Assembly (NCBI RefSeq): GCF_006345805.1
Contig: NC_043007.1
Location: forward strand, 17,484,001 to 17,548,000
Reading direction: 5' to 3'
Length of the DNA stretch: 64,000 bases
Source of the DNA: Octopus sinensis
Lineage: Eukaryota
The notes below the pieces were generated by a model. That model saw nothing but the letters and a program-made list of their open reading frames with translations, ran no database searches and was not told the DNA's origin. The translations under genes were made by a program, and so were the position numbers. Within the stretch, counting starts at the first letter, position 1, and every line of letters starts with the position of its first letter. Positions 1 to 64,000 of the stretch are shown piece by piece.

Positions 1-250
1 AAGGTACATTTTGTTTTTGTTTTTAATCATTACAAGGCCTAGCAGACATTAATTGATTTTATTACTAAGAATAAGACAAAAGCCAAACTAGTATTTCTCA
101 ACCATTTCTTTTATCTATGGACCCCTTTTGATTTCTATTTTAGTCAGGTGTACCCTCATAGCCATTCAACATTATAGTTTTATTATTAAATATTATTAGG
201 GACTGTTTTAAAGAAATTAAAATATTTTGAGTATTGTAGAAGTATAACCG

Positions 251-683
251 ATTTGACGATATTTGTCCTCATCTTGATTCAGCTGATATACCCTCCAGCC
301 TTCATCAGGTGTCTTGGGGAAATTTCGAACCTGGGTTCTCATTCCTAAGGTATTTTTCGATGTTATTATTATTATTATTCAGGTCACTGCCTGGAATCAA
401 ACTCGGAATCTTGGGGTTAGTAGCCTGCGCTCTTAACCACTACACCATATGGCATATGGCATAGTGGTTAAGAGTGCGGGTTACTAACCCCAAGATTCCA
501 AGTTCGATTCCAGGCAGTAACCTGAATAATAATAATAACAATAATAATATAATATAAAAAAATACCTTAGGAATGAGAGCCCAGATTCGAAATTTCCCCA
601 AGACACCTGATGAAGGCTGGAGGGTATATCAGCTGAAACATTGTGTTAACAACAAACAAGATAAGGACAAATATCCGTCAAAT
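251..683. mobile_element. Palindromic head-to-head tRNA-derived SINE pair with Penelope-like tail
   Basis: 251-451 is the reverse complement of about 452-683; each arm has A box (TAGTGGTTAAG), B box (GTTCGATTCC), (AAT)n and a CTGATGA...GAAAC tail; second copy at 34985-35285. Confidence 0.8.
602..647 (+). ncRNA. Minimal type I hammerhead ribozyme motif (Penelope-type), probably degenerate
   Basis: GACAC-CTGATGA-AGGCTG(gagggtatat)CAGCT-GAAA-CATT-GTGTT: stem I GACAC/GTGTT, both core boxes, stem II; stem III minimal and mismatched. Confidence 0.6.
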
Positions 684-1889
684 CTAAATAATATAACTAA
701 TTTATTGCATCTAAATATAAACAAAAAACTCTTACAAGGACCCCCAAAAATCGTGTTGACTCTGGTTGAGAACCACTGACCTAAGCCAAAAATGTAATAC
801 TTCCAATTTTTTTCAGCATTTTTCAGTTCTTTTCAAAACTTTTCATGGTTTATTCACCCCCCCCCCCCAAAAAAAAAAGAAAATTTCATTCTTTTCTATC
901 TGTTAGTCCCATTCGGTTTCTTACTGCTCCACCCCTGACCTCCATTTCAGATTTTTGGGGATTTTAATTTTCTTCAAATTCTTTTCTGTATTTACAGTTT
1001 TTTTTTTGCCATTTCTTTTCTTTTGCTTTTTTTTTTTTTTGTCATTGGAGTGTCCACTTCAGTCCTTTTAATGTCTCACATATCCAATCTTATAATAGTC
1101 CTTTCTAATATAGGCACAAGGCCTGAAATTTGGGGAAAGTCAATTACATCAGCCCCCAGTGTGTAACTGGTACTTATTTCATTGACTCCTAAATGATAAA
1201 AGGCAAAGTCAATCTTGACACAATTTGAACTCAGAACATAAAGACAGATGAAATGCCACTAATCATTTTGGTTGTCATGCTAACGATTCTGCCAGCTAAC
1301 CACTTTATCCACTCTTATAAATTTTGATTTCGAATTTTGGCACACGGCCATCAAATTCAGGAGATGGGGTAAGCTATGTGTAAAATGACAGTGAAAAGAA
1401 AATCAAGTCTAGTGAGAGAGAAAGAAAGGAAAACAGATGGAGAATGTGGATTAAGTGGAGTGAGATTAAATTAAATTAAATGTGTAAGAATGAGGAAAGC
1501 AGAAAGTTAGGAGAGTGAAAGTGAGAAGCGGATTTAAATAATTGGGAGAGGAAGAAGAGTATGACTATTCTCTATCTGTTTTTGAAGTGTACATGAGTAA
1601 ATAAAATGATGACATGATCAATTGGAAATAATTCTGTTCCGGTATTCCTTTGGATAGTTCTTCAAAGTGGATTAGTTCGTGCAACCAACTCATTCTTTTT
1701 GAAGTATGAGTGTTTAAAAAAGACATTTTAAAAATAATCTAATAATGAAGAGTACTTAACAAATTATCAGTTCTATAGACCATTATTTTTCTTCTGTGTG
1801 TGCGTGTGTGTGTGCATGTGTGTATTGTGTATAAATATATATGTGGGTGAAAGAGAAGTTGCAGAGCTGAATTTTAAAAAATATATAGC

Positions 1890-2228
1890 AAGCGTCGCCT
1901 TACTGGCACTTGTGCCGGTGACACGTGAACAAAACATTCGAGCAAGGTCGTTGTTGCCAGTGCCGCTGGACTGACTGCTGTGCTGGTGGCATGTAAAAAA
2001 CACCATCTGGGCGTGGCTGTTGCCAGTACCACCTGACTGGCCCTCGTGCCACTGGCACGTAAAAGCACCCACTACACTCTCGGAGTGGTTGGCGTTAGGA
2101 TAGGCATCCAGTTGTAGAAACTCTGCCAGATCAGATTGGAGCCTGATGCAGCCATCTGGTTCGCCAGTCCTCAATCAAATCGTCCAACCCATGCCAGCAT
2201 GGAAAGCGGACGTTAAATGGTGATGATG
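1890..2228 (+). mobile_element. SINE with Meta-like domain, internal ~60-bp tandem units and (ATG)n tail (family C)
   Basis: GGTTGGCGTTAGGA(A/T)GGCATCCAG(C/T)TGTAGAAA core and CCCATGCTAGCATGGAAAGCGGACGTTAAA(TGA)n tail shared by many copies in the window. Confidence 0.8.
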
Positions 2229-2932
2229 TGCAAGATTGTGTGTGTCTTAGTTCCTCTTGCTCCTCATGGAGCATCGGCAAAAGATCTTCCACCTAGCACA
2301 GTCACCTGCCTTGTCATGAGCCTGCCCTTCAGGTAGGCCAAGCCCATATCTCTTAGGTTCTTCCCCCTCCTTGGATCTCAGCAACTCTTCCTCACTTTGC
2401 AACAATATTCTCTCTAATGAACTCTGTCAGAACAAGAAATACTAATTCTTTAAAAGCTGACATTGTAAAAGATCCCTTATAAAGCAATCTATTAGTAAAA
2501 ATGCTATGGAATAAACTATGGACATTACATTAAGCTCTTTACTCCTTATGAAACATAGTGGTTCTCAACTGGGGCTCATATTACCCTTGGCAGTCCATAT
2601 AACCTTGGTGGTGGCAGTGGTTGACACAAGCAGACTAGTAAATGAGGAGCCACAGTAGTATATTAAAGGTCCCATGAAAAAAAGTTTGTCTTAAACATAT
2701 TTATTGCAAGAAACGGTTAGATTTCTTTTTCTAATGTTTTTACATCGTTCAAACTACACAAGTGAATGGGTGAAAAACAAAATACAAATTCTGAGAGAAA
2801 TCTCTATAAAACTAGTTTTAAACATCGAATGGCTACGGGAGTCCACTAAAATGAAATAGTAATCAAAGGGGTCCATAGATTAAAAATGTGGTTGTGGACC
2901 TCTGCTCTACATGGTAAACCATTGTATGTAGT

Positions 2933-3165
2933 AAGGTGGCGAACTGGCAGAAACATTAGCAAGCCGGGCGAAATGTGTAGCCGTATTTCGTCTGCCGTTA
3001 CGTTCTGGGTTCAAATTCCGCCGAGGTCGACTTTGCCTTTCATCCTTTCGGGGTCGATTAAATAAGTACCAGTTATGCACTGGGGTCGATGTAATCGACT
3101 TAATCCGTTTGTTTGTCCTTGTTTGTCCTCTCTGTGTTTAGCCCCCTGTGGGTAGTAAAGAAATA
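2933..3165 (+). mobile_element. tRNA-derived SINE with Nin/Deu-like domain (family A)
   Basis: GCCTTTCATCCTTTCGGGGTCGAT..AAGTACCAG core; flanking duplication CATTGTATGTAGTA. Confidence 0.85.
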
Positions 3166-4164
3166 CATTGTATGTAGTATGTACAATATCATTAGAGGCC
3201 GAGCTACAGAATCCCCTAATCAAGGGTTTTAAACTCTGTCTCTTCTTAGATATTCGCTTAATTACATTCATGTCATAAACCAACTCAAGTACAGCTTACC
3301 GAGGCTACACTGCTACTACTACAACTACTACAACTACTATTACTACCACCACCATTATCACTACTACTACTACCATTGAAGTCCTTCGTTGTATTATGCT
3401 TACATTTCGATCACCCCGTATGTTTACATGCATCAATATTGATTTTTAATTAATTTTTTTTTTAGTATACATTATATTTTACTTGGCACAGTGACCAATT
3501 TGAATAAGAGGAGGAGGGAACGGCTGTATGGCATGATTGACTGAGACTTTGTATAATTAACAAGTAATTTTTAGTTTATCAAGCTATTACTAACAATGAA
3601 CAAGAAAGAAGGAAAGATAGAAAAATTCATGAAAATAATAATGTAACCTTTAATGGCTTTTGAACTCAGATGCGTTAAACACCAAAGCATAAATTGTTGA
3701 TATTCTTAAACGAATATTCATATATTAATAATGGTTTTCTCAAATTGGCATAAAGCCAAGAATTTTTAATGGAGAAAAGTATAAACTGATTGAATATGGC
3801 CTAGTATATATGTTAGATACTAAATTTATTGACCCTTGAAAGATAAAAGACAAGTCCATCTTCCACGGGATTTGAACTCAGAGTATAAAGAGATAAATTT
3901 GAATGCTGTAAGATATTTAGGAGCGGGTTGTGTTGCTTCTGTCATTCCATTAACCTTTGTGCGTAATTACATCAGTATTTCTACACAGTGTAAGCATGGC
4001 TGTGTGGTAAGAAGTCTGCTTCCCAACCACATGGTTCCAGGTTCAGTCCCACTGCATGGCACCTTGGGAGAATGTCTTTTACTGTAGCCTCAGGCCTACC
4101 AAAGCCTTATGAGTGGATTTGATGGACGGAACTGAAAGAAGCCCATCATGTATATATGTATATG

Positions 4165-4555
4165 TGCAGGAGTGGCTGTGTGGTAAGTAGCTTGCTTACG
4201 AACCACATGGTTCCGGGTTCAGTCCCACTGCTTGGAACCTTAGACAAGTGTCTTCTACTATAGCCTCGGGCCGACCAAAGCCTTGTGAGTAGATTTGGTA
4301 GACGGAAACTGAAAGAAGCCTGTCGTATATATGTATACATATATGTGTATGTTTGTGTGTCTGTGTTTGTCCCCCCAACATCGCTTGACAACTGATGCTG
4401 GTGTGTTTACGTCCCCATAACTTAGCAGTTTGGCAAGAGAAACTGATAGAATAAGCACTAGGCTTACAAAGAATAAGTCCTGGGGTTGATTTGGTCGACT
4501 AAAGGCAGTACTCCAGCATGGCCACAGTCAAATGACTGAAACAAATAAAAAGAAA
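4165..4555 (+). mobile_element. tRNA-derived SINE (family B, CORE-like block), within a cluster of copies spanning 3993-5385
   Basis: GGAGTGGCTGTGTGGTAAG head, GGTTCAGTCCC B box, internal (TA/TG)n, ACTGAAACAA tail; over ten copies in the window. Confidence 0.85.
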
Positions 4556-4928
4556 AAAAATGTGTCTATGTTTGTGTTTCCCCCACCTCTACCTCTACCA
4601 CTTGACAACTGGTGTTGGTGTGTTTACATCCCTGTGAGTTAGCAGTTCAGCAAAAGAGACTAATGGAATAAGTACCAGGGTTTTACAGAAATAAGTTGTA
4701 GGATCAAATCGTTTGACTAAAATTGGTGGTGCCCCAGTATGACCACAGTCTATTGACTGAAACAAGTAAAAGATAAGATCATGGCTGTTTGGTTAAGAAG
4801 GTTACTTCTCAAGCATGTGGTCTTAGGTTCAACCCTACTGCATGAGTGCAAGTGTCTTATACTATAGCCCTAGGCTGACTAAAGCCTTACAAGTGGATGA
4901 TATAGTAGAAAAAAAGCCCATTATATAT

Positions 4929-4963
<35 letters not shown>

Positions 4964-5112
4964 CTTCTTCATATCACGTGATGATTGTAAACAAGCATCA
5001 TCATCACTCTTCCATGAAAAACATGTCTGGCCATGGGGAAATATTACTCTGTCTAGAAACAGGCAAGAGTTGGTGATAGTAAGGGCACCCAGCTGTAGAA
5101 AATCTGCCTTAA

Positions 5113-5327
5113 CCCTTTCATTACCAACCCGGCTGAAACTGGCTCTGGCTCTGTAGTACAATGTCTTGTTTTCATAAGTTTTGAATTAAAATCTTCCACC
5201 AAGTCACAATTTATGTTCCTAACACTAGCTGAATGATAACTAAGTTAATTTACTAAATTCTTTGTTTATATTTAAAGTAATTGAAAGAAACACAGAGCAT
5301 CTCAACAGAAATTCAGAAATGAAAGGG
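5113..5327. mobile_element. piggyBac-like MITE nested in a SINE tail
   Basis: TTAA|CCCTTTCATT...AATGAAAGGG|TTAA; near-identical copy at 8883-9102. Confidence 0.85.
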
Positions 5328-5794
5328 TTAACAAATTCATCTGATCCATGCGAGCATGGAAAAGTGGACGTTCAATGCAATGGTGATGGCAGTAGTTAGT
5401 GGTTGTTTAACTCCAGGTCAGCACTGGTTGAGATAGTGATGTGTGACCCACAGAAGCATTACTCAAGTTATTCTACCCCTCCTCTCAGTTGAGAATCATG
5501 TGATGTACTCAAATTATGGTTTATTGTATAAATATACAGTGGTAGTCTGAACTTTTTTTTGTTTTCTTTTCACCACTGTCTAGACTGAAATAGGAATAAC
5601 AAAATTTCCTCCTTTCATGCCCATGTGGTCTTTCGTTTTCTTTTAAGTTCCAGAGTGCGGGACCATGTTCATTGATTTACTGTTAACCTTCTATTGATAA
5701 ATTTTTCTTCACACACACACACACATGTAATGTTTGTGATGACCTGTTGAGCAAGAAAATAGTACCAACTGCAAAATGTAGAATTATTACACAC

Positions 5795-6262
5795 TTCCGT
5801 GCCAGTGGCACATAAAAGGCACCATTCGAGCGTGATCGTTACCAGCGTTGCCTTACTGGCACTTGTGCCTGTGCTAGTAGGGTGCCAAGAGCACCATCCG
5901 AGTGTGATCGTTGCCAGAGCAGCCAACTGGCTTCCATACCCGTGGCACGTAAAAGGGCACCATTCGAGTGTGATCGTTACCAACGTCGCCTTACTGGCAC
6001 CTGTGCTGGTGGCATGTGTAAAAAGATTCGAGTGAGGTCGTTGCCAGTACCACCTGACTGACCCCCGTGCCGGTGGCATGTAAAAAGCACCCACTACACT
6101 CTTGGAGTGTTTCGCATTAGGAAGGGCATCCAGCTGTAGAAACTCTGCCAGATCAAGATTGGAGCCTGGTGCAGCCATCTGGTTCGCCAGACCTCAGTCA
6201 AAATCGTCCAACCCATGCTAGCATGGAAAGCAGACGTTAAACGATGATGATGATGATGATGA
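5795..6262 (+). mobile_element. Family C (Meta-like) SINE with expanded internal tandem repeats
   Basis: Repeated CACCATTCGAG.GTGATCGTT.CCAG units followed by the family C tail and (GAT)n. Confidence 0.8.
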
Positions 6263-6700
6263 CACATTCATTCACCTTGCTGTTGAAGATGATTTTGTAG
6301 CAAATCTTTATAACTGCTTGATTTACCAATGGTTAACTATTTAGCTGTGAAGTTGAGGAGAAATTTACAGTTTCAACTATAATCAGTGATTCTAAAATTT
6401 GTATGACTTCCATGAGCGAATGGAGAATGGTTAAAGAAGGTATAGGTGGCACTGTCCCAGATACCTGAGTCTTATTTGAGCTATTGATTCTCCAGCTTAT
6501 AATCTAACACCAATTCTTTACCACAGTCCAATGAATGTGCAAAAGGCGAAAAGGAAAGAAACTATACCACCACCACCACCACCACTACTACTACTACTGC
6601 AACAACAACAACAAACACACATCATCACATATATATTTTTATTCATATTTCTTATTTGTCTCATCTTTTATATCTTTTCTTTGTTTTGTTGAATTTTCAG

Positions 6701-6817
6701 ATTAAGAAAAAACTTGGGCATGGTGCTCGTGTTTCTATGCAAATTCTAAAAGAAGCTTTCATAATTGGCTTTACACCTCCGGCTCCTTGTCTCTATTTAA
6801 CAGGACCCTAGACAAAG
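6701..6817 (+). CDS. Candidate exon of an unidentified upstream gene
   Basis: Strong polypyrimidine acceptor (TTGAATTTTCAG), non-repetitive; phase-0 frame IKKKLGHGARVSMQILKEAFIIGFTPPAPCLYLTGP* (TAG 6809-6811); weak donor AAG|GTTTCA after 6817. Confidence 0.4.
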
Positions 6818-7227
6818 GTTTCAATTCTATATTCTCTTCCTATTACCCGCTGCCTGTCTCTTAATTCAACCACCCTGCAAATTTTCTGTCTTGCATCTTG
6901 AATGCATGTCTAAAAATATTCAAAGATGACAAATGAATGTTGCTTGTCATTGTTTTCCCCTTTGTATTTGAAATTCAGTAGTATTAATTAATCTTCTGTG
7001 TTAATTAAAATTAATTGATATCATTACAAATTTACATTTTAACATTAGTACACCCATCACATACTAATATACATTCATTAACGACCTATATGTGTTTTGT
7101 GATATTAGTTAAAAATGTATTAATATAATATGCATTTACATGTACTAAACACAGATCAATAACTTACAGACGTAGATTGTTAAACAGTAGATGAAGTGTT
7201 GTTAGATATGTAAAAGCTCTCTCTCTC

Positions 7228-7411
7228 TAACCGCTCAGTCGAAGTCGACTCTCGGTCACTCGTTGGATCAGTGTCCTCCAGTCAGTTCTATCCTGGGCCA
7301 CTTCCTTCAGACTAGCCATGTCCATTCCGGTATCACTCTTGATGATGTCAAGCCAGCGGGTTCTTGGTCAGCCTCTTCCTCTCTTGCCACTGACCATTCC
7401 GAGCATGATAT
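7228..7411 (-). mobile_element. RTE-clade LINE 3' end
   Basis: Minus strand reads IMLGMVSGKRGRG*PRTRWLDIIKSDTGMDMASLKEVAQDRTDWRTLIQRVTESRLRLSG*, the typical RTE C-terminus, then an (AG)n tail. Confidence 0.8.
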
Positions 7412-8124
7412 ACACACACACACATATACATTTTAGGATTTCGCTTACTTACAATGGTACCAATTACTAGGTGTTAGAACTCAATATGTGTAAGGACTGG
7501 CAGTGAGAAAGTCAATTGTTAAATTTTTCTCTGCTCTGGACTCTCGTAGAAACCAGCAAGTAAGCTGGCAGAATTGTTAGCACGCTGGGCAAAATGCTAA
7601 GCAGCATTTCATGTCATTACTGTCTGAGTTCAAATTCTGCCGAGGTCAACTTTGCCTTTCAAGTTCTCGGGGTTGATAAAGTGTCAGGTATAAACTGGGG
7701 TCAATGTAATCGGCTAGCCCCCTCACCCCAAAATTTAAAGTCTTGTGCCTATAGTAGAAAGGATTATTATTATTATTATATTATTATTATTATTATTAAG
7801 TGAAGGCACATGACCTAGTGGTTAGGGTGTTGCACTTGTGATTGCTAGATCATGGGTTCAATTCCTGGACCAAGCAGTGCACTGTGTTCTTGAGTAAAAC
7901 ACTTAATTTCATGTTGCTTTGCGATCATTTCAACATCTGACGTGTGCCACACTTGTGCACCTGTACAGGTAATGTTAATTTGATGGAGGGAGTCAGCTAA
8001 TGTACACCACATACATTTGGTCCCTATGAACAAATCATTTATGCAAGTTGTTCCACAAAAGCTGAACACTTATGTCATCTTCAAGGGGAGAGTCCATTAT
8101 TATTAATAATAATAGTAATAATAA

Positions 8125-8527
8125 TCCTTTCTACTGGAAGCAGCACATGGCCTCAAATTTGGGGGAAAGGATTAAGTTGATTACATTGATCCCCAGTGCG
8201 TAACTGGTACTTGTTTAATCAACCTCAAAGGGATGATAGGCAAAGTCAATCCTGGCGGAATTTGAACTCGGAACATAGCGGCAGATGAAATACCTATTTC
8301 TTTACTACCCACAAGGGGCTAAACACAGAGGGGACAAACAAGGACAGACAAACGGATTAAGTTGATTATATCAACCCCAGTGCGTAACTGGTACTTATTT
8401 AATCGACCCTGAAAGGATGAAAGGCAAAGTCGACCTCGGCGGAATTTGAACTCAGAATGTAGTGGCAGACAAAATACCGTTAAGCATTTCGCCCGGCACC
8501 CTAATGATTCTGCCAGCTTGCCACTTT
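8125..8527 (-). mobile_element. Dimeric family A SINE
   Basis: One head and two bodies with junction AAAGAAATAGGTATTTC on the minus strand. Confidence 0.75.
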
Positions 8528-8882
8528 AATAATAGTAATAATAATAATAATAATATTTGCTACTATTAAGGTGGGGGATAGAATTGTTTTCTCATCAGAC
8601 AAAATGATTAGTAGCAGTTCACCTGTACTTACATTCTCAGTTTAAATTCTGTCTAGGTCACCTTTGCCTTTCATCCTTTCAGAGTTGATAAAATAAAGTA
8701 CCAGTTAAGTACCAGGGTCAATGTAATCAACTAGACTCCTTCCTTCAAAATTGCTGACCTTGTGCCAAAATAAGAAAGGATTATATTTGCTACAAGAGTA
8801 ATGCTTTACCATATTCCTAAAATGGACTCAGCAATCTAATCTCTATATAGTTTTACTGAATAATTTCCTGGCAAATCTTTAA

Positions 8883-9102
8883 CCCTTTTGTTACCAACCT
8901 GGCTGAAACCACCTCTGGCTCTGAGTACAAATGTCTTGTTTTCATAAGTTTGGAATTAAAATCTTCCACCAAACCTTAGTCACAATTTATGTTCCTAACA
9001 CTAGCTTAATAATAACTAAGTTATTTTACTAAATTCTTCATTATATTTAAAGTAATTGAAAACAACACAGAGCATCTCAAAATAAATACAGTAACGAAAG
9101 GG
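8883..9102. mobile_element. piggyBac-like MITE
   Basis: TTAA|CCCTTTTGTTAC...GTAACGAAAGGG|TTAA. Confidence 0.85.
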
Positions 9103-10418
9103 TTAATCTATTTTGCAATTGTAGCTTAAGAACAGATAAGAATACTGATTCCTAAGTTCAATGCCATTATAAATTTCTGTTTTTTAACTTATGTTAGCCA
9201 AAGGAGAAGAGCTGGGCTGGAATTATGACCATTCCGTGCTGTTTCTCTTAGACTGGTGAGATTAATGTAGGTGATGAACAATCTGAATATCCGTAGATCA
9301 TTGAGTATAGGGGAAATTTAAGCAAGAAGGGAACCAAAGATCTGGTCTAAGGACTCTATAACAGAGCTCTGCTAAAGGCACTCAAGGACCAGTTGGTGGT
9401 GTTGGAGGTAGTGGTGGTGGTATGGTCAGTTCTGAATGAGCAGACTTATGATTAGAAATATACCTGTTAAGATTATTTAGCCTTTCTTATAAATATGTGG
9501 GATGCTATATTATCTGGTGTGTCCTTTTTTATTTAAAACATTAGTACGTAATTTCAAGGATATTTGACTGCCATTTCTACCAGGTTGAACAACCACATAG
9601 AGGCTCACTCATTGTCTTTTTATGGTGGGTATTAAAAGTAGATGAAGAGTTAGGACTATCAGATCAAAGTAAAAATGGAAAGAAAAGGCCATGATGCGAT
9701 ATGGATATGAAGAAACTGAAAAAAAATGGTAAAACTGTAAATTAGATAGAAACATAAACTATAAAGTTAACGATGTGATTTCACTAAATTAATAACTAGT
9801 CTCAAAATTTAGGGACTTATAGCTTGATTCTTCTCACTGATAAACAAACATCTAAAGTAATGATAACATTAAAGTTCTCTCTAGAATGGTCTTATTAATC
9901 TAATTAATTAAACTGGTTATATTAATACAACATGCTTAGAACCTTAACTAATTATATCTATGAGGTCTCTAACATATTTAAATAGTAATTTCACTAATGA
10001 CATATGGCTTGATTGATTTCACTGACTGTACTGGTTTAACTCCTAATCATGTGACTTTAATTAACATCCCCTAATAAAACTGTACTAAATCCTTTAAACT
10101 TGTGTAATTTCATTAATTTTTATTATTACTATTAATATTTTTTCTTATCAATATTTGCTTTTTGTATCATTGCTTTGTTCAATATCACTATTTGCATGTT
10201 TGATATCATCACCTGCTTGATACTATAATTTACCAGTTAGCCAGATATAATTTGTTTGCTTGATCTTGGTATGCTGCCTGTCTGATATTATTGCTTGGTG
10301 CATGTGATATTATCATGTGTCAGCTTGATACTGTTTTCTGCCTCTTTGATGTTAATATTTATCATTTTTACATTGTCATTTTTCAGCTTGATTACTAGTC
10401 TTAAAGACTAGTATCACT

Positions 10419-10448
10419 TATATATGTATATGTATGTATGTATGTATG

Positions 10449-10480
<32 letters not shown>

Positions 10481-10797
10481 TGTATGTGTGTATGTATGTA
10501 TGTATATATATGTATATGTATGTGTGTGTATGTATGTATGTATGTATATATATATGTATATGTATGTATGTATATGTATGTATGTATGTATATATACATG
10601 TATGTATGTATATGTATGTACGTATATATACATGTATGTATGTATGTATATATACATGTATGTATATATACATGTATGTATATATACATGTATGTATGTA
10701 TATGTATGTATGTATATATACATATATGTATGTATATATACATATATGTATGTATATATACATATATGTATATATATGTATGTATATATGTATATGT
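10419..10797. repeat. Compound (TATG)n/(TA)n microsatellite
   Basis: Directly visible low-complexity array. Confidence 0.95.
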
Positions 10798-10885
10798 TTG
10801 TTGATTATTTGATATCTTTTGCTTAAAAGTTATATATTAATTTTTGTATTATTGATATCCATCATTTCATTTGTGTATGTAAGAT

Positions 10886-10922
<37 letters not shown>

Positions 10923-12096
10923 TGGTATTGATCTGGTAAGTCTTCATGGTCCAATTTTGATTTCTTACTTCAATAGTTTCACTCACTAGCCTAATATTTT
11001 GGGAAAATGTACAAATGCTGTGTGGGTGGACAGGTGGGTTTGAGTGATTGAAGAAATCCAGGTGAATACGGCACTCAGTACTCACTGTGAAAATTAAAAA
11101 AATTTTTAAATGCACCTGTGTAACAGAGTGTCAATTAAAGAATATAGGAATCTGAATTGGCCAAATCTACCAAGCAATCCATATGAACTGTAAATCCAAG
11201 GTTATTCAACAATTGATTGGTTAGGGAATTAATCACAGAGTATAGTTGGAATTAAACAAAAAAATATATAAACCTAATCTTCATATTTTTGTCTGATTTT
11301 TTTTGTATGTCCTTTTGCTTTTTTTTTTTCCCCCAAGCTGACTTGGGTTGGTCAGTTGTCACAGCATGTTACGACTTGTCTAGGTTCTTCATTAATGTAT
11401 CTCAAGTATTTTTCACAATTTCTTTCTGATATGTTTGTTTTATGCCAGGATGACAAATTGTGAGTCACTGATAAGTAAGTACCATCGTGAGTCCTAGGAT
11501 TCATAGGGCTAGTCATCCACTTTCATGGCAATATCAGTGACTGAGATCACAATATTCTCCCTGAACAGGATTCCAGTCTGTTACCCTGAACAGAATGCCA
11601 GGCTGTCATATGGAGCAATATGATATGAAGTGTTTTGCTCAAGAATACAATCCGGCTCCCAGTACAGGAATCAAAACCACAATTGCAAGATCACGAGTGT
11701 AACACACTAACTACAAGGTCATATGCTTTTATGAGTCATTGATGATAACGATTATTTTATTAGTAAATTTTTGGCATTTAAAGTCAAACATTTAAAGCCA
11801 AACATGAGAAAATCTATTGAAATCGTGACATTTAGAGAGAGAATTCTTTGAGCTAGTTCTGTTTTTTGGGTATCATGCTATTTCAGGAAGATATCTTGAT
11901 ATTGTAATCAAGATAAGAAAAGCAAATAATTTAGAGAAAAAGAAAAATGTGTGATTTTAGTAGATTCAGTAAAAGGCATAAAAACGTATAGTAAAAATAT
12001 GTGGCTAAAACAATGACAACAAATCTGGTTCTGTACTTCAGTATAAACCTTGATTGGTGCTTTGGTACAAACCTGGCATGGTGTTTTTGTACAAAT

Positions 12097-12475
12097 CTGC
12101 TTGCTTACGAACCACATGGTTTCGGGTTCAGTCCCACTGTGTGGCACCTTGGGCTAATGTCTTCTACTATAGCCTCGGGCCGACCAAAGCCTTGTGAGTG
12201 GATTTGGTTGACGGAAACTGAGAAGAAGCCCATCGTATATATGTATATATAAGAATGTATGTTTGTGTGTCTGTGTTTGTCCCTCCCCAACATCCCTTGA
12301 CAACCAATGGTGGTGTGTTTACGTCCCCGTAACTTAGCGGTTCAGCAAAAGAGGCCAATGAAATAAGTACTAGGTTTCCAAAGAATAAGTCCTGGGGTCG
12401 ACTTGCTCGACTAAAGGCGGTGTTCCAGCATGGCCACAGTCAAATGACTGAAACAAGTAAAATAGTAAAAAGAGA
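12097..12475 (+). mobile_element. Family B SINE, 5' truncated
   Basis: Matches 4165-4555 from GCTTGCTTACGAACC to the tail. Confidence 0.85.
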
Positions 12476-12566
12476 AAGTATGTGATTAGGTACAAATTTG
12501 ACTGTTTTCATACAAATCTAGTTCCTATAACTCCATGTGGAGCACAGGGCACCAACAAGAGATTGC

Positions 12567-13027
12567 TAACTGGCAGAAGCATTAGTACGCCGGGTGAAAT
12601 GCTTAGTGGTGTTTCGTCTGCCGCTACGTTCTGAGTTCAAATTCCACCGAGGTCGACTTTGCCTTTCATCCTTTCGGGGTTGATTAAATAAGTACTAGTT
12701 ATGCACTGGGGTCGATGTAATCGACTTAATCCCTTTGTCTGTCCTTGTTTGTCCCCTCTATGTTTAGCCCCTTGTGGGCAATAAAGAAACAAGAGATTGC
12801 GAGCTGGCAGAAGCATTAGTACGCCAGGCAAAATGCTTAGCGGTATTTCGTCTGCCGCTACGTTCTGAGTTCAAATTCCACCGAGGTCGACTTTGCCTTT
12901 CATCCTTTCGGAGTCGATTAAATAAGTACCAGTTATGCACTGGGGTCAATGTAATACACTTAATCCCTTTGTCTGTCCTTGTTTGTCCCCTCTGTGTGTA
13001 GCCCCTTCTGGGTAGTAAAGAAATAAG
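12567..13027 (+). mobile_element. Two tandem family A SINEs inserted in an RTE-like 3' fragment
   Basis: Two full copies separated and flanked by AACAAGAGATTGC; host on the minus strand reads ..QGRHKHRPKPTWKRSTE.. Confidence 0.8.
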
Positions 13028-13370
13028 AAACAAGAGATTGCAATTGTCCCCTGGTGCAACTGCCTGCCAATGCTTCAGTTTCGGTGGATCTTTTCCATGT
13101 TGGTTTTGGTCTATGTTTGTGTCTTCCTTGGGAGTTTTGTCCATTGGTGAACTTTCCTTGTTCTATTGGAAACTGGTTCCCATAGGGTGTGCCCTAGCCT
13201 CTTCTTGATCTGGGTTTCAATAGGTTACTAGTTTGCCTGTTTCCACAAAACTTTCTTTGTGAGTTTCATTTGTTGTAAAGCTATAAAACAGCTGACATAT
13301 ATAACTTGGGTGAAACCATAATGATGAAGCTAGATATAGTTCTATCAAGAAATCATTAATATAAGAATTG

Positions 13371-13786
13371 GGATCTTTTCAGTTTGAATGGCAGTTTTTA
13401 ACATAATTTAATTTTTAACATAACCAAAAAATTTTTAAACTTCGTACACTGGTAGAATGTGTTTATAAAACATCTTTTTCTCTTGGCTTTATTGAGAAAA
13501 TTCTATAGTTTGTAAGATATTTGTTGTTTTTTTTCTTCAATTTCTGCAATTTCAACCAATCACTGACATCCATTAGGTAAAAAACATTCTGTGCCGTGTA
13601 TGAATATGTCCCTCGTTTAAGAAACAAATTGGGTTTATTTTCATTTGTGAAGAAAGAAAGATACCCTAACTAACCCTAACCCTAAAACAGATTGAAATGC
13701 AATAGATCGATACTAGGGTCATAATTATGGGTGACATTTTCATATGACACCGCTAGAAAAAACTGCCATTCAAACCGAAAAGATCC
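13371..13786. mobile_element. Merlin-like MITE (GGATCTTTTC TIR, 8-bp TSD)
   Basis: TIR GGATCTTTTCAGTTTGAATGGCAGTTTTT / AAAAACTGCCATTCAAACCGAAAAGATCC; TSD AAGAATTG. Confidence 0.85.
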
Positions 13787-13948
13787 AAGAATTGAACAGG
13801 TAGCTAAGACACCAGACATGTTTCTTATTCTAAAACAATCATCATTCAATGTTTGCTAAATTTATGTAAAAGAACGTTTTTTTTTTTAGTAACAATATCC
13901 AATATCTTTGATAACAGCTTGCTTATATTTCAATATTTTGTATTACAG

Positions 13949-14092
13949 ATCCTACGGAAGATAAAGCGATGTTTCATAATGCTTTGGAAATACTTTAAAG
14001 CAGGAAAGATGTGTCCTTATGCATACCCCCCTGCGGTAGGAATCTTCTCTGTGTATCCACAAGATCTAGAGCCGAGATATGTTCTTGGTTAA
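13949..14092 (+). CDS. Candidate terminal exon of an unidentified upstream gene
   Basis: Acceptor TTTTGTATTACAG; phase 0 gives ILRKIKRC...PRYVLG* (to 14092), phase 1 gives xPTEDKAMFHNALEIL* (to 13998); followed by about 1.4 kb of repeat-free UTR-like sequence with AATAAA near 15474. Confidence 0.35.
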   Translation: MLRKIKRCFIMLWKYFKAGKMCPYAYPPAVGIFSVYPQDLEPRYVLG

Positions 14093-17000
14093 TGGTAATG
14101 ACACTGGAAAAAAAAAATGTTAAATTATATATTTAACTTGAAAACATTAGGGAGTTGAATATATTTTAAGTTTTACTTTCTTTTATACACCTTTTGTCTT
14201 CCCTATATTCTTCTTTCTCTCTTTCTCTTTCTCCCCCCATTTCACATGTGTATGAAAGTCTGTAACACAACAGCTTAGCTCCTTGCCAAATTTGCTCCAC
14301 CCCCGGTTTTTTTTTTTTGTTTTTGTTTTTACATATGAGTTCCCTGTGTCTAGTCTTGCCCAATAAAGTCTTATGATGACAACAATAAACAAATAATTAT
14401 ATCCAGTCCATTCCAAAACTAAAATCCCAAGATACTCCTGAACAATAATCCTATTTAAAAAATTTACACATTCCAAATGTTTTTGATTTTTTTTTTGCAA
14501 AAAAAAAAAGAAGCAAAATAAACTTAACTTCATATCTTTTTTATTAAAGCAAACTATATACCATAGTGATAACGTTTGTCCTTCTTTGAAATATCTATCT
14601 ATAACAGTATCAGGCTTCTAATAACTATTATTCATCTTGTGTTCATTTTTTATGTTTTAATCCCAGCCGTATTCTTCTTTTGTCTGGTGCAACAGAAAAA
14701 AAAAAAATACTGGAACTGAAATCGGAAAATAAAGGAGCTTGATCAGGGATTTAACACATATTCTTTTTGGAAGAGAGTTTTGGGCACAAATTGTTAAATT
14801 TAAAATGTACTTTCACTTTCTCATTTCATTTTTGGACCACTGGTTCAGTGAGTGGTTACTCCAGTCTATGATTCCCAGTTTAGTAACTCCTTGAAGTTCC
14901 GCATCCTGCAGACACTTCACACGGTTCCTTTTAATACTCACACAGTTCATATGAGTAGCTGAAATTCGGTATTAAGGGAAGACAAACCTTTGTTACAAAA
15001 TCAGCCTTACTGCACTGTTTAATTAATTAGTGCTTCGTTATTTTGAGTTCACATTTTACCAAAGCTTATTCAGTTCTGCTGGTTATTTGCTTATAAAGTT
15101 GCAGCAGTTAAGAATTTCCAAGCATTGTGTAAACCAATTTATCACGTAGTTCTATTTTAACCAAGAATGTGAGCTGTTACATGTCAGTGAAGAAAATGTT
15201 ATGTTCTCCTTTCAACCCCTTACAGTGTAACAGCTAAATCTTTATCAATGACTATTTTACCAGTTTTCAAAATTGTGATCACATTTTAGACCAAAATGCC
15301 ATGATTAGAATCCTTAACCAAATAATCATCTCAGTTAGTGAAATAGGGTGGATATTGTAACAAAGATCTGTTCAGCTTAACATCTTTGGTTTTCTACTTC
15401 TGTTCTGTGTGTAATACAGCAAAACTGACCCATGGCTATCCTCATAAACAGCAACAGCTATTGTTTCACTGTTAATAAATAGTTTTTTAAATGTTTGATT
15501 TTTTTTTTAATTATCAATGACAGTTGATATTAATCATAGTGTTGTGTTTGGTCAGCAGGGGCTGGGGATTTTTTTTTTTTTTTTTTGGCATGAGGCAAAA
15601 TATAAGTACTTCTTCCAAAAGTTTGTGGCTTGTGCCTATGTAATAAATAATTATCAGTCTGAATAAGAAATGCTGGCCTGACCCTTATGGTTGTTTGCTA
15701 GACTTGAGAATGAGACAGAAAGGTCAAGCAAAAGCTTGATAAGGCTGACACAGCTGATTACTCGGCTCTCAATTTCTACAAGTTGATGTTTGTTTTCAAA
15801 GAACCAAATTCTTCTTGATATTCAGTTTGAGGTCTTAGGGCTGTTGGCTCAAATTTTACTTGTTACTGGTTGATTTCAATGAAAACTAATATACAAAATA
15901 CCAGTAAAGTATTTCACTGGGGCCTAAGTTTTGAACTCCCTCTTAGATTCAGGTTCAATGTATGTGACTTTATTTATTTGCTAATACAACTAAACCAAAT
16001 AAGGGAGCTTCTGTGCTAAGGATTGGTTGCAGGTGGACCACTGAAATATTCTCTTTGAGTCTCAAACATTTATCTTTATTTCTTTTATTTGTTTCAGTCA
16101 CTGGACTGTGGCCATGCTGAAGCACCGTTTTGAATCAACCTCAGTACTTTTTTTTTTAAGTCTAGCACATTCTGTTGGCCTTTTTTGCTGAACTGTTAAG
16201 TTACAAGAACATAAACAAACCAACACCTGTTGTCATGTGGCAGGGGGACCAATACCAACACACACACACACACACACACACGCATACATGTGTACATATG
16301 ATGGGCTTCCATACAGTTTCCATCTACCAAATTCACTCTCAAGGCATTAGTTGATTTGGGGTTATTGTAAAAAAACATTTACCCAAGGTGCTGTGCAGAG
16401 GGACTGAACCTAAAACCATTTGGTTTAGACATGAGCCTCTAACCCAGGCCACTGAACAGTTGATGGCTTTTAAACAGTCTTTTGTAATAATTTGATTTTT
16501 GCTTACATAAACATTGCCAGGGATGGGAAAAAAAGATAGGTGGTGGGCATGCAAGGATATTATTATCTGTAAGATATGATTAACATATAAGCCATAAACA
16601 CATCTAAAAATATCAAGTAGGCCATTATGAAAAGTTATTGATCACTACCCCCAGACTGCTAGTCATAGCAGCAAAACACCCTCAAATTACACCTTCCTTT
16701 TTTTTTAAAAAAAAAAGGAAGAATGTTGAATGTGTAGTCCTAAAATACACTATGTAGGAAAAAACCGTAGCATTCTTTTACTAGTTTTCAATGGGTGTAC
16801 TCCGGTCATGCTGGAGTACACCCTTTCAAGGTTTTAATCAATTGTATTGACCCTAGGGTTTTGTCTGGTAATTATTTCATTGTTCTTGTAAGGTATGATA
16901 TGCATGGTGGACAAAGGCGTCAAGGGAGATAACTCAATAAGTTGACCTTTAATACTTCATAACTTTATTGGCCACACAGGGCTGAACCCAGGCTTCTTTC

Positions 17001-17729
17001 GGTTTCTGTCTGCTCACAGTGCCACACATTGGAACTGAACCCAGAACCATGTGGTTGCGAAGCAACTTTTTTTTTCCCCACTTACTACTTAATTAGTTTA
17101 TATCAGTAAAAATCCATATATATATATGTATGATGATGATGATATATATACATATGATGATGATGATGATATATATATATACAATGATGGGTTCTGGTCT
17201 ATTGAATTTCACCCTTACGTTGACTCAAGGTAATAGCAGAAGACACGTGCTCAAAGTGCCACACAACAAGATCAAGCTTGAAGCGATAGAGCTACAAAGC
17301 AAATTTCTTAATCACAGCCTTGGTCTGCACATCAGACAGCTGTTAGTGTTTTGATATAAAGGGATGCAATTTGAAATCCCAACATAAACACACACACACA
17401 CCACACACACACACACACATACATGCATATATCATCATCATCATTTAACATCTGTTATCCATGCTGGCACGCACACACACACGCGCATATATATATATAT
17501 ACACACACACACATATATACATATATATATATTTATATATATACAAGATAAGAAAATGGAGAAATACATCTAAATCATTTATCAACTACCAGATAATACC
17601 CAATCACATACTTTATTAAACCACTACATAAGAACATTAGGGTTAAACATAAAAATATACAACAAAACAGCAGTATATTGGATATATGTTATCCCATGGA
17701 GGGTTGAATTTGCAACCCCTATCTCAATT

Positions 17730-17768
<39 letters not shown>

Positions 17769-18515
17769 TCACACACACACAACAGATTTAATATAATTTC
17801 CAACTATAAAATCTCGTTCTTAAGTCTACCAAAGAAGACACATACCTAAGGTGCTACATAATGGGACTGAACTGGAAAGAATATAGCTATGTTTATACCT
17901 AGCATAGTTTTTTTCTCTTTCTAATTTTTCATTTTCTTCCCATTTAGACACCTTTACAAGAGGTTATATAATACTCACCCTTGCTCATGAAAGAAAATGG
18001 AACGTTTCTTTTTTTGTTGGTGTTTAATACTAAAGCTTAAGAAAGCGTGTAAGTATCATTATTATGGTGATAACAGATGGCGTGGCCTGGAGTAAATACT
18101 TTGTGCTGTTTAGTAATGTTCTGAGTTTGAATCCTATTAGGATTGTTTTTGCTTTCCATCATTTCAGGGTTGATAAAATAAATAAACAGTCTATTAATGG
18201 GGCCATGGTATGAACTAACATCCTCCCCCAAAAAATCACTGGTCTTGTTCCTAAATTAGAAGAAAAGAATCCTATTATTAGGAGAGTAAATAACAGATGG
18301 TATAAATGCCTCGTTCTGTTTAATTATATTGTGAATTCAAATTCTGCCAAGGCTAACTTTGCATTTCGTCTTTCCAGCTTTGATAAAATAGGTAACTAGC
18401 AAAGGACTGTGATCTCATCAATTGTACTCTACCTCCACTCTAAAATAAGTGACCTTGTTCTTTAGTTAGCAATCATAGTGTAGTAAGGAAGCTGATGAAC
18501 TGGCAGAATTGGCAA

Positions 18516-18933
18516 AAGGCGGCGAGCTGGCAGAATCGTTAGCATGCCGGGCGAAATGCTTAGAGGTATTTCGTCTGCTGCTACGTTCTGAGTTCAAATT
18601 CCGCCAAGGTCGACTTTGCCTTTCATCCTTTCAGGGTCGATTAAATAAGTACCAGTTACGCACTGGGGTCGATATAATCGACTTAATCATTTTGTCTGTC
18701 CTTGTTTGGCCTCTCTGTGTTTAGCCCCTTGAGGGTAGTAAAGAAATAGGTATTTCGTCTGCCGTTAGGTTCTGAGTTCAAGTTCCACCGCGATCGACTT
18801 TGCCTTTCATCCTTACGGGGTCAATAAATTAAGTACCAGTTACACACTGGGGTCGATGTAATCGACTTAATCCCTTTGTCTCTCCTTGTTTGTCCCCTCT
18901 ATGTTTAGCCCCTTGTGGGCAATAAAGAAATAA
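18516..18933 (+). mobile_element. Dimeric family A SINE
   Basis: Head plus two bodies; flanking duplication GAACTGGCAGAATTG. Confidence 0.85.
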
Positions 18934-20942
18934 GAACTGGCAGAATTGTTTGTATATCTTAGTGGCATTTCTTCTGGCTCTGTAACCCTTTTGGTGTCTA
19001 CCTGTTTGAGACCACCCTGGGTCAATAGTACAAATTTCCTGTTTTAAAGGTCGTATAAATTATAACTTTCCATTAAAATTTCAAGTTAATTGGTTTCAAA
19101 CACCAGCTTAATCAGTTATTTTCCTAAATTCTTCAGTACTTTCAAAATTAAATGATACAAAGACAGTATGTTTCAGTAAAATTTCGCCACGGTCATCTTT
19201 GTCTTTCATCCTTTCGGGGTTGATAAAACAAGTACCAGTTTAACAATAAGGTTGATGTAATCAACTAACCCTGTTCCCCTTAAAATTGCTGGCCTTGTGC
19301 CAAAATTTGAAACAATTTTTAGGGCAGTAAATGGTAGAAACAATAGTACTGAATCAAATTCCTTGTAGTATTTAGTTACGTATCTTTATAACCTAAGTGC
19401 AAACCCTACAATGATCTTGAAATACGTACTGTATTTATTGTAATTGATTCCACTGCTTATACAAAGTTAAGACATTCTTATTAACTAATTATCTTTTGAT
19501 TACACACTAAATTAATTTTTGAAGGTGGTGCAGTATAGTCAACTGAATTTGACTTCAATATATTACAAGTAGTTATTGCTGACAATTTTACAAGAATAGG
19601 AATATATTTTGCTTGTTTCAATCATTAGACTGTGACCATTCTGGAGCCCTGCCTTAAAAAATTTAGCTGGACAGACGGACCCCAGTACTTTATTTTTAAA
19701 ATTTGTTACTTATTTTATTGGTCTCTTTTACCAAACTGTTAGGTCATAGGGACATAAACAAACTAACACCAGTTGTCAAGCAGGTGGGGAGGGCACAATA
19801 CCAACACAAGATATATATACAAAATCATATTGTTGCTATTATGCAAAAGTAGCGTAAATCCAAAACATTGCTTTTTTCAGAAAATGAAGAAGTAGTTTCA
19901 CCATTCCATAGCCAAACTGTTGTACTTTGACAATTTTTGATATCTTGGCATCTGAAGCAGCTGGAGATACGATAGTTTGACAAAAAGAACCAGCTTTTGC
20001 AAACAAAAAGAAATATTGAAAAACAAATATGTACTTAGCCAAATTTGGACATACGACAGTTTAACATAATAACAACAATATGTGTGTGTGAGCTGTTAAG
20101 TACATGTCCAGTCATAGTATGATCAATGGTTTTGCAAGGATGTGAAACCATTGGTCACTATGCTTTACCGTATTTTTCTTTTTTGGATATATGATATGCT
20201 GACGAGATATATATGTGTGTGTGTGTGATGGGCTTTCAGTTTCCATCTACCAAATCCACTCACAAGGCTTTGGTCAGTCCAGGACTGTTGTAAAAAAACA
20301 CATATCCAAGGTGCCAAGTAGTGGGACTGAACCAGGAACTATGTGGTTGGAAAGCAAATTTCTTACCACTTGATTCCTTTTTTTTTTTCTTCTTGTAAAC
20401 CAATCCTAACTCTTAGCTCGAGTTTATTATTTGTTTTTTTAAAAGAACTTGAAAAGCTATGAACAAGAGACCATTAAATGTATTTGCTGTTCAGAGTTGA
20501 AGCATTTTCAATTTGACAGATTCTTATGAAGAAAAAACCAAGAAATATATTATCTTTGAATTTACAGATAGCATATCTGCTTTTTTTATTTTTAAAACTT
20601 ATCTAATAACACCAAAATTTGACTCACTGAGAAAATAACCTTCACCAACTTTCTATTATTTTTACCACAAACATCAACCTTTTGTAGGAGGTGGGTGTTA
20701 ATACACAAGATAAAAGCAGAAAAGATCAAGTAAATTCTTATGTTTTGGACTAACTTTCTAATTATGAATCTCTCTGTTAATGACAAAGTAGTATTGTAAT
20801 TGGCTTGAAGCATTGCAATATGTGTAATAAAGATGTTAGCTAAAACCTGAGAAACGCAGGTGAGATTTTAAGCAAAATATCTAAGGTGATGATGTCAATA
20901 AATGAAAACAGAGAAAAAGATAATTTCATGAAATTTGTTTAA

Positions 20943-21164
20943 CCCTTTAGTTTTTTTTAACCGGCCACATCTGGTCCAGATATTCTACTTGTTTTATATT
21001 TGAACTAGCCATATCTAACCTCTCACACCTAACCTACATTGACATTCTAAAAATAAGCAATCACATCATTGAAACCTCAAAGCTATAAGATAATGCATGA
21101 TTAATTCAAAACAATTTGAGTGGAAAAGTATTACATTTAACAGAGTAATCTGAACCCTAAAAGG
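20943..21164. mobile_element. piggyBac-like MITE (second subfamily)
   Basis: TTAA|CCCTTTAG...CTAAAAGG|TTAA; near-identical to 48016-48235. Confidence 0.8.
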
Positions 21165-21397
21165 TTAATGAGTTTGTAATATCTCATGAAAATTTGTCCT
21201 TTTCAAATAGAAGAAAGAAAATAACCAAGGAGCTCACAGGCCATTTTAGCATGTTACCAAATTCTTTCATTGTTTTCTTTCTTGCATTTGAGAAGGGAGA
21301 TTTTTCTCAAAACATTATTGGCTCATTAAACAATCTAAAATGATACAATAAGTTTTTTTTTTTTTTTTGTTTCCATTCATTGACATCATCTTATATA

Positions 21398-21910
21398 CTG
21401 TAAATCCTCGAGTATAATCCACATTTTTTTCCCCAAAATTTAAAGGTCAAAATCCCTAGTGCGTACTATATACGAGGTTAAAAATGAAAATTATTTTCTG
21501 AGCAATGTCCGAGTCTCTATTTGCTGTCCGGCAATGTTTATTCAGACGCATTTTGTGATGTCGGGCGCGAAAATACCTTAAGCTAAGCCTGAAAGCAATG
21601 GAGTCATAAAAGAATCATCCAGAACTTGCTGCAAGCAACATTTATTAAACGTTATTACTGTTATTTCTTTATTTTCTGCAAACAAAATGCACAAAAAAGC
21701 TACACGTTTGCATTATGTTATATATACAATAATAATAAAGGACGTTACCGTATAAATTTTTACAAACCAAGTACGTTATATAGACCTCCTTGACTCAAGT
21801 TAGAGAAGGGGTACGTATCATACATAAGGTTTAGGTTTTTCAGAGGTACAGCCCCCTAAAAATCCCCTACGTATTATACTCAAGGGCAGACTATACTTGA
21901 GGATTTACGG
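21398..21910. mobile_element. Tc1/mariner-superfamily (pogo/Tc2-like) MITE
   Basis: TA|CTGTAAATCCTCGAGTATA ... TATACTTGAGGATTTACGG|TA. Confidence 0.8.
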
Positions 21911-24066
21911 TATTTTGCTTAACTCCCCATCTGCATTGCTCAATGGTTTCCACTAACATTTATCGTATTTAGGGTGATAAAATATTTATAAAAAGCTAAT
22001 TTGAACTGAAGTTCAATTGTCTTTCAAGATTTCTACAAAAAGGGCTTGTATTTCCCTTAAGTCTTTTTTTTTTTTTTTTATATGTATATATTTCATACTT
22101 TTGTTACTCTGATAATAATTTGACAGATGGTTAAAAAAAAAAAACTTAATCTGGTTTGTTTGAATTTGTAAGTCAACAGATCCAGAAAGTATTGTGTGAA
22201 AGTGAAGGAAAAAAAAACAAGATAAAAACAGTATATATTGCTATTTATTTGTTGAAACATATGCAAATATAATTTAAACTAAAAAGCTTTGGGTATTTAC
22301 CCCACCCTCAGCAATTAGTATTAAATCACTGCATTTCAGTTATAAGCCATGTTGTTCTGACTCTTGTTTCAATGACATTTTGTCTTCCATTTTCATGCCT
22401 CAAATGGTTTCTTTATGAATATCTGCTGCTTTTCAAACAAGCGTGCTGCTACTTCTTCCCATCCCTCATCCCCCAGCATTTTTTAAAGCTACCATGCTTA
22501 ATAGTAACAAAATATTGATACTAAAAAGGCAGAAGCAGTCATCATTTTGTGTGAAAAATTAATTTTTAACATGTTCTGGTAATTTCGTTTTACTTTACCA
22601 AGCAATAATTTACTACAAACCTGTAAATAATGACTATGAAATTTGCAGTTCCGTGATGTTATTGTCTATGAACATTATTGATTTCATAGTTTGTCTCTGT
22701 CTTTCTAAAATAGTTCAAAACAGCATATTCTGCAGCATTCACTTTTCCCATTTTTATTTCATCCAACCTCAATATTTTCCTGCCACAATCATTTGCTTTA
22801 TTGAATTGTAAAACAAATGAAAGTAGTTAAAATTTGCAAGAGAAGCAGAATGTGTAAAAATCAAAACTATGCTTTTGTCAATAGTTTCATTGGTACCTTT
22901 TAAATTCTCAAATGATCTGAGTTTATTTAATCAGAAACCTTCCAGCTCTCAAATATATTTCAATAACTGATTTGTTCTCAAAGCATTGCTAATCACTAAT
23001 GGAGTATTCGTTTACTCACAATTTTTACTGGTTTTCCTATAAAACTGATTTCATATTCCGTTTTTTATTGCAATTATATTTGCACAAACTATCTGCTTGC
23101 TTTTACCCCCAGTTGAATAAAATATTTTTTATTATTATAACTGCTTTCTGTTATATTTTAATCTCTCTCACATCTTGCTGGTAAGTTCACTTGCTTCAAT
23201 TGCTTCTTTTGTTTAACATCTTCATATATTCTTCAGTTCTTGTGAGGGGAGGGGCACAACATGCATAAATATCACTTCATTGTAACATTTCAATCATTAT
23301 TATGTTTCTGTATTAGCCACACAGGGTTGCACACAGACGGGACAGATTACAAAGTGGGGCTTTTCTTTATGGGGAGAAAAGAAGAAAAAAAAAAGAGGGG
23401 TAGGTTTTCGATCAAAAGGGATCGTAAAAGGGAAAGAAAAGGAAAAAGAAGAAAAACGATCAATAGGGATCGTGTATCACAGAAATGTCATGATGTAAGG
23501 TGTAAAGGGAGAAGCAGATAAGGTTTATCCGTGGAAAGAAAAGCCTATGGAAAAGACCATGGTAACCTCGGTCAATAATGTCACCTGTTAACACTTGTTT
23601 GCAAGTACGTAACCCACTGTTTTAAATTTTTCCGGGTTCATAGGATTAAGAAAATATCACCAGCTTTTTGACTCTCCCAAAATCTTCCAGAAAAAGAATA
23701 ATCCATATAAGAAGGATTTTCCTAGGCAACATTTCTCAAGAAATCTGACATTTAAACTAAGAGAATGGTAGGGCATGGAGATGGGGACAATCATCATAAG
23801 AATACTAGAAAGCTCGCTTTCTAAGCTGTGCTGCAGATTAATTCATAAAATTGATTTGCTTCTTGTGAAAAGTTGCATGATTATGACTAATGATAACTAA
23901 TCAACAAGCTTAATTAATCCTCTAAAATATATAATATGAAATTTTGTTTAACTTCAATCTTTACTTATTTCAAAAATATGCAAATTTAAATCAAAATAAA
24001 TAATCATGTTACTAATCCTCACTCACTAAAATCACTGCCTTTTTTGCCAAAATTTGAAGCCATTGT

Positions 24067-24437
24067 TATTATCTCTTCCTTAGCGAAGGCTGCAGTATTT
24101 TCAGTCGTGTTTGTATGTTTGTCTGTGTACAAGATATCTCAAGAACCACTGGATGGATTCGGATGAAACTTTCAGAGATGCTTGGCCTTGTGACTGGCAC
24201 AAACTGATTAGATTTTGGGATTGATCCAGTACTGGACAAGGATTTTGGATTATTTTTCTTGTTTTTTTGACTTAATCTTTGAGGGTGGTTAGGTTCATTT
24301 TTAGCATTCTCGTTTGTGAGAGCAGTCGAGTTTATTTCAGATATTCTCATTTTAAAAAAAACCCATCTCTGGCTAATTGTTGAGAGGACATTGGTGTTGC
24401 CTTGGTGGAGGTTTGCACCCTCTGAGTGCTCTTGTTA
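24067..24437 (+). mobile_element. Helentron/HINE-like non-autonomous element
   Basis: 5' hairpin region, internal (TGTT/TGTC)n, 3' GGTGGAGGT then hairpin GCACCCTCTGAGTGC; second copy at 27717-28080. Confidence 0.65.
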
Positions 24438-25469
24438 CTATTATTATAAGGCAACCAGCTGGCAGAATTGTTTGCATGCTGGGCAAAATGCTTAACAGTA
24501 TTTCATCTTCAGATTCTGAATTCAAACTCCAAGGTCGGCTTCCCCTTTCATCTTTTCAGAAAACTATGTAGCTGCAAAGCATGCTTCTTAACCACACAGC
24601 CACACCTGCATCTATGTCGAATATTCTGATGATAAGGATGAAGATTTCTTGTATAAGATTCTTCTACACTATCATCATACCTCAAAGATTGCCAACATCA
24701 TGCTAAGACTTGATAATTTTTTGCCAATGTGTCCTCAAAGCCTCTAATCAACTCAAAATTAGTACCTTCTTGTCCAGGACATCAGAGAGTATTTTCAGAA
24801 AATGTGATACAATTCCTGTTATTTAACTGAATTGACAGAAAATCTTCATCGGGGGTTCTCAACCAGAGTCCATAGAAGATCTTGCTGTCAAAATTTATAT
24901 GCTATAAATTGGTTATATTTCTTCAAGACACAAACTATTAAAACATTCTTTTTATGTAATTCCTTATATTAATTATAAAAATATAATGATTTTTTTAAAC
25001 ATTGAATGGTTCTGTGAGTTCACCTGAGCAAAATAAGAATCGACGGGATCCATATGAAAAAAAATGTTGTTGATAAACACTGATCTACATAATCATCTGA
25101 TCTGCTAAAAATAGCAGCTAAGTCTAGCCTCAAATAGTAGCCAACAAACATTTTCTTTTTTTAAATAAACAAGATACATTCAGTAATGTATTATGGAGAG
25201 AGAGAGAGGAGGAAGAACACTTTTGATGTGTTTTTACAGAACTGACTTCAGTTTAAACAACCTGTGCAATTAACTATCTTGTCAGGAAAAGTAACAAAAT
25301 GCTTGAAGTTGATCCGAACTCGAAACCCAAATGTTTGTAACACAATGCTTTACTCTGTAGGCTTTTGTTCTTTTCTATTCTATATTTAAGGAACCCTTAA
25401 CACAAATCTATCAATTTACAAAAGGCAAGAAAGTGATATTGGGACGATGGTGGGGGCATGGCCAGCAAG

Positions 25470-25832
25470 TGGAGGCGCAATGGCCCAGTGGTTAGGGCAG
25501 CAGACTCGCGGTCAGAGGAACGCGGTTTCGATTCCCCGTTGTGTGTGTTTATTGAGTGAAAACACCGAAAAGCTCCACGAGGCTCCGGCAGGGGGTGGTG
25601 GCGACCCCCGTTGTACTCTTTCGCTCCAACTTTCACTCTTTCTTCCTGTTTCTTGTCCCCGACTTCCTACGCAACCGCTGAGCGTGGATGCGCATTTCAT
25701 CCATCCGTCGATGCTCTCGATGTCGGGGGTTGGCCTGCTTTCTCTTCTGCGGGTCTTACGAATAGCAAAGGACCACGTTTCGGACTTCTCCCACAGGGAC
25801 GAAGACCGCTTCGCTCAACCAACGAACAAACA
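25470..25832 (+). mobile_element. tRNA-derived SINE family D, tail type 1
   Basis: TGGAGGCGCAATGGCCCAGTGGTTAGGGCAG head, GGTTTCGATTCCC B box, (AAC/AAAC)n tail; matches 30181-30570 and 32006-32381. Confidence 0.85.
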
Positions 25833-26602
25833 AGCCTGACCATCAATTTCTATTATGTAAAGGGAAACAACTTTGTGCTTACTCTAAGTTTTTGTCTGGA
25901 AATTTATAGTAGCATGGGGGTATTTATCTCTTTATTTTTATCGAGCGACTAGTCGACAAGAATCAACTTGCTTCTATGACTGGTATTTCCTTTTACCGAT
26001 CCCAATGAGATAAAAGTTAAAGGCAAACTCAGGCGTGATCTGAATTCGTAATGTAGATAGAAGAAACTCGCTGCTGCAAGATACTTTGGTCCTGTTTCAT
26101 ATCTTTTCATGTTTAGTTTTTAAAGAGTTTACATTTTAAAGATTTATTGCCTTAGAATTTAAAGTGAAGTGAAATGGTTTCAACACAGATATGAAACCAG
26201 ACTGGCACTTCGTTTCTACTTACCACTTCACCATAACTGACAAATAAATTATAAAATGAATGATAAGACCTTTTATCTATGTATGATAAGAATTATAAGA
26301 AGTTCTGTAGAACTACTGTATTTACTCGGATATAAGTCAAACCCCTAATTTAGTGTTAAATCTTGGTACAAATTTTTTTCTTTTCATATTCAAACTGGCC
26401 CCTTGTATAAGTCATACCCCAGTTTTTTGGGGGGGTTTTCAGTTACAATCAAGTATAAAATGGTGTGACTTATATACGAATGAATATATATATATTGTAG
26501 CTTATAAAAGTTTACTCTTACTCTTTTACTTGGTTCAGTCATTTGACTGTGGCCATGTTGGAGCACCGCCTTTAGTCGAACAAAAGGAGGTACCTGAGGA
26601 CT

Positions 26603-26836
26603 AAGGCAGCAAGCTGGCAGAAACGTTAGCACGCCGGGCAAAATGCTTAGCGGTATTTTGTCTGCCGTTACGTTCTGAGTTCAAATTCCGCCGAGGTCAA
26701 CTTTGCCTTTCATCCTTTCAGGGTCGATAAATTAAGTACCAGTTATGCACTGAGGTCGATATAATCGACTTAATCCGTGTGTCTGTCCTTGTTTGTCCCC
26801 TCTGTGTTTAGCCCCTTGTGGGCAATAAAGAAATAA
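26603..26836 (+). mobile_element. Family A SINE
   Basis: Full-length match to the family. Confidence 0.85.
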
Positions 26837-27178
26837 GGTACCTCCTCCCTAGGGTCATATCAAAAGCAACAGTCATAAAACTTTCCTACTGGGTTCACGA
26901 ACATGACCAACTGAGACTATAATATTTGTTTCAAATTTTGGCACAAGATCAGCAAGTTCAGGGGAGGGAATAAGTCAATTACATCAACCCCCACCTGCTC
27001 TACAGGTACTTAATTTATTGACTCTTAAAAGATGAAAGGAGGCAAGGTTGACCCCGGAAGAATTTGAACTCTGAACATAGTGGCAGACGGACGAAATGCC
27101 ACTCACCAGCATGCTAATGATTCTGCCAGCTTGCTGCGACCATAGATATTAACTAACCATCTTGCTCATGGTCTACCC

Positions 27179-27456
27179 CAGTAGTTCCCAAACATTTTTG
27201 GGCTGCTGCTCCCTGGCACCCAGACCACATTTCTAGTGCCCCTGCCCCAACTAGCCATTATAAACATAGACCCCTTTCTGAAGCAAATTCAAAGCAACTG
27301 TATTTCACAAATAAAACTTAACCTTATGAACCCATTATTTTCTTGTTTTTACATGAATCACCACCCCATTGTCACCCCACTTTTCTTCAACGCTCCAAGG
27401 GAACTTTCCACTATCCCCAGAGGTGGAGGCAATACCACCCACTTTGGGAACCACTG
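27179..27456. mobile_element. hAT-like MITE
   Basis: TIR CAGTAGTTCCCAAA / TTTGGGAACCACTG; perfect 8-bp TSD GTCTACCC. Confidence 0.85.
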
Positions 27457-27716
27457 GTCTACCCCTAGGTCTCCTCTCAGTAGGCTCAGCTTGAAAAATT
27501 TGTCTTATGCTTCTTTTCTGTAGCATTCTGACCACATAGCCATAGTACCAGGGCTGTGACACTTCACTGTGGAGAAGTTGTGTCTCAACCTGGAGAGACT
27601 CCCTAGTCTCCAAGATATGCACCCTTCAAGTAACGGTACTCCTTTGCCTCTCTTGTCAATTAACACAAATTATTTTCCTTTATGAGTGTAATTTCAACTG
27701 ATTAAAATCTTTTGGT

Positions 27717-28080
27717 TTATTACCTCCACCTTAGCAAAGGCAGAGGTATTGTTTTCAGTCGTGTTTGTTTGTCCAGGGACAAAATATTTCAAGAACCGCT
27801 GGATGGATCCGGATGAAACTTTCAGGGATATTTGGCCTCAATGACTGGAATGAACTGATTAGATTTGGGGATCAATCTGGCCCTGGACAAGGATTCTGGA
27901 TTATTTTTCCTGTTTTTTTACTTAATTTTTAAGAGCGGTCAGGTTCATTTTTATTATTCTCGTTTGTGAGAGCAGTCTAGTTTATTTCAGATATTCTCGT
28001 TTTAAAAATCATTTATGGCCAATCGTTGAGAGGAAGTAGGTGCTGCCTTGGCAGAGGTTTACGCTCTCTGAGTGCTCTTG
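27717..28080 (+). mobile_element. Helentron/HINE-like non-autonomous element
   Basis: TACCTCCACC...GGCAGAGGT at the 5' end, GGCAGAGGTTTACGCTCTCTGAGTGC at the 3' end; colinear with 24067-24437. Confidence 0.65.
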
Positions 28081-29107
28081 CTTTTTTTTTTATTCATTAT
28101 ATTAAATATATTATCCCACACAAGTATATACTTATAACGTGTTGTTTCCACTGAAGTACAGAGTTGACCAATTTCAATATCATTTATGAATAAGAACCCT
28201 TGTTTCTGATTCTAGGATTTTTAAATTTAGAATTTCTGATTATTTGAATTTTATCAAAATTAAGTGACAGGTGTAACATAGGCATGGGACAGCCAAGGGT
28301 GGAGGGCCTTGGCAGTGCAGTTATTTGAGCCTTCTGCCAAGAGAGGAAAAGCTGGTATCGGCACAGGCATGGCTGTGTGGTTATGAAGTTTGCTTCCCAA
28401 CTGCATGGTTCCAGGTTCAGTCCCAATTCATGGCACATTGGACAAGTCTTTTATTATAGCCCTGGGCTGACCAACACCTTGTGAATGGATTTGGTAGATG
28501 GAAACTGAAAGAAGCCTACCATGTATGTGTGAGTATATGTGTATGTATGTATGTTTCTCTTTGTCTTGATATTGTGTGATTACTGTAAATAAATGTCATT
28601 AATTTCCAATATTCTACAAAAACATGTCTGGCCATGGGGAAACATTACCTTTCTTGGAAACAGATAAGGATTAGTGACAAGAAAGGCATCCAGCTATAGA
28701 AAACCTGCCCCAATAAACACCACCTGACCCTTGCAAGCATGGAAAAGTGATCATTAAAATAATGATGGCAATGATGATGATGAAAATATATTTTGATCTG
28801 AACCATTTGTTACAAGTTAAGTAATTTAACAGTCGTTAGTAAGACTGATTCATCTTTTAAGAATATTTTAGTATTATCTACAGAAATAGAAGATAGCAAT
28901 CCTCCCAATATTGAATGCTGGAGGACTCCCAATTCATGCTTTTTTTATAATTAGAAGATATGTAAGGAGGTAAAGATGAGGCTGTGTGTTAAGTTTTCTT
29001 CACAACCACATGGTCTTCAGTTCAGTTACTCTGCATAGCACATTGGGCTGACCAAATCCTTGTGAGTGGATTTAGTGGTTTGGTGGACAGAAACTAAAAG
29101 AAGCCTA

Positions 29108-29529
29108 AAACTCCAACGTCTGGCAGCTGACTTGGCAGACACCCATAAAATTATCAACCATCTTACAAACAATAACTCTGAGCACCTTTTCTAACACCCG
29201 TGGACATGTTTACAAAGTCAGAAAACAGCACAGCTCCCATGACTTTCGGAAACATTTTTTCACGCTAAGAGTTGCTGAAGCGTGGAACAAACTGCTGGCA
29301 TCAGTTATTAGTTGTCGGAGCACTGCATCCTTCAAAACTTCCATGCTTTCTGAGATTCACCAACACTACACCTGATTTTCTCCCCTCCATACACACACAA
29401 GCATGTATCTGACTCATACACTGTTCGCTTTCCAGAAATTTGTACATTACTGCATATGCTTTATACACACTTTCTGACAAGTTGTGGTGCACCTAAGCAC
29501 TATACAATAATTTCATTATTATTATTATT
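29108..29529 (+). mobile_element. CR1/L2-group LINE 3' end
   Basis: Reads ..NTRGHVYKVRKQHSSHDFRKHFFTLRVAEAWNKLLASV..; (ATT)n tail; second copy at about 52215-52631. Confidence 0.85.
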
Positions 29530-29931
29530 ATATGTAAGGAGGTAAAGATGTGGCTGTGTGTTAAGTTTTCTTCTCAACGACATGGTCTTCAGTTCAGTTA
29601 CTCCGCATGGCACATTGGGCTGACCAAATCCTTGTGAGTGGATTTAGTGGTTTGGTGGACAGAAACTAAAAGAAGCCTATCATATATCTATTTGTGTGTG
29701 TATATGTATGTATTACTATGTGATGGCATGTAGCTTAGTGGTTACGGTATTCCACTCATGATCCTTAGGGCATGAGTTCAGTTCCCGGCAACATGTGTCC
29801 TTAAGCAAGACACTTTGTTTCATGTTGCTCCAGTCTACTCAGCTGGCAAAAATTAGTTGTACCTGTTATTCAAAGGGCCAGCCTTGTCACATTGAATCGC
29901 CCTAAGAACTACGTTAAGGGTACGTGTATCT

Positions 29932-30150
29932 ATGAGGGGAAATCATCAAATCACCATCCATGAGTTATCAGAGGATGTGCAGATTAGTTACAGTTCAGTT
30001 CAGTCCATTATCACTGAAGATTTGGGTATGAGATTTGGGTGTCTTCCAAGTTTGTGCCAAAATTGCTTTCAGCTGACCAAAAAGACACTCGCGTTTCAGT
30101 TGCACAAGATCTCCTTGATTGTGTTGAGAACGATGAAATCTTTTGAAAAC
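29932..30150 (+). pseudogene. Mariner transposase fragment (HTH/linker region), frameshifted
   Basis: NHQITIHELSEDVQISYSSVQSIITEDLGMR / VSSKFVPKLLSADQKDTRVSVAQDLLDCVENDE; an inverted 5' end (MTEKVEQRI.. plus TIR-like end) lies at about 30575-30830 on the minus strand. Confidence 0.8.
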
Positions 30151-30180
30151 TTTGCATAGGCCTCTGACCAGCTACCATTG

Positions 30181-30570
30181 TGGAGGCGCAATGGCCCCTT
30201 GGTTAGGGCAGCGGACTCGCGGTTGGAGGATCGCGGTTTCGATTCCCAAACCGAGCGTTGTGTGTGTTTATTGAGCGAAAACACCGAAAGCTCCATGAGG
30301 CTCCGGCAAGGGGTGGTGGCGACCCCTGTTATACTCCTTCGCCCCAACTTTCTCTCACTCTTTCTTCCTGTTTTTTTGTCCCCGACTTCCTACACAAACG
30401 CTGAGCCTGGATGCGCATTCATCCATCCATCAATGCTCTCAGTGTCGGGGGTTGACCTGCTTTCTTTTCTGCGGGTCTTACGAATAGCAAAAGGACCACA
30501 TTTCGGACTTCTCCTATCTTGCGAGCTCTGGGACGAAGACTGTTCGCTCAGCAGCAACAGCAACAGCAGC
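30181..30570 (+). mobile_element. Family D SINE, tail type 1
   Basis: Matches 25470-25832; (CAG/CAA)n tail. Confidence 0.85.
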
Positions 30571-31140
30571 TACCGTCAATCTTTTGGCAAAATTGGATGC
30601 AGATTAGATTCTCTGCTCAACTTTCTCTGTCATGGTCAATGCAATGATCACATGCTACACACCTTCCTTTCGAGCACTGCTGCAAACAGCAGAAGTGAGC
30701 TAGAACATTGAAACTTCGTGCACATACACAGCAAAGTCCAAGGTCAATTTGTGCCAAGCAGCTTCACTCTGCATGCTTTAGCTTTGTTGCTATGGTAACA
30801 GTCCGGATACTTATTGATCAGGCCATGTACATGACTTTCTTAGCTGGAGAGGGAAAGAAAGAGGCAGTGTAGGTGTACATTCAAGGTCAAAGGTGAATGT
30901 GGGATAGAGAAACATAGGATGTGGGTCAGTAGGTAAGTGTACTGCAATTTGGAAAGAGTTATTTTCATTGGTCAAAAGTGTGTGTAAAAGTTATTGTGGA
31001 GAACATCAAAGGGAACGGAAACCAGAAAATAGCAAAGACAGAACAAAGAATAAAGGAATGAATAAAACGAACACCAAAAAAATACTACAGTTAAAAAACA
31101 AAAACAAAAACGTTATTCCTGTTTTAGGGCATAATCTAAA

Positions 31141-31413
31141 TATATATGTGTGTGTGTATGTGTGGATGTGTGTGTGTGTGTGTGTGCATGTGTGTGTATG
31201 TGTGTGTATCTATAAGTGTGTGTATGTGTGTGTGTGTATGTGTGCTTGTGTGTGTTTGTATGTGTATGTGTGTGTATGTATGTGTGTGCATGTGTGTGTG
31301 TATGTGTGTGTGTGTGCGTATGTGTGTGTATATGTGTGTGCGCATGTGTTTGTGTGTGTGTGTGTGCATATGTGTATGTGTGTTTGTCATGTATGTGTGT
31401 GTGTGTGTGTGTG
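31141..31413. repeat. Imperfect (TG)n microsatellite
   Basis: Directly visible. Confidence 0.95.
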
Positions 31414-31787
31414 ACATAGCCACAACACCTTACAAGTAACTGTGTGTACTGAAATATTTTTTAATTTATTGCCCATTATGTGAATTCAGAAAGTTACTAA
31501 TTCCAGTTAATGTTTACAGTCAACAATAAAATTCCTGTTGCTTTATTTTATTTATTACTACATAAGTATATTTAGAAGCGATTCTCTTATGTCTTTCATT
31601 CTAAAGTGAATGATGGGAATACTAGTAACTCCACCTGTGACCATCCCATTTATGTATATGATGTATCTAGGACTTCATTATCATATGTGTTCTTTGGGGT
31701 TTTTTTTAAGGTAGTAAGGTATGGTTTTAAGGGAGATTCGGTGCTATTTATGGCAAAGCAAGGCATATAGGTGCTTTCTCATCAGTT

Positions 31788-32381
<594 letters not shown>

Positions 32382-33486
32382 CTGTTGTTGCTGCTGCTGT
32401 TGTTGTTGGTGGTGGTAGTGGTGTTGTTGGTGGTGGTAGTGGTGTTGGTGGTGGTAGTGGTGTTGGTGGTGGTAGTGGTGTTGGTGGTGGTAGTGGTGTT
32501 GGTGGTGGTGGTGGTGGTTACAATGGAGCAATTTGTAAACTCCCATTATATTTCAACTGCAAACTGGTTTCAAGTCAGTTCACTTTTGAGCAATATGTTA
32601 CTGTTACAAGGTTACATTTTTCTCTCCCTTAAAAATTATGAAGCTGTGAATTTTGTAATAAAAGGAAAAAAAAAACAAATACATTTAAAAGCATTCATGT
32701 AAAATGAATGCCAAAATCTTCCCATGGCATTATTCAGAGTTTTGTTACAAGGAAACTGTCAGTAACAACAGTGTAAAACTTTGTAGGTACTTGGATTGGA
32801 ATCAACCCAGTATATAACTGGTACTGAAAACTTAGATGATTTGATATGATAATTACATATATAACATGTATGTTCATGATACAGATATAATACAAAACCA
32901 CATTAAAATACAAATCCAAAACTGAAGAAAACGCAAACATGAACGAGGAACGAAAAAGCTTACAGGTCAAGATACATAGTCAACCCTAACCATGTGAAGC
33001 CCAAGATACTCACCCTAACCCTAACTGTAAAGCGGAAAACAAAAGAAAGAAAAAGGCTCATGATTGAAGTGTCCCTGACCAAAAGTTATAAGGGGTTAAA
33101 CATCATCATCACTTTTATACCCACTTTTTCATGCTTGCTTGGGTTGGATAGAGTTTATTGAAGCAGATTTTCTATGGCTAGATGCCCTTCCTGTTGGTAA
33201 CCCTCATCTGTTTCCAAGCAAGGTAATATTTCCCCAAGGCCAGATATGTTTTTGTAAAATAATGGAAATGAATGATACTACCTCTATGCCAGTGGCATTT
33301 ATATACAGCTACCATACATGGACACACATATATATATATGATGGGCTACTTTTATTCATTAAATTTGCCCTATAGGCAGCACATAGATAAGGTAGCTTTG
33401 CGGGCTGGACGCAGACATTGATTATGATACAAAAATGATAAGGATGAGAGAAGACAGAAAGCAACCCTCTGCTTCTCTAAAACTTT

Positions 33487-34100
33487 TGTAGGGAATACGG
33501 CTATTATGCTGTGCCGAGTCTCTTGATACAGCAAGTTCTCTCAGGTAGATTGCAATTGTTTTACCTTGGTGAAATATTCACAAACAGTGTGAGTTTAACA
33601 TGTGCGGATGTTGATGTGTACATGTTGAAGTTGACTGAGATGGAGACGATGATGGTGATGACGGCAGTAGAGATGGAGAACGTCCAGTCTGTCGCTGGTG
33701 TATAATAGTGTCTTCATGGCTGGAGCAGTAGCATGGCTGGCTGGCTGACTGGTCGTCTGTTGCTCGAACTGGAACATGGCTGAGTAGCTCTGTCGTCAGT
33801 GACTAGACCTAAGAAGGTCTAAAGCCGAAAGACCAGGAGTAGTGAAATGCTGGCTTATTTATAGGGTTAAAGAGGCTCAAACAGGGCATAGGAAAAACAG
33901 TGTCACAAGACCCTATCCAAAGGCCGTGATTGGTTGGCTTACACACTGGTGCGAAATAAGTTGAAAGACAAACTTGCCCGAATGCCAACCAATCAGAGCA
34001 ATGATCACAACAAGGTCAAACTAGCCAAAGATGGGTGTAATCTTAAACGAGATTATTCCTAATGTGTCTCTCAAACAGTGAGGATATCAGATACGCTACA
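33487..34100 (-). mobile_element. Solo LTR
   Basis: TG...CA ends with short inverted repeat TGTAGGGAAT / ATACGCTACA, flanks CTTT / CATT, minus-strand TATAAATA at 33856-33863, CCAAT motifs upstream of it, raised GC. Confidence 0.6.
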
Positions 34101-34984
34101 CATTGTTCTTTAAAAACGCATATAAAGAGGTATTAACCCTCTTACAATTTAAAATACCATATATTTGGACTAAAATGTCCATACAATTATAAAACACAAT
34201 TTATACACAAATTGGAGGTGAAAAACCTCTACAGTCCTTCCCCGAGTAATTTTCTTGCAAGTTGCAGGCATTCCTGCAACCGCAATCCAGAGCTCCCCAA
34301 AAAAATTCTATATTTTCGTTTTTACACGAGTCAATTATGAGATCACAATACTTTCTTTCCAGCACCTGAGCAGCCACTCTGGGTTGTCAATGTAAGTTGG
34401 ATCTCCTAGGACCTGACTATCCATATTATACTCCACAAAACTGTTAATAGCCCCTCCCCTGAGATAGAAGAAAATATATTCTTCACCACTTTCACTGGGA
34501 TGGGCCTCAATTCCTTTGCTCGGTGGCACACATCCCATTGACGAGGTTATCATCTTCCCCCCCTCCAGTGGCACACATCCCACCGAAGGGGTTTCAGGAC
34601 ATGCCATCGCCGGCAATGCCCCGTTTTTCTTTTTCCCTTTATGACAGGAGGGGGTACTTTCTGTCCACCAAATCTACTCACAGGGCTCTGGTCGGCTTTG
34701 GGCTATAGTTAGAAACTTTACCCCAAAGTACCACTCAGTGGGGAAAAACTCAAAATCATGTGGTTGGGGGGCAAACTTCTAACAAAGACAACATTGATGC
34801 CAAAGTAATTAGAAATTACATTCACAACTTGAAATGTATGAAACACTTTGGCAAAATTCTTTTAAAACCTAGACTGTAATCTCTGTATTCACTTACCTCT
34901 CTCTCTCTCTCTCTGATAATTCTAGGCATGAAATTTCTTACAATTATGAACTTCTAAATAACAAAAATAAATTTATTCATCATT

Positions 34985-35285
34985 ATTTACATTATTTACA
35001 TTCGACGGATATTTGTCCTCATCTTGTTTGTTGTTAACACGTTTCTGCTGATATACCCTCCAGCTTTCTTCAGGTGTCTTGAGGAAATTTCAAACCTGGG
35101 TTCTTATTCCTAAAGTATTTTTCAATGTTATTATTATTATTATTAGTCAGGTCACTGCTTGGAATTGAACTCGGAATCTCGGGGTTAATAGCCCATGCTT
35201 TTAACCACTATGCCATATGCCCGTGGGTATATGGCATAGTGATTAAGATGAGGACAAATATCTGTCTAATGTAAATAATGTACAT
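34985..35285. mobile_element. Second palindromic tRNA-SINE/hammerhead element, right arm internally deleted
   Basis: Same sequence as 251-683; minus strand GACAC-CTGAAGA-AAGCTG..CAGCA-GAAAC-GTGTT at 35036-35078. Confidence 0.8.
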
Positions 35286-35540
35286 AATTCTTCATCTCTT
35301 ATCTATTCAAATTTATTCTTGTTCATCAATAAAAGAAGCACCCAGGTGGTCACACAGCCTGCAAGATATAGCAGTAGATTACACCTACCATCTTGAACAA
35401 GGAATATTGGATAATGTAGACTTAGATATATTATTGTAGTGAAGTGTAGAATTGAAACTGTATTAGCTCAGTAACGAGAGATAGGCCACAGCACATCAAC
35501 CAATGCTCAGCGTATTGGTCAGCACATAATATTTCAGCTG

Positions 35541-35772
35541 TAGGGCGGCGAGCTGGCAGAAACGTTAGCACGTTGGGCGAAATGCGTAACCGTATTTCGT
35601 CTGCCATTACATTCTGAGTTCCAATTCCGCCGAGGTCGACTTTGCCTTTCATCCTTTCAGGGTCGATTAAATAAGTACCAGTTACGCACTGAGGTCGATG
35701 TAATCGACTAATCCCTTATCTGTCCTTATTTGTCCCCTCTGTGTTTAGCCCTTTGTGGATAGTAAAGAAATA
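35541..35772 (+). mobile_element. Family A SINE
   Basis: Full-length; flanking duplication TATAATATTTCAGCTGTA. Confidence 0.85.
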
Positions 35773-36919
35773 TAATATTTCAGCTGTAATCATTCAATTG
35801 TATGATTTCAAATGGAATTTTCCATGACTTCCTGCAAACACTTGCTTATAAATCAAGATGTGCACCACAATCAAAAGAGAGAAAGGAATTAGCAATTGTG
35901 AGAAGACAGATTCTTTTGGTTTCTGCTTGTTCCTGGGTTAAATAGAATCATTTGTCTGCCATGAACGTATAATTTTCCCACCTCTCACAACATGAATAAG
36001 TACCTATTTAATTTCGTTTTGGGATTTGGTTTGCAAGATTCTTTATGTGAGTTCGTGTGTTGAAGCATATCTTGTTGTGTCTGGGGAGAGTCATTGCTTT
36101 TTGTGCCTTATAATTTAATACACTCACTGGTAAAATCTCCACTTATTTCTTATTTCTATTTTCCTAAAATTTTTGTTGCATCTTGCGACCTTTTCAATTT
36201 AGCCAAAACACATCATATATTCATGATTCCGTACTGGTAAACAATGATACAACCTCAAGCAAGTAAGCATTGTAAATATAGAAAAGCTTATGTACAAATG
36301 AACAGATTCATCAAAAATTTAAAATGGACTTGGATGTATTTAGGAAACAGCACGCAGCAAAATTCATCCCAACCAATCACTAAACCCCCACCCCCCAGCT
36401 AACCAAAATCCCTCCAAACCATATCTGAAAATATAGCATGATGGTCATGGCTAGAGAGCCATTGATCATAGGTTTGCTCACTCAGATTGACCTGGGATTA
36501 AACAACAACAACAGCCATTGAAGGCAGTATTCTACCATGGCCATGACTGTAATAAATTAATGCACTACAGAACACTAATTACTCAGGTAAGAAGCCTTCC
36601 CTCATTACCAATATCTTTTAACTGGCCTCATTCAAATATCCAGCTAATTAATTTCCGGTTTTCATCCAAGTCTGCCATTCATAACAAGCAGGGAAATTTA
36701 GGGAAATCCCATGTGGAAATTATTTTTATCACATTATTTTTGCTAAATTTATTTTTGGAGGAGGTTACTGCTAATTTTATACAATAAATTGCGTTGCATA
36801 CCAGACTGCATTTTTCTTATATGTAGCTGGGACTAGAAAAACAAAACAAAAAGGCTACAAAGAAAGACTACTAGCTAAATAGTTATTTTCAAATCTACTA
36901 TGATTAACATAAAATCGCT

Positions 36920-36928
36920 TGAGTCAGC
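36920..36928 (+). promoter_or_regulatory. AP-1 / ARE-like motif TGAGTCAGC
   Basis: Matches TGA(C/G)NNNGC with an AP-1 core, 22 bp upstream of the ERSE. Confidence 0.45.
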
Positions 36929-36950
36929 TCGGCGAGGTGCCAGATAGCAG

Positions 36951-36969
36951 CCAATAGAAACAACCCACG
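36951..36969 (+). promoter_or_regulatory. ER stress response element ERSE-I (CCAAT-N9-CCACG)
   Basis: CCAAT-AGAAACAAC-CCACG, exact consensus and spacing, ending 125 bp before the ATG of an ER-luminal protein gene. Confidence 0.75.
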
Positions 36970-37093
36970 TTAACTGGCACTGGTTAAACACTTGAACACA
37001 AGCATCGCAGTGAAGCGCTGAAAAAAAAGAAAAGAAGGGAGGTAACCCCGTACTACTAGACAGTTGTTAGTTGCCGAGGAACATCGTGGAAGC

Positions 37094-37279
37094 ATGTTGT
37101 CCCGCAATCTTGTCGCAGGTTTCCTCTTCCTGGTTTGTTTATTAAATCTAATTAAGGCCGAAGCCGATGTGAAAGAACAGAGTTCGGAGGCAAAAGATAC
37201 AGCGGAAAAAGTCCAAGTAGACGATGAAAAAATTGAATATGCTCGGGGTTCAGTTTGCGGCTACTGTGAATATTGTAAG
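37094..37279 (+). CDS. HRC: HRC-like cysteine-rich ER-luminal protein, exon 1 of 5 (signal peptide, acidic linker, first CxxCxxC)
   Basis: MLSRNLVAGFLFLVCLLNLIKAEADVKEQSSEAKDTAEKVQVDDEKIEYARGSVCGYCEYCK; donor AAG|GTAGGT, phase 0; GSxCGYC matches the start of the HRC cysteine-rich domain as recalled. Confidence 0.9.
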
Positions 37280-39140
37280 GTAGGTGCGAACCAGGATCGA
37301 TAAAAGCTCTTTCCTTCACTTCGTTCTGTCTATCCTTCTATCTATCCATCTATCTATCCTATCTGTCCTATCTCGACAGGCTTTATCAATGAGTCGAGAT
37401 AAGGTCTATTTTAGTCTTGATTAGGTTTATTTTAGTCCAAACATCGCCCCCACCTCACCGCATTCCTTCAACCTGTCACTGATCCCATTTTTATTGATTC
37501 CCTGTAAATTCCGGAACTTCTTGCAAGTCGACACTGCAAGGTCTTGTCCAAACATAAAATGCGATTTACCTAAAACTGTGCAACATTACTTCACGATATC
37601 ATAATCTATTTATATAAGAATTTGTAATTTTATTTCTCAACACACTTAACTGATAACTTGATATTTCCCCCCGAAATACCATTCTGTATTTATAAGAACT
37701 GGTTAAGCATGGAAAACAACTTTTCTGTTTAAAATTTATTGAAATCACGACTGTGTTTTATTTTTTTCCTTTAAAAACTTAACTGTCCGGACGATAGAAT
37801 CAGAACAGTTCTGTTTTCTATATAAGGAATTGGTCAGTTCATTCATTTGAGGTTTTGGAAATGGCGATGACGGTTGAGAACGCCTCTGTTGTTGTCTGTG
37901 TTTTATTTAGTTTAATACAACCATCTCTTGTGTTCGAATTCCGCCATCATCAATTTGGTACCGATGAAACAATTTACCAATAATATCTTGCAGTCGATGG
38001 AATAACTACAAGTCATACTATTCTAATCGATTAAAGTACCAATAATACACCGCTGGATCGATGAAATTAAGCACCTCTAATATTGCAGGCTTCTCTGTCG
38101 ATCAATTTGATTGTGTGCCTAGTATAAAAAAAAGAAATCAGAAACCCCATAAATCTATATATTTGAATATGTTACAAAATGCTGTAGATCTCCTTATTCC
38201 GTTGATAAATTCTACCATGTTCCTCGTTTTTAAATTCCTTTTGTAAATGTCAATTCCTGATTACTTGGCCTTTTATGAAATCTCTCTGCGAATCTTGAAA
38301 TTCCTCAACATCTTTCAGGCTTGTAAATTCCTTTAGAATCTTCCCATGCCTCTTTATAAACTTCATCTTATCACATACAGATCCCCCCATATCTAACCTA
38401 ATCTCGCCATAAATCTTGTTATCAGCTCTGACCAAAAATTCGGTAATCTACTTTTCAAACTATGACGCTCCTTAAAATAATTGGAAACAATCTGTAACGA
38501 CTTCAATCGGTTCTTTTTCACCTGTGTGCAACAAGATAAGAAGAACGTCAAACAATATTTACAAGTTTACTTAAGCTGTCATAACATACATATATATATA
38601 TACACATGCATATATTCATTTAACACATCTAATCCATTTATGTCCCGATACTTCCTACTCATTTTTTTTATTTATGTTTCAATTAACGTTGACATTTGTT
38701 AAATTACTTTTCGCGCATGTGTGTGTGTCCTAAATAAATTCCTATAGACCGGATGTTTCATGCATTACGTTATGTAAGCGATGATGATGGTGCCTGGTAA
38801 TAATAATAATCGTCGCGGCGGTGATTGATGACAACTATCATCATCGATATTGCGATATTGGCTTTTTTGGCTGTTCCTGGGTGAACGCCGCAGTGCAGAA
38901 GAAAGACGCACCCTTCGAACTATGCCGGCGACCTAATTTCGACCACCGATTACGGGAACACAGTATTTCTATTCACAGGCTTTGGGGCGTCGTGCAGGAC
39001 GATCAACTTATTTCAATACCCTTCATTCACTCTTAAACTTTAAGAAACTAATATGGATTGTCTTACAGTGTTTAGTTATTGCCTTTTTACGTTCTAAGTT
39101 CAAATCCCGACGAAGCCAACTTTGATTTCCGACTAATACT

Positions 39141-39364
39141 TATTTCTTTACTACCCACAAGGGGCTAAACACAGAGAGGACAAACAAGGACAGACAAACA
39201 GATTATATCGACCCCGGTACATAACTGGTTCTTATTTAATTGACCCCGAAAGGATGAGATGCAAAGTCGACCTCGGCGGAATTTGAACTCAGAACGTAGC
39301 GGCAGACAAAATACCGCTAAGCATTTCGCCCGGCGTGCTAACGTTTCTGCCAGCTCGCCGCCTT
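39141..39364 (-). mobile_element. Family A SINE
   Basis: Reverse-complement match; flanking near-duplication TTCCG(A/C)CTAATACT. Confidence 0.85.
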
Positions 39365-39741
39365 TTTCCGCCTAATACTGGTCAAGTACTGTGGTTGATT
39401 ATAATTGAATTTACCCCTTCAGATCGAGACCTTGTGTCTGTTAGAAATCAATATTACGATTTTATTTATTTGCGTTGGTTTCAAATTCCGCCAATATTGA
39501 CTGAGACTTGAATTCTTACTTGAGTCTATAAAATAAGTACTAGTATCGCTTTGATCGATTACCCTCTACCTCAAGAAGTTGTGATCAAGTTAGAAGTCAT
39601 CATTATTTATCAGTTAGACTCTTGCTCATAAAAAATAATCTAAATCATTGATTTTCAACTGGGACCCATATAAGATTTTATTATGTGCAATAGATTGGTT
39701 ATACTTTTACAAAACACTATTTTTTTTTTTATACAATTCCT

Positions 39742-40147
39742 GGATCTTTTTGGTTTGAATGGCAGTTTTTAACATAATTTCTAGATAACTAAAAAATTTT
39801 TAACTTCGTATACTGGTAGAATGTGTTTATAAAACATCTTTTTCTCTTGGCTTTCTTGAGAAAATTCTATAGTTTGTAAGATATTTGTTGTTTTTTTTTC
39901 TGCAATTTCAACCAATCAATGACCTCCATTGAGGTAAAAAAAAAACATTCTGTGCCATATGAATATGTCCCTCGTTTAAGAAACAGATTGGGTTTATTCA
40001 CATTTGTGAAGAAAAAAAGATACCCTTCCCCCCACCCTAACCCTAAAACTGATTGAAATGCAATAGATCGATACTAGGGTCATAATTATGGGTGACAATT
40101 TCATATGACACTGCTAGAAAAAACTGCCATTCAAACCGAAAAGATCC
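39742..40147. mobile_element. Merlin-like MITE nested in a hAT-like MITE
   Basis: GGATC...GATCC TIRs; TSD CAATTCCT. Confidence 0.85.
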
Positions 40148-40874
40148 CAATTCCTGATAATATATAATTATAAAAACATAGTAAGATCTTTTTACATATA
40201 GTAAATAGTTGTGAGGGTCCAGTAGTGTAAAATAGGAATCAAAGAAATCCATTGGCAAACAAATGGTTGAGAACCATTGATCTAAATGATTTCTGTCCAT
40301 TTCTGATTTATACACTCACCAAACCCTTACATGCAGTGTGATAAACAGCACAATACTGCAATGTGATCAAAACATGTGGAATAATATTGGCTTCAACATA
40401 GCTTTCAACCATCTTTCAACCGTTCATTGATTTATGCGTGGAGAGAGAGCATTACTGCTGTCGTTTCTGTCTTTAACATTAACTACCCCCATTCCACCAC
40501 CCCAAAAAAAAAACTTCCAATATTAGACGAGGGTTGGAGAGAATGATTCACATTCTTTAATCAAGTAGCTATTGCCTCTTGCAAAATAAATTCTTTGAGC
40601 AAATATAACTAGTTTAAGTTGAAATTATCAAGGCTCTGGCATGGCTGTATGGCAAAATGTTTACCTCCCAACCACATGGTTCCAGGTTCAGTCCTACTGC
40701 ATGGCAACTTGGGCAAGTGTCTTCTACTATAGTTTTGGGCTGACCAAAGCCTTGTGAGTGGATTTCATAGACGGAAACTGGAAAAAACTTGTCATATATA
40801 TATATATTATCATCATCATTTAGTATCTGCCTTCCATGCTGGCATGGGTTGGACTATATATGTATATATATGAT

Positions 40875-41143
40875 GATGCTTCATCTTGACAAATGATAGC
40901 CATCCCATCAACACACACACACCATGCCCCATCACACAGCACAATCACTCCGTTGATGAGCCCTTAGATGACTTTTAAGACCAGCTGCTGACTGACAGAG
41001 TTTAAAACACAAGTGACAGATATTATTCAAGTTTCTTCTGTATCTTTGCCCTTTGGAATCTGATTCTGAAGGAATGTTTTTGCGAACTAGCATGTCTTTT
41101 AAGTTCAGATATTGCCATACAAATTTGGTGATGCATGGCACAA

Positions 41144-41145
<2 letters not shown>
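40875..41145 (-). mobile_element. RTE-like LINE 3' fragment with C2H2 finger
   Basis: NNICHLCFKLCQSAAGLKSHLRAH on the minus strand followed by an (ATC)n-like tail. Confidence 0.6.
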
Positions 41146-41194
<49 letters not shown>

Positions 41195-41353
41195 CTACAC
41201 TCGCGGAGTGGTTGGCGTTAGGAAGGGCATCCAGCTGTAGAAACACTGCCAGATCAGACTGGAGCCTGGTGCAGCCCCTAGCTTCCCAGGCCCCGGTTGA
41301 ACCGTCCAACCCGTGCTAGCACGGAAAATGGACGTTAAACGATGATGATGATG

Positions 41354-41378
<25 letters not shown>

Positions 41379-41384
<6 letters not shown>

Positions 41385-41554
41385 CTGAAATGTATAGTAT
41401 TAAATATCCATCACGGCTGGTCCTACCAATCGGTTTTGCATAAGGAATACAATGGAGTGTTAGGTAACAAACTGATTCCTTTGTGTTCTTTACACGAAAG
41501 CAGTTGGTGAGACCAGCCCTGGAGGATATATAATACTATACATTTTGGATAATA
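41379..41554. repeat. Imperfect ~75-bp-arm inverted repeat between TA microsatellites
   Basis: TATTATCTGAAATGTATAGTATT... pairs with ...TAATACTATACATTTTGGATAATA. Confidence 0.75.
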
Positions 41555-41810
41555 TTACCTATTCTACTACGTTTCCATCTTTTCCCTGACTTATGGTCTC
41601 TTAGACGTCTCATATAGACACACACGCACACACATATATATAGGAGTAGCTGTGTGGGAAGTAGCTTGCTTACGAACTACATGGTTCTGGGTTCAGTCCC
41701 ACTGCGTGGCACCTTGGGCAAATGTCTTCTACTATAGCCTCGAACCAACCAAAGCCTTGTGAGTGGATTTCGTAGACGGAAACTGGAAGAAGCCCGTCAT
41801 ATATATATAT

Positions 41811-41850
<40 letters not shown>

Positions 41851-43888
41851 CTTAATAGTTTGGCAAAAGAGACTGATAGAATAAGTACTAGGCTTACAAA
41901 GAATAAGTCCCTGGGTCGATTTGATTCGACTAAAGGCAGTGCTCCAGCATGGCCGCAGTCAAATGACTGAAACAAGTAAGAGAATAAAATGCTACATCAT
42001 TGACAACTAGATTTCTTTAACAGCATGACATAGAGAAAATATTCTCACTTTTTAATGATTACTTCTTTCCAAAATATAATGATAATACAGATAGATTAGA
42101 GACAAGGCTTTCAATTTATAGGTGAGGCAGTTGTTTGAAATTCATGTACTTTATTGATTTCTTCTCAAAAAAAAGTTAAAAAGAAAACAAATATAATGCC
42201 AAATTTGATGAAATCCATCTAAACAAACAGCTTTTTCTATACCACTTGGTGTACAAACTTATACATTTATTTACTAATACTTGCACCATTTTTTTCAGCG
42301 TGCACACTGAAATCTGTGTCATGCTAATGAGGTCATAATAAGATTAGGACATGTCCAGAGTTGACTCACATTTTTCCCAATTTACCTAAAATAATATTAG
42401 TCGCTGACTAATGTTGTTTGGGTGTTGTTTTCCTCCATGCATAATTATTTCAAGTTACCATTTTTAATGGTCCTTGCATTATGTGTGTTAACACCATGGT
42501 GTGAATTTACAATTAAGAAAGATAAAGCTAATTACAGGGATTACTGAAATCAGCTTTTTTTTTTTATTTAATTAAAAAACCAATGAAAGTAGTTTCTGAA
42601 ATTGGAAGATTATTATTATTTGGGTCAATAAGGCAGTAAGCTGGTAGAATCGTTGGCACACCAGGCAAAATGCTTCGTGGCATTTCATCTGTCGTCTTTG
42701 CATTCTGAGTTCAAATTACATCATGGCTGACTTTTCCTTTCATTCCTTTGGGGTCAATAAAACAAGTACCTGTAATCGACTAGTCCCCACCTTCCAAAAA
42801 TTTCAGGCCTTGTGCCTATAGTAGAAAGGATTATTATTTTGGCAGTTTTACTTTATAAAACATGTTTGTATTGGTGTACCATATTAATGGGGTTTTAATT
42901 TTTGGCATCAAAATATTGCCAAAGTTGTCAATATCGTCAAAATTACTGACAGATAATAAACTGGAAGTATTGATATAAAGTAGTTCACCATCACTTGGCA
43001 TGTTGGATATCTTTAGTGGAATCCAGTTGTTGCCACAACACAGGCTAGAATACCTTTCTCCTTCTTGACTAAAAGATGAAAACAAAATTAGGATAATTCT
43101 AAATATTCATGTTTTTGTAACAACTTTTGTGTAATTCATGGCACTGTATCATCTCTAATTAGAAAGTTTAATGTAGATCTGGTTTTTTTTTTTGTTTTTT
43201 TACTAACATTTTGGGTTTTTGAAGAAGTATTTTAACTGTAGAATTAACTTGAATTATTTCAATTCCATGCATATTTACAAATATCGGTGTGTGTGTGTGT
43301 GTGTGTATTACACTTCTCTAATAAGAAAGAACTTTTTCTTACTCCAGCAGTTTAATTCTAAGTTCTCAATGGTATCAACTATTAATCTCTATCCGTGTGT
43401 GTGTGAGAGAGAAAGAAAGAAAGAACATAGTGTCATCTTTGTTGTCTTTTTCTATGTTGGCATAGAGATATTCACAACAATCCTTACTGTCTAAGTCACT
43501 TCTTATTTAGAATTACTGCTCCCTTAGACGGGTCAAGGACATCTCACTTGTATATTCTATTTTTCGCATAGTGTAATATGGCTGGATACTCTTCCTATTG
43601 CCAGTCACTTTACAAAATGTAGACAATGCATTTTATTGTGACTCCAGCACTAGTGGGGTTACCTTGCCCACAGTAAGGCTAATCTATGATGTCTCATTCT
43701 TGGCAGAAGTATAGTGAGTGACGAAAGAGAATTAGAACAAGGGAGAGATATAGATAAGAGGAAGACATAATGGAAGAGAAGCAGAATAAGAGAATGGTAG
43801 AAGAGAGAATGATAGACGACTACATGAAGATAGTTAGTAAGGAGATTTGTTAGAAAAATGTAAGGAGCAAACATTCTAAACTTGTTTG

Positions 43889-44309
43889 GGATCTTTTCAG
43901 TTTGAACGGCAGTTTTTAACGTAATTTCTAGGTAACTAAAAAATTTTAAACTTCGTATACTGGTAGAATGTGTTTATAAAACATCTTTTACTCTTGGCTA
44001 TATTGAGAAAATTCTATAGTTTGTAAGATATTTGTTGTTTTTTTTCTTCAATTTCTGCAATTTCAACCAATCAATGACGTCTATTCAGGTAAAAAAAAAC
44101 ATTCTGTGCCATATGAATATGTCCCTCATTTAAGAAACAGATTGGGTTTATTTACATTTGTGAAGAAAAAAAGATACCCTTCCCCCCCACCCCTAACCCA
44201 AATCCTTAAATAGATTGAAATGCAATAGATCGATACTAGGGTTATAATTATGGGTGACAATTTCATATGACACCGCTAGAAAAAACTGCCGTTCAAACCG
44301 AAAAGATCC
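43889..44309. mobile_element. Merlin-like MITE
   Basis: GGATC...GATCC TIRs; TSD CTTGTTTG. Confidence 0.85.
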
Positions 44310-44745
44310 CTTGTTTGATCTCAAAAAGTATTTATATTTTTACATCGGTACTCCTGTATGTTTTTGGGGGAAGACGTAAAAGAAACGTGCTTTTTTTAAC
44401 AACAGAATTTTTCTGTTTCTTATATGAGAGTAAGCTACACTTTCCTGAATCATATGTGTTCTGGATCAAATTCAAAACAATGCTTCTTTGTTTAATAGAT
44501 TACAAATGTCTGGGTGCCAAAGCCAACAGCTTTTCAATCTCATTGATTGAAATTGATATAATAATAATAAAAAAAAAAGGACCAAAAAAAAACTGGCAGT
44601 GGTAAATTTGGGAGAAGTAGGTTAAAGGTTGAAGTGTTCTACAATTGCTGGAGGAGAGATGATTGAGGTTGGGGTCAGTCTAGACAAAGATCGATATAAT
44701 AGATCTGCAGCTTATAGGTTTGATCTTTCAGTATTTACCAGTTAT

Positions 44746-44979
44746 AAGGTGGCTTGCTGGCAGAATCGTTAGCACGCCGGGTGAAATGCTAAGCGATATT
44801 TCGTCTTCCGTTACGTTCTGAGTTCAAATTCTGCCGAGGTCGATTTTGCCTTTCATCCTTTCGGGGTCGATAAATTAAGTACCAGTTATGCACTGGGGTC
44901 AATATAATCGACTTAATCCGTTTGTCTGTCCTTGTTTGTCCCCTTTGTGTTTAGTCCCTTGTGGGTAGTAAAGAAATAA
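44746..44979 (+). mobile_element. Family A SINE
   Basis: Full-length; flanking duplication AGTATTTACCAGTTAT. Confidence 0.85.
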
Positions 44980-45249
44980 GTATTTACCAGTTATGAGTGT
45001 CAAAATGCCTGCTTGTTTGCTGTAGTCATTTTGTGTAATCAGAGTAGGTCTTGGAGAGAAAATACATAACTGCTATAGTGGTGAGCAACAGTGAATGTTT
45101 AATAAGTAAACCACTCCTTTATATGAGCTATCCTCATTCAGAGGTCTGGAAACATAAGGTACACAGTCATTTAGTGGTTGAATTCTACCTGTACACCCTA
45201 TTTTATCCCCAGCTATATTTGAGAAACTAAGTGCTAAGTTCTTGTTTAA

Positions 45250-45635
45250 CCCTTTAGCATTTAAACCAGCCATATCCAGCCCAAATATATTACCTATTTT
45301 ATGTCAAAAGTAACAAGATCTGGCCTCTCACACCTGTGCTACAATGTCATTCTAAAATAAACAATCACATCGTTAAAATCTCAAAGCTCTGAGGTAACAC
45401 ATGATTAATTCAAAAACAGGTGGCACGTAAAAAGCACCCACTACACTCTCAGAGTGGTTGGCATTAGGAAGGGCATCCAGCTGTAGAAACTCTGCCAGAT
45501 CAAGATTGGAACCTGGTGCAGCCATCTGGTTCGCCAGTCCTCAGTCAAATCGTCCAACCCATGCTAGCATGGAAAGCGGACGTTAAACGATGATGTTGAT
45601 GATGCATTTGACAGAATAATCTGAATACTAAAGGG
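45250..45635. mobile_element. piggyBac-like MITE interrupted by a family C SINE 3' part (about 45417-45603)
   Basis: TTAA|CCCTTTAG...CTAAAGGG|TTAA with the SINE inside. Confidence 0.8.
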
Positions 45636-47050
45636 TTAATATTAGGTTAGCCCTGATCAAGTAGACTTGTGATCAAAGGTATTCCAGATATGATCATCCC
45701 CTCTTTTCCCTTCACACAAACCCAGGACCATATTCGCCATCATGTCTCATCATCATCATCATCGTTTAATGTCTGCTTTCCATGGGTTGGATGGTTTGAC
45801 ATGAAGGTGGCTAGCAGGGAGCTGTCCTGACTCCAACTGTCTGTTGAGGCAAGGTTTCTACAGCTGGATGCCCTTTCTAGTACCAACCACTTAACAGAGT
45901 ATGATAGGTGCTTTCTACATGTCACCAGTATGACTGCATTTATGCTGCACTGGCACGGGTGCATTAACGCAGCACCAGCACAGGTGCTTTTTAAGTGGAA
46001 CCAGACTTGTCTGAAATGGTAGGGTATGGTTTTAGTAGCTGCTATTTCTAGCTAGTTAAACAACAAGTAGGCAGCTTGTGGATTTGATACAGCGAGGTGG
46101 TCAAGTTTCGAGTGTGTTTGACTGACTTACGAAAAAAAAAACAATTAAAAACAATTGAGATGTCATTGGAAATATTACAATAACTTCATGCAGAATTTCC
46201 TATCGCTGCTGCAGTAATTGGTCAATGTTATCTATGCCCATGATCAAAAAGAACCTATATTGACTCCCTTAAGAAGTTTTAAACTTTTCCTGCATGGTAA
46301 AAGTCTAATATCACTTAGTAGGTTGTCTCTCATGAAATCAAACTATGATTTTGTTATCAGTTCTAATAAATATATATACTGCTGAAACTAACTTGATACA
46401 GGATTGAACTGAAGTCTTTTATAAATCTATCTTTTTTTTAGTGTGGAGGTGTGTGTATAATTCAAAATATAATTAACCAAGGGAAATCACTCAAGTGGAC
46501 CATTGGCTTGATTTTAAGTAAATAAGTTATGGACTGATATACTGAATGGTGCATGCTAAAGATCCTTCCCAATTCAAATCTTCCTCTTAGTTGAGTAAAA
46601 TATAAATAAATAAACTAGTGGGCATGGTTGTGTGATAAGAAGCTTGCTTCCCAACCACATGATTTCGGGTTCAGTCCCACTGCATGGCACTTTTGGCAAT
46701 TATCTTCTATCAACCCAAGCCACCTGAGTAGATTTAGTAGACAGAACCTGAAAGACACCCATTGGATATATACATGCATGTGTGTCTTTGTATTTGTCAC
46801 CACCACCACCATTTGACAACCATTGTTGGTTTGTTGATGTCCCCATAACTTATCAGCTTGGCAACAGTGACTAATAGATTAAGTAACAGACTTTAAAATA
46901 TAAGTACTGGGGTTGGTTTGTTCAACTAAAACCCTTCAAAATGTTGCCCCAGCTTGGCCACATTTCCAATAACTGAAACAAAAGATAATTCTTAGCAGCT
47001 TGCAGAAAGAGGAAATAATTTTTAAAAATTGATTTCGCTAAATTTCACTA

Positions 47051-47455
47051 GGCATAGGAGTGGCTGTGTGGTAAGTAACTTGCTTACGAACCACATGGTT
47101 CCGGGTTCAGTCCCACTGCATGGCACCTTGGGCAAGTGTCTTCTACTATAGCCTCGGGCTGACCAAAGACTTGCGAGTGGATTTGGTAGAGGGAAACTGA
47201 AAGAAGCCCGTCGTGTATATGTATATATATGTGTGTGTGTGTTTATGTGTTTGTGTGTCTGTGTTTGTCCCCTCAACATCGCTTGACAACCGATGCTGGT
47301 ATGTTTATGTCCCTGTAACTTAGAAGTTCAGCAAAAGATACCGATAGAATAAGTACTAGGCTTACAAAGAATAATTCCTGGGGTCAATTTGTTCGACTCA
47401 AGGCGGTGCTCCAGCATGGCCACAGTCAAATGACTGAAACAAGTAAAAGAGTAAA
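47051..47455 (+). mobile_element. Family B SINE
   Basis: Full-length match to 4165-4555. Confidence 0.85.
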
Positions 47456-48015
47456 TTAATTGACATTCTTAGAAGAAGATTAAGATATATATGAGTTGGC
47501 TAACCGGGAGCTGTCCAAACTCCAACTGTCAGCTTATTTTATGGAGCTTTACAATGCTAAAATAAATTAAAATGCCTTGAAAAATGTAATGAAGTAAATT
47601 ATGTCAAGGTTTCCTGGAAGAAGTTTAAGAAAGACAGAAACTTTAAGAGATAACTTCTTACTGGGAAAATGTATGTATGTACACACACACATGTATGTAT
47701 GTACATGCATGCATATTTTTTCATCTGGCCTCATATTTTTTCTACTTTGTTTGTAACATCCCATACATAAAATATTGTGACAGCAGGTCTCTCTCTGGAT
47801 GACATTTAAGAATTATGATAGTCAAAGCTGTTTCATTGAATTTAAGACACGTGGCACCTTGGGCAAGTGTTTTCTGCTATAGCCTTTGGCTGACCAAAGC
47901 CTTGTGATTGATTTTGCTAGGCAGAAGTTTCTGTCATGTGTGTACATGTGGGTGTAAGTGCTTGTGCCTCCTAACAGAGAAGAGGGAACATGAAGCAGAG
48001 TGGCTGTTGGTTTAA

Positions 48016-48235
48016 CCCTTTAATGTTTAAACTGGCCATATCCAGCCCAAATATTCTACATCATTTATATTTGAACTAGCCATATCTAACCTCTCACACC
48101 TAACCTACATTGACATTCTAAAAATAAATATTCACATCATTGAAACCTCAAAGCTATGAGATAATGCAGGATTAATTCAAAACAATTTGAGTGAAAAAGC
48201 ATTACATTTAACAGAGTAATCTGAACATGAAAGGG
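48016..48235. mobile_element. piggyBac-like MITE
   Basis: TTAA|CCCTTT...AAAGGG|TTAA. Confidence 0.8.
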
Positions 48236-48436
48236 TTAAACTGCTGTGTGGTTAAAAAGCTTGCTTCCCAATCATGTGTTCTTGGGTTCTGTCCCACTAC
48301 ACAGCACCTTGGGTAAACAACTTCTACTATAACCTCGGGTTGACCAAAGCCTTGTGAGTGGATTTGCTAGACCAAAACTGAAAGAAACCTGTCATATATG
48401 TGTATATTTATGTTTTTGTGTGCTTTTATCTTCTTT

Positions 48437-48817
48437 TAGCACTCCGTCGGTTACGACGATGAGGGTTCCGGTTGATCCGAATCAACGGAACAGCCTGCTC
48501 GTGAAATTAACGTGTAAGTGGCTGAGCACTCCACAGACTCGTGTACCCTTAACGCAGTTCTCGGGGATATTCAGCGTGACACAGAGAGTGACAAGGCCAG
48601 CCCTTTGAAATACAGGTACAACAGACACAGGAAGTAAGAGTGAGAGAAAGTTGTGGTGAAAGAGTACAGCAGGGATCACCACCATCCCCTGCCGGAGCCT
48701 TGTGGAGCTTTAGGTGTTTTCGCTCAATAAACACTCACAACGCCCGGTCTGGGAATCGAAACCGCGATCCTATGATCGCAAGTCCACTGCCCTAACCACT
48801 GGGCCATTGCGCCTCCA
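48437..48817 (-). mobile_element. Family D SINE, tail type 2
   Basis: Same tRNA head as 25470, different 3' half (shared with the SINE at about 29722-29933). Confidence 0.8.
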
Positions 48818-48831
48818 CAAACAATGTGCTA

Positions 48832-48951
48832 TGCTTACTGCACCTAGGTTTTCCCAAGCGGTCACCCATCTAAGTATTGACTAGGCTCGACGTTGCTTAA
48901 CTTCGGTGATCAGACGAGAACCGGTGCTTTCAATGTGATATGGCCGTAAGC
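48832..48951 (-). rRNA. 5S rRNA copy, full length, probably a pseudogene or retro-copy
   Basis: Minus strand GCTTACGGCCATATCACATTGAAAGCACCGGTTCTCGTCTGATCACCGAAGTTAAGCAACGTCGAGCC...GATGGGTGACCGCTTGGGAA..GGTGCAGTAAGCA; terminal helix GCTTAC/GTAAGC; single copy, no oligo-T terminator. Confidence 0.9.
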
Positions 48952-49987
48952 CTTTGTCTAGATATCACATAATAGTTGTAAATAAGTATCATTGTCTTCC
49001 AAGTTGAAGTTGCTCGTTTCCAGTTTTTCAAGTAAAACATGTTTTCCTATGGGAAAAGTATTGCCTTGTTTGGAAAACAGATGAGGGTTGGCAACAGGAA
49101 GGGCATTCAGCTGTAGAATAATCTGCCTCGACAAATTCTGTCCATCGTTCAGACAGCAAACTGGTAGATTCATTAGCATACAAGACAAAATTCTTAGTGG
49201 CATTTCTTCTGGCTTTCCATTCTGAGTTCAGATTCTACCAAGGTTGATTTTTGCCTGTCATCCTTTCAAGGATGCTAAGTTACAGGGACACAAACACACC
49301 AGCATCGGTTGTTAAGCGATGTTGAGGGAACAAACACAGACTCATAAACATACACACACATACATATATATATATATTATATATATATACATACGACGGG
49401 CTTCTTTCAGTTTCCATCTACCAAATCCACTCACAAGGCTTTGGTCAGCCTGAGGCTATAGTAGAAGACACTTGCCCAGGTGCCAAACAGTGGGAATGAA
49501 CCCGGAACCATGTGGTTGGTAAGCAAGCTACTTACCACACAACCGCTCCTGCGCCTGCATTATAGTTGTATTATTTTAAAGAATGTTGTTGCATAAGGCT
49601 GGACCAATGCAAGAGGGTACAGGGTAAACTACAAAAGGAAAAGAAAACAGGAAAAAATTGCAGTTTAACCTTGTATTTCTATATTTTGGGGTGAAGTATT
49701 ATTTGTTTCACTTTTCCTGATAAAATTGGAGACCAGTGCTACTTTACAATTGAATAAGTATCACGAAGCTGAGAGATCAAACTGTAAGAAGTACTTGGTC
49801 TGATAATTCATAAACAAGCAATTGTAATTTATAGATTCATTCCACCCTAATTGTAATTCTATTTCATAAATGAAAGAAACACCAGCATTTCATGGTGGTG
49901 CCTCAACATGACTGCAGCTTTGAAACTGAAGCAAGTTGTAGAGTATCATAGGTGCTGGCATGGCTGTGTGGTAAGAAGTTTGCTTGT

Positions 49988-50220
49988 AAGGCGGTGAGGT
50001 GGCAAAAATGTTAGCAGGCCGGTCAAAATGCTTACTGGTATTTTGTCTGTCTTTACGTTCTGAGTTCAAATTCCGCCAAGGTTGACTTTGCCTTTCATCC
50101 TTTCGGGGTCGATAAATTAAGTACCAGTTACGCACTGGGATCGATGTAATCGATTTAATCAGTTTGTCTGTCCTTGTTTGTTCCCTCTACGTTTAGCCCC
50201 TTGTGGGCAATAAAGAAATA
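49988..50220 (+). mobile_element. Family A SINE nested in a family B SINE
   Basis: Duplication TAAGAAGTTTGCTTG on both sides; host SINE resumes afterwards. Confidence 0.85.
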
Positions 50221-51299
50221 AGAAGTTTGCTTGCCAAGCACATGGTTCTGGCACCTTGGGCAAGTGTCTTCTACCATAGCCTTGGGCTGATCAAAGCCTT
50301 GCGAATGGATTTGATTTACAGAAACTGAAAGAAGCCTGTTGTGTGTGTGTTTGTCTGTTTATCCCCCACTACCATTTGACTACTGGTGCTGGTGTGTTTA
50401 CATCCCCATAGCTTAGCAGTTCAGCAAAACAGACCTAGAGCATAAGTACCAGCCTCAGAAAAATACAAGTGCTGGAGTCAATTTGTTTGACTAAAATTCT
50501 TCAAGGCACTGCCCAAGCATGACAGTAGTCAACTAAAACAAATGAAAAATGAAAAATTTCTGTGTGAGAAGATACTTTATTAATCTAAGTATTGTTGTTT
50601 GATGACAATGATCTGACTTAAAATTACTACAAAGAGTTTATTTTTAAGTTCTGATGTATATCTCTCAGTATCTGTTTGTGAGGGTTGTCTTTCAAACATT
50701 ATTGTTTTCATATTTAATGGATCTGTTAGTTTTGACATTGAATTTTCAGTTGTTCAACCAACTGAACGATCTACTCTTTAGATTAATGTTTAATATGTAA
50801 GGTTGAACTGTTGATAGATATGTATGGCTTTAAGGTAGCTATCAGGCTGAATCAAAATTTTGAACTAATAGAACTCTCTATTCAGTCCCTCAGCCTGCTA
50901 GAAACAGCAGTCAATTCTCTTTCATTTAATGCCATACTATTGTGGAAAGGATCCTTTGAAAAGTTTAATAAGATCTACATAAAAGACAATATGGCCACAG
51001 TTGGAATGTCTTTGATTATAGCCTGCTCACTCAGGGCTGACTTGGGACTAGATAATAGCTAATAATAATAATAAGCAGCTTTCTCAATTATAGTATAGAT
51101 AATCCTTATAATCATCAAATTAGTGTTCATCATTTTATCATCTAGTTATTGATAGATGTGCCTACCATACAACATATCCTTACATGACCTAATTTTTGTC
51201 CCCTAATCTATGACTCATCATCCTCAGATTGAATTTCACTATTTATTCAGTTTTCCGATGGCATTAGTCTCCTCTTTGGAGAGCTCATAGCACGTTTTT

Positions 51300-51996
51300 C
51301 ATTGAATATTCATTACCTATTCACATCACGTCTATCATCAGAATAATTGTCTCACTTGCTCACATCAGCTTATATCTAATACTTAACCACTCTATCAGTC
51401 CATTTGTATTCCACCTTTCATGCTGGTTGCTTCATTTCCCCCCCCCCCCCAGATTCCATACATCTTCCACGCTTGCTTTCTGTATCTCACCTCCATGTTA
51501 TCAATGCTTTTTAAATGAATCATGTAATCTTCTGCATGAAAAGAGAAAGTTTGTTGCCAATAGAGGAAAAGAGATTTTTCACTTCTTACTCTAGTATACC
51601 ATCCTTTTGCTATATCCACTAATGTATAAACTTCAATTCACAAGTGCACCAACAAGTGACTCTTGTATATCCATCACATCTGAAATCCTGTTTTTTGTTT
51701 TTTTATTAGCTTCATAGAAATCTCACAGCAGTTTGGTATAGTCAAAGTCCTTACATAAAATATGACCACTTCACATGTTGCACGAATGTTTTGAGTTTCT
51801 TTGGTTTTTCTCACGTTGACCTTTAAATATTAGGTCATTCTTCTGAGTAGGGAACTTTTTATGCAACATTTTGACTGTTTTCAGTATAAGGTTATAAGTA
51901 TGCAGACATTTCCCAAACTGGCCAGTCCTGAATTCCTGTGCCATAGTTTCAAGGACTGCAGTGAATAGAATAGAGAACAACCTTCATGAACACCCC
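51300..51996 (-). mobile_element. Degenerate RTE-like LINE reverse transcriptase fragment
   Basis: Minus strand GVHEG..LFTAVLETMAQEFRTG resembles the RTE motif preceding YADD; many disablements; left boundary approximate. Confidence 0.45.
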
Positions 51997-52214
51997 CTTA
52001 ACCCTTTGGCATTTAAACCAGCCATATCCAGCCAAAATATTCTACTTGTTTTATCTTCAAAATTGTCATATCTGGCCTTTCACACCTACCCTACAAAGTC
52101 ATTTTGAAAATAAACAACCTCATCATCAAAATCTGAAAGCTATGAAGTAATGCGTGATTAATTCAAAATAATGTGAAATCATAAGCATTATATTTGAAAC
52201 AGTAATCTGAATAC

Positions 52215-52631
52215 CGACGTCTGGCAGATGACTTGGCAGACACTCATAAAATTATTAACCATCTTACTAACAATAACTCTGAGCACCTTACCTGTCTAGC
52301 ACCTGTGGACATATTTACAAAGTCAGAAAACAGCACAGCTCCCATGACTTTTGGAAACATTTTTTCACGCTAAGAGTTGCTGAAGCATGGAACAAACTGC
52401 TGGCATCAGTTATTTGTTGTTGGAGTACCGCATCCTTCAAACCTTCCATGCTTTCTGAGATTCGCCAACGCTACACCTGATTTTTCTCCCCTCCATACAC
52501 ACGCAAGCATGTATCTGACTCATACATTGTTCGCTTTCCAGACATTTGTACATTACTGCATATGCTTTATATGCACTTTTGATAAGTTGTGGTGCACCTG
52601 AGCACTGTATACAATAATTCCATTATTATTT
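52215..52631 (+). mobile_element. CR1/L2-group LINE 3' end
   Basis: Colinear with 29108-29529. Confidence 0.85.
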
Positions 52632-52987
52632 ATATTTCTCACTGGATTAACTGCGAACATAACTTTGCTTACACCACCCTCATTAATTTCCCTTCTACAA
52701 ATGTCATTTGTAAGCCTAGGAGGACCATTCACAAAAATTTCTTAATGAAATATTTTGCACTTTCTGTTACTGGCTCTGTGCCTAGACAAACAAAAATTGT
52801 TTTCATATTGAATTATATCAGTTCACTACATTTTAATCAAAATCTTTGTATTCAGTATTGCTGATAGTAAACAACTTTACTTGTATCAACTATGTTTCGT
52901 CGAGTAAGTAAAAACTTAAAAACAGAATTTTTGCATTATCTTAGCTATGTGAAATGAAATAAAATCCCGATTCTATTTCTGTTTCAG

Positions 52988-53059
52988 TTCTGCAGCCTCT
53001 GTGATAAAGACTGCCCCTGTTTAGTATCTCCTCAGAAACCCAATTGCGAAATGTGTAAA
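52988..53059 (+). CDS. HRC: HRC-like protein, exon 2 of 5
   Basis: TTTCAG|TTC...AAA|GTAAGT; FCSLCDKDCPCLVSPQKPNCEMCK, 72 nt, phase 0-0. Confidence 0.9.
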
Positions 53060-53966
53060 GTAAGTAAAACAGTTTCTATTGGTACCACCAGATTTTACCT
53101 CAATTGTAAAATTAATGTGTTGTATTTTGATTTTCATTCAAAATAGTGGCTTAAAGCTGGAGCAAATATCCAAATAGAATTGTTGGCACTGTCCGAACGT
53201 AGCAGATGCCGTACCACCTGACTGGCGTCCGTGTCGGTGACACGTAAAAGCACCAACTGATCGTGGCCATTTGCCAGCCTCACCTGGCACCCCTGCCAGT
53301 GGCACGTAAAAAGCACTCACTATACTCACGGAGTGGTTGGCGTTAGGAAGGGCATCCAGCTGTAGAAACACTGCCAGATCAGACTGGAGCCTGGTGCAGC
53401 CTCCTGGCTTCTCAGACCCCGGTCGAACCATCCAACCCATGCTAGCATGGAAAGCGGACATTAAACGATGATGATGATGAAATCAGACTAGTGTAATCAG
53501 TTGAATTTGCTCACTTTTAGAAGTCTGAAGAGACTCTATAGCTGCTGCAAAGTCTGGTGTGAAGAATGGTCTTAACTCTTGTAGATCTTATATTTCTAAT
53601 GAATAGACTGCCTATGTTTTCAAGATTTTTTAAAAATAAAATCTCTAATTTTATATATCAGTGCTAGTATTGATCAACTGAAATCTTGTAATATTTCTAT
53701 GAATTTCATCAAAATTTTTATCTAAGTAGGGGCTTTAGAAGATTGGTATTAAAAGAATTAATATTCCAAGTTTCATTGAGGCTGACTTTGCCTTTCATTC
53801 TTTCAGGGTCAGTCAAGTAAATACAATTTGAGTACCAGTAATTAACTAGCCCCCTCCCCAAGAATTCCAGGCCTTGTGTCTATAGTAGAAAGAATTAAAA
53901 TGGTGATGTTGTATGGTGAAAATTGATGTAATAATGATTCTCTTTTTTTTTTTTTTTCACTTCCAG

Positions 53967-54021
53967 TATTGTAAATACTGCTATCTTTGTTCAGCTGTCT
54001 GTGACACCTTCTGTAAACCTG
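53967..54021 (+). CDS. HRC: HRC-like protein, exon 3 of 5
   Basis: TTCCAG|TAT...CCTG|GTAAGA; YCKYCYLCSAVCDTFCKP, 55 nt, phase 0-1. Confidence 0.9.
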
Positions 54022-54444
54022 GTAAGATATTTTCACCTTTTCATTCTGAAGTATGATTAAGGGTGGTTTATTAAAAGTTTTCTTAATTAATATTGACAGC
54101 CTTTCAGAAACGAAGGGCATCACTATTCTGTTGTGTTTGGGGGAGAGTCATTTTCTTTTTTGTGCCTTATAATTTAACACACTCACCGGTAAAATTTCCA
54201 CTTTTTTCTTATTTCTAGTTTCCTAAAATTTTCGTTGCGTCTTGCATCCTTTTCAATAGTTTTGACTCACTATGTTTTTTGTCTACTCTGATGATGATAA
54301 AGTTAACCATAAGTTGATGGATATCTCTGTGATCCAGGGGAAGATTTGAGCCCTCATACTAATATAGAACACTCACTGTGTAGTGCTCCTACTTATAACA
54401 CTGATGGGATATAAGTAATGTTTTTATTGAGTATATGTCTTAGA

Positions 54445-54906
54445 CTGGCATCCGTTGCTAGTGGAGCGCTAAGAGTACCATACGAGTGAAATCGTTGCCA
54501 GAGCAACAAGCTGGCCTTCATGCCGATGGCACGTTAAGCACACCATTCAAGTGTGATCGTTACCGCGTCACCTTACTAGCACTTGTGCTGGTGGCATGTG
54601 AAATATTCGAGCGAGGTCGTCGCCAGTGCCGCTGGACTGGCTCCTGTGCAGGTGGCACGTAAAAAGCACCATTTGGGTGTGGCCGTTGCCAGTACCACCA
54701 AACTGGCCCCCGTACTGGTGGCACATAAAAGCACCCACTACACTCTCGGAGTGGTTGGCGTTAGTAAGGGCATCCAGCTGTAGAAACTCTGCCAGATCAG
54801 ATTGGAGTCTGGTGCAGCCATCTGGTTTGCCAGTCCTCAGTCAAATCGTCCAACCCATGCTAGCATGGAAAGCAGACGTTAAATGATGATGATGATGATG
54901 ATGATG
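54445..54906 (+). mobile_element. Family C SINE
   Basis: Tandem units, Meta-like core, (GAT)n tail. Confidence 0.8.
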
Positions 54907-55757
54907 AACTTCAGTAAGCTGAAGTTCTATTGTGCCTTGTAATAAGTAATTGACCATTACAGAACAAATGTGCTCATTTAACATAAGATTGTATAAGTAC
55001 TTGAAATTTTTGACGATAAGAAATTTTAGACATGTAATTTCTACTTTGCCTGCTGCTGTAATCCGAGATAAATATAAACCATTCTCTTGTTTGATGAGAT
55101 GTTGATAGAAAGAAAGATGTTCTATTATAAAAGTCATAATTATTTTGATTGCTTTTTCATAATAACTTTTGTCTAATTCACTTGTTGCTTAGATTACTGC
55201 ATGTAATCTTTATAACTTTACAAAAGACGAAACAGTAATATCCTGTAGCTTCTTGAAAATCTTGCCTGGACAAGTTCGAAATTAACGTTAATCAAACTTA
55301 ATTATCTCAAAATATGCTGTAAGATAATTATATTCCAGACTAAGTGGTGAAGGTTGTCAGATATGTGTCTCCTTGGAATGTGAAATGATAATTTGTGGAC
55401 TTAAAAGAAATTACTTTATACTACTAACATGATAGTCTGTGTAATAATACCAGTTTGACTTAATGGTTCCATGGCTGGTGTTTGCTGAAATGCATTCAAC
55501 TGTGAATTCTTTCCTTGAAATGCTGAAATTATCTTGTTCATTCAATTCATTGCCAATGCAAATAGAGATAAACTGGATTTCTACTGAGCTGAGAATTAAG
55601 TTCCATGTCAATAGTTGATGACTTCCTTTATTAGAAACGATGCTCACAGATTGTAGTTTTTACTTATAAATATACGAAGGAATAACATTGTAATCTTAGT
55701 CTTATATATTAGTATATATAAGTACTGATGGAAATAGCTTTTAATATAACTGTATAA

Positions 55758-56050
55758 GGAGGCGCAATGGCCCAGTGGTTAGGGCAGTAGACTCGCGGTC
55801 GGAGGATCGCGGTTTTGATTCCCAAACCGGTCGTTGTGTGTGTTTATTGAGTGAAAACACCTAAAGCTCCACGAGGCTCCGGCAGGGGGTGCTGGCGACC
55901 CCTGTTGTACTATTTCGCCACAACTTTCTCTCACTCTCTCTTCCTGTTTATTGAATAACACTGCGATGGACTGGCGTCCCGTCCAGCTGGGGGGAACACA
56001 TATGCCACAGAAGATGGGCCCATGAGCCTGGCTAGGCTTGAAAAGGATGA
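55758..56050 (+). mobile_element. Family D SINE, tail type 3 with V-SINE-like domain
   Basis: Family D head followed by CTGCGATGGACTGGCGTCCCGTCCAG (55961-55986). Confidence 0.75.
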
Positions 56051-56074
56051 TGTTACGTTTTATAACTTTATAAG

Positions 56075-56305
56075 GTATACTGTGCTACCTCCTAAGTGTC
56101 GTAAAGCACTTTACAGTACCAGTTTCTTCCCTCACACCTCTGAACTTTGGAATTCCCTTCCACAGTGTTGTTTTCCTCTTCAATATGACCTCCAGTTTTT
56201 TTAAGCCTAATGTACATCGTCACCTATTGCCTTCTGTCTAGCGTCCATTTTATTCTAGTAGCTCTTAGGTTTTCAGTGGTCTAAGGACCTTGTAACAAGT
56301 GGATG
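56075..56305 (+). mobile_element. CR1 (Zenon-like) LINE 3' end
   Basis: YSTSFFPHTSELWNSLPQCCFPLQYDLQFF motif typical of the ORF2 C-terminus. Confidence 0.65.
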
Positions 56306-56600
56306 CTTTAAAGAAAAAGGTGGTGAGCTGACAGAATCGTTATTATACCAGGCAAAATGCTTAGCAGTATTTCATCTGTCTTTACTTAAAATACTACCAA
56401 GGTTGACTTTGCCTTCCATCCATTCAGGGTCAGTGAAATAAATACCAGTTGAGCATTGGGGTCAATATAATCAACTTAGCCCCTCCCCTGAAATTGCTGG
56501 CTTTGTGTCAAAATTTGAAGCCAATATAAATATATAAAGAAATAATATTATAATCCTTGTCATATATTTTTACTGGTATCATTTCTGTATTTTTTCTCAG

Positions 56601-56637
56601 GTGGATATGTTGATAAAGTATCAGCTGCTATCATCAG
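56601..56637 (+). CDS. HRC: HRC-like protein, exon 4 of 5
   Basis: TTCTCAG|GT...AG|GTAAAT; (G)GYVDKVSAAII(S), 37 nt, phase 1-2. Confidence 0.88.
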
Positions 56638-57050
56638 GTAAATATTTTGCATTTAATTTATTTTAATGAACACAAATTGTTGAGTGGTGGCACCACCTGC
56701 TCCCTCTTTTTAGAGTAATACATAAGAGTGTTTTGTCTTACTTTCCCTTCTTTTTTTTATTCTGATGGATTCAGAGCATTTCTGAGTTATTCATTTATGT
56801 TACCTGTGACCCATTCAGCCACCCAACCCCACACCTCCATTAACTCTAAATTTCTCATAGATTTGTCAATTGCCTCATTATCTCAATGATCAACTGTTAA
56901 TTATCAGTAGCACTGTACCATATTAAATATAGAAATGTCATTCAAAGGATTATTTACTTAAATTCAGTGGAATACATCCAATGGTTTTCAAAATTAGAAA
57001 TATCATTATTTCTAATTCTCTCTAAAGGAGACTACAGCAGCGGTACTGGA

Positions 57051-57353
57051 TATTAACAGTTATCGCCAAGCTAATATGGCAGTCCAGGAAAATAGGACGA
57101 ATGCTGCCATTGATTGGCTCCAAGAGGCCATCGCCTCTAGGTAAATAATCCTTCGAACATTCGGTCGAAACTAGTCTGTGGATGCCAGACCAGCAAGGGG
57201 AAGTTGCTGACCTCCCCTGTTCGAAGGTTATAATGGACACAGGTTTGTGTGTCACATAGCTAGTTAGAGGTGATGGCCTCTTGAAGCTAATCAATGGCAG
57301 CATTCGTCCTATTTTTCTGGACTGCCATATTAGCTTGGCAATAACTATTAATA
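57051..57353. repeat. Inverted repeat with 89-bp arms (57051-57139 / 57265-57353) in intron 4
   Basis: Arms are near-perfect reverse complements; spacer holds GAAACTAGTC and a second short IR (CCTTCGAACA / TGTTCGAAGG). Confidence 0.85.
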
Positions 57354-57555
57354 CTATACCATATTCTTTTCCTTAAATCTTTACACCAGCACTTATACCA
57401 GATATCCATTGCTCTTAACAGTTAAGGATTTATGGTAAAATAAACTATTACAATCTGAGTCCACCTTGCCCACCTCCACTGTGGTTATCATCACAATTGA
57501 CAAGCATACAAAAATAAATTGAATAATATCCAGAGTGCACAGTATTTTCTTTAGC

Positions 57556-57783
57556 TGGTGAGCTGGCAGAATCGTTAGCACGCCGGGTGAAATGCTTAGT
57601 GGTATTTCGTCTGCCGCTACATTCTGAGTTCAAATTCTGCCGAGGTCGACTTTGCTTTCATCCTTTCAGGGTCGATAAATTAAGTACCAGTTACGCACTG
57701 GGGTCGATGTAATCAACTTAATCTCTTTGTCTGTCCTTGTTTGTCCTCTCTATGTGTAGTTCCTTGTGGGCAATAAAGAAATA
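57556..57783 (+). mobile_element. Family A SINE
   Basis: Flanking duplication AGTATTTTCTTTAGCT. Confidence 0.85.
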
Positions 57784-58299
57784 AGTATTTTCTTTAGCTA
57801 GGTAAAGGCATAATATATCTGAAAGGGTTCTGTGGAATGGGCCTGCTTGTATGCCATAGGATTGCCGATTCATAGCTACCTCGGGGTTACATAAGTTTTT
57901 TGCTATTTTTTTTTTATCATTATTCCATAGGATCTCATTGTTTAATAGCATTAATTCAATCATTACATATTTACTACAAGGGATGCTGGAACACATCATA
58001 AACCTGAAATAGATCCTCCTCCCACACTTTTCAAAGATCATCTCCACTGACCTCACCTGGAAACCTTAATTTCATAACATTTTCCAACAGTGAGTGCTTC
58101 AATGAGATATAGATTTTCTTAGAAGGCCAAGAAGTATTTGTTGCTTCAAGTTTCTTATTTTAGCCATGTAGCTTCTCTAAAGCAAGGAACCTGCTCTGTT
58201 CTGTTCCTTCTTTTCATACCTAAATTTCTCATCTCCTGATTCAAAGCCGCCTTCCTCTACTGTAGTCTCACACAGTCAAGGGGTATCTTAGTGTTGCAA

Positions 58300-58552
58300 G
58301 ACACATCAATCAAAAAATCGTAAAAAATAGGGATTTTCGTAGAAAGAAAGCACCTTTTTGATGTAAATAATTTTTGGTGTTAACATGGTCTGATTTGAAT
58401 TTTTTCTTCTACGGAAGGAAGAGCAAGCCTTCTTCTATCATACTCTCAATTCTGGTCAACTTGTGCCGCAGGGTCTTGGAGGAGATAGTGTTAGTTGAAG
58501 GCTACCAAACCTACCATACACAGACAACTTCAGCTTTATATATATAGAGAGA
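58300..58552 (+). mobile_element. Helitron-like non-autonomous 3' fragment
   Basis: Ends ACACAGACAACTTCAGCTTTATATATATAGAGA, a terminus typical of short Helitron-derived repeats; left boundary approximate. Confidence 0.4.
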
Positions 58553-58851
58553 TAATTCTTTCAAAGTGCTGAATTATGATCAAAGGTATTCCAGTTGTAA
58601 TTAACCATCTTATGTTTTTATATCTGCAACTACACAGTACAATGTTGTTGTTGTTTTTATTTAAGAGAGGAGGCTCTGATCGGAGGGAGACTTGGTTGTT
58701 ATATGAAATTAGTAGTAAAACGGTTTTTCATTTTTTTTATTTCGTAGTTGAAAATTATCCAAAAGTTTATTAAGTTATTCCATGGTTGAAAAAACAAATA
58801 CATATAAACTGAAATTATCAATATTTTTTCTCTTTTTCTTTTTTCTTCCAG

Positions 58852-58939
58852 TGCATTGCCATTCCATGACACCAAGGAAATTAACAAAGATATTCACTCA
58901 ATGAAGAAGTGGATTGACAAAACTAAAGAAGAACTTTAA
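58852..58939 (+). CDS. HRC: HRC-like protein, exon 5 of 5, ending in KEEL
   Basis: Long polypyrimidine tract, CCAG|T; (S)ALPFHDTKEINKDIHSMKKWIDKTKEEL* in the phase required by exon 4. Confidence 0.88.
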
Positions 58940-60217
58940 TTTAATGTCTGTTTCTTGTGTGTCTTGTACATTCATACATGTTGATGACACAGTTATCAGA
59001 TATATGTATGTGTTTTTGTGAAAAAATAACATTGCATGTTCTAGGAATATAAAATGTTGTTCTTGTTTAGTCACCCTGTCACTTTTACTAATTATACAGA
59101 ATGATCTTGCAAAGAAAATCACAGAACTTCCCTCGAAGTAACGGGAAGTTTGTATTTCACTTGTTTTCCATCAGTCACTCTCCACAATAAGCTGACAAAC
59201 CATTTACCGTTCACTTGGTCAGTGGTTTGAGACATTTTAAACACAGATTTGTCGTAATCATTTTTCTACTTTACATTGTTGGAGATTTTCATATCTTAAC
59301 TTATTGAGAATATTTGTATTTTTATTATCATCAGTTGTTGTCATTTAGCCCTAGGCCCTTAAATGATCAGACAGGCCTATGGTCAAAAACATTCTATTTA
59401 TGGCTATCCTGTTTGTTTTCTATATCTAGGGTACATTGTCCAATTCATTTTTTTTTTGTCTTTCTTTTTTTCGAGATGGTAGAATGTGATTGGAAGGAGA
59501 ATTTATAGTTGTTTGAGACGGTGGGTCGCAGAACTAGTAGAGCAACAGAAAAAAGACGATTTGTGATGCTAACTTGCATTTCCTCTTTACTTTCTGAGTT
59601 CGAATGCTGCCGATATCAACTTCGCATTTCATCCATTCAGGATCGATTCAACAAACACCGGTCAAGCACTGGAGTTTACTTAATCAACCGATCCTTTCCC
59701 CACCAAAAAATGTGGCCATGTGCCTATCTTAGAAATCATTCATTATAGTAATTGTTGTTTTTTTTAAATACTGTTTATCTGGAGATATGATCTTTGTTCT
59801 GTTATGTTCACCATACATTTTTTACTAACCAGACAAACTTACCTGTTCATTGTCTCACCTTAAGGGACAACGAACAGGCCAGTGGAAGATACTGGTCTAG
59901 CTGCTGTGTAATATTCTCTTCATTTGACTGAAGAAAACTATTTCTAACTACATTCCTTTTTTTTTTACTTTTCTTAAAGATTGTATTATTAAACTACTAA
60001 AAACAATGTCATTTGTTGTTATTCTTTGCTCTGAGTTCAAATCTTCCCAAGATCAACTCTTGTTTTTATATCGACTTTGAAATCAATATAAACAATAAAG
60101 TTGATCTTAGGAAGATGTCTCATTTTTAACTGTGCTTAAATTAGAAACAGCTATCATTATCATCAAGACTGCAGAATCAGAATATGGTGTAATTTTGTGC
60201 AGTGTTTAGAAATTCGA

Positions 60218-60385
60218 CGCAGGAGTGGCTGTGTGGTAAGTAATTTACTTACCAACCACATGATTCCGGGTTCAGTCCCACTGCGTGGTACCTTGGGCAA
60301 GTGTCTTCTACTATAGCCTCGGGCTGACCAAAGCCTTGTGAGTGGATTTGGTAGACGGAAACTGAAGGAAGCCCATCATATATAT

Positions 60386-60443
<58 letters not shown>

Positions 60444-60640
60444 CTGTGTTTGTTCCCCGCAACATCACTTGACGACCAATGCTGGTGTGTTTACGTCCCC
60501 GTCACTTAGCGGTTCGGCAAAAGAGACCAATAGAATAAGTACTAGGCTTACAAAGAATAAGTCCTGGGAGTCGATTTGCTCGACTAAAGGCGGTGCTCCA
60601 GCATGGCTACAGTCAAATGACTGAAACAAGTAAAAGAGAA
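60218..60640 (+). mobile_element. Family B SINE
   Basis: Full-length match. Confidence 0.85.
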
Positions 60641-60774
60641 GTCAACTTTGCTTTTCATCCTTCTGTTGTGAATTCTATAAAGTTGATCTGACTGACTATC
60701 TTCCTCAGATATTAAGTCATTATCAAAAAGCAAGTAGATTAAAGCATCAGATAAAATTCATCATTTATCATCCA

Positions 60775-61078
60775 CCATGTAAAAAGCACCATCCGAAGTG
60801 GCCGATGCCAGGGCCACCTTGACTGGCTTCCGTGCCAGTGGCACGTAAAAAGCACCAACCAATCGTGGCCGTTGCCAGCCTCACCTGGCGCCTGTACCGG
60901 TGGCACGTAAAAAGCACCCACTACACTCACGGAGTGGTTGGTGTTAGGAAGGGCATCCAGCTGTAGAAACCTTGCCAGATCAGACTGGGCCTAGTGCAGC
61001 CTCCTGGCTTCCCAGACCCCGGTCAAACTGTCCAACCCATGCTAGCATGAAAAACGGACGTTAAATTATAATGATGAT
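60775..61078 (+). mobile_element. Family C SINE
   Basis: Tandem units plus Meta-like core and tail. Confidence 0.8.
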
Positions 61079-61817
61079 TTACATGCTTGCGTGGGTCAGA
61101 TGAAATCTGTTGAGATCAATTTTCTACAGCCGGATGCCCTTCCTATCACCAACCCTCACTGATTCCCAAGTAAAGTACTATTTTCCGTGATCAAACGTTT
61201 TTCACAGAAGATTGAGAACAAAGGACACCACAAGGATGATTGTGATATTTACTGCTATCACATGCAGAAAAGAGACAGTAACACACACACACATATGATA
61301 GGCTTCTTTCAGTTTGTCTTCCAAATCTACTCACAAGGCTTTGGTTGGTCTGAGGCTAGTGTAAGAGAGACTTCTCCAGACGCCACACAATATAATGATA
61401 CCCAGAACCATATGGTTGGGAAGCAAACTTCTTACCACACAGCCACATCTGGCAATATTTAGCTCTGCCAGGAGTTTAAAACCTTTCAGGGTCACCTTTA
61501 TCTTTTTTATCCTTGCAAGGTTGGTCCAATCAACTACACCCTTCTCCAAAATGTCATCTGGTACCTGCCTGTTTTAGAAATTATAATCAAGAAATGGAGG
61601 TGGATATCAGAATCAGTTGAACTTCAAATGCCTGGCAATTTTTTAGCCATGCCACAAATTCTTGGTCAACTTTGAATCACCTCTACCAGGATGAACGGCA
61701 ATCATATGCTTTGTGATATTGTGCTGTTGTTGAAAAACTATCAGAACTGAGCAGCAGAAACCAAAGAGTAACACATAAAATGCTTTGCGATAAATATTTA
61801 GTATTCTCTCTCTCTCT

Positions 61818-62140
61818 CATCATCATCATCCTCATCATCATTTAACGTCCGCTTTCCATGCTAGCATGGGTTGGACGATTTTGGCTGAGGGCTGGCGAAC
61901 CAGATGGCTGCACCAGCCTCCAATCTTGATCTGGCAGAGTTTCTACAGCTGGATGCCCTTCCTAATGCCAACCACTCCGAGAGTGTAGTGGGTGCTTTTT
62001 ACGTGCCACCGGCACAGGGGCCAGTCAGGCGGTACTGGCAATGACCTCGCTCAAATCTTTTTACATATGCCACCGGCACAGGTGCCAGTAAGGTGACGTT
62101 GGTACTGATCACACTCAAATAGTGCCCTTTTGCGTACCAC
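61818..62140 (-). mobile_element. Family C SINE
   Basis: Reverse-complement match with (CAT)n at the left end. Confidence 0.8.
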
Positions 62141-62683
62141 AGGCCACCTATGTATTCACCTATTCACCAGGCATTTGGTCTTATTCCTCAGGCTTTCTCT
62201 CACACCCTTCAGTACTGTACTTCTTTCAGTTCAGGGGATCTTGTCTTGTGAGTACTTGATGACTTCCTAGTGCTGGTACCATGGAAACCAATAAAGTGTT
62301 GGCATTAGGAAGGGCAGCCAGCTGTAGAAATCATGCTGAAGCTGACATTGGAGCTCAATGCACTAGAATTTATTTTACTGTAAGGTGTAGGTGTGCTTGT
62401 ATGGTTACAGAGTTTGCTTCTCAACCACTGTGTAGCACCTTGGGGTGTCTTCTACACGTGCGTGTGTGTGTGTAAGTCTTCACATTACATGATAGATTTA
62501 AATGATTGTCACTGTAATCGAAGCAACATCATTCAATTCTTATATTCTGCAAGAACATGTTTGGCTATGAGAAAATATTACCTTGCTTGGAAACAGATGA
62601 AGATTGACAACAAGAAGGACATCCAACTGTAGAAAATCTACCTCAATAAATTCCATTCACCCATGCAAACTGGAAAAGTAGAC

Positions 62684-62865
62684 GGTACTGCTTAAGAAGA
62701 GTGGTCCCGGTGCACGCACTCGCGCACCCGCACTAGCTAGTCGTGACTAGTCGATCCTTACTTTGTTAAAAAAATTATTTACTTTGCTAGATAGTCATAG
62801 GATCGACTAATCACGACTAGCTTGCGCGAGTGCGCGCACCGGGACCACTCTTCTTAAGTAGTACC
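62684..62865. mobile_element. Hairpin MITE (GGTAC ends, 9-bp TSD; Merlin- or Mutator-like) nested in a SINE tail
   Basis: GGTACTGCTTAAGAAGAGTGGTCCCGGTGC / GCACCGGGACCACTCTTCTTAAGTAGTACC; TSD AAAGTAGAC / AAAGTGGAC. Confidence 0.85.
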
Positions 62866-63269
62866 AAAGTGGACATTAAAACGTTATGATGACAACTGAT
62901 ATCAAGTTGTTATGCATGTATGAGAATTAAACTAGCAATTTTTTCTACAGGGAGAGATCTGTCCCAGGCAACATTTCCGCAAGACATCGTATCTATTCTC
63001 AACAATGAAGTGAAATATGTAGAGATAAATATATTCTATCTGTATAAATAACTAAAGGTCCACAGTGAATTTATATTGCAGATCAACGAAATAGCCTTCA
63101 TCTAACATGCCATCTTGGTATAAAAGTGCATGTATTTAGATTACGTTATTGTACAAGGGGCGAGAAAGTAAAAAGTGTGGCGGTAGAAATTTGTGAATTC
63201 AGCGAAGTGGTTGTTTTTCAGTAATATATCGCCTAATCATCTATTTCCAACATTAATACCCTTCCATAC

Positions 63270-63660
63270 AAGGCGAGTTGGCAGAATCGTTAGCATGCCG
63301 AGCGTAATGCGTAGCCATATTTCGTCTGCCGTTACGTTCTGAGTTCAAATTCCGCCGAGGTCGACTTTGCCTTTCATCCTTTCGGGGTCGATAAATTAAG
63401 TACCAGTTACGAACTGGGGTCAATGTAATCGACTTAATACCTATGTCTGTCCTTGTTTGTTCCCTCTGTTTTTAGCCCCTTGTGGGTAGTAAAGAAATAG
63501 GTATTTCGTCTGCCCGCTACGTTCTGAGTTCAAATTCCGCCGAGGTCGACTTTGCCTTTCTTCCTTTCGGGATCGATTAAATAAGTACTGGGGACGATAT
63601 AATCGACTTAATCCGTTTGTCCTCTCTGTGTTTTGCCCCTTGGGGGTAATATAGAAATAT
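63270..63660 (+). mobile_element. Dimeric family A SINE with ~30-bp TSD
   Basis: TATTTCCAACATTAATACCCTTCCATACAAGG on both sides. Confidence 0.85.
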
Positions 63661-64000
63661 ATTTCCAACATTAATACCCTTCCATACAAGGTATTCTGCT
63701 CAAATGTCTAAAAGTGTCTTGATTACGGTATAATAAATGTCTGTACAATATTTTGAAGCAATATTCTAAATGAATAATCAGTCATGTAAGAATTACCAGT
63801 CACTACAGAATAGGATAACGCGGAAATTATATATTTATATAAAAAAAAAAAAGGTAATGGGAGATTACTAGCATTTTTACATCTAGTTGCCTCCCTTGTA
63901 CATATTCACCAGCTTGCGAAAAGATAGATAATAACTGAACCGACAGGTTATTGAGCAACAGTATTAGAAATTAACAGTTGAAGAGCTATCTCTACAACCC

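What the first reader, a model, noticed from the sequence alone, without database searches (positions are those of the whole stretch)
36951..36969. Perfect ERSE in the promoter of the HRC-like gene suggests an unfolded-protein-response target
Seen: CCAAT-N9-CCACG exactly, 125 bp upstream of the ATG, in unique sequence. Known: ERSE-I binds NF-Y with ATF6/XBP1 and marks ER chaperone genes such as BiP, GRP94 and calreticulin; mammalian HRC is instead known as a MEF2-driven muscle gene. Inference: the invertebrate gene may be a general ER stress or quality-control factor, pointing to an ancestral role different from muscle calcium buffering.
Basis: partly seen in the sequence, partly recalled or inferred. 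Interest (0 to 1): 0.75.

Follow-up and report, generated by a model that had tools for sequence, protein, structure and literature searches.

The report
ER-stress switch on octopus KDEL-type protein
An octopus gene labelled as a muscle calcium-store protein encodes a small cysteine-rich protein with an ER-retention-type tail and protist relatives, and it carries a perfect copy of the ER-stress DNA element also seen, exact or nearly exact, before most octopus ER-chaperone genes checked, so it is likely switched on by the unfolded-protein response, though induction is untested.

Summary
The motif is real: one perfect CCAAT-N9-CCACG at 36951-36969, 125 nt before the ATG. Alone it is weak evidence: the genome holds 1,074 copies against 1,174 of the reversed control. 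Context makes it credible. The five-exon gene encodes a 145-aa protein with a signal peptide, 15 cysteines and a C-terminal KEEL; 17 of 20 close homologues end in xDEL/xEEL. It lacks the histidine-rich repeats of vertebrate HRC and has protist relatives. In the same genome, 6 of 7 ER-protein genes but 0 of 8 cytosolic chaperone genes have an ERSE with at most one mismatch within 3 kb of the ATG, peaking at a 9-nt spacer. Against a general or ancestral link: 0 of 15 distant orthologous promoters have a perfect ERSE, a coral HRC-labelled contig is outside the coral UPR module, and the start site is unmapped. Verdict: likely a real ATF6/NF-Y target in octopus; known element, new and uncharacterised member. 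The scan noted an ERSE before on other DNA (lizard calreticulin-4).

The parts
36951..36955 (+). CCAAT box of the ERSE (predicted NF-Y site)
   Evidence: NF-Y binds the CCAAT half of ERSE per PMC5890977 passages
36965..36969 (+). CCACG half-site of the ERSE (predicted ATF6 site), 9 nt after the CCAAT box and followed by T (ACGT core)
   Evidence: ATF6 binds CCACG
36970..37093 (+). Region that likely holds the main start site and 5' UTR; start not mapped
   Evidence: 5 of 6 deep spliced contigs begin at 37037-37147, 1 of 6 at 36933; contigs cannot show starts
37094..37279 (+). Coding exon 1: signal peptide, acidic linker, first Cys motif
   Evidence: RNA-type contigs leave the genome at 37279 and continue with exon 2 letters in 6 of 6 RNA-type runs
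52988..53059 (+). Coding exon 2 (Cys-rich)
   Evidence: AG/GT ends
53967..54021 (+). Coding exon 3 (Cys-rich)
   Evidence: AG/GT ends
56601..56637 (+). Coding exon 4
   Evidence: AG/GT ends
58852..58939 (+). Coding exon 5, ends in KEEL then the stop codon
   Evidence: the five exons translate exactly to P0001, 145 aa

Best explanation
The 19-mer is a perfect ERSE-I sequence directly upstream of a single-copy gene for a small signal-peptide, cysteine-rich, KEEL-ended protein, and it likely works as an unfolded-protein-response switch: NF-Y would sit on CCAAT, stress-released ATF6 would bind CCACG, and the gene would be induced along with BiP, GRP94, calreticulin and PDI. Shown: the motif, the gene, the protein's anatomy, the same promoter grammar at octopus ER-protein genes, and homologues from protists to vertebrates. 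Inferred: factor binding, induction, ER retention through the KDEL receptor, and the protein's job. My committed guess for the job is a helical-hairpin, disulfide-linked or zinc-binding module that supports ER folding or redox and calcium balance by binding a luminal partner; vertebrate HRC would have kept this module, lost the KDEL tail and added His/acidic repeats for muscle.
For: Motif exact and 125 nt before the ATG; 60 of 200,000 local shuffles. 17 of 20 close homologues end in xDEL/xEEL; in a wider set 65 of 75 start with Met plus a hydrophobic stretch and 52 of 75 end in D/E-L. In-genome control: ERSE with at most one mismatch within 3 kb of the ATG in 6 of 7 ER-protein genes and 0 of 8 cytosolic chaperone genes (Fisher p 0.0014; within 600 nt 5 of 7 against 0 of 8, p 0.007); calreticulin and CNPY2 have perfect copies. 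With an exact CCAAT, spacer 9 gives 7 hits in the ER set and no other spacer from 4 to 15 gives more than 2. An invertebrate precedent: tick ATF6 plus NF-Y drives a reporter through CCACG and fails when it is mutated (PMC12207416 passages). Only the Cys domain aligns with a vertebrate HRC-like protein (47% over 68 aa). Named protist homologues ending in xDEL: Ancoracysta, Biecheleria, Vitrella.
Against: No genome-wide enrichment of the motif. 0 of 15 distant orthologous promoters (11 distinct sequences, 347-4,145 nt upstream available) have a perfect ERSE; 1 has a one-mismatch copy. In coral field data the HRC-labelled contig is in module 1, not the UPR module 9; but none of 10 PDI and neither of 2 canopy contigs is in module 9 either, and whether that contig is the KDEL-type gene was not checked. 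One deep spliced contig starts at 36933, upstream of the motif, and shallow contigs reach over or upstream of it in 4 of 6 RNA-type runs, so the motif may be transcribed in part of the RNA. Only one ERSE is present, whereas strongly induced genes often have several. The control set is small, hand-picked, and the 8 cytosolic genes are 4 paralogous pairs. ATF6 itself was not searched for in this genome.
Confidence: 0.72

Rival explanations
1. The element is selected and bound, but gives constitutive or secretory-load-scaled expression (NF-Y plus basal ATF6, XBP1s or a CREB3-type factor) with little acute stress induction.
For: Single copy only; coral contig co-expresses in a large general module with PDIA3 and CNPY2 contigs rather than in the heat-induced UPR module; in mouse the intact CRELD2-ALG12 intergenic region barely responded although it holds an ERSE (PMC3091781 abstract). 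8 of 15 distant orthologous loci have TGACGTG, a related bZIP site, within 141 nt of the ATG.
Against: The copy is a perfect consensus, a better match than the BiP, GRP94, PDI and MANF copies in the same genome.
Confidence: 0.17
2. An ordinary NF-Y CCAAT promoter in which CCACG lies 9 nt downstream by chance.
For: About 3 chance cases per 25,000 genes within 300 nt; no genome-wide excess; absent from distant orthologues.
Against: A chance hit would rarely fall on one of the few KDEL-type ER-lumen genes, and the same spacing marks 6 of 7 ER-protein genes tested.
Confidence: 0.07
3. The gene is a muscle sarcoplasmic-reticulum calcium regulator like vertebrate HRC and the ERSE is incidental.
For: Database name; the shared Cys domain binds triadin in mammals (PMC6171002 passages).
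Against: 2 His in 145 aa and no acidic repeats, so the SERCA2-binding region is missing; no MEF2 or CArG consensus in 35500-37400; homologues in sponges and protists.
Confidence: 0.04

Closest known systems
ERSE-I (CCAAT-N9-CCACG) of mammalian GRP78/BiP, GRP94 and calreticulin promoters
   Same: Exact consensus and spacing; proximal to an ER-lumen gene; same grammar at octopus BiP, GRP94, calreticulin, PDI, MANF and CNPY2.
   Different: Single copy against three in human GRP78; A+T-rich spacer; binding and induction untested; not kept in distant orthologues.
[quoted passage not shown]
   Same: Signal peptide and C-terminal Cys-rich domain (47% identity over 68 aa to a tortoise HRC-like protein); vertebrate rows nest inside the animal group of the tree.
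   Different: 145 aa, no His/acidic repeats, KEEL tail; the 4 named vertebrate rows lack an xDEL tail. Mammalian HRC is a MEF2 target (seen only as a reference title; the paper itself was not held).
Small ATF6-induced ER-lumen cysteine-rich proteins (CRELD2, MANF, CNPY2)
   Same: Small, secretory-pathway, Cys-rich, ERSE-type promoter (CRELD2: PMC3091781 abstract; octopus MANF and CNPY2).
   Different: No sequence link found: 0 Pfam families for P0001 and only 1 of 75 family members with any Pfam hit at E 0.01. The likeness is one of anatomy and regulation only.

Membership tests
ERSE-I element | Sequence CCAAT-N9-CCACG | tested here: met
ERSE-I element | Located in the proximal promoter, upstream of the start site | tested here: inconclusive
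   125 nt before the ATG, CpG-undepleted region; 5 of 6 deep contigs start downstream, 1 upstream; contigs cannot map starts
ERSE-I element | Precedes an ER-resident or secretory-pathway gene in a genome that uses ERSE grammar | tested here: met
   signal peptide plus KEEL; 6 of 7 against 0 of 8; spacer peak at 9
ERSE-I element | Conserved in orthologous promoters | tested here: inconclusive
   Half-sites unchanged in 95-99% alike runs, one spacer change at 36960: too close to inform. 0 of 15 distant loci perfect: too distant, and no positive control there. Intermediate genomes not available.
ERSE-I element | Bound by NF-Y and ATF6; needed for ER-stress induction | not testable with these tools
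   needs EMSA/ChIP, reporter and stress RNA data
HRC (vertebrate muscle type) | C-terminal cysteine-rich domain | tested here: met
   14 Cys invariant or nearly so in 75 sequences
HRC (vertebrate muscle type) | Histidine-rich and acidic repeat region | tested here: not met
   2 His, 22 Asp+Glu in 145 aa
HRC (vertebrate muscle type) | MEF2 site driving muscle expression | tested here: inconclusive
   no consensus MEF2 site in 35500-37400 (consensus recalled); distal enhancers and tissue expression not examined
KDEL-type ER-lumen residents | N-terminal signal peptide and C-terminal retrieval motif | tested here: met
   hydrophobic N-terminus and KEEL; 17 of 20 close homologues xDEL/xEEL; judged from sequence, no signal-peptide predictor run
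KDEL-type ER-lumen residents | ER localisation shown in cells | not testable with these tools
   needs tagging or fractionation

The most novel reading that the evidence does not exclude
The short 'HRC-like' proteins are an overlooked, eukaryote-wide family of KDEL-retained, 14-cysteine ER quality-control or redox factors with no Pfam model and no clear solved fold, wired into the ATF6 regulon, and vertebrate muscle HRC is a derived version that dropped the KDEL tail and gained calcium-binding repeats.
Probability: 0.3. Interest if true: 0.72.

Novelty: new member of a known kind. Interest (0 to 1): 0.46.

Why it matters
The element is textbook, but it gives a first testable handle on a small protein family that databases name after a mammalian muscle protein by transfer of annotation. 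Its KDEL-type tail and protist relatives say the conserved domain is older than muscle. If the gene is an ATF6 target, the UPR gains a new ancient ER-lumen member and the triadin-binding domain of human HRC gains an ancestral context. The control analysis also shows that ERSE grammar, including ACACG and CCAAG variants, marks ER-chaperone promoters in a mollusc; my search for ERSE + CCAAT + CCACG + invertebrate found no paper, which covers only the open-access library.

Tried and rejected
Pfam gave nothing for exon 1, P0001 or 74 of 75 family members. PDB sequence search: best E 0.086. Fold searches: no Foldseek match at E 0.001 for either model; VIA-align best Z 3.3, no chain at Z 5 or more; this does not show a new fold. 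The ESM Atlas gave only an HRC-named cluster at 0.83, a lead. A search for longer homologues with the alignment found none (weak evidence). No RNA holder was on record and no stress-treated runs could be identified. Control genes dropped before the 6-of-7 count: calnexin, a second PDI on C28, an HSPA13-like gene on C14 and a mortalin-like gene on C8854 (start codon not located; no promoter-like hit in the stretches read); a second MANF-like copy on small contig C9737 had no ERSE in 10 kb and would make the count 6 of 8 if it is octopus; the two MIR-domain loci fetched looked like calcium-channel genes, not SDF2. Multi-hit small unplaced contigs for calreticulin, HSP70 and HSP90 were not examined. 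A 39-nt loose end before 37069 in one contig had no match in the window, so no alternative first exon was found there. Paper searches that found nothing relevant to this family under ER stress. PMC11496204 passages mention oyster HRC as down-regulated in triploids, with no UPR link. PMC8364458 passages show human HRC dampening ER stress in hepatoma cells, not ERSE control. The tick ATF6-motif table (cut when stored) has no row named sarcoplasmic reticulum histidine-rich. PMC3018531 and PMC387749 were not held. One coral supplement file was not searchable. The bacterial promoter scan was irrelevant.

Full report
Observation. The window holds one perfect CCAAT-N9-CCACG, at 36951-36969 on the + strand; 4 of 100 shuffles of the window gave one. 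The ATG at 37094 is 125 nt downstream with no ATG in between. The surrounding 300 nt share no 16-mer with the rest of the window and lie where CpG depletion lifts, as expected of a promoter. Shuffling the 300 nt before the ATG gave a perfect ERSE in 60 of 200,000 trials. The genome has 1,074 perfect copies against 1,174 of the reversed control, so a few genes will have one by chance (about 3 of an assumed 25,000 within 300 nt). The motif alone does not prove function.

The gene. [quoted passage not shown] All 4 genome matches to P0001 lie in this gene, so it appears single-copy. Contigs from 6 of 6 RNA-type runs splice at 37279 into exon 2. The protein has a hydrophobic N-terminus, an acidic linker, 15 Cys, 2 His and a C-terminal KEEL. 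17 of 20 close homologues, the query included, end in xDEL or xEEL. Only the Cys domain aligns with a vertebrate HRC-like protein; the His/acidic region that binds SERCA2 in mammals (PMC6171002 passages) is absent. A search of 1.84 billion representatives found 132 relatives at E 0.001. Among 75 hand-picked full-length-looking members, 14 Cys are invariant or nearly so, 65 start with Met plus a hydrophobic stretch and 52 end in D/E-L. Of 30 proteins looked up, named ones include two sponges, a leech, four vertebrates and three protists (Ancoracysta, Biecheleria, Vitrella; E 1.6e-7 to 3.1e-6); most others carry no name. Cys-rich composition can inflate such E-values, but shared spacing, signal peptide and xDEL tail support homology. 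A tree on 71 columns (rough support) groups the named animal rows (97/85) and nests the 4 named vertebrate rows among EYL/SYL-ended forms with longer acidic linkers. AlphaFold gives two Cys-rich helices as a hairpin with pLDDT about 90 in the core; no family or fold match was found.

Does octopus use ERSE? I located genes through Pfam searches of the genome, fetched their upstream DNA and named them from the Pfam family, the signal peptide and recalled N-terminal features; these names are mine, not an annotation. Allowing one mismatch, an ERSE lies within 3 kb of the ATG in 6 of 7 ER-protein genes: calreticulin (perfect, -212), CNPY2 (perfect, -2671, before an apparent non-coding exon), GRP94 (-139), PDI (-154), MANF (-538) and BiP (tandem at -1429 and -1396, plus -358); ERp29 has none. 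0 of 8 cytosolic HSP70, HSP90 and HSP110 genes have one (Fisher p 0.0014; 5 of 7 against 0 of 8 within 600 nt, p 0.007). Only 8 further hits occur in the rest of 504 kb scanned. Hits peak at a 9-nt spacer (7, against at most 2 for spacers 4-15). The set is small and hand-picked, the cytosolic genes are four pairs, and five other genes were dropped as listed under Tried and rejected; one of them, a second MANF-like copy without ERSE, would make the count 6 of 8. Even so, the grammar is evidently in use, and a perfect copy before a KDEL-type gene fits it. Function of the grammar in an invertebrate has precedent in ticks (PMC12207416 passages). The definition of ERSE is from PMC5890977 passages and the tandem layout of human GRP78 from PMC1574359 passages.

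Results against. Metagenome contigs gave 38 loci; 15 were genomic with exon 1 and its start codon, 11 of them distinct. None of the 15 has a perfect ERSE in the 347-4,145 nt available upstream; 1 has a one-mismatch copy at -277; 8 have TGACGTG within 141 nt of the ATG, possibly inside the 5' UTR. These animals are distant and no chaperone control exists for them. In Acropora field data (PMC5342658: passages and supplementary tables) the one HRC-labelled contig is in module 1, while calreticulin, MANF, CRELD2, HYOU1 and one endoplasmin contig are in the heat-induced UPR module 9; PDI and canopy contigs also miss module 9, and the contig's subfamily is unknown. The start site is unmapped: deep spliced contigs begin at 37037, 37069, 37078, 37131 and 37147, but one begins at 36933, and shallow contigs cover 36722-37053 in 4 of 6 runs. 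Related runs are 95-99% alike and uninformative on conservation; the one change inside the element falls in the spacer, in a single shallow contig.

Mechanism. Most likely (0.72) NF-Y holds the CCAAT box and ATF6 released by ER stress binds CCACG, raising transcription together with the chaperone genes; the product enters the ER, is retrieved through KEEL and acts through a disulfide-linked or zinc-binding hairpin in folding, redox or calcium balance. Sequence anatomy and the in-genome grammar are shown; binding, induction, localisation and biochemical role are inferred. Rivals: constitutive or load-scaled use of the same element (0.17), chance (0.07), muscle-type HRC (0.04).

Novelty. ERSE-I is known and the family is in databases under the HRC name. 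I found no paper tying the short invertebrate form to the UPR or noting its KDEL tail and protist range (searches; open-access library only). This is a new member of a known kind with a worthwhile lead attached. An earlier scan note on an ERSE before lizard calreticulin-4 is a parallel case and not evidence.

Noticed in passing
G000:C1:113906488-113906539 (BiP-like), C1:53215066-53215116 (GRP94-like), C2 PDI-like promoter (L067-L070): Octopus chaperone promoters favour the variants CCAAT-N9-ACACG and CCAAT-N9-CCAAG. BiP and GRP94 have tandem copies 32-33 nt apart (the second GRP94 copy has two mismatches), and the BiP and PDI 19-mers differ at one letter.
   Followed up: partly
L004/L003, G000:C1 about 168049000-168049800: The MANF-like gene lies head-to-head with an HSP70-family gene on the other strand, with the ERSE-like site between them, recalling the mouse CRELD2-ALG12 pair.
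   Followed up: partly
L016, L021, L022, L024, L028, L033, L034, L038, L039, L046: These distant orthologues have a His/Asp-rich stretch right after the signal peptide, a small-scale echo of vertebrate HRC; many also share a CAAGAAC-N2-RAACAAGA-like stretch shortly before the ATG.
   Followed up: no
L016-L046: Introns fall after the same 'CK' codons as in octopus, supporting orthology across these animals.
   Followed up: partly
P0019, P0020, P0024, P0026, P0029, P0033, P0037, P0042: A subfamily ending mostly in KEYL/KSYL with longer acidic linkers groups with vertebrate HRC; it may be an old paralogue of the KDEL-ended form.
   Followed up: partly
G000:C1, many sites: One repeat family carries an identical CCAAT-N9-ACACG 19-mer in many copies, inflating that variant (2,426 against 1,951 control).
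   Followed up: no
window 25759 (+) and 32082 (-): Two identical one-mismatch ERSE look-alikes (CGAAT first half) sit inside a dispersed repeat.
   Followed up: no
window 37069: One deep RNA-type contig has 39 foreign letters joined next to an AG here; no source in the window. Possibly an artefact or a distant first exon.
   Followed up: partly
G000 small contigs such as C7755, C8591, C8703, C9737, C12762: Compact extra copies of calreticulin, HSP70, HSP90 and MANF families lie on small unplaced contigs; they may be another organism's DNA in the assembly.
   Followed up: no

What the first reader, a model, noticed from the sequence alone, without database searches (positions are those of the whole stretch)
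37094..58939. Minimal 145-aa 'HRC without the histidines': signal peptide + 14-Cys domain + KEEL
Seen: five phase-compatible GT-AG exons (438 nt), mostly invisible to the ORF track, give CGYCEYCKFCSLCDKDCPC-x8-CEMCKYCKYCYLCSAVCDTFCKPGGYVD and end in KEEL. Known (recalled): vertebrate HRC ends in a 14-Cys domain (GSLCGYCSFC...CYLCPLVCETVCAPGSYVD) after long His/acidic repeats; KEEL is a KDEL-type retrieval signal. Inference: this is the ancestral core, an ER-retained CxxC-repeat protein that may bind Zn/Cu or act in redox, metallothionein-like but luminal. Automated annotation may label it HRC-like while its function is probably uncharacterised.
Basis: partly seen in the sequence, partly recalled or inferred. 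Interest (0 to 1): 0.72.

Follow-up and report, generated by a model that had tools for sequence, protein, structure and literature searches.

The report
Ancient histidine-free core of HRC
This octopus gene makes a 145-residue, histidine-poor relative of the heart-muscle calcium protein HRC; the same small cysteine-rich core occurs in sponges, amoebae and foraminifera, and its cysteines likely form a ladder of disulfide bonds rather than the metal site long suggested.

Summary
Five GT-AG exons (438 nt) give a 145-aa protein identical to RefSeq XP_029643130.1 (Octopus sinensis), already annotated as HRC. Spliced contigs join exon 1 straight to exon 2, so there is no His-rich insert, and the gene is single-copy. 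It is homologous to the C-terminal 14-Cys domain of vertebrate HRC but lacks the His/acid repeats that define HRC.

The short form (signal peptide, 14 Cys, KDEL-type end) occurs in molluscs, annelids, cnidarians and a sponge, and outside animals (Pelomyxa, Ammonia). The core therefore predates muscle; vertebrate rows have acid/His-rich N-termini and no KDEL-type end.

Of 127 full domains, 8 lose exactly two Cys, always a mirror pair (3+12 in seven, 2+13 in one), and none of 18 replacements is His, Asp or Glu. With a predicted helical hairpin, this favours nested disulfides over metallothionein-like binding, but it may rest on only two events. No Pfam family, solved relative or fold match was found. 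Function is inferred, not shown.

Verdict: an annotated gene and a new variant of a known family, with a testable structural reading. Interest 0.5.

The parts
37035..37093 (+). 5' untranslated part of exon 1 (at least this far upstream)
   Evidence: contig of run X13 begins at 37035 and continues into the coding exon (table 8); contigs do not show the true start
37094..37279 (+). coding exon 1 (aa 1-62): signal peptide, short acidic linker, Cys1-Cys3
   Evidence: joint to exon 2 in 4 of 4 runs
37094..37165 (+). predicted signal peptide (aa 1-24, cleavage site by eye; SignalP not available)
   Evidence: hydropathy up to 3.0 over aa 7-20; hydrophobic N-termini across relatives
37166..37255 (+). 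short acidic linker where vertebrate HRC carries its long His/acid repeats; 9 D/E in aa 24-54, no His, one S-x-E motif at aa 30
37280..52987 (+). intron 1, 15,708 nt, phase 0, repeat-rich, no His/acid-rich cassette exon found
   Evidence: 4 candidate in-frame cassettes, none above 10% H/D/E; skipped whole in 4 of 4 runs
52988..53059 (+). exon 2 (aa 63-86): Cys4-Cys9, with the conserved CPC motif (53012-53020) and the hairpin loop
   Evidence: Pro between Cys6 and Cys7 in 109 of 118 domains
53967..54021 (+). exon 3 (aa 87-104): Cys10-Cys14
   Evidence: intron-3 joint in 8 of 8 runs
56601..56637 (+). exon 4 (aa 105-116): start of the predicted helix 107-118
58852..58939 (+). coding part of exon 5 (aa 117-145 and stop): last predicted helix 124-144; KEEL at 58925-58936
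58940..59994 (+). 3' untranslated region, about 1.05 kb; ATTAAA at 59988-59993
   Evidence: contigs end at 59939, 59965, 59966 and 59994; sequence

Best explanation
The gene encodes the short ancestral form of the HRC family, predicted to be a small ER-lumen protein whose 14 cysteines likely form a ladder of nested disulfides that lock two antiparallel helices into a rigid surface that would bind other ER proteins. SHOWN: gene structure, splicing, single copy, homology to the HRC C-terminal domain, presence outside animals, mirror-pair Cys losses (3+12, 2+13). INFERRED: the signal peptide sends it into the ER; KEEL returns it from the Golgi, leakily; Cys pair i with 15-i (only 3-12 and 2-13 have direct support, the other five are extrapolated); the conserved Tyr/Phe before Cys2, 3, 4, 10 and 11 and the two C-terminal helices form a core and a docking face; it acts as a non-catalytic adaptor for a luminal loop of an ER membrane protein or a folding client. 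Vertebrates would then have kept this docking module (it binds triadin in mammals), lengthened the N-terminal linker into a Ca2+-binding His/acid region and dropped the KDEL-type end. My odds: short form is ancestral 0.9; ER-resident 0.85; Cys mostly in nested disulfides 0.7; mainly a binding module rather than a redox catalyst 0.5. The octopus partner is not identified.
For: Of 127 full domains among 194 stored proteins, 116 scored 14 Cys, 8 scored 12 and 3 scored 13; one of the three (P0108) has all 14 with wider spacing. All 8 double losses are mirror pairs: 7 of Cys3+Cys12 and 1 of Cys2+Cys13. Only 7 of 91 possible pairs are mirror pairs, so two independent events give about 0.006 by chance. 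None of the 18 replacements is His, Asp or Glu. Cys3-Cys12 is the top cross-arm covariation pair (0.31 against 0.17 for the next; same rows, not independent). AlphaFold2 on 55 sequences: mean pLDDT 79, 82-89 over the domain, helices 54-70 and 82-100 joined by a loop, then 107-118 and 124-144. The Cys6/7-Cys8 loop varies in length, as a hairpin turn would. Ends in xxEL/xxDL: 42 of 57 on the non-animal side, 36 of 54 invertebrate rows (17 more end KxYL), 0 of 7 vertebrate rows. Median D/E count before Cys1: 1, 10 and 20 in those groups. Human HRC binds triadin through its Cys-rich domain, aa 609-699 (PMC6171002 passages). Homology is more than Cys spacing: 57 of 57 non-animal and 7 of 7 vertebrate segments outscore all 100 Cys-fixed shuffles on an invertebrate profile (rows were first picked by similarity).
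Against: The seven 3+12 losses need 3-5 changes on quick trees, but one origin is not rejected (AU p 0.38), so the signal may be only two events. Two rows lose a single Cys (P0111 Cys10, P0128 Cys4). Non-Cys columns show no antiparallel enrichment (8 of the top 20 pairs in register against 39% background, p 0.54). Cys2, 3, 12 and 13 could also be the four ligands of one cross-hairpin Zn site; mirror pairs are 2 of the 6 pairs among them, so the margin over that model is modest. [quoted passage not shown] No partner evidence exists for the octopus protein. Full-length mammalian HRC was not retrieved; several vertebrate rows are fragments or odd isoforms.
Confidence: 0.5

Rival explanations
1. 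Redox-active ER protein: most rungs are structural but the CPC at the turn, or an outer rung, opens and closes, so that it shuttles disulfides, buffers redox, or passes redox state to a partner.
For: CPC is nearly invariant (109 of 118) and recalls the catalytic CPC of Mia40 (recalled, no call). One relative, P0095, fuses the domain to two thioredoxin domains and ends KDEL. Vanabins have 18 Cys in 9 disulfides, some reversible, and act as reductases (PMC9486056 passages). Retention in the ER suits a redox role.
Against: The fusion is 1 of 127 full domains and was not repeated: 0 of the 80 best thioredoxin-like loci fetched with P0095 hold the Cys domain (80 of 454 were kept). No thioredoxin or other Pfam hit for the short proteins. 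P0095 itself has a changed CPC spacing.
Confidence: 0.22
2. Luminal metal-thiolate protein (first reader; classical reading of HRC): CxxC pairs bind Zn or Cu as a store or sensor in the secretory pathway.
For: Repeated CxxC spacing; the review's wording; a 1992 paper title reports Zn2+-binding sites in HRC (seen only in the reference list of PMC3429470; where the sites lie was not seen). Cys2/3/12/13 could make one tetrahedral site.
Against: 0 of 18 replacements are His/Asp/Glu; in all 8 double-loss rows the neighbouring pair is kept; 7 aromatic residues in the 48-aa domain, unlike metallothioneins (recalled feature); signal peptide points to an oxidising compartment (established); no metallothionein or zinc-finger Pfam hit.
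Confidence: 0.18
3. Miniature Ca2+ buffer that works like mammalian HRC, as the annotation implies.
For: Orthology; acidic linker (9 D/E in 31 aa) and an S-x-E motif; longer acidic linkers in some invertebrate rows.
Against: The acidic repeats presumed to bind Ca2+ in HRC are absent; non-animal rows have a median of 1 D/E before Cys1, so buffering cannot be the conserved role.
Confidence: 0.1

Closest known systems
[quoted passage not shown]
   Same: Signal peptide, 14-Cys CxxC cluster and following helix; significant similarity; vertebrate rows nest among animal rows; break points of partial vertebrate-type records fall at the octopus exon borders (indirect).
   Different: No His-rich repeats, no poly-Glu; 145 aa against about 700; extra C-terminal helix and KEEL, which the 7 vertebrate rows lack; relatives occur in organisms without muscle.
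Vanabins (ascidian vanadium-binding proteins)
   Same: Small Cys-periodic proteins held by many disulfides, some redox-reversible (PMC9486056). An analogy for how it may work.
   Different: 18 Cys and 9 disulfides against 14; no sequence hit in PDB searches; not among listed fold rows.
Mia40/CHCHD4 and twin-CX9C helical hairpins (recalled)
   Same: Disulfide-tied helical hairpin and a CPC motif.
   Different: CxxC periodicity instead of CX9C; CPC at the turn; ER signals instead of mitochondrial.
Metallothioneins (recalled features)
   Same: Small and Cys-rich.
   Different: Signal peptide, KEEL, many Tyr/Phe, predicted helices, mirror-pair Cys loss, no Pfam hit.

Membership tests
HRC (features from PMC6171002) | N-terminal signal sequence | tested here: met
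   hydrophobic aa 7-20, conserved in relatives; by hydropathy only
HRC (features from PMC6171002) | tandem His-rich/acidic repeats | tested here: not met
   2 His in the protein, none before Cys1; exon 1 spliced directly to exon 2 in 4 of 4 runs
HRC (features from PMC6171002) | poly-glutamate stretch | tested here: not met
   only scattered D/E, 9 in aa 24-54
HRC (features from PMC6171002) | cluster of 14 Cys in CxxC pattern near the C-terminus | tested here: met
HRC (features from PMC6171002) | high-capacity Ca2+ binding; binds triadin and SERCA2 in the SR lumen | not testable with these tools
   needs biochemistry
KDEL-receptor clients | signal peptide plus C-terminal KDEL-type tetrapeptide | tested here: met
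   ends KEEL-stop; KEEL is a weaker retrieval motif; close relatives mostly end KDEL/RDEL. Location itself untested
Metallothionein | cytosolic, no signal peptide, few or no aromatic residues (recalled) | tested here: not met
   signal peptide; 5 Tyr and 2 Phe in the domain
Metallothionein | metal-thiolate clusters | not testable with these tools
   indirect evidence against
Vanabin | 18 conserved Cys | tested here: not met
   14 Cys against 18
Vanabin | bow-shaped disulfide-tied helical fold | tested here: inconclusive
   no row stood out in the fold searches (best Z 3.5, rmsd 4.2, 79 aligned)
PDI/thioredoxin | thioredoxin domain with WCxxC | tested here: not met
   no Pfam hit for P0001; present only in the fused relative P0095
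Twin-CX9C / Mia40 | two CX9C motifs (recalled) | tested here: not met
   spacings are 2-5 residues apart from the loop

The most novel reading that the evidence does not exclude
The HRC Cys domain is an undescribed disulfide-ladder fold that was already an ER-resident protein early in eukaryote history. Its CPC rung is a redox switch that couples luminal thiol state to an ER membrane partner, and cardiac HRC inherited this switch, which would make the HRC-triadin contact redox-gated.
Probability: 0.2. Interest if true: 0.78.

Novelty: new variant of a known kind. Interest (0 to 1): 0.5.

Why it matters
HRC is a cardiac calcium-handling protein tied to arrhythmia. Its triadin-binding Cys domain has no solved relative and no Pfam model in my searches, and is still described only as a possible heavy-metal site. 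A natural 120-residue mature form without the disordered repeats makes that question directly testable by disulfide mapping, metal analysis and structure determination. If the wide distribution holds, HRC is a muscle-specific elaboration of a general ER protein with an unknown job, and the database name 'histidine-rich calcium-binding' misleads for all the short members.

Tried and rejected
Extra His/acid exon in intron 1: 4 candidate cassettes, none His/acid-rich; contigs skip the intron, though contigs drop rare variants and the joint tables were cut. No listed holder run is on record as RNA. Paralogues: 4 matches in the genome, all exons of this gene. Pfam: 0 families for P0001. PDB by sequence: nothing under E 0.3 (weak ferredoxin-type rows are CxxC chance hits). 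Fold searches: generic helical hairpins for the weak model (best Z 5.6, rmsd 5.7, 79 aligned), best Z 3.5 for the better model, no Foldseek match at E<=0.001 in PDB or viral libraries; this does not show a new fold. Atlas: one row at 0.83, an HRC-named cluster. Homodimer job: no answer, score 0.01. Prokaryote genomes: 159 pattern matches, none a relative. Second thioredoxin fusion: 0 of 80 loci. Covariation outside Cys columns: no register signal. The careful tree did not finish; quick trees were used. Neighbour genes: 142 non-repeat open frames (135 of the 315 that passed the filter, plus 7 picked) gave one sub-threshold Pfam hit, so no synteny test. No named row was an arthropod, nematode, fungus or land plant, but most rows are unnamed and the searches are limited, so loss is not shown. 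Earlier scan notes: none. Literature: ten searches listed no paper on short or non-vertebrate HRC or on its disulfides; the library lacks most subscription papers, including the original HRC biochemistry, and PMC3018531 was not held. No supplements were read.
Full report
1. Observation. Six-frame motif search placed the described pieces on the + strand. Splice signals gave five coding exons, 37094-37279, 52988-53059, 53967-54021, 56601-56637 and 58852-58939, total 438 nt, with GT..AG introns in phases 0, 0, 1, 2. The product is 145 aa with 14 Cys in residues 55-102, one more in the signal peptide, 2 His and a KEEL end. A search with exon 1 alone returned one protein, P0001, which is the same 145-aa sequence and is RefSeq XP_029643130.1 of Octopus sinensis, named HRC; O. 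bimaculoides and O. vulgaris have 145-aa cluster members. Contigs of public runs (guessed RNA, six study codes) show the intron-1 joint in 4 of 4 runs and the intron-3 joint in 8 of 8. In 3 of 4 runs of the second call, contig coordinates leave 90 letters between exons 2 and 5, as exons 3 and 4 require. The 3' UTR runs to about 59994. Intron 1 has no His/acid-rich cassette. The genome holds one copy.

2. What it is. Close relatives of 132-199 aa occur in bivalves, gastropods, annelids and cnidarians (20 rows). A search of 1.84 billion representatives gave 132 rows. Named ones include a sponge (Sycon), fishes, a newt, a tortoise and a whale HRC-like protein. A profile search named Pelomyxa schiedti (Amoebozoa) and Ammonia (Foraminifera) among 65 rows. 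P0001 aligns to the whale protein at 29/91 identity, pairwise E 5e-13. On a quick tree of 118 distinct domains (Cys2, 3, 12, 13 columns removed), 61 rows holding all the named animals fall on one side (SH-aLRT 96), with 7 vertebrate rows grouped inside (99). The other 57 rows hold the named protists; most of them are unnamed environmental sequences, so 'non-animal' is inferred from the tree. The tree has few columns, 58 of 115 inner branches are open, and it is unrooted. All 57 and all 7 outscore 100 Cys-fixed shuffles on an invertebrate profile, so the similarity is not Cys spacing alone. Intron 1 is conserved in position: 47 of 49 partial records break one residue after Cys3. Several vertebrate-type fragments begin or diverge at the octopus exon borders (indirect evidence from gene-prediction fragments).

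The architecture changes in steps. The median distance from the start to Cys1 is 28, 54.5 and 80 aa, and the median D/E count in that stretch is 1, 10 and 20, for non-animal, invertebrate and vertebrate rows. Ends in xxEL/xxDL number 42 of 57, 36 of 54 (plus 17 KxYL) and 0 of 7. The vertebrate set is small, biased to short forms, and lacks full-length mammalian HRC. The simplest reading is that the short ER-retrieved form is ancestral and that the acid and His repeats were added in exon 1 later.

3. Mechanism. [quoted passage not shown] The family offers a natural test. Among 127 full domains, 116 scored all 14 Cys and one more (P0108) has them with wider spacing. Eight lack exactly two, and two lack one. 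The eight are seven cases of Cys3+Cys12 and one of Cys2+Cys13, both mirror pairs about the central loop. Replacements are A, T, R, K, V, W or Y, never H, D or E. AlphaFold2 with 55 sequences predicts two helical arms (54-70, 82-100) around a loop, with pLDDT 82-89 there, and two further helices. Together this points to an antiparallel hairpin tied by nested disulfides. Limits: the seven 3+12 rows need 3-5 changes on the trees, but a single origin is not rejected (p 0.38); non-Cys columns give no register signal; Cys2/3/12/13 could be one Zn site; and I could not read sulfur distances. I put nested disulfides at about 0.7.

For function I commit to a non-catalytic docking module in the ER lumen (0.5 overall), because the vertebrate domain is a binding domain and a stripe of Tyr/Phe is conserved from protists to octopus. 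A redox role (0.22) rests on the near-invariant CPC, one unreplicated thioredoxin fusion (P0095) and the vanabin analogy (PMC9486056, passages). Metal-thiolate binding is 0.18 and Ca2+ buffering 0.1. KEEL is a documented but leaky retrieval motif (PMC7506106, passages; a KEEL protein is listed as ER-located in PMC2140024, table passage, where it stayed in the ER even without the motif).

4. Comparison. It shares the signal peptide and Cys domain with HRC but fails two defining features, the His/acid repeats and the poly-Glu stretch. It is therefore the orthologous core, not a histidine-rich calcium-binding protein. It fails the recalled features of metallothioneins and twin-CX9C proteins and the Cys count of vanabins. 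No Pfam family, solved relative or clear fold match was found.

5. Novelty. The gene model and its name are in RefSeq, and many invertebrate relatives carry the same automatic name, so the gene is not new. Ten literature searches listed no study of the short forms, their range outside animals or their disulfides, but the library lacks most subscription papers. What I saw of other papers: PMC7581897 (passages, not relevant), PMC3048360 (one table row labels C. elegans ttm-4 as HRC; not tested), PMC3429470 (reference titles only), PMC9701806 (listing only; a potato gene with the same abbreviation, not tested). New here are the pre-animal range, the apparent loss of the KDEL-type end in vertebrates, and the paired-loss argument for a disulfide ladder.

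6. Verdict. Real, expressed, annotated gene; new variant of a known kind; interest 0.5. It rises to about 0.78 if the domain proves to be a redox-gated ladder fold shared with cardiac HRC (probability 0.2).

Noticed in passing
P0095 (stored protein, 373 aa): The 14-Cys domain is fused to two thioredoxin domains and ends KDEL; the only such fusion seen, and not repeated in 80 related loci.
   Followed up: partly
P0029 (stored protein, 132 aa): A relative with 8 Cys that lacks the stretch matching exon 2 (phase 0-0, skippable in frame): a possible exon-skipped isoform or a mis-prediction.
   Followed up: no
P0019, P0020, P0026, P0028, P0032, P0177, P0188: Cnidarian and sponge rows end in KEYL or KSYL rather than KDEL; possibly a lineage-specific retrieval variant.
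   Followed up: no
P0192 (stored protein, 132 aa): A divergent secreted-looking protein with two purely 3-periodic runs of 7 Cys at its C-terminus and no KDEL; possibly a related or convergent ladder protein.
   Followed up: no
P0111 (whale HRC-like, 279 aa): Cys10 replaced, divergent C-terminus and a long branch; may be a degenerate copy rather than the functional HRC.
   Followed up: no
window 1-37000 and introns: About 38% of the window is self-repeated, with long simple repeats near 10390-10830, 31100-31450 and 31720-32550; no other gene found by Pfam.
   Followed up: partly
window 37130, 58954, 59453-59456, 59850-59929: Letter differences in transcript contigs of some runs, one in coding exon 1 (37130 C>T); probably alleles or a related species.
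   Followed up: no
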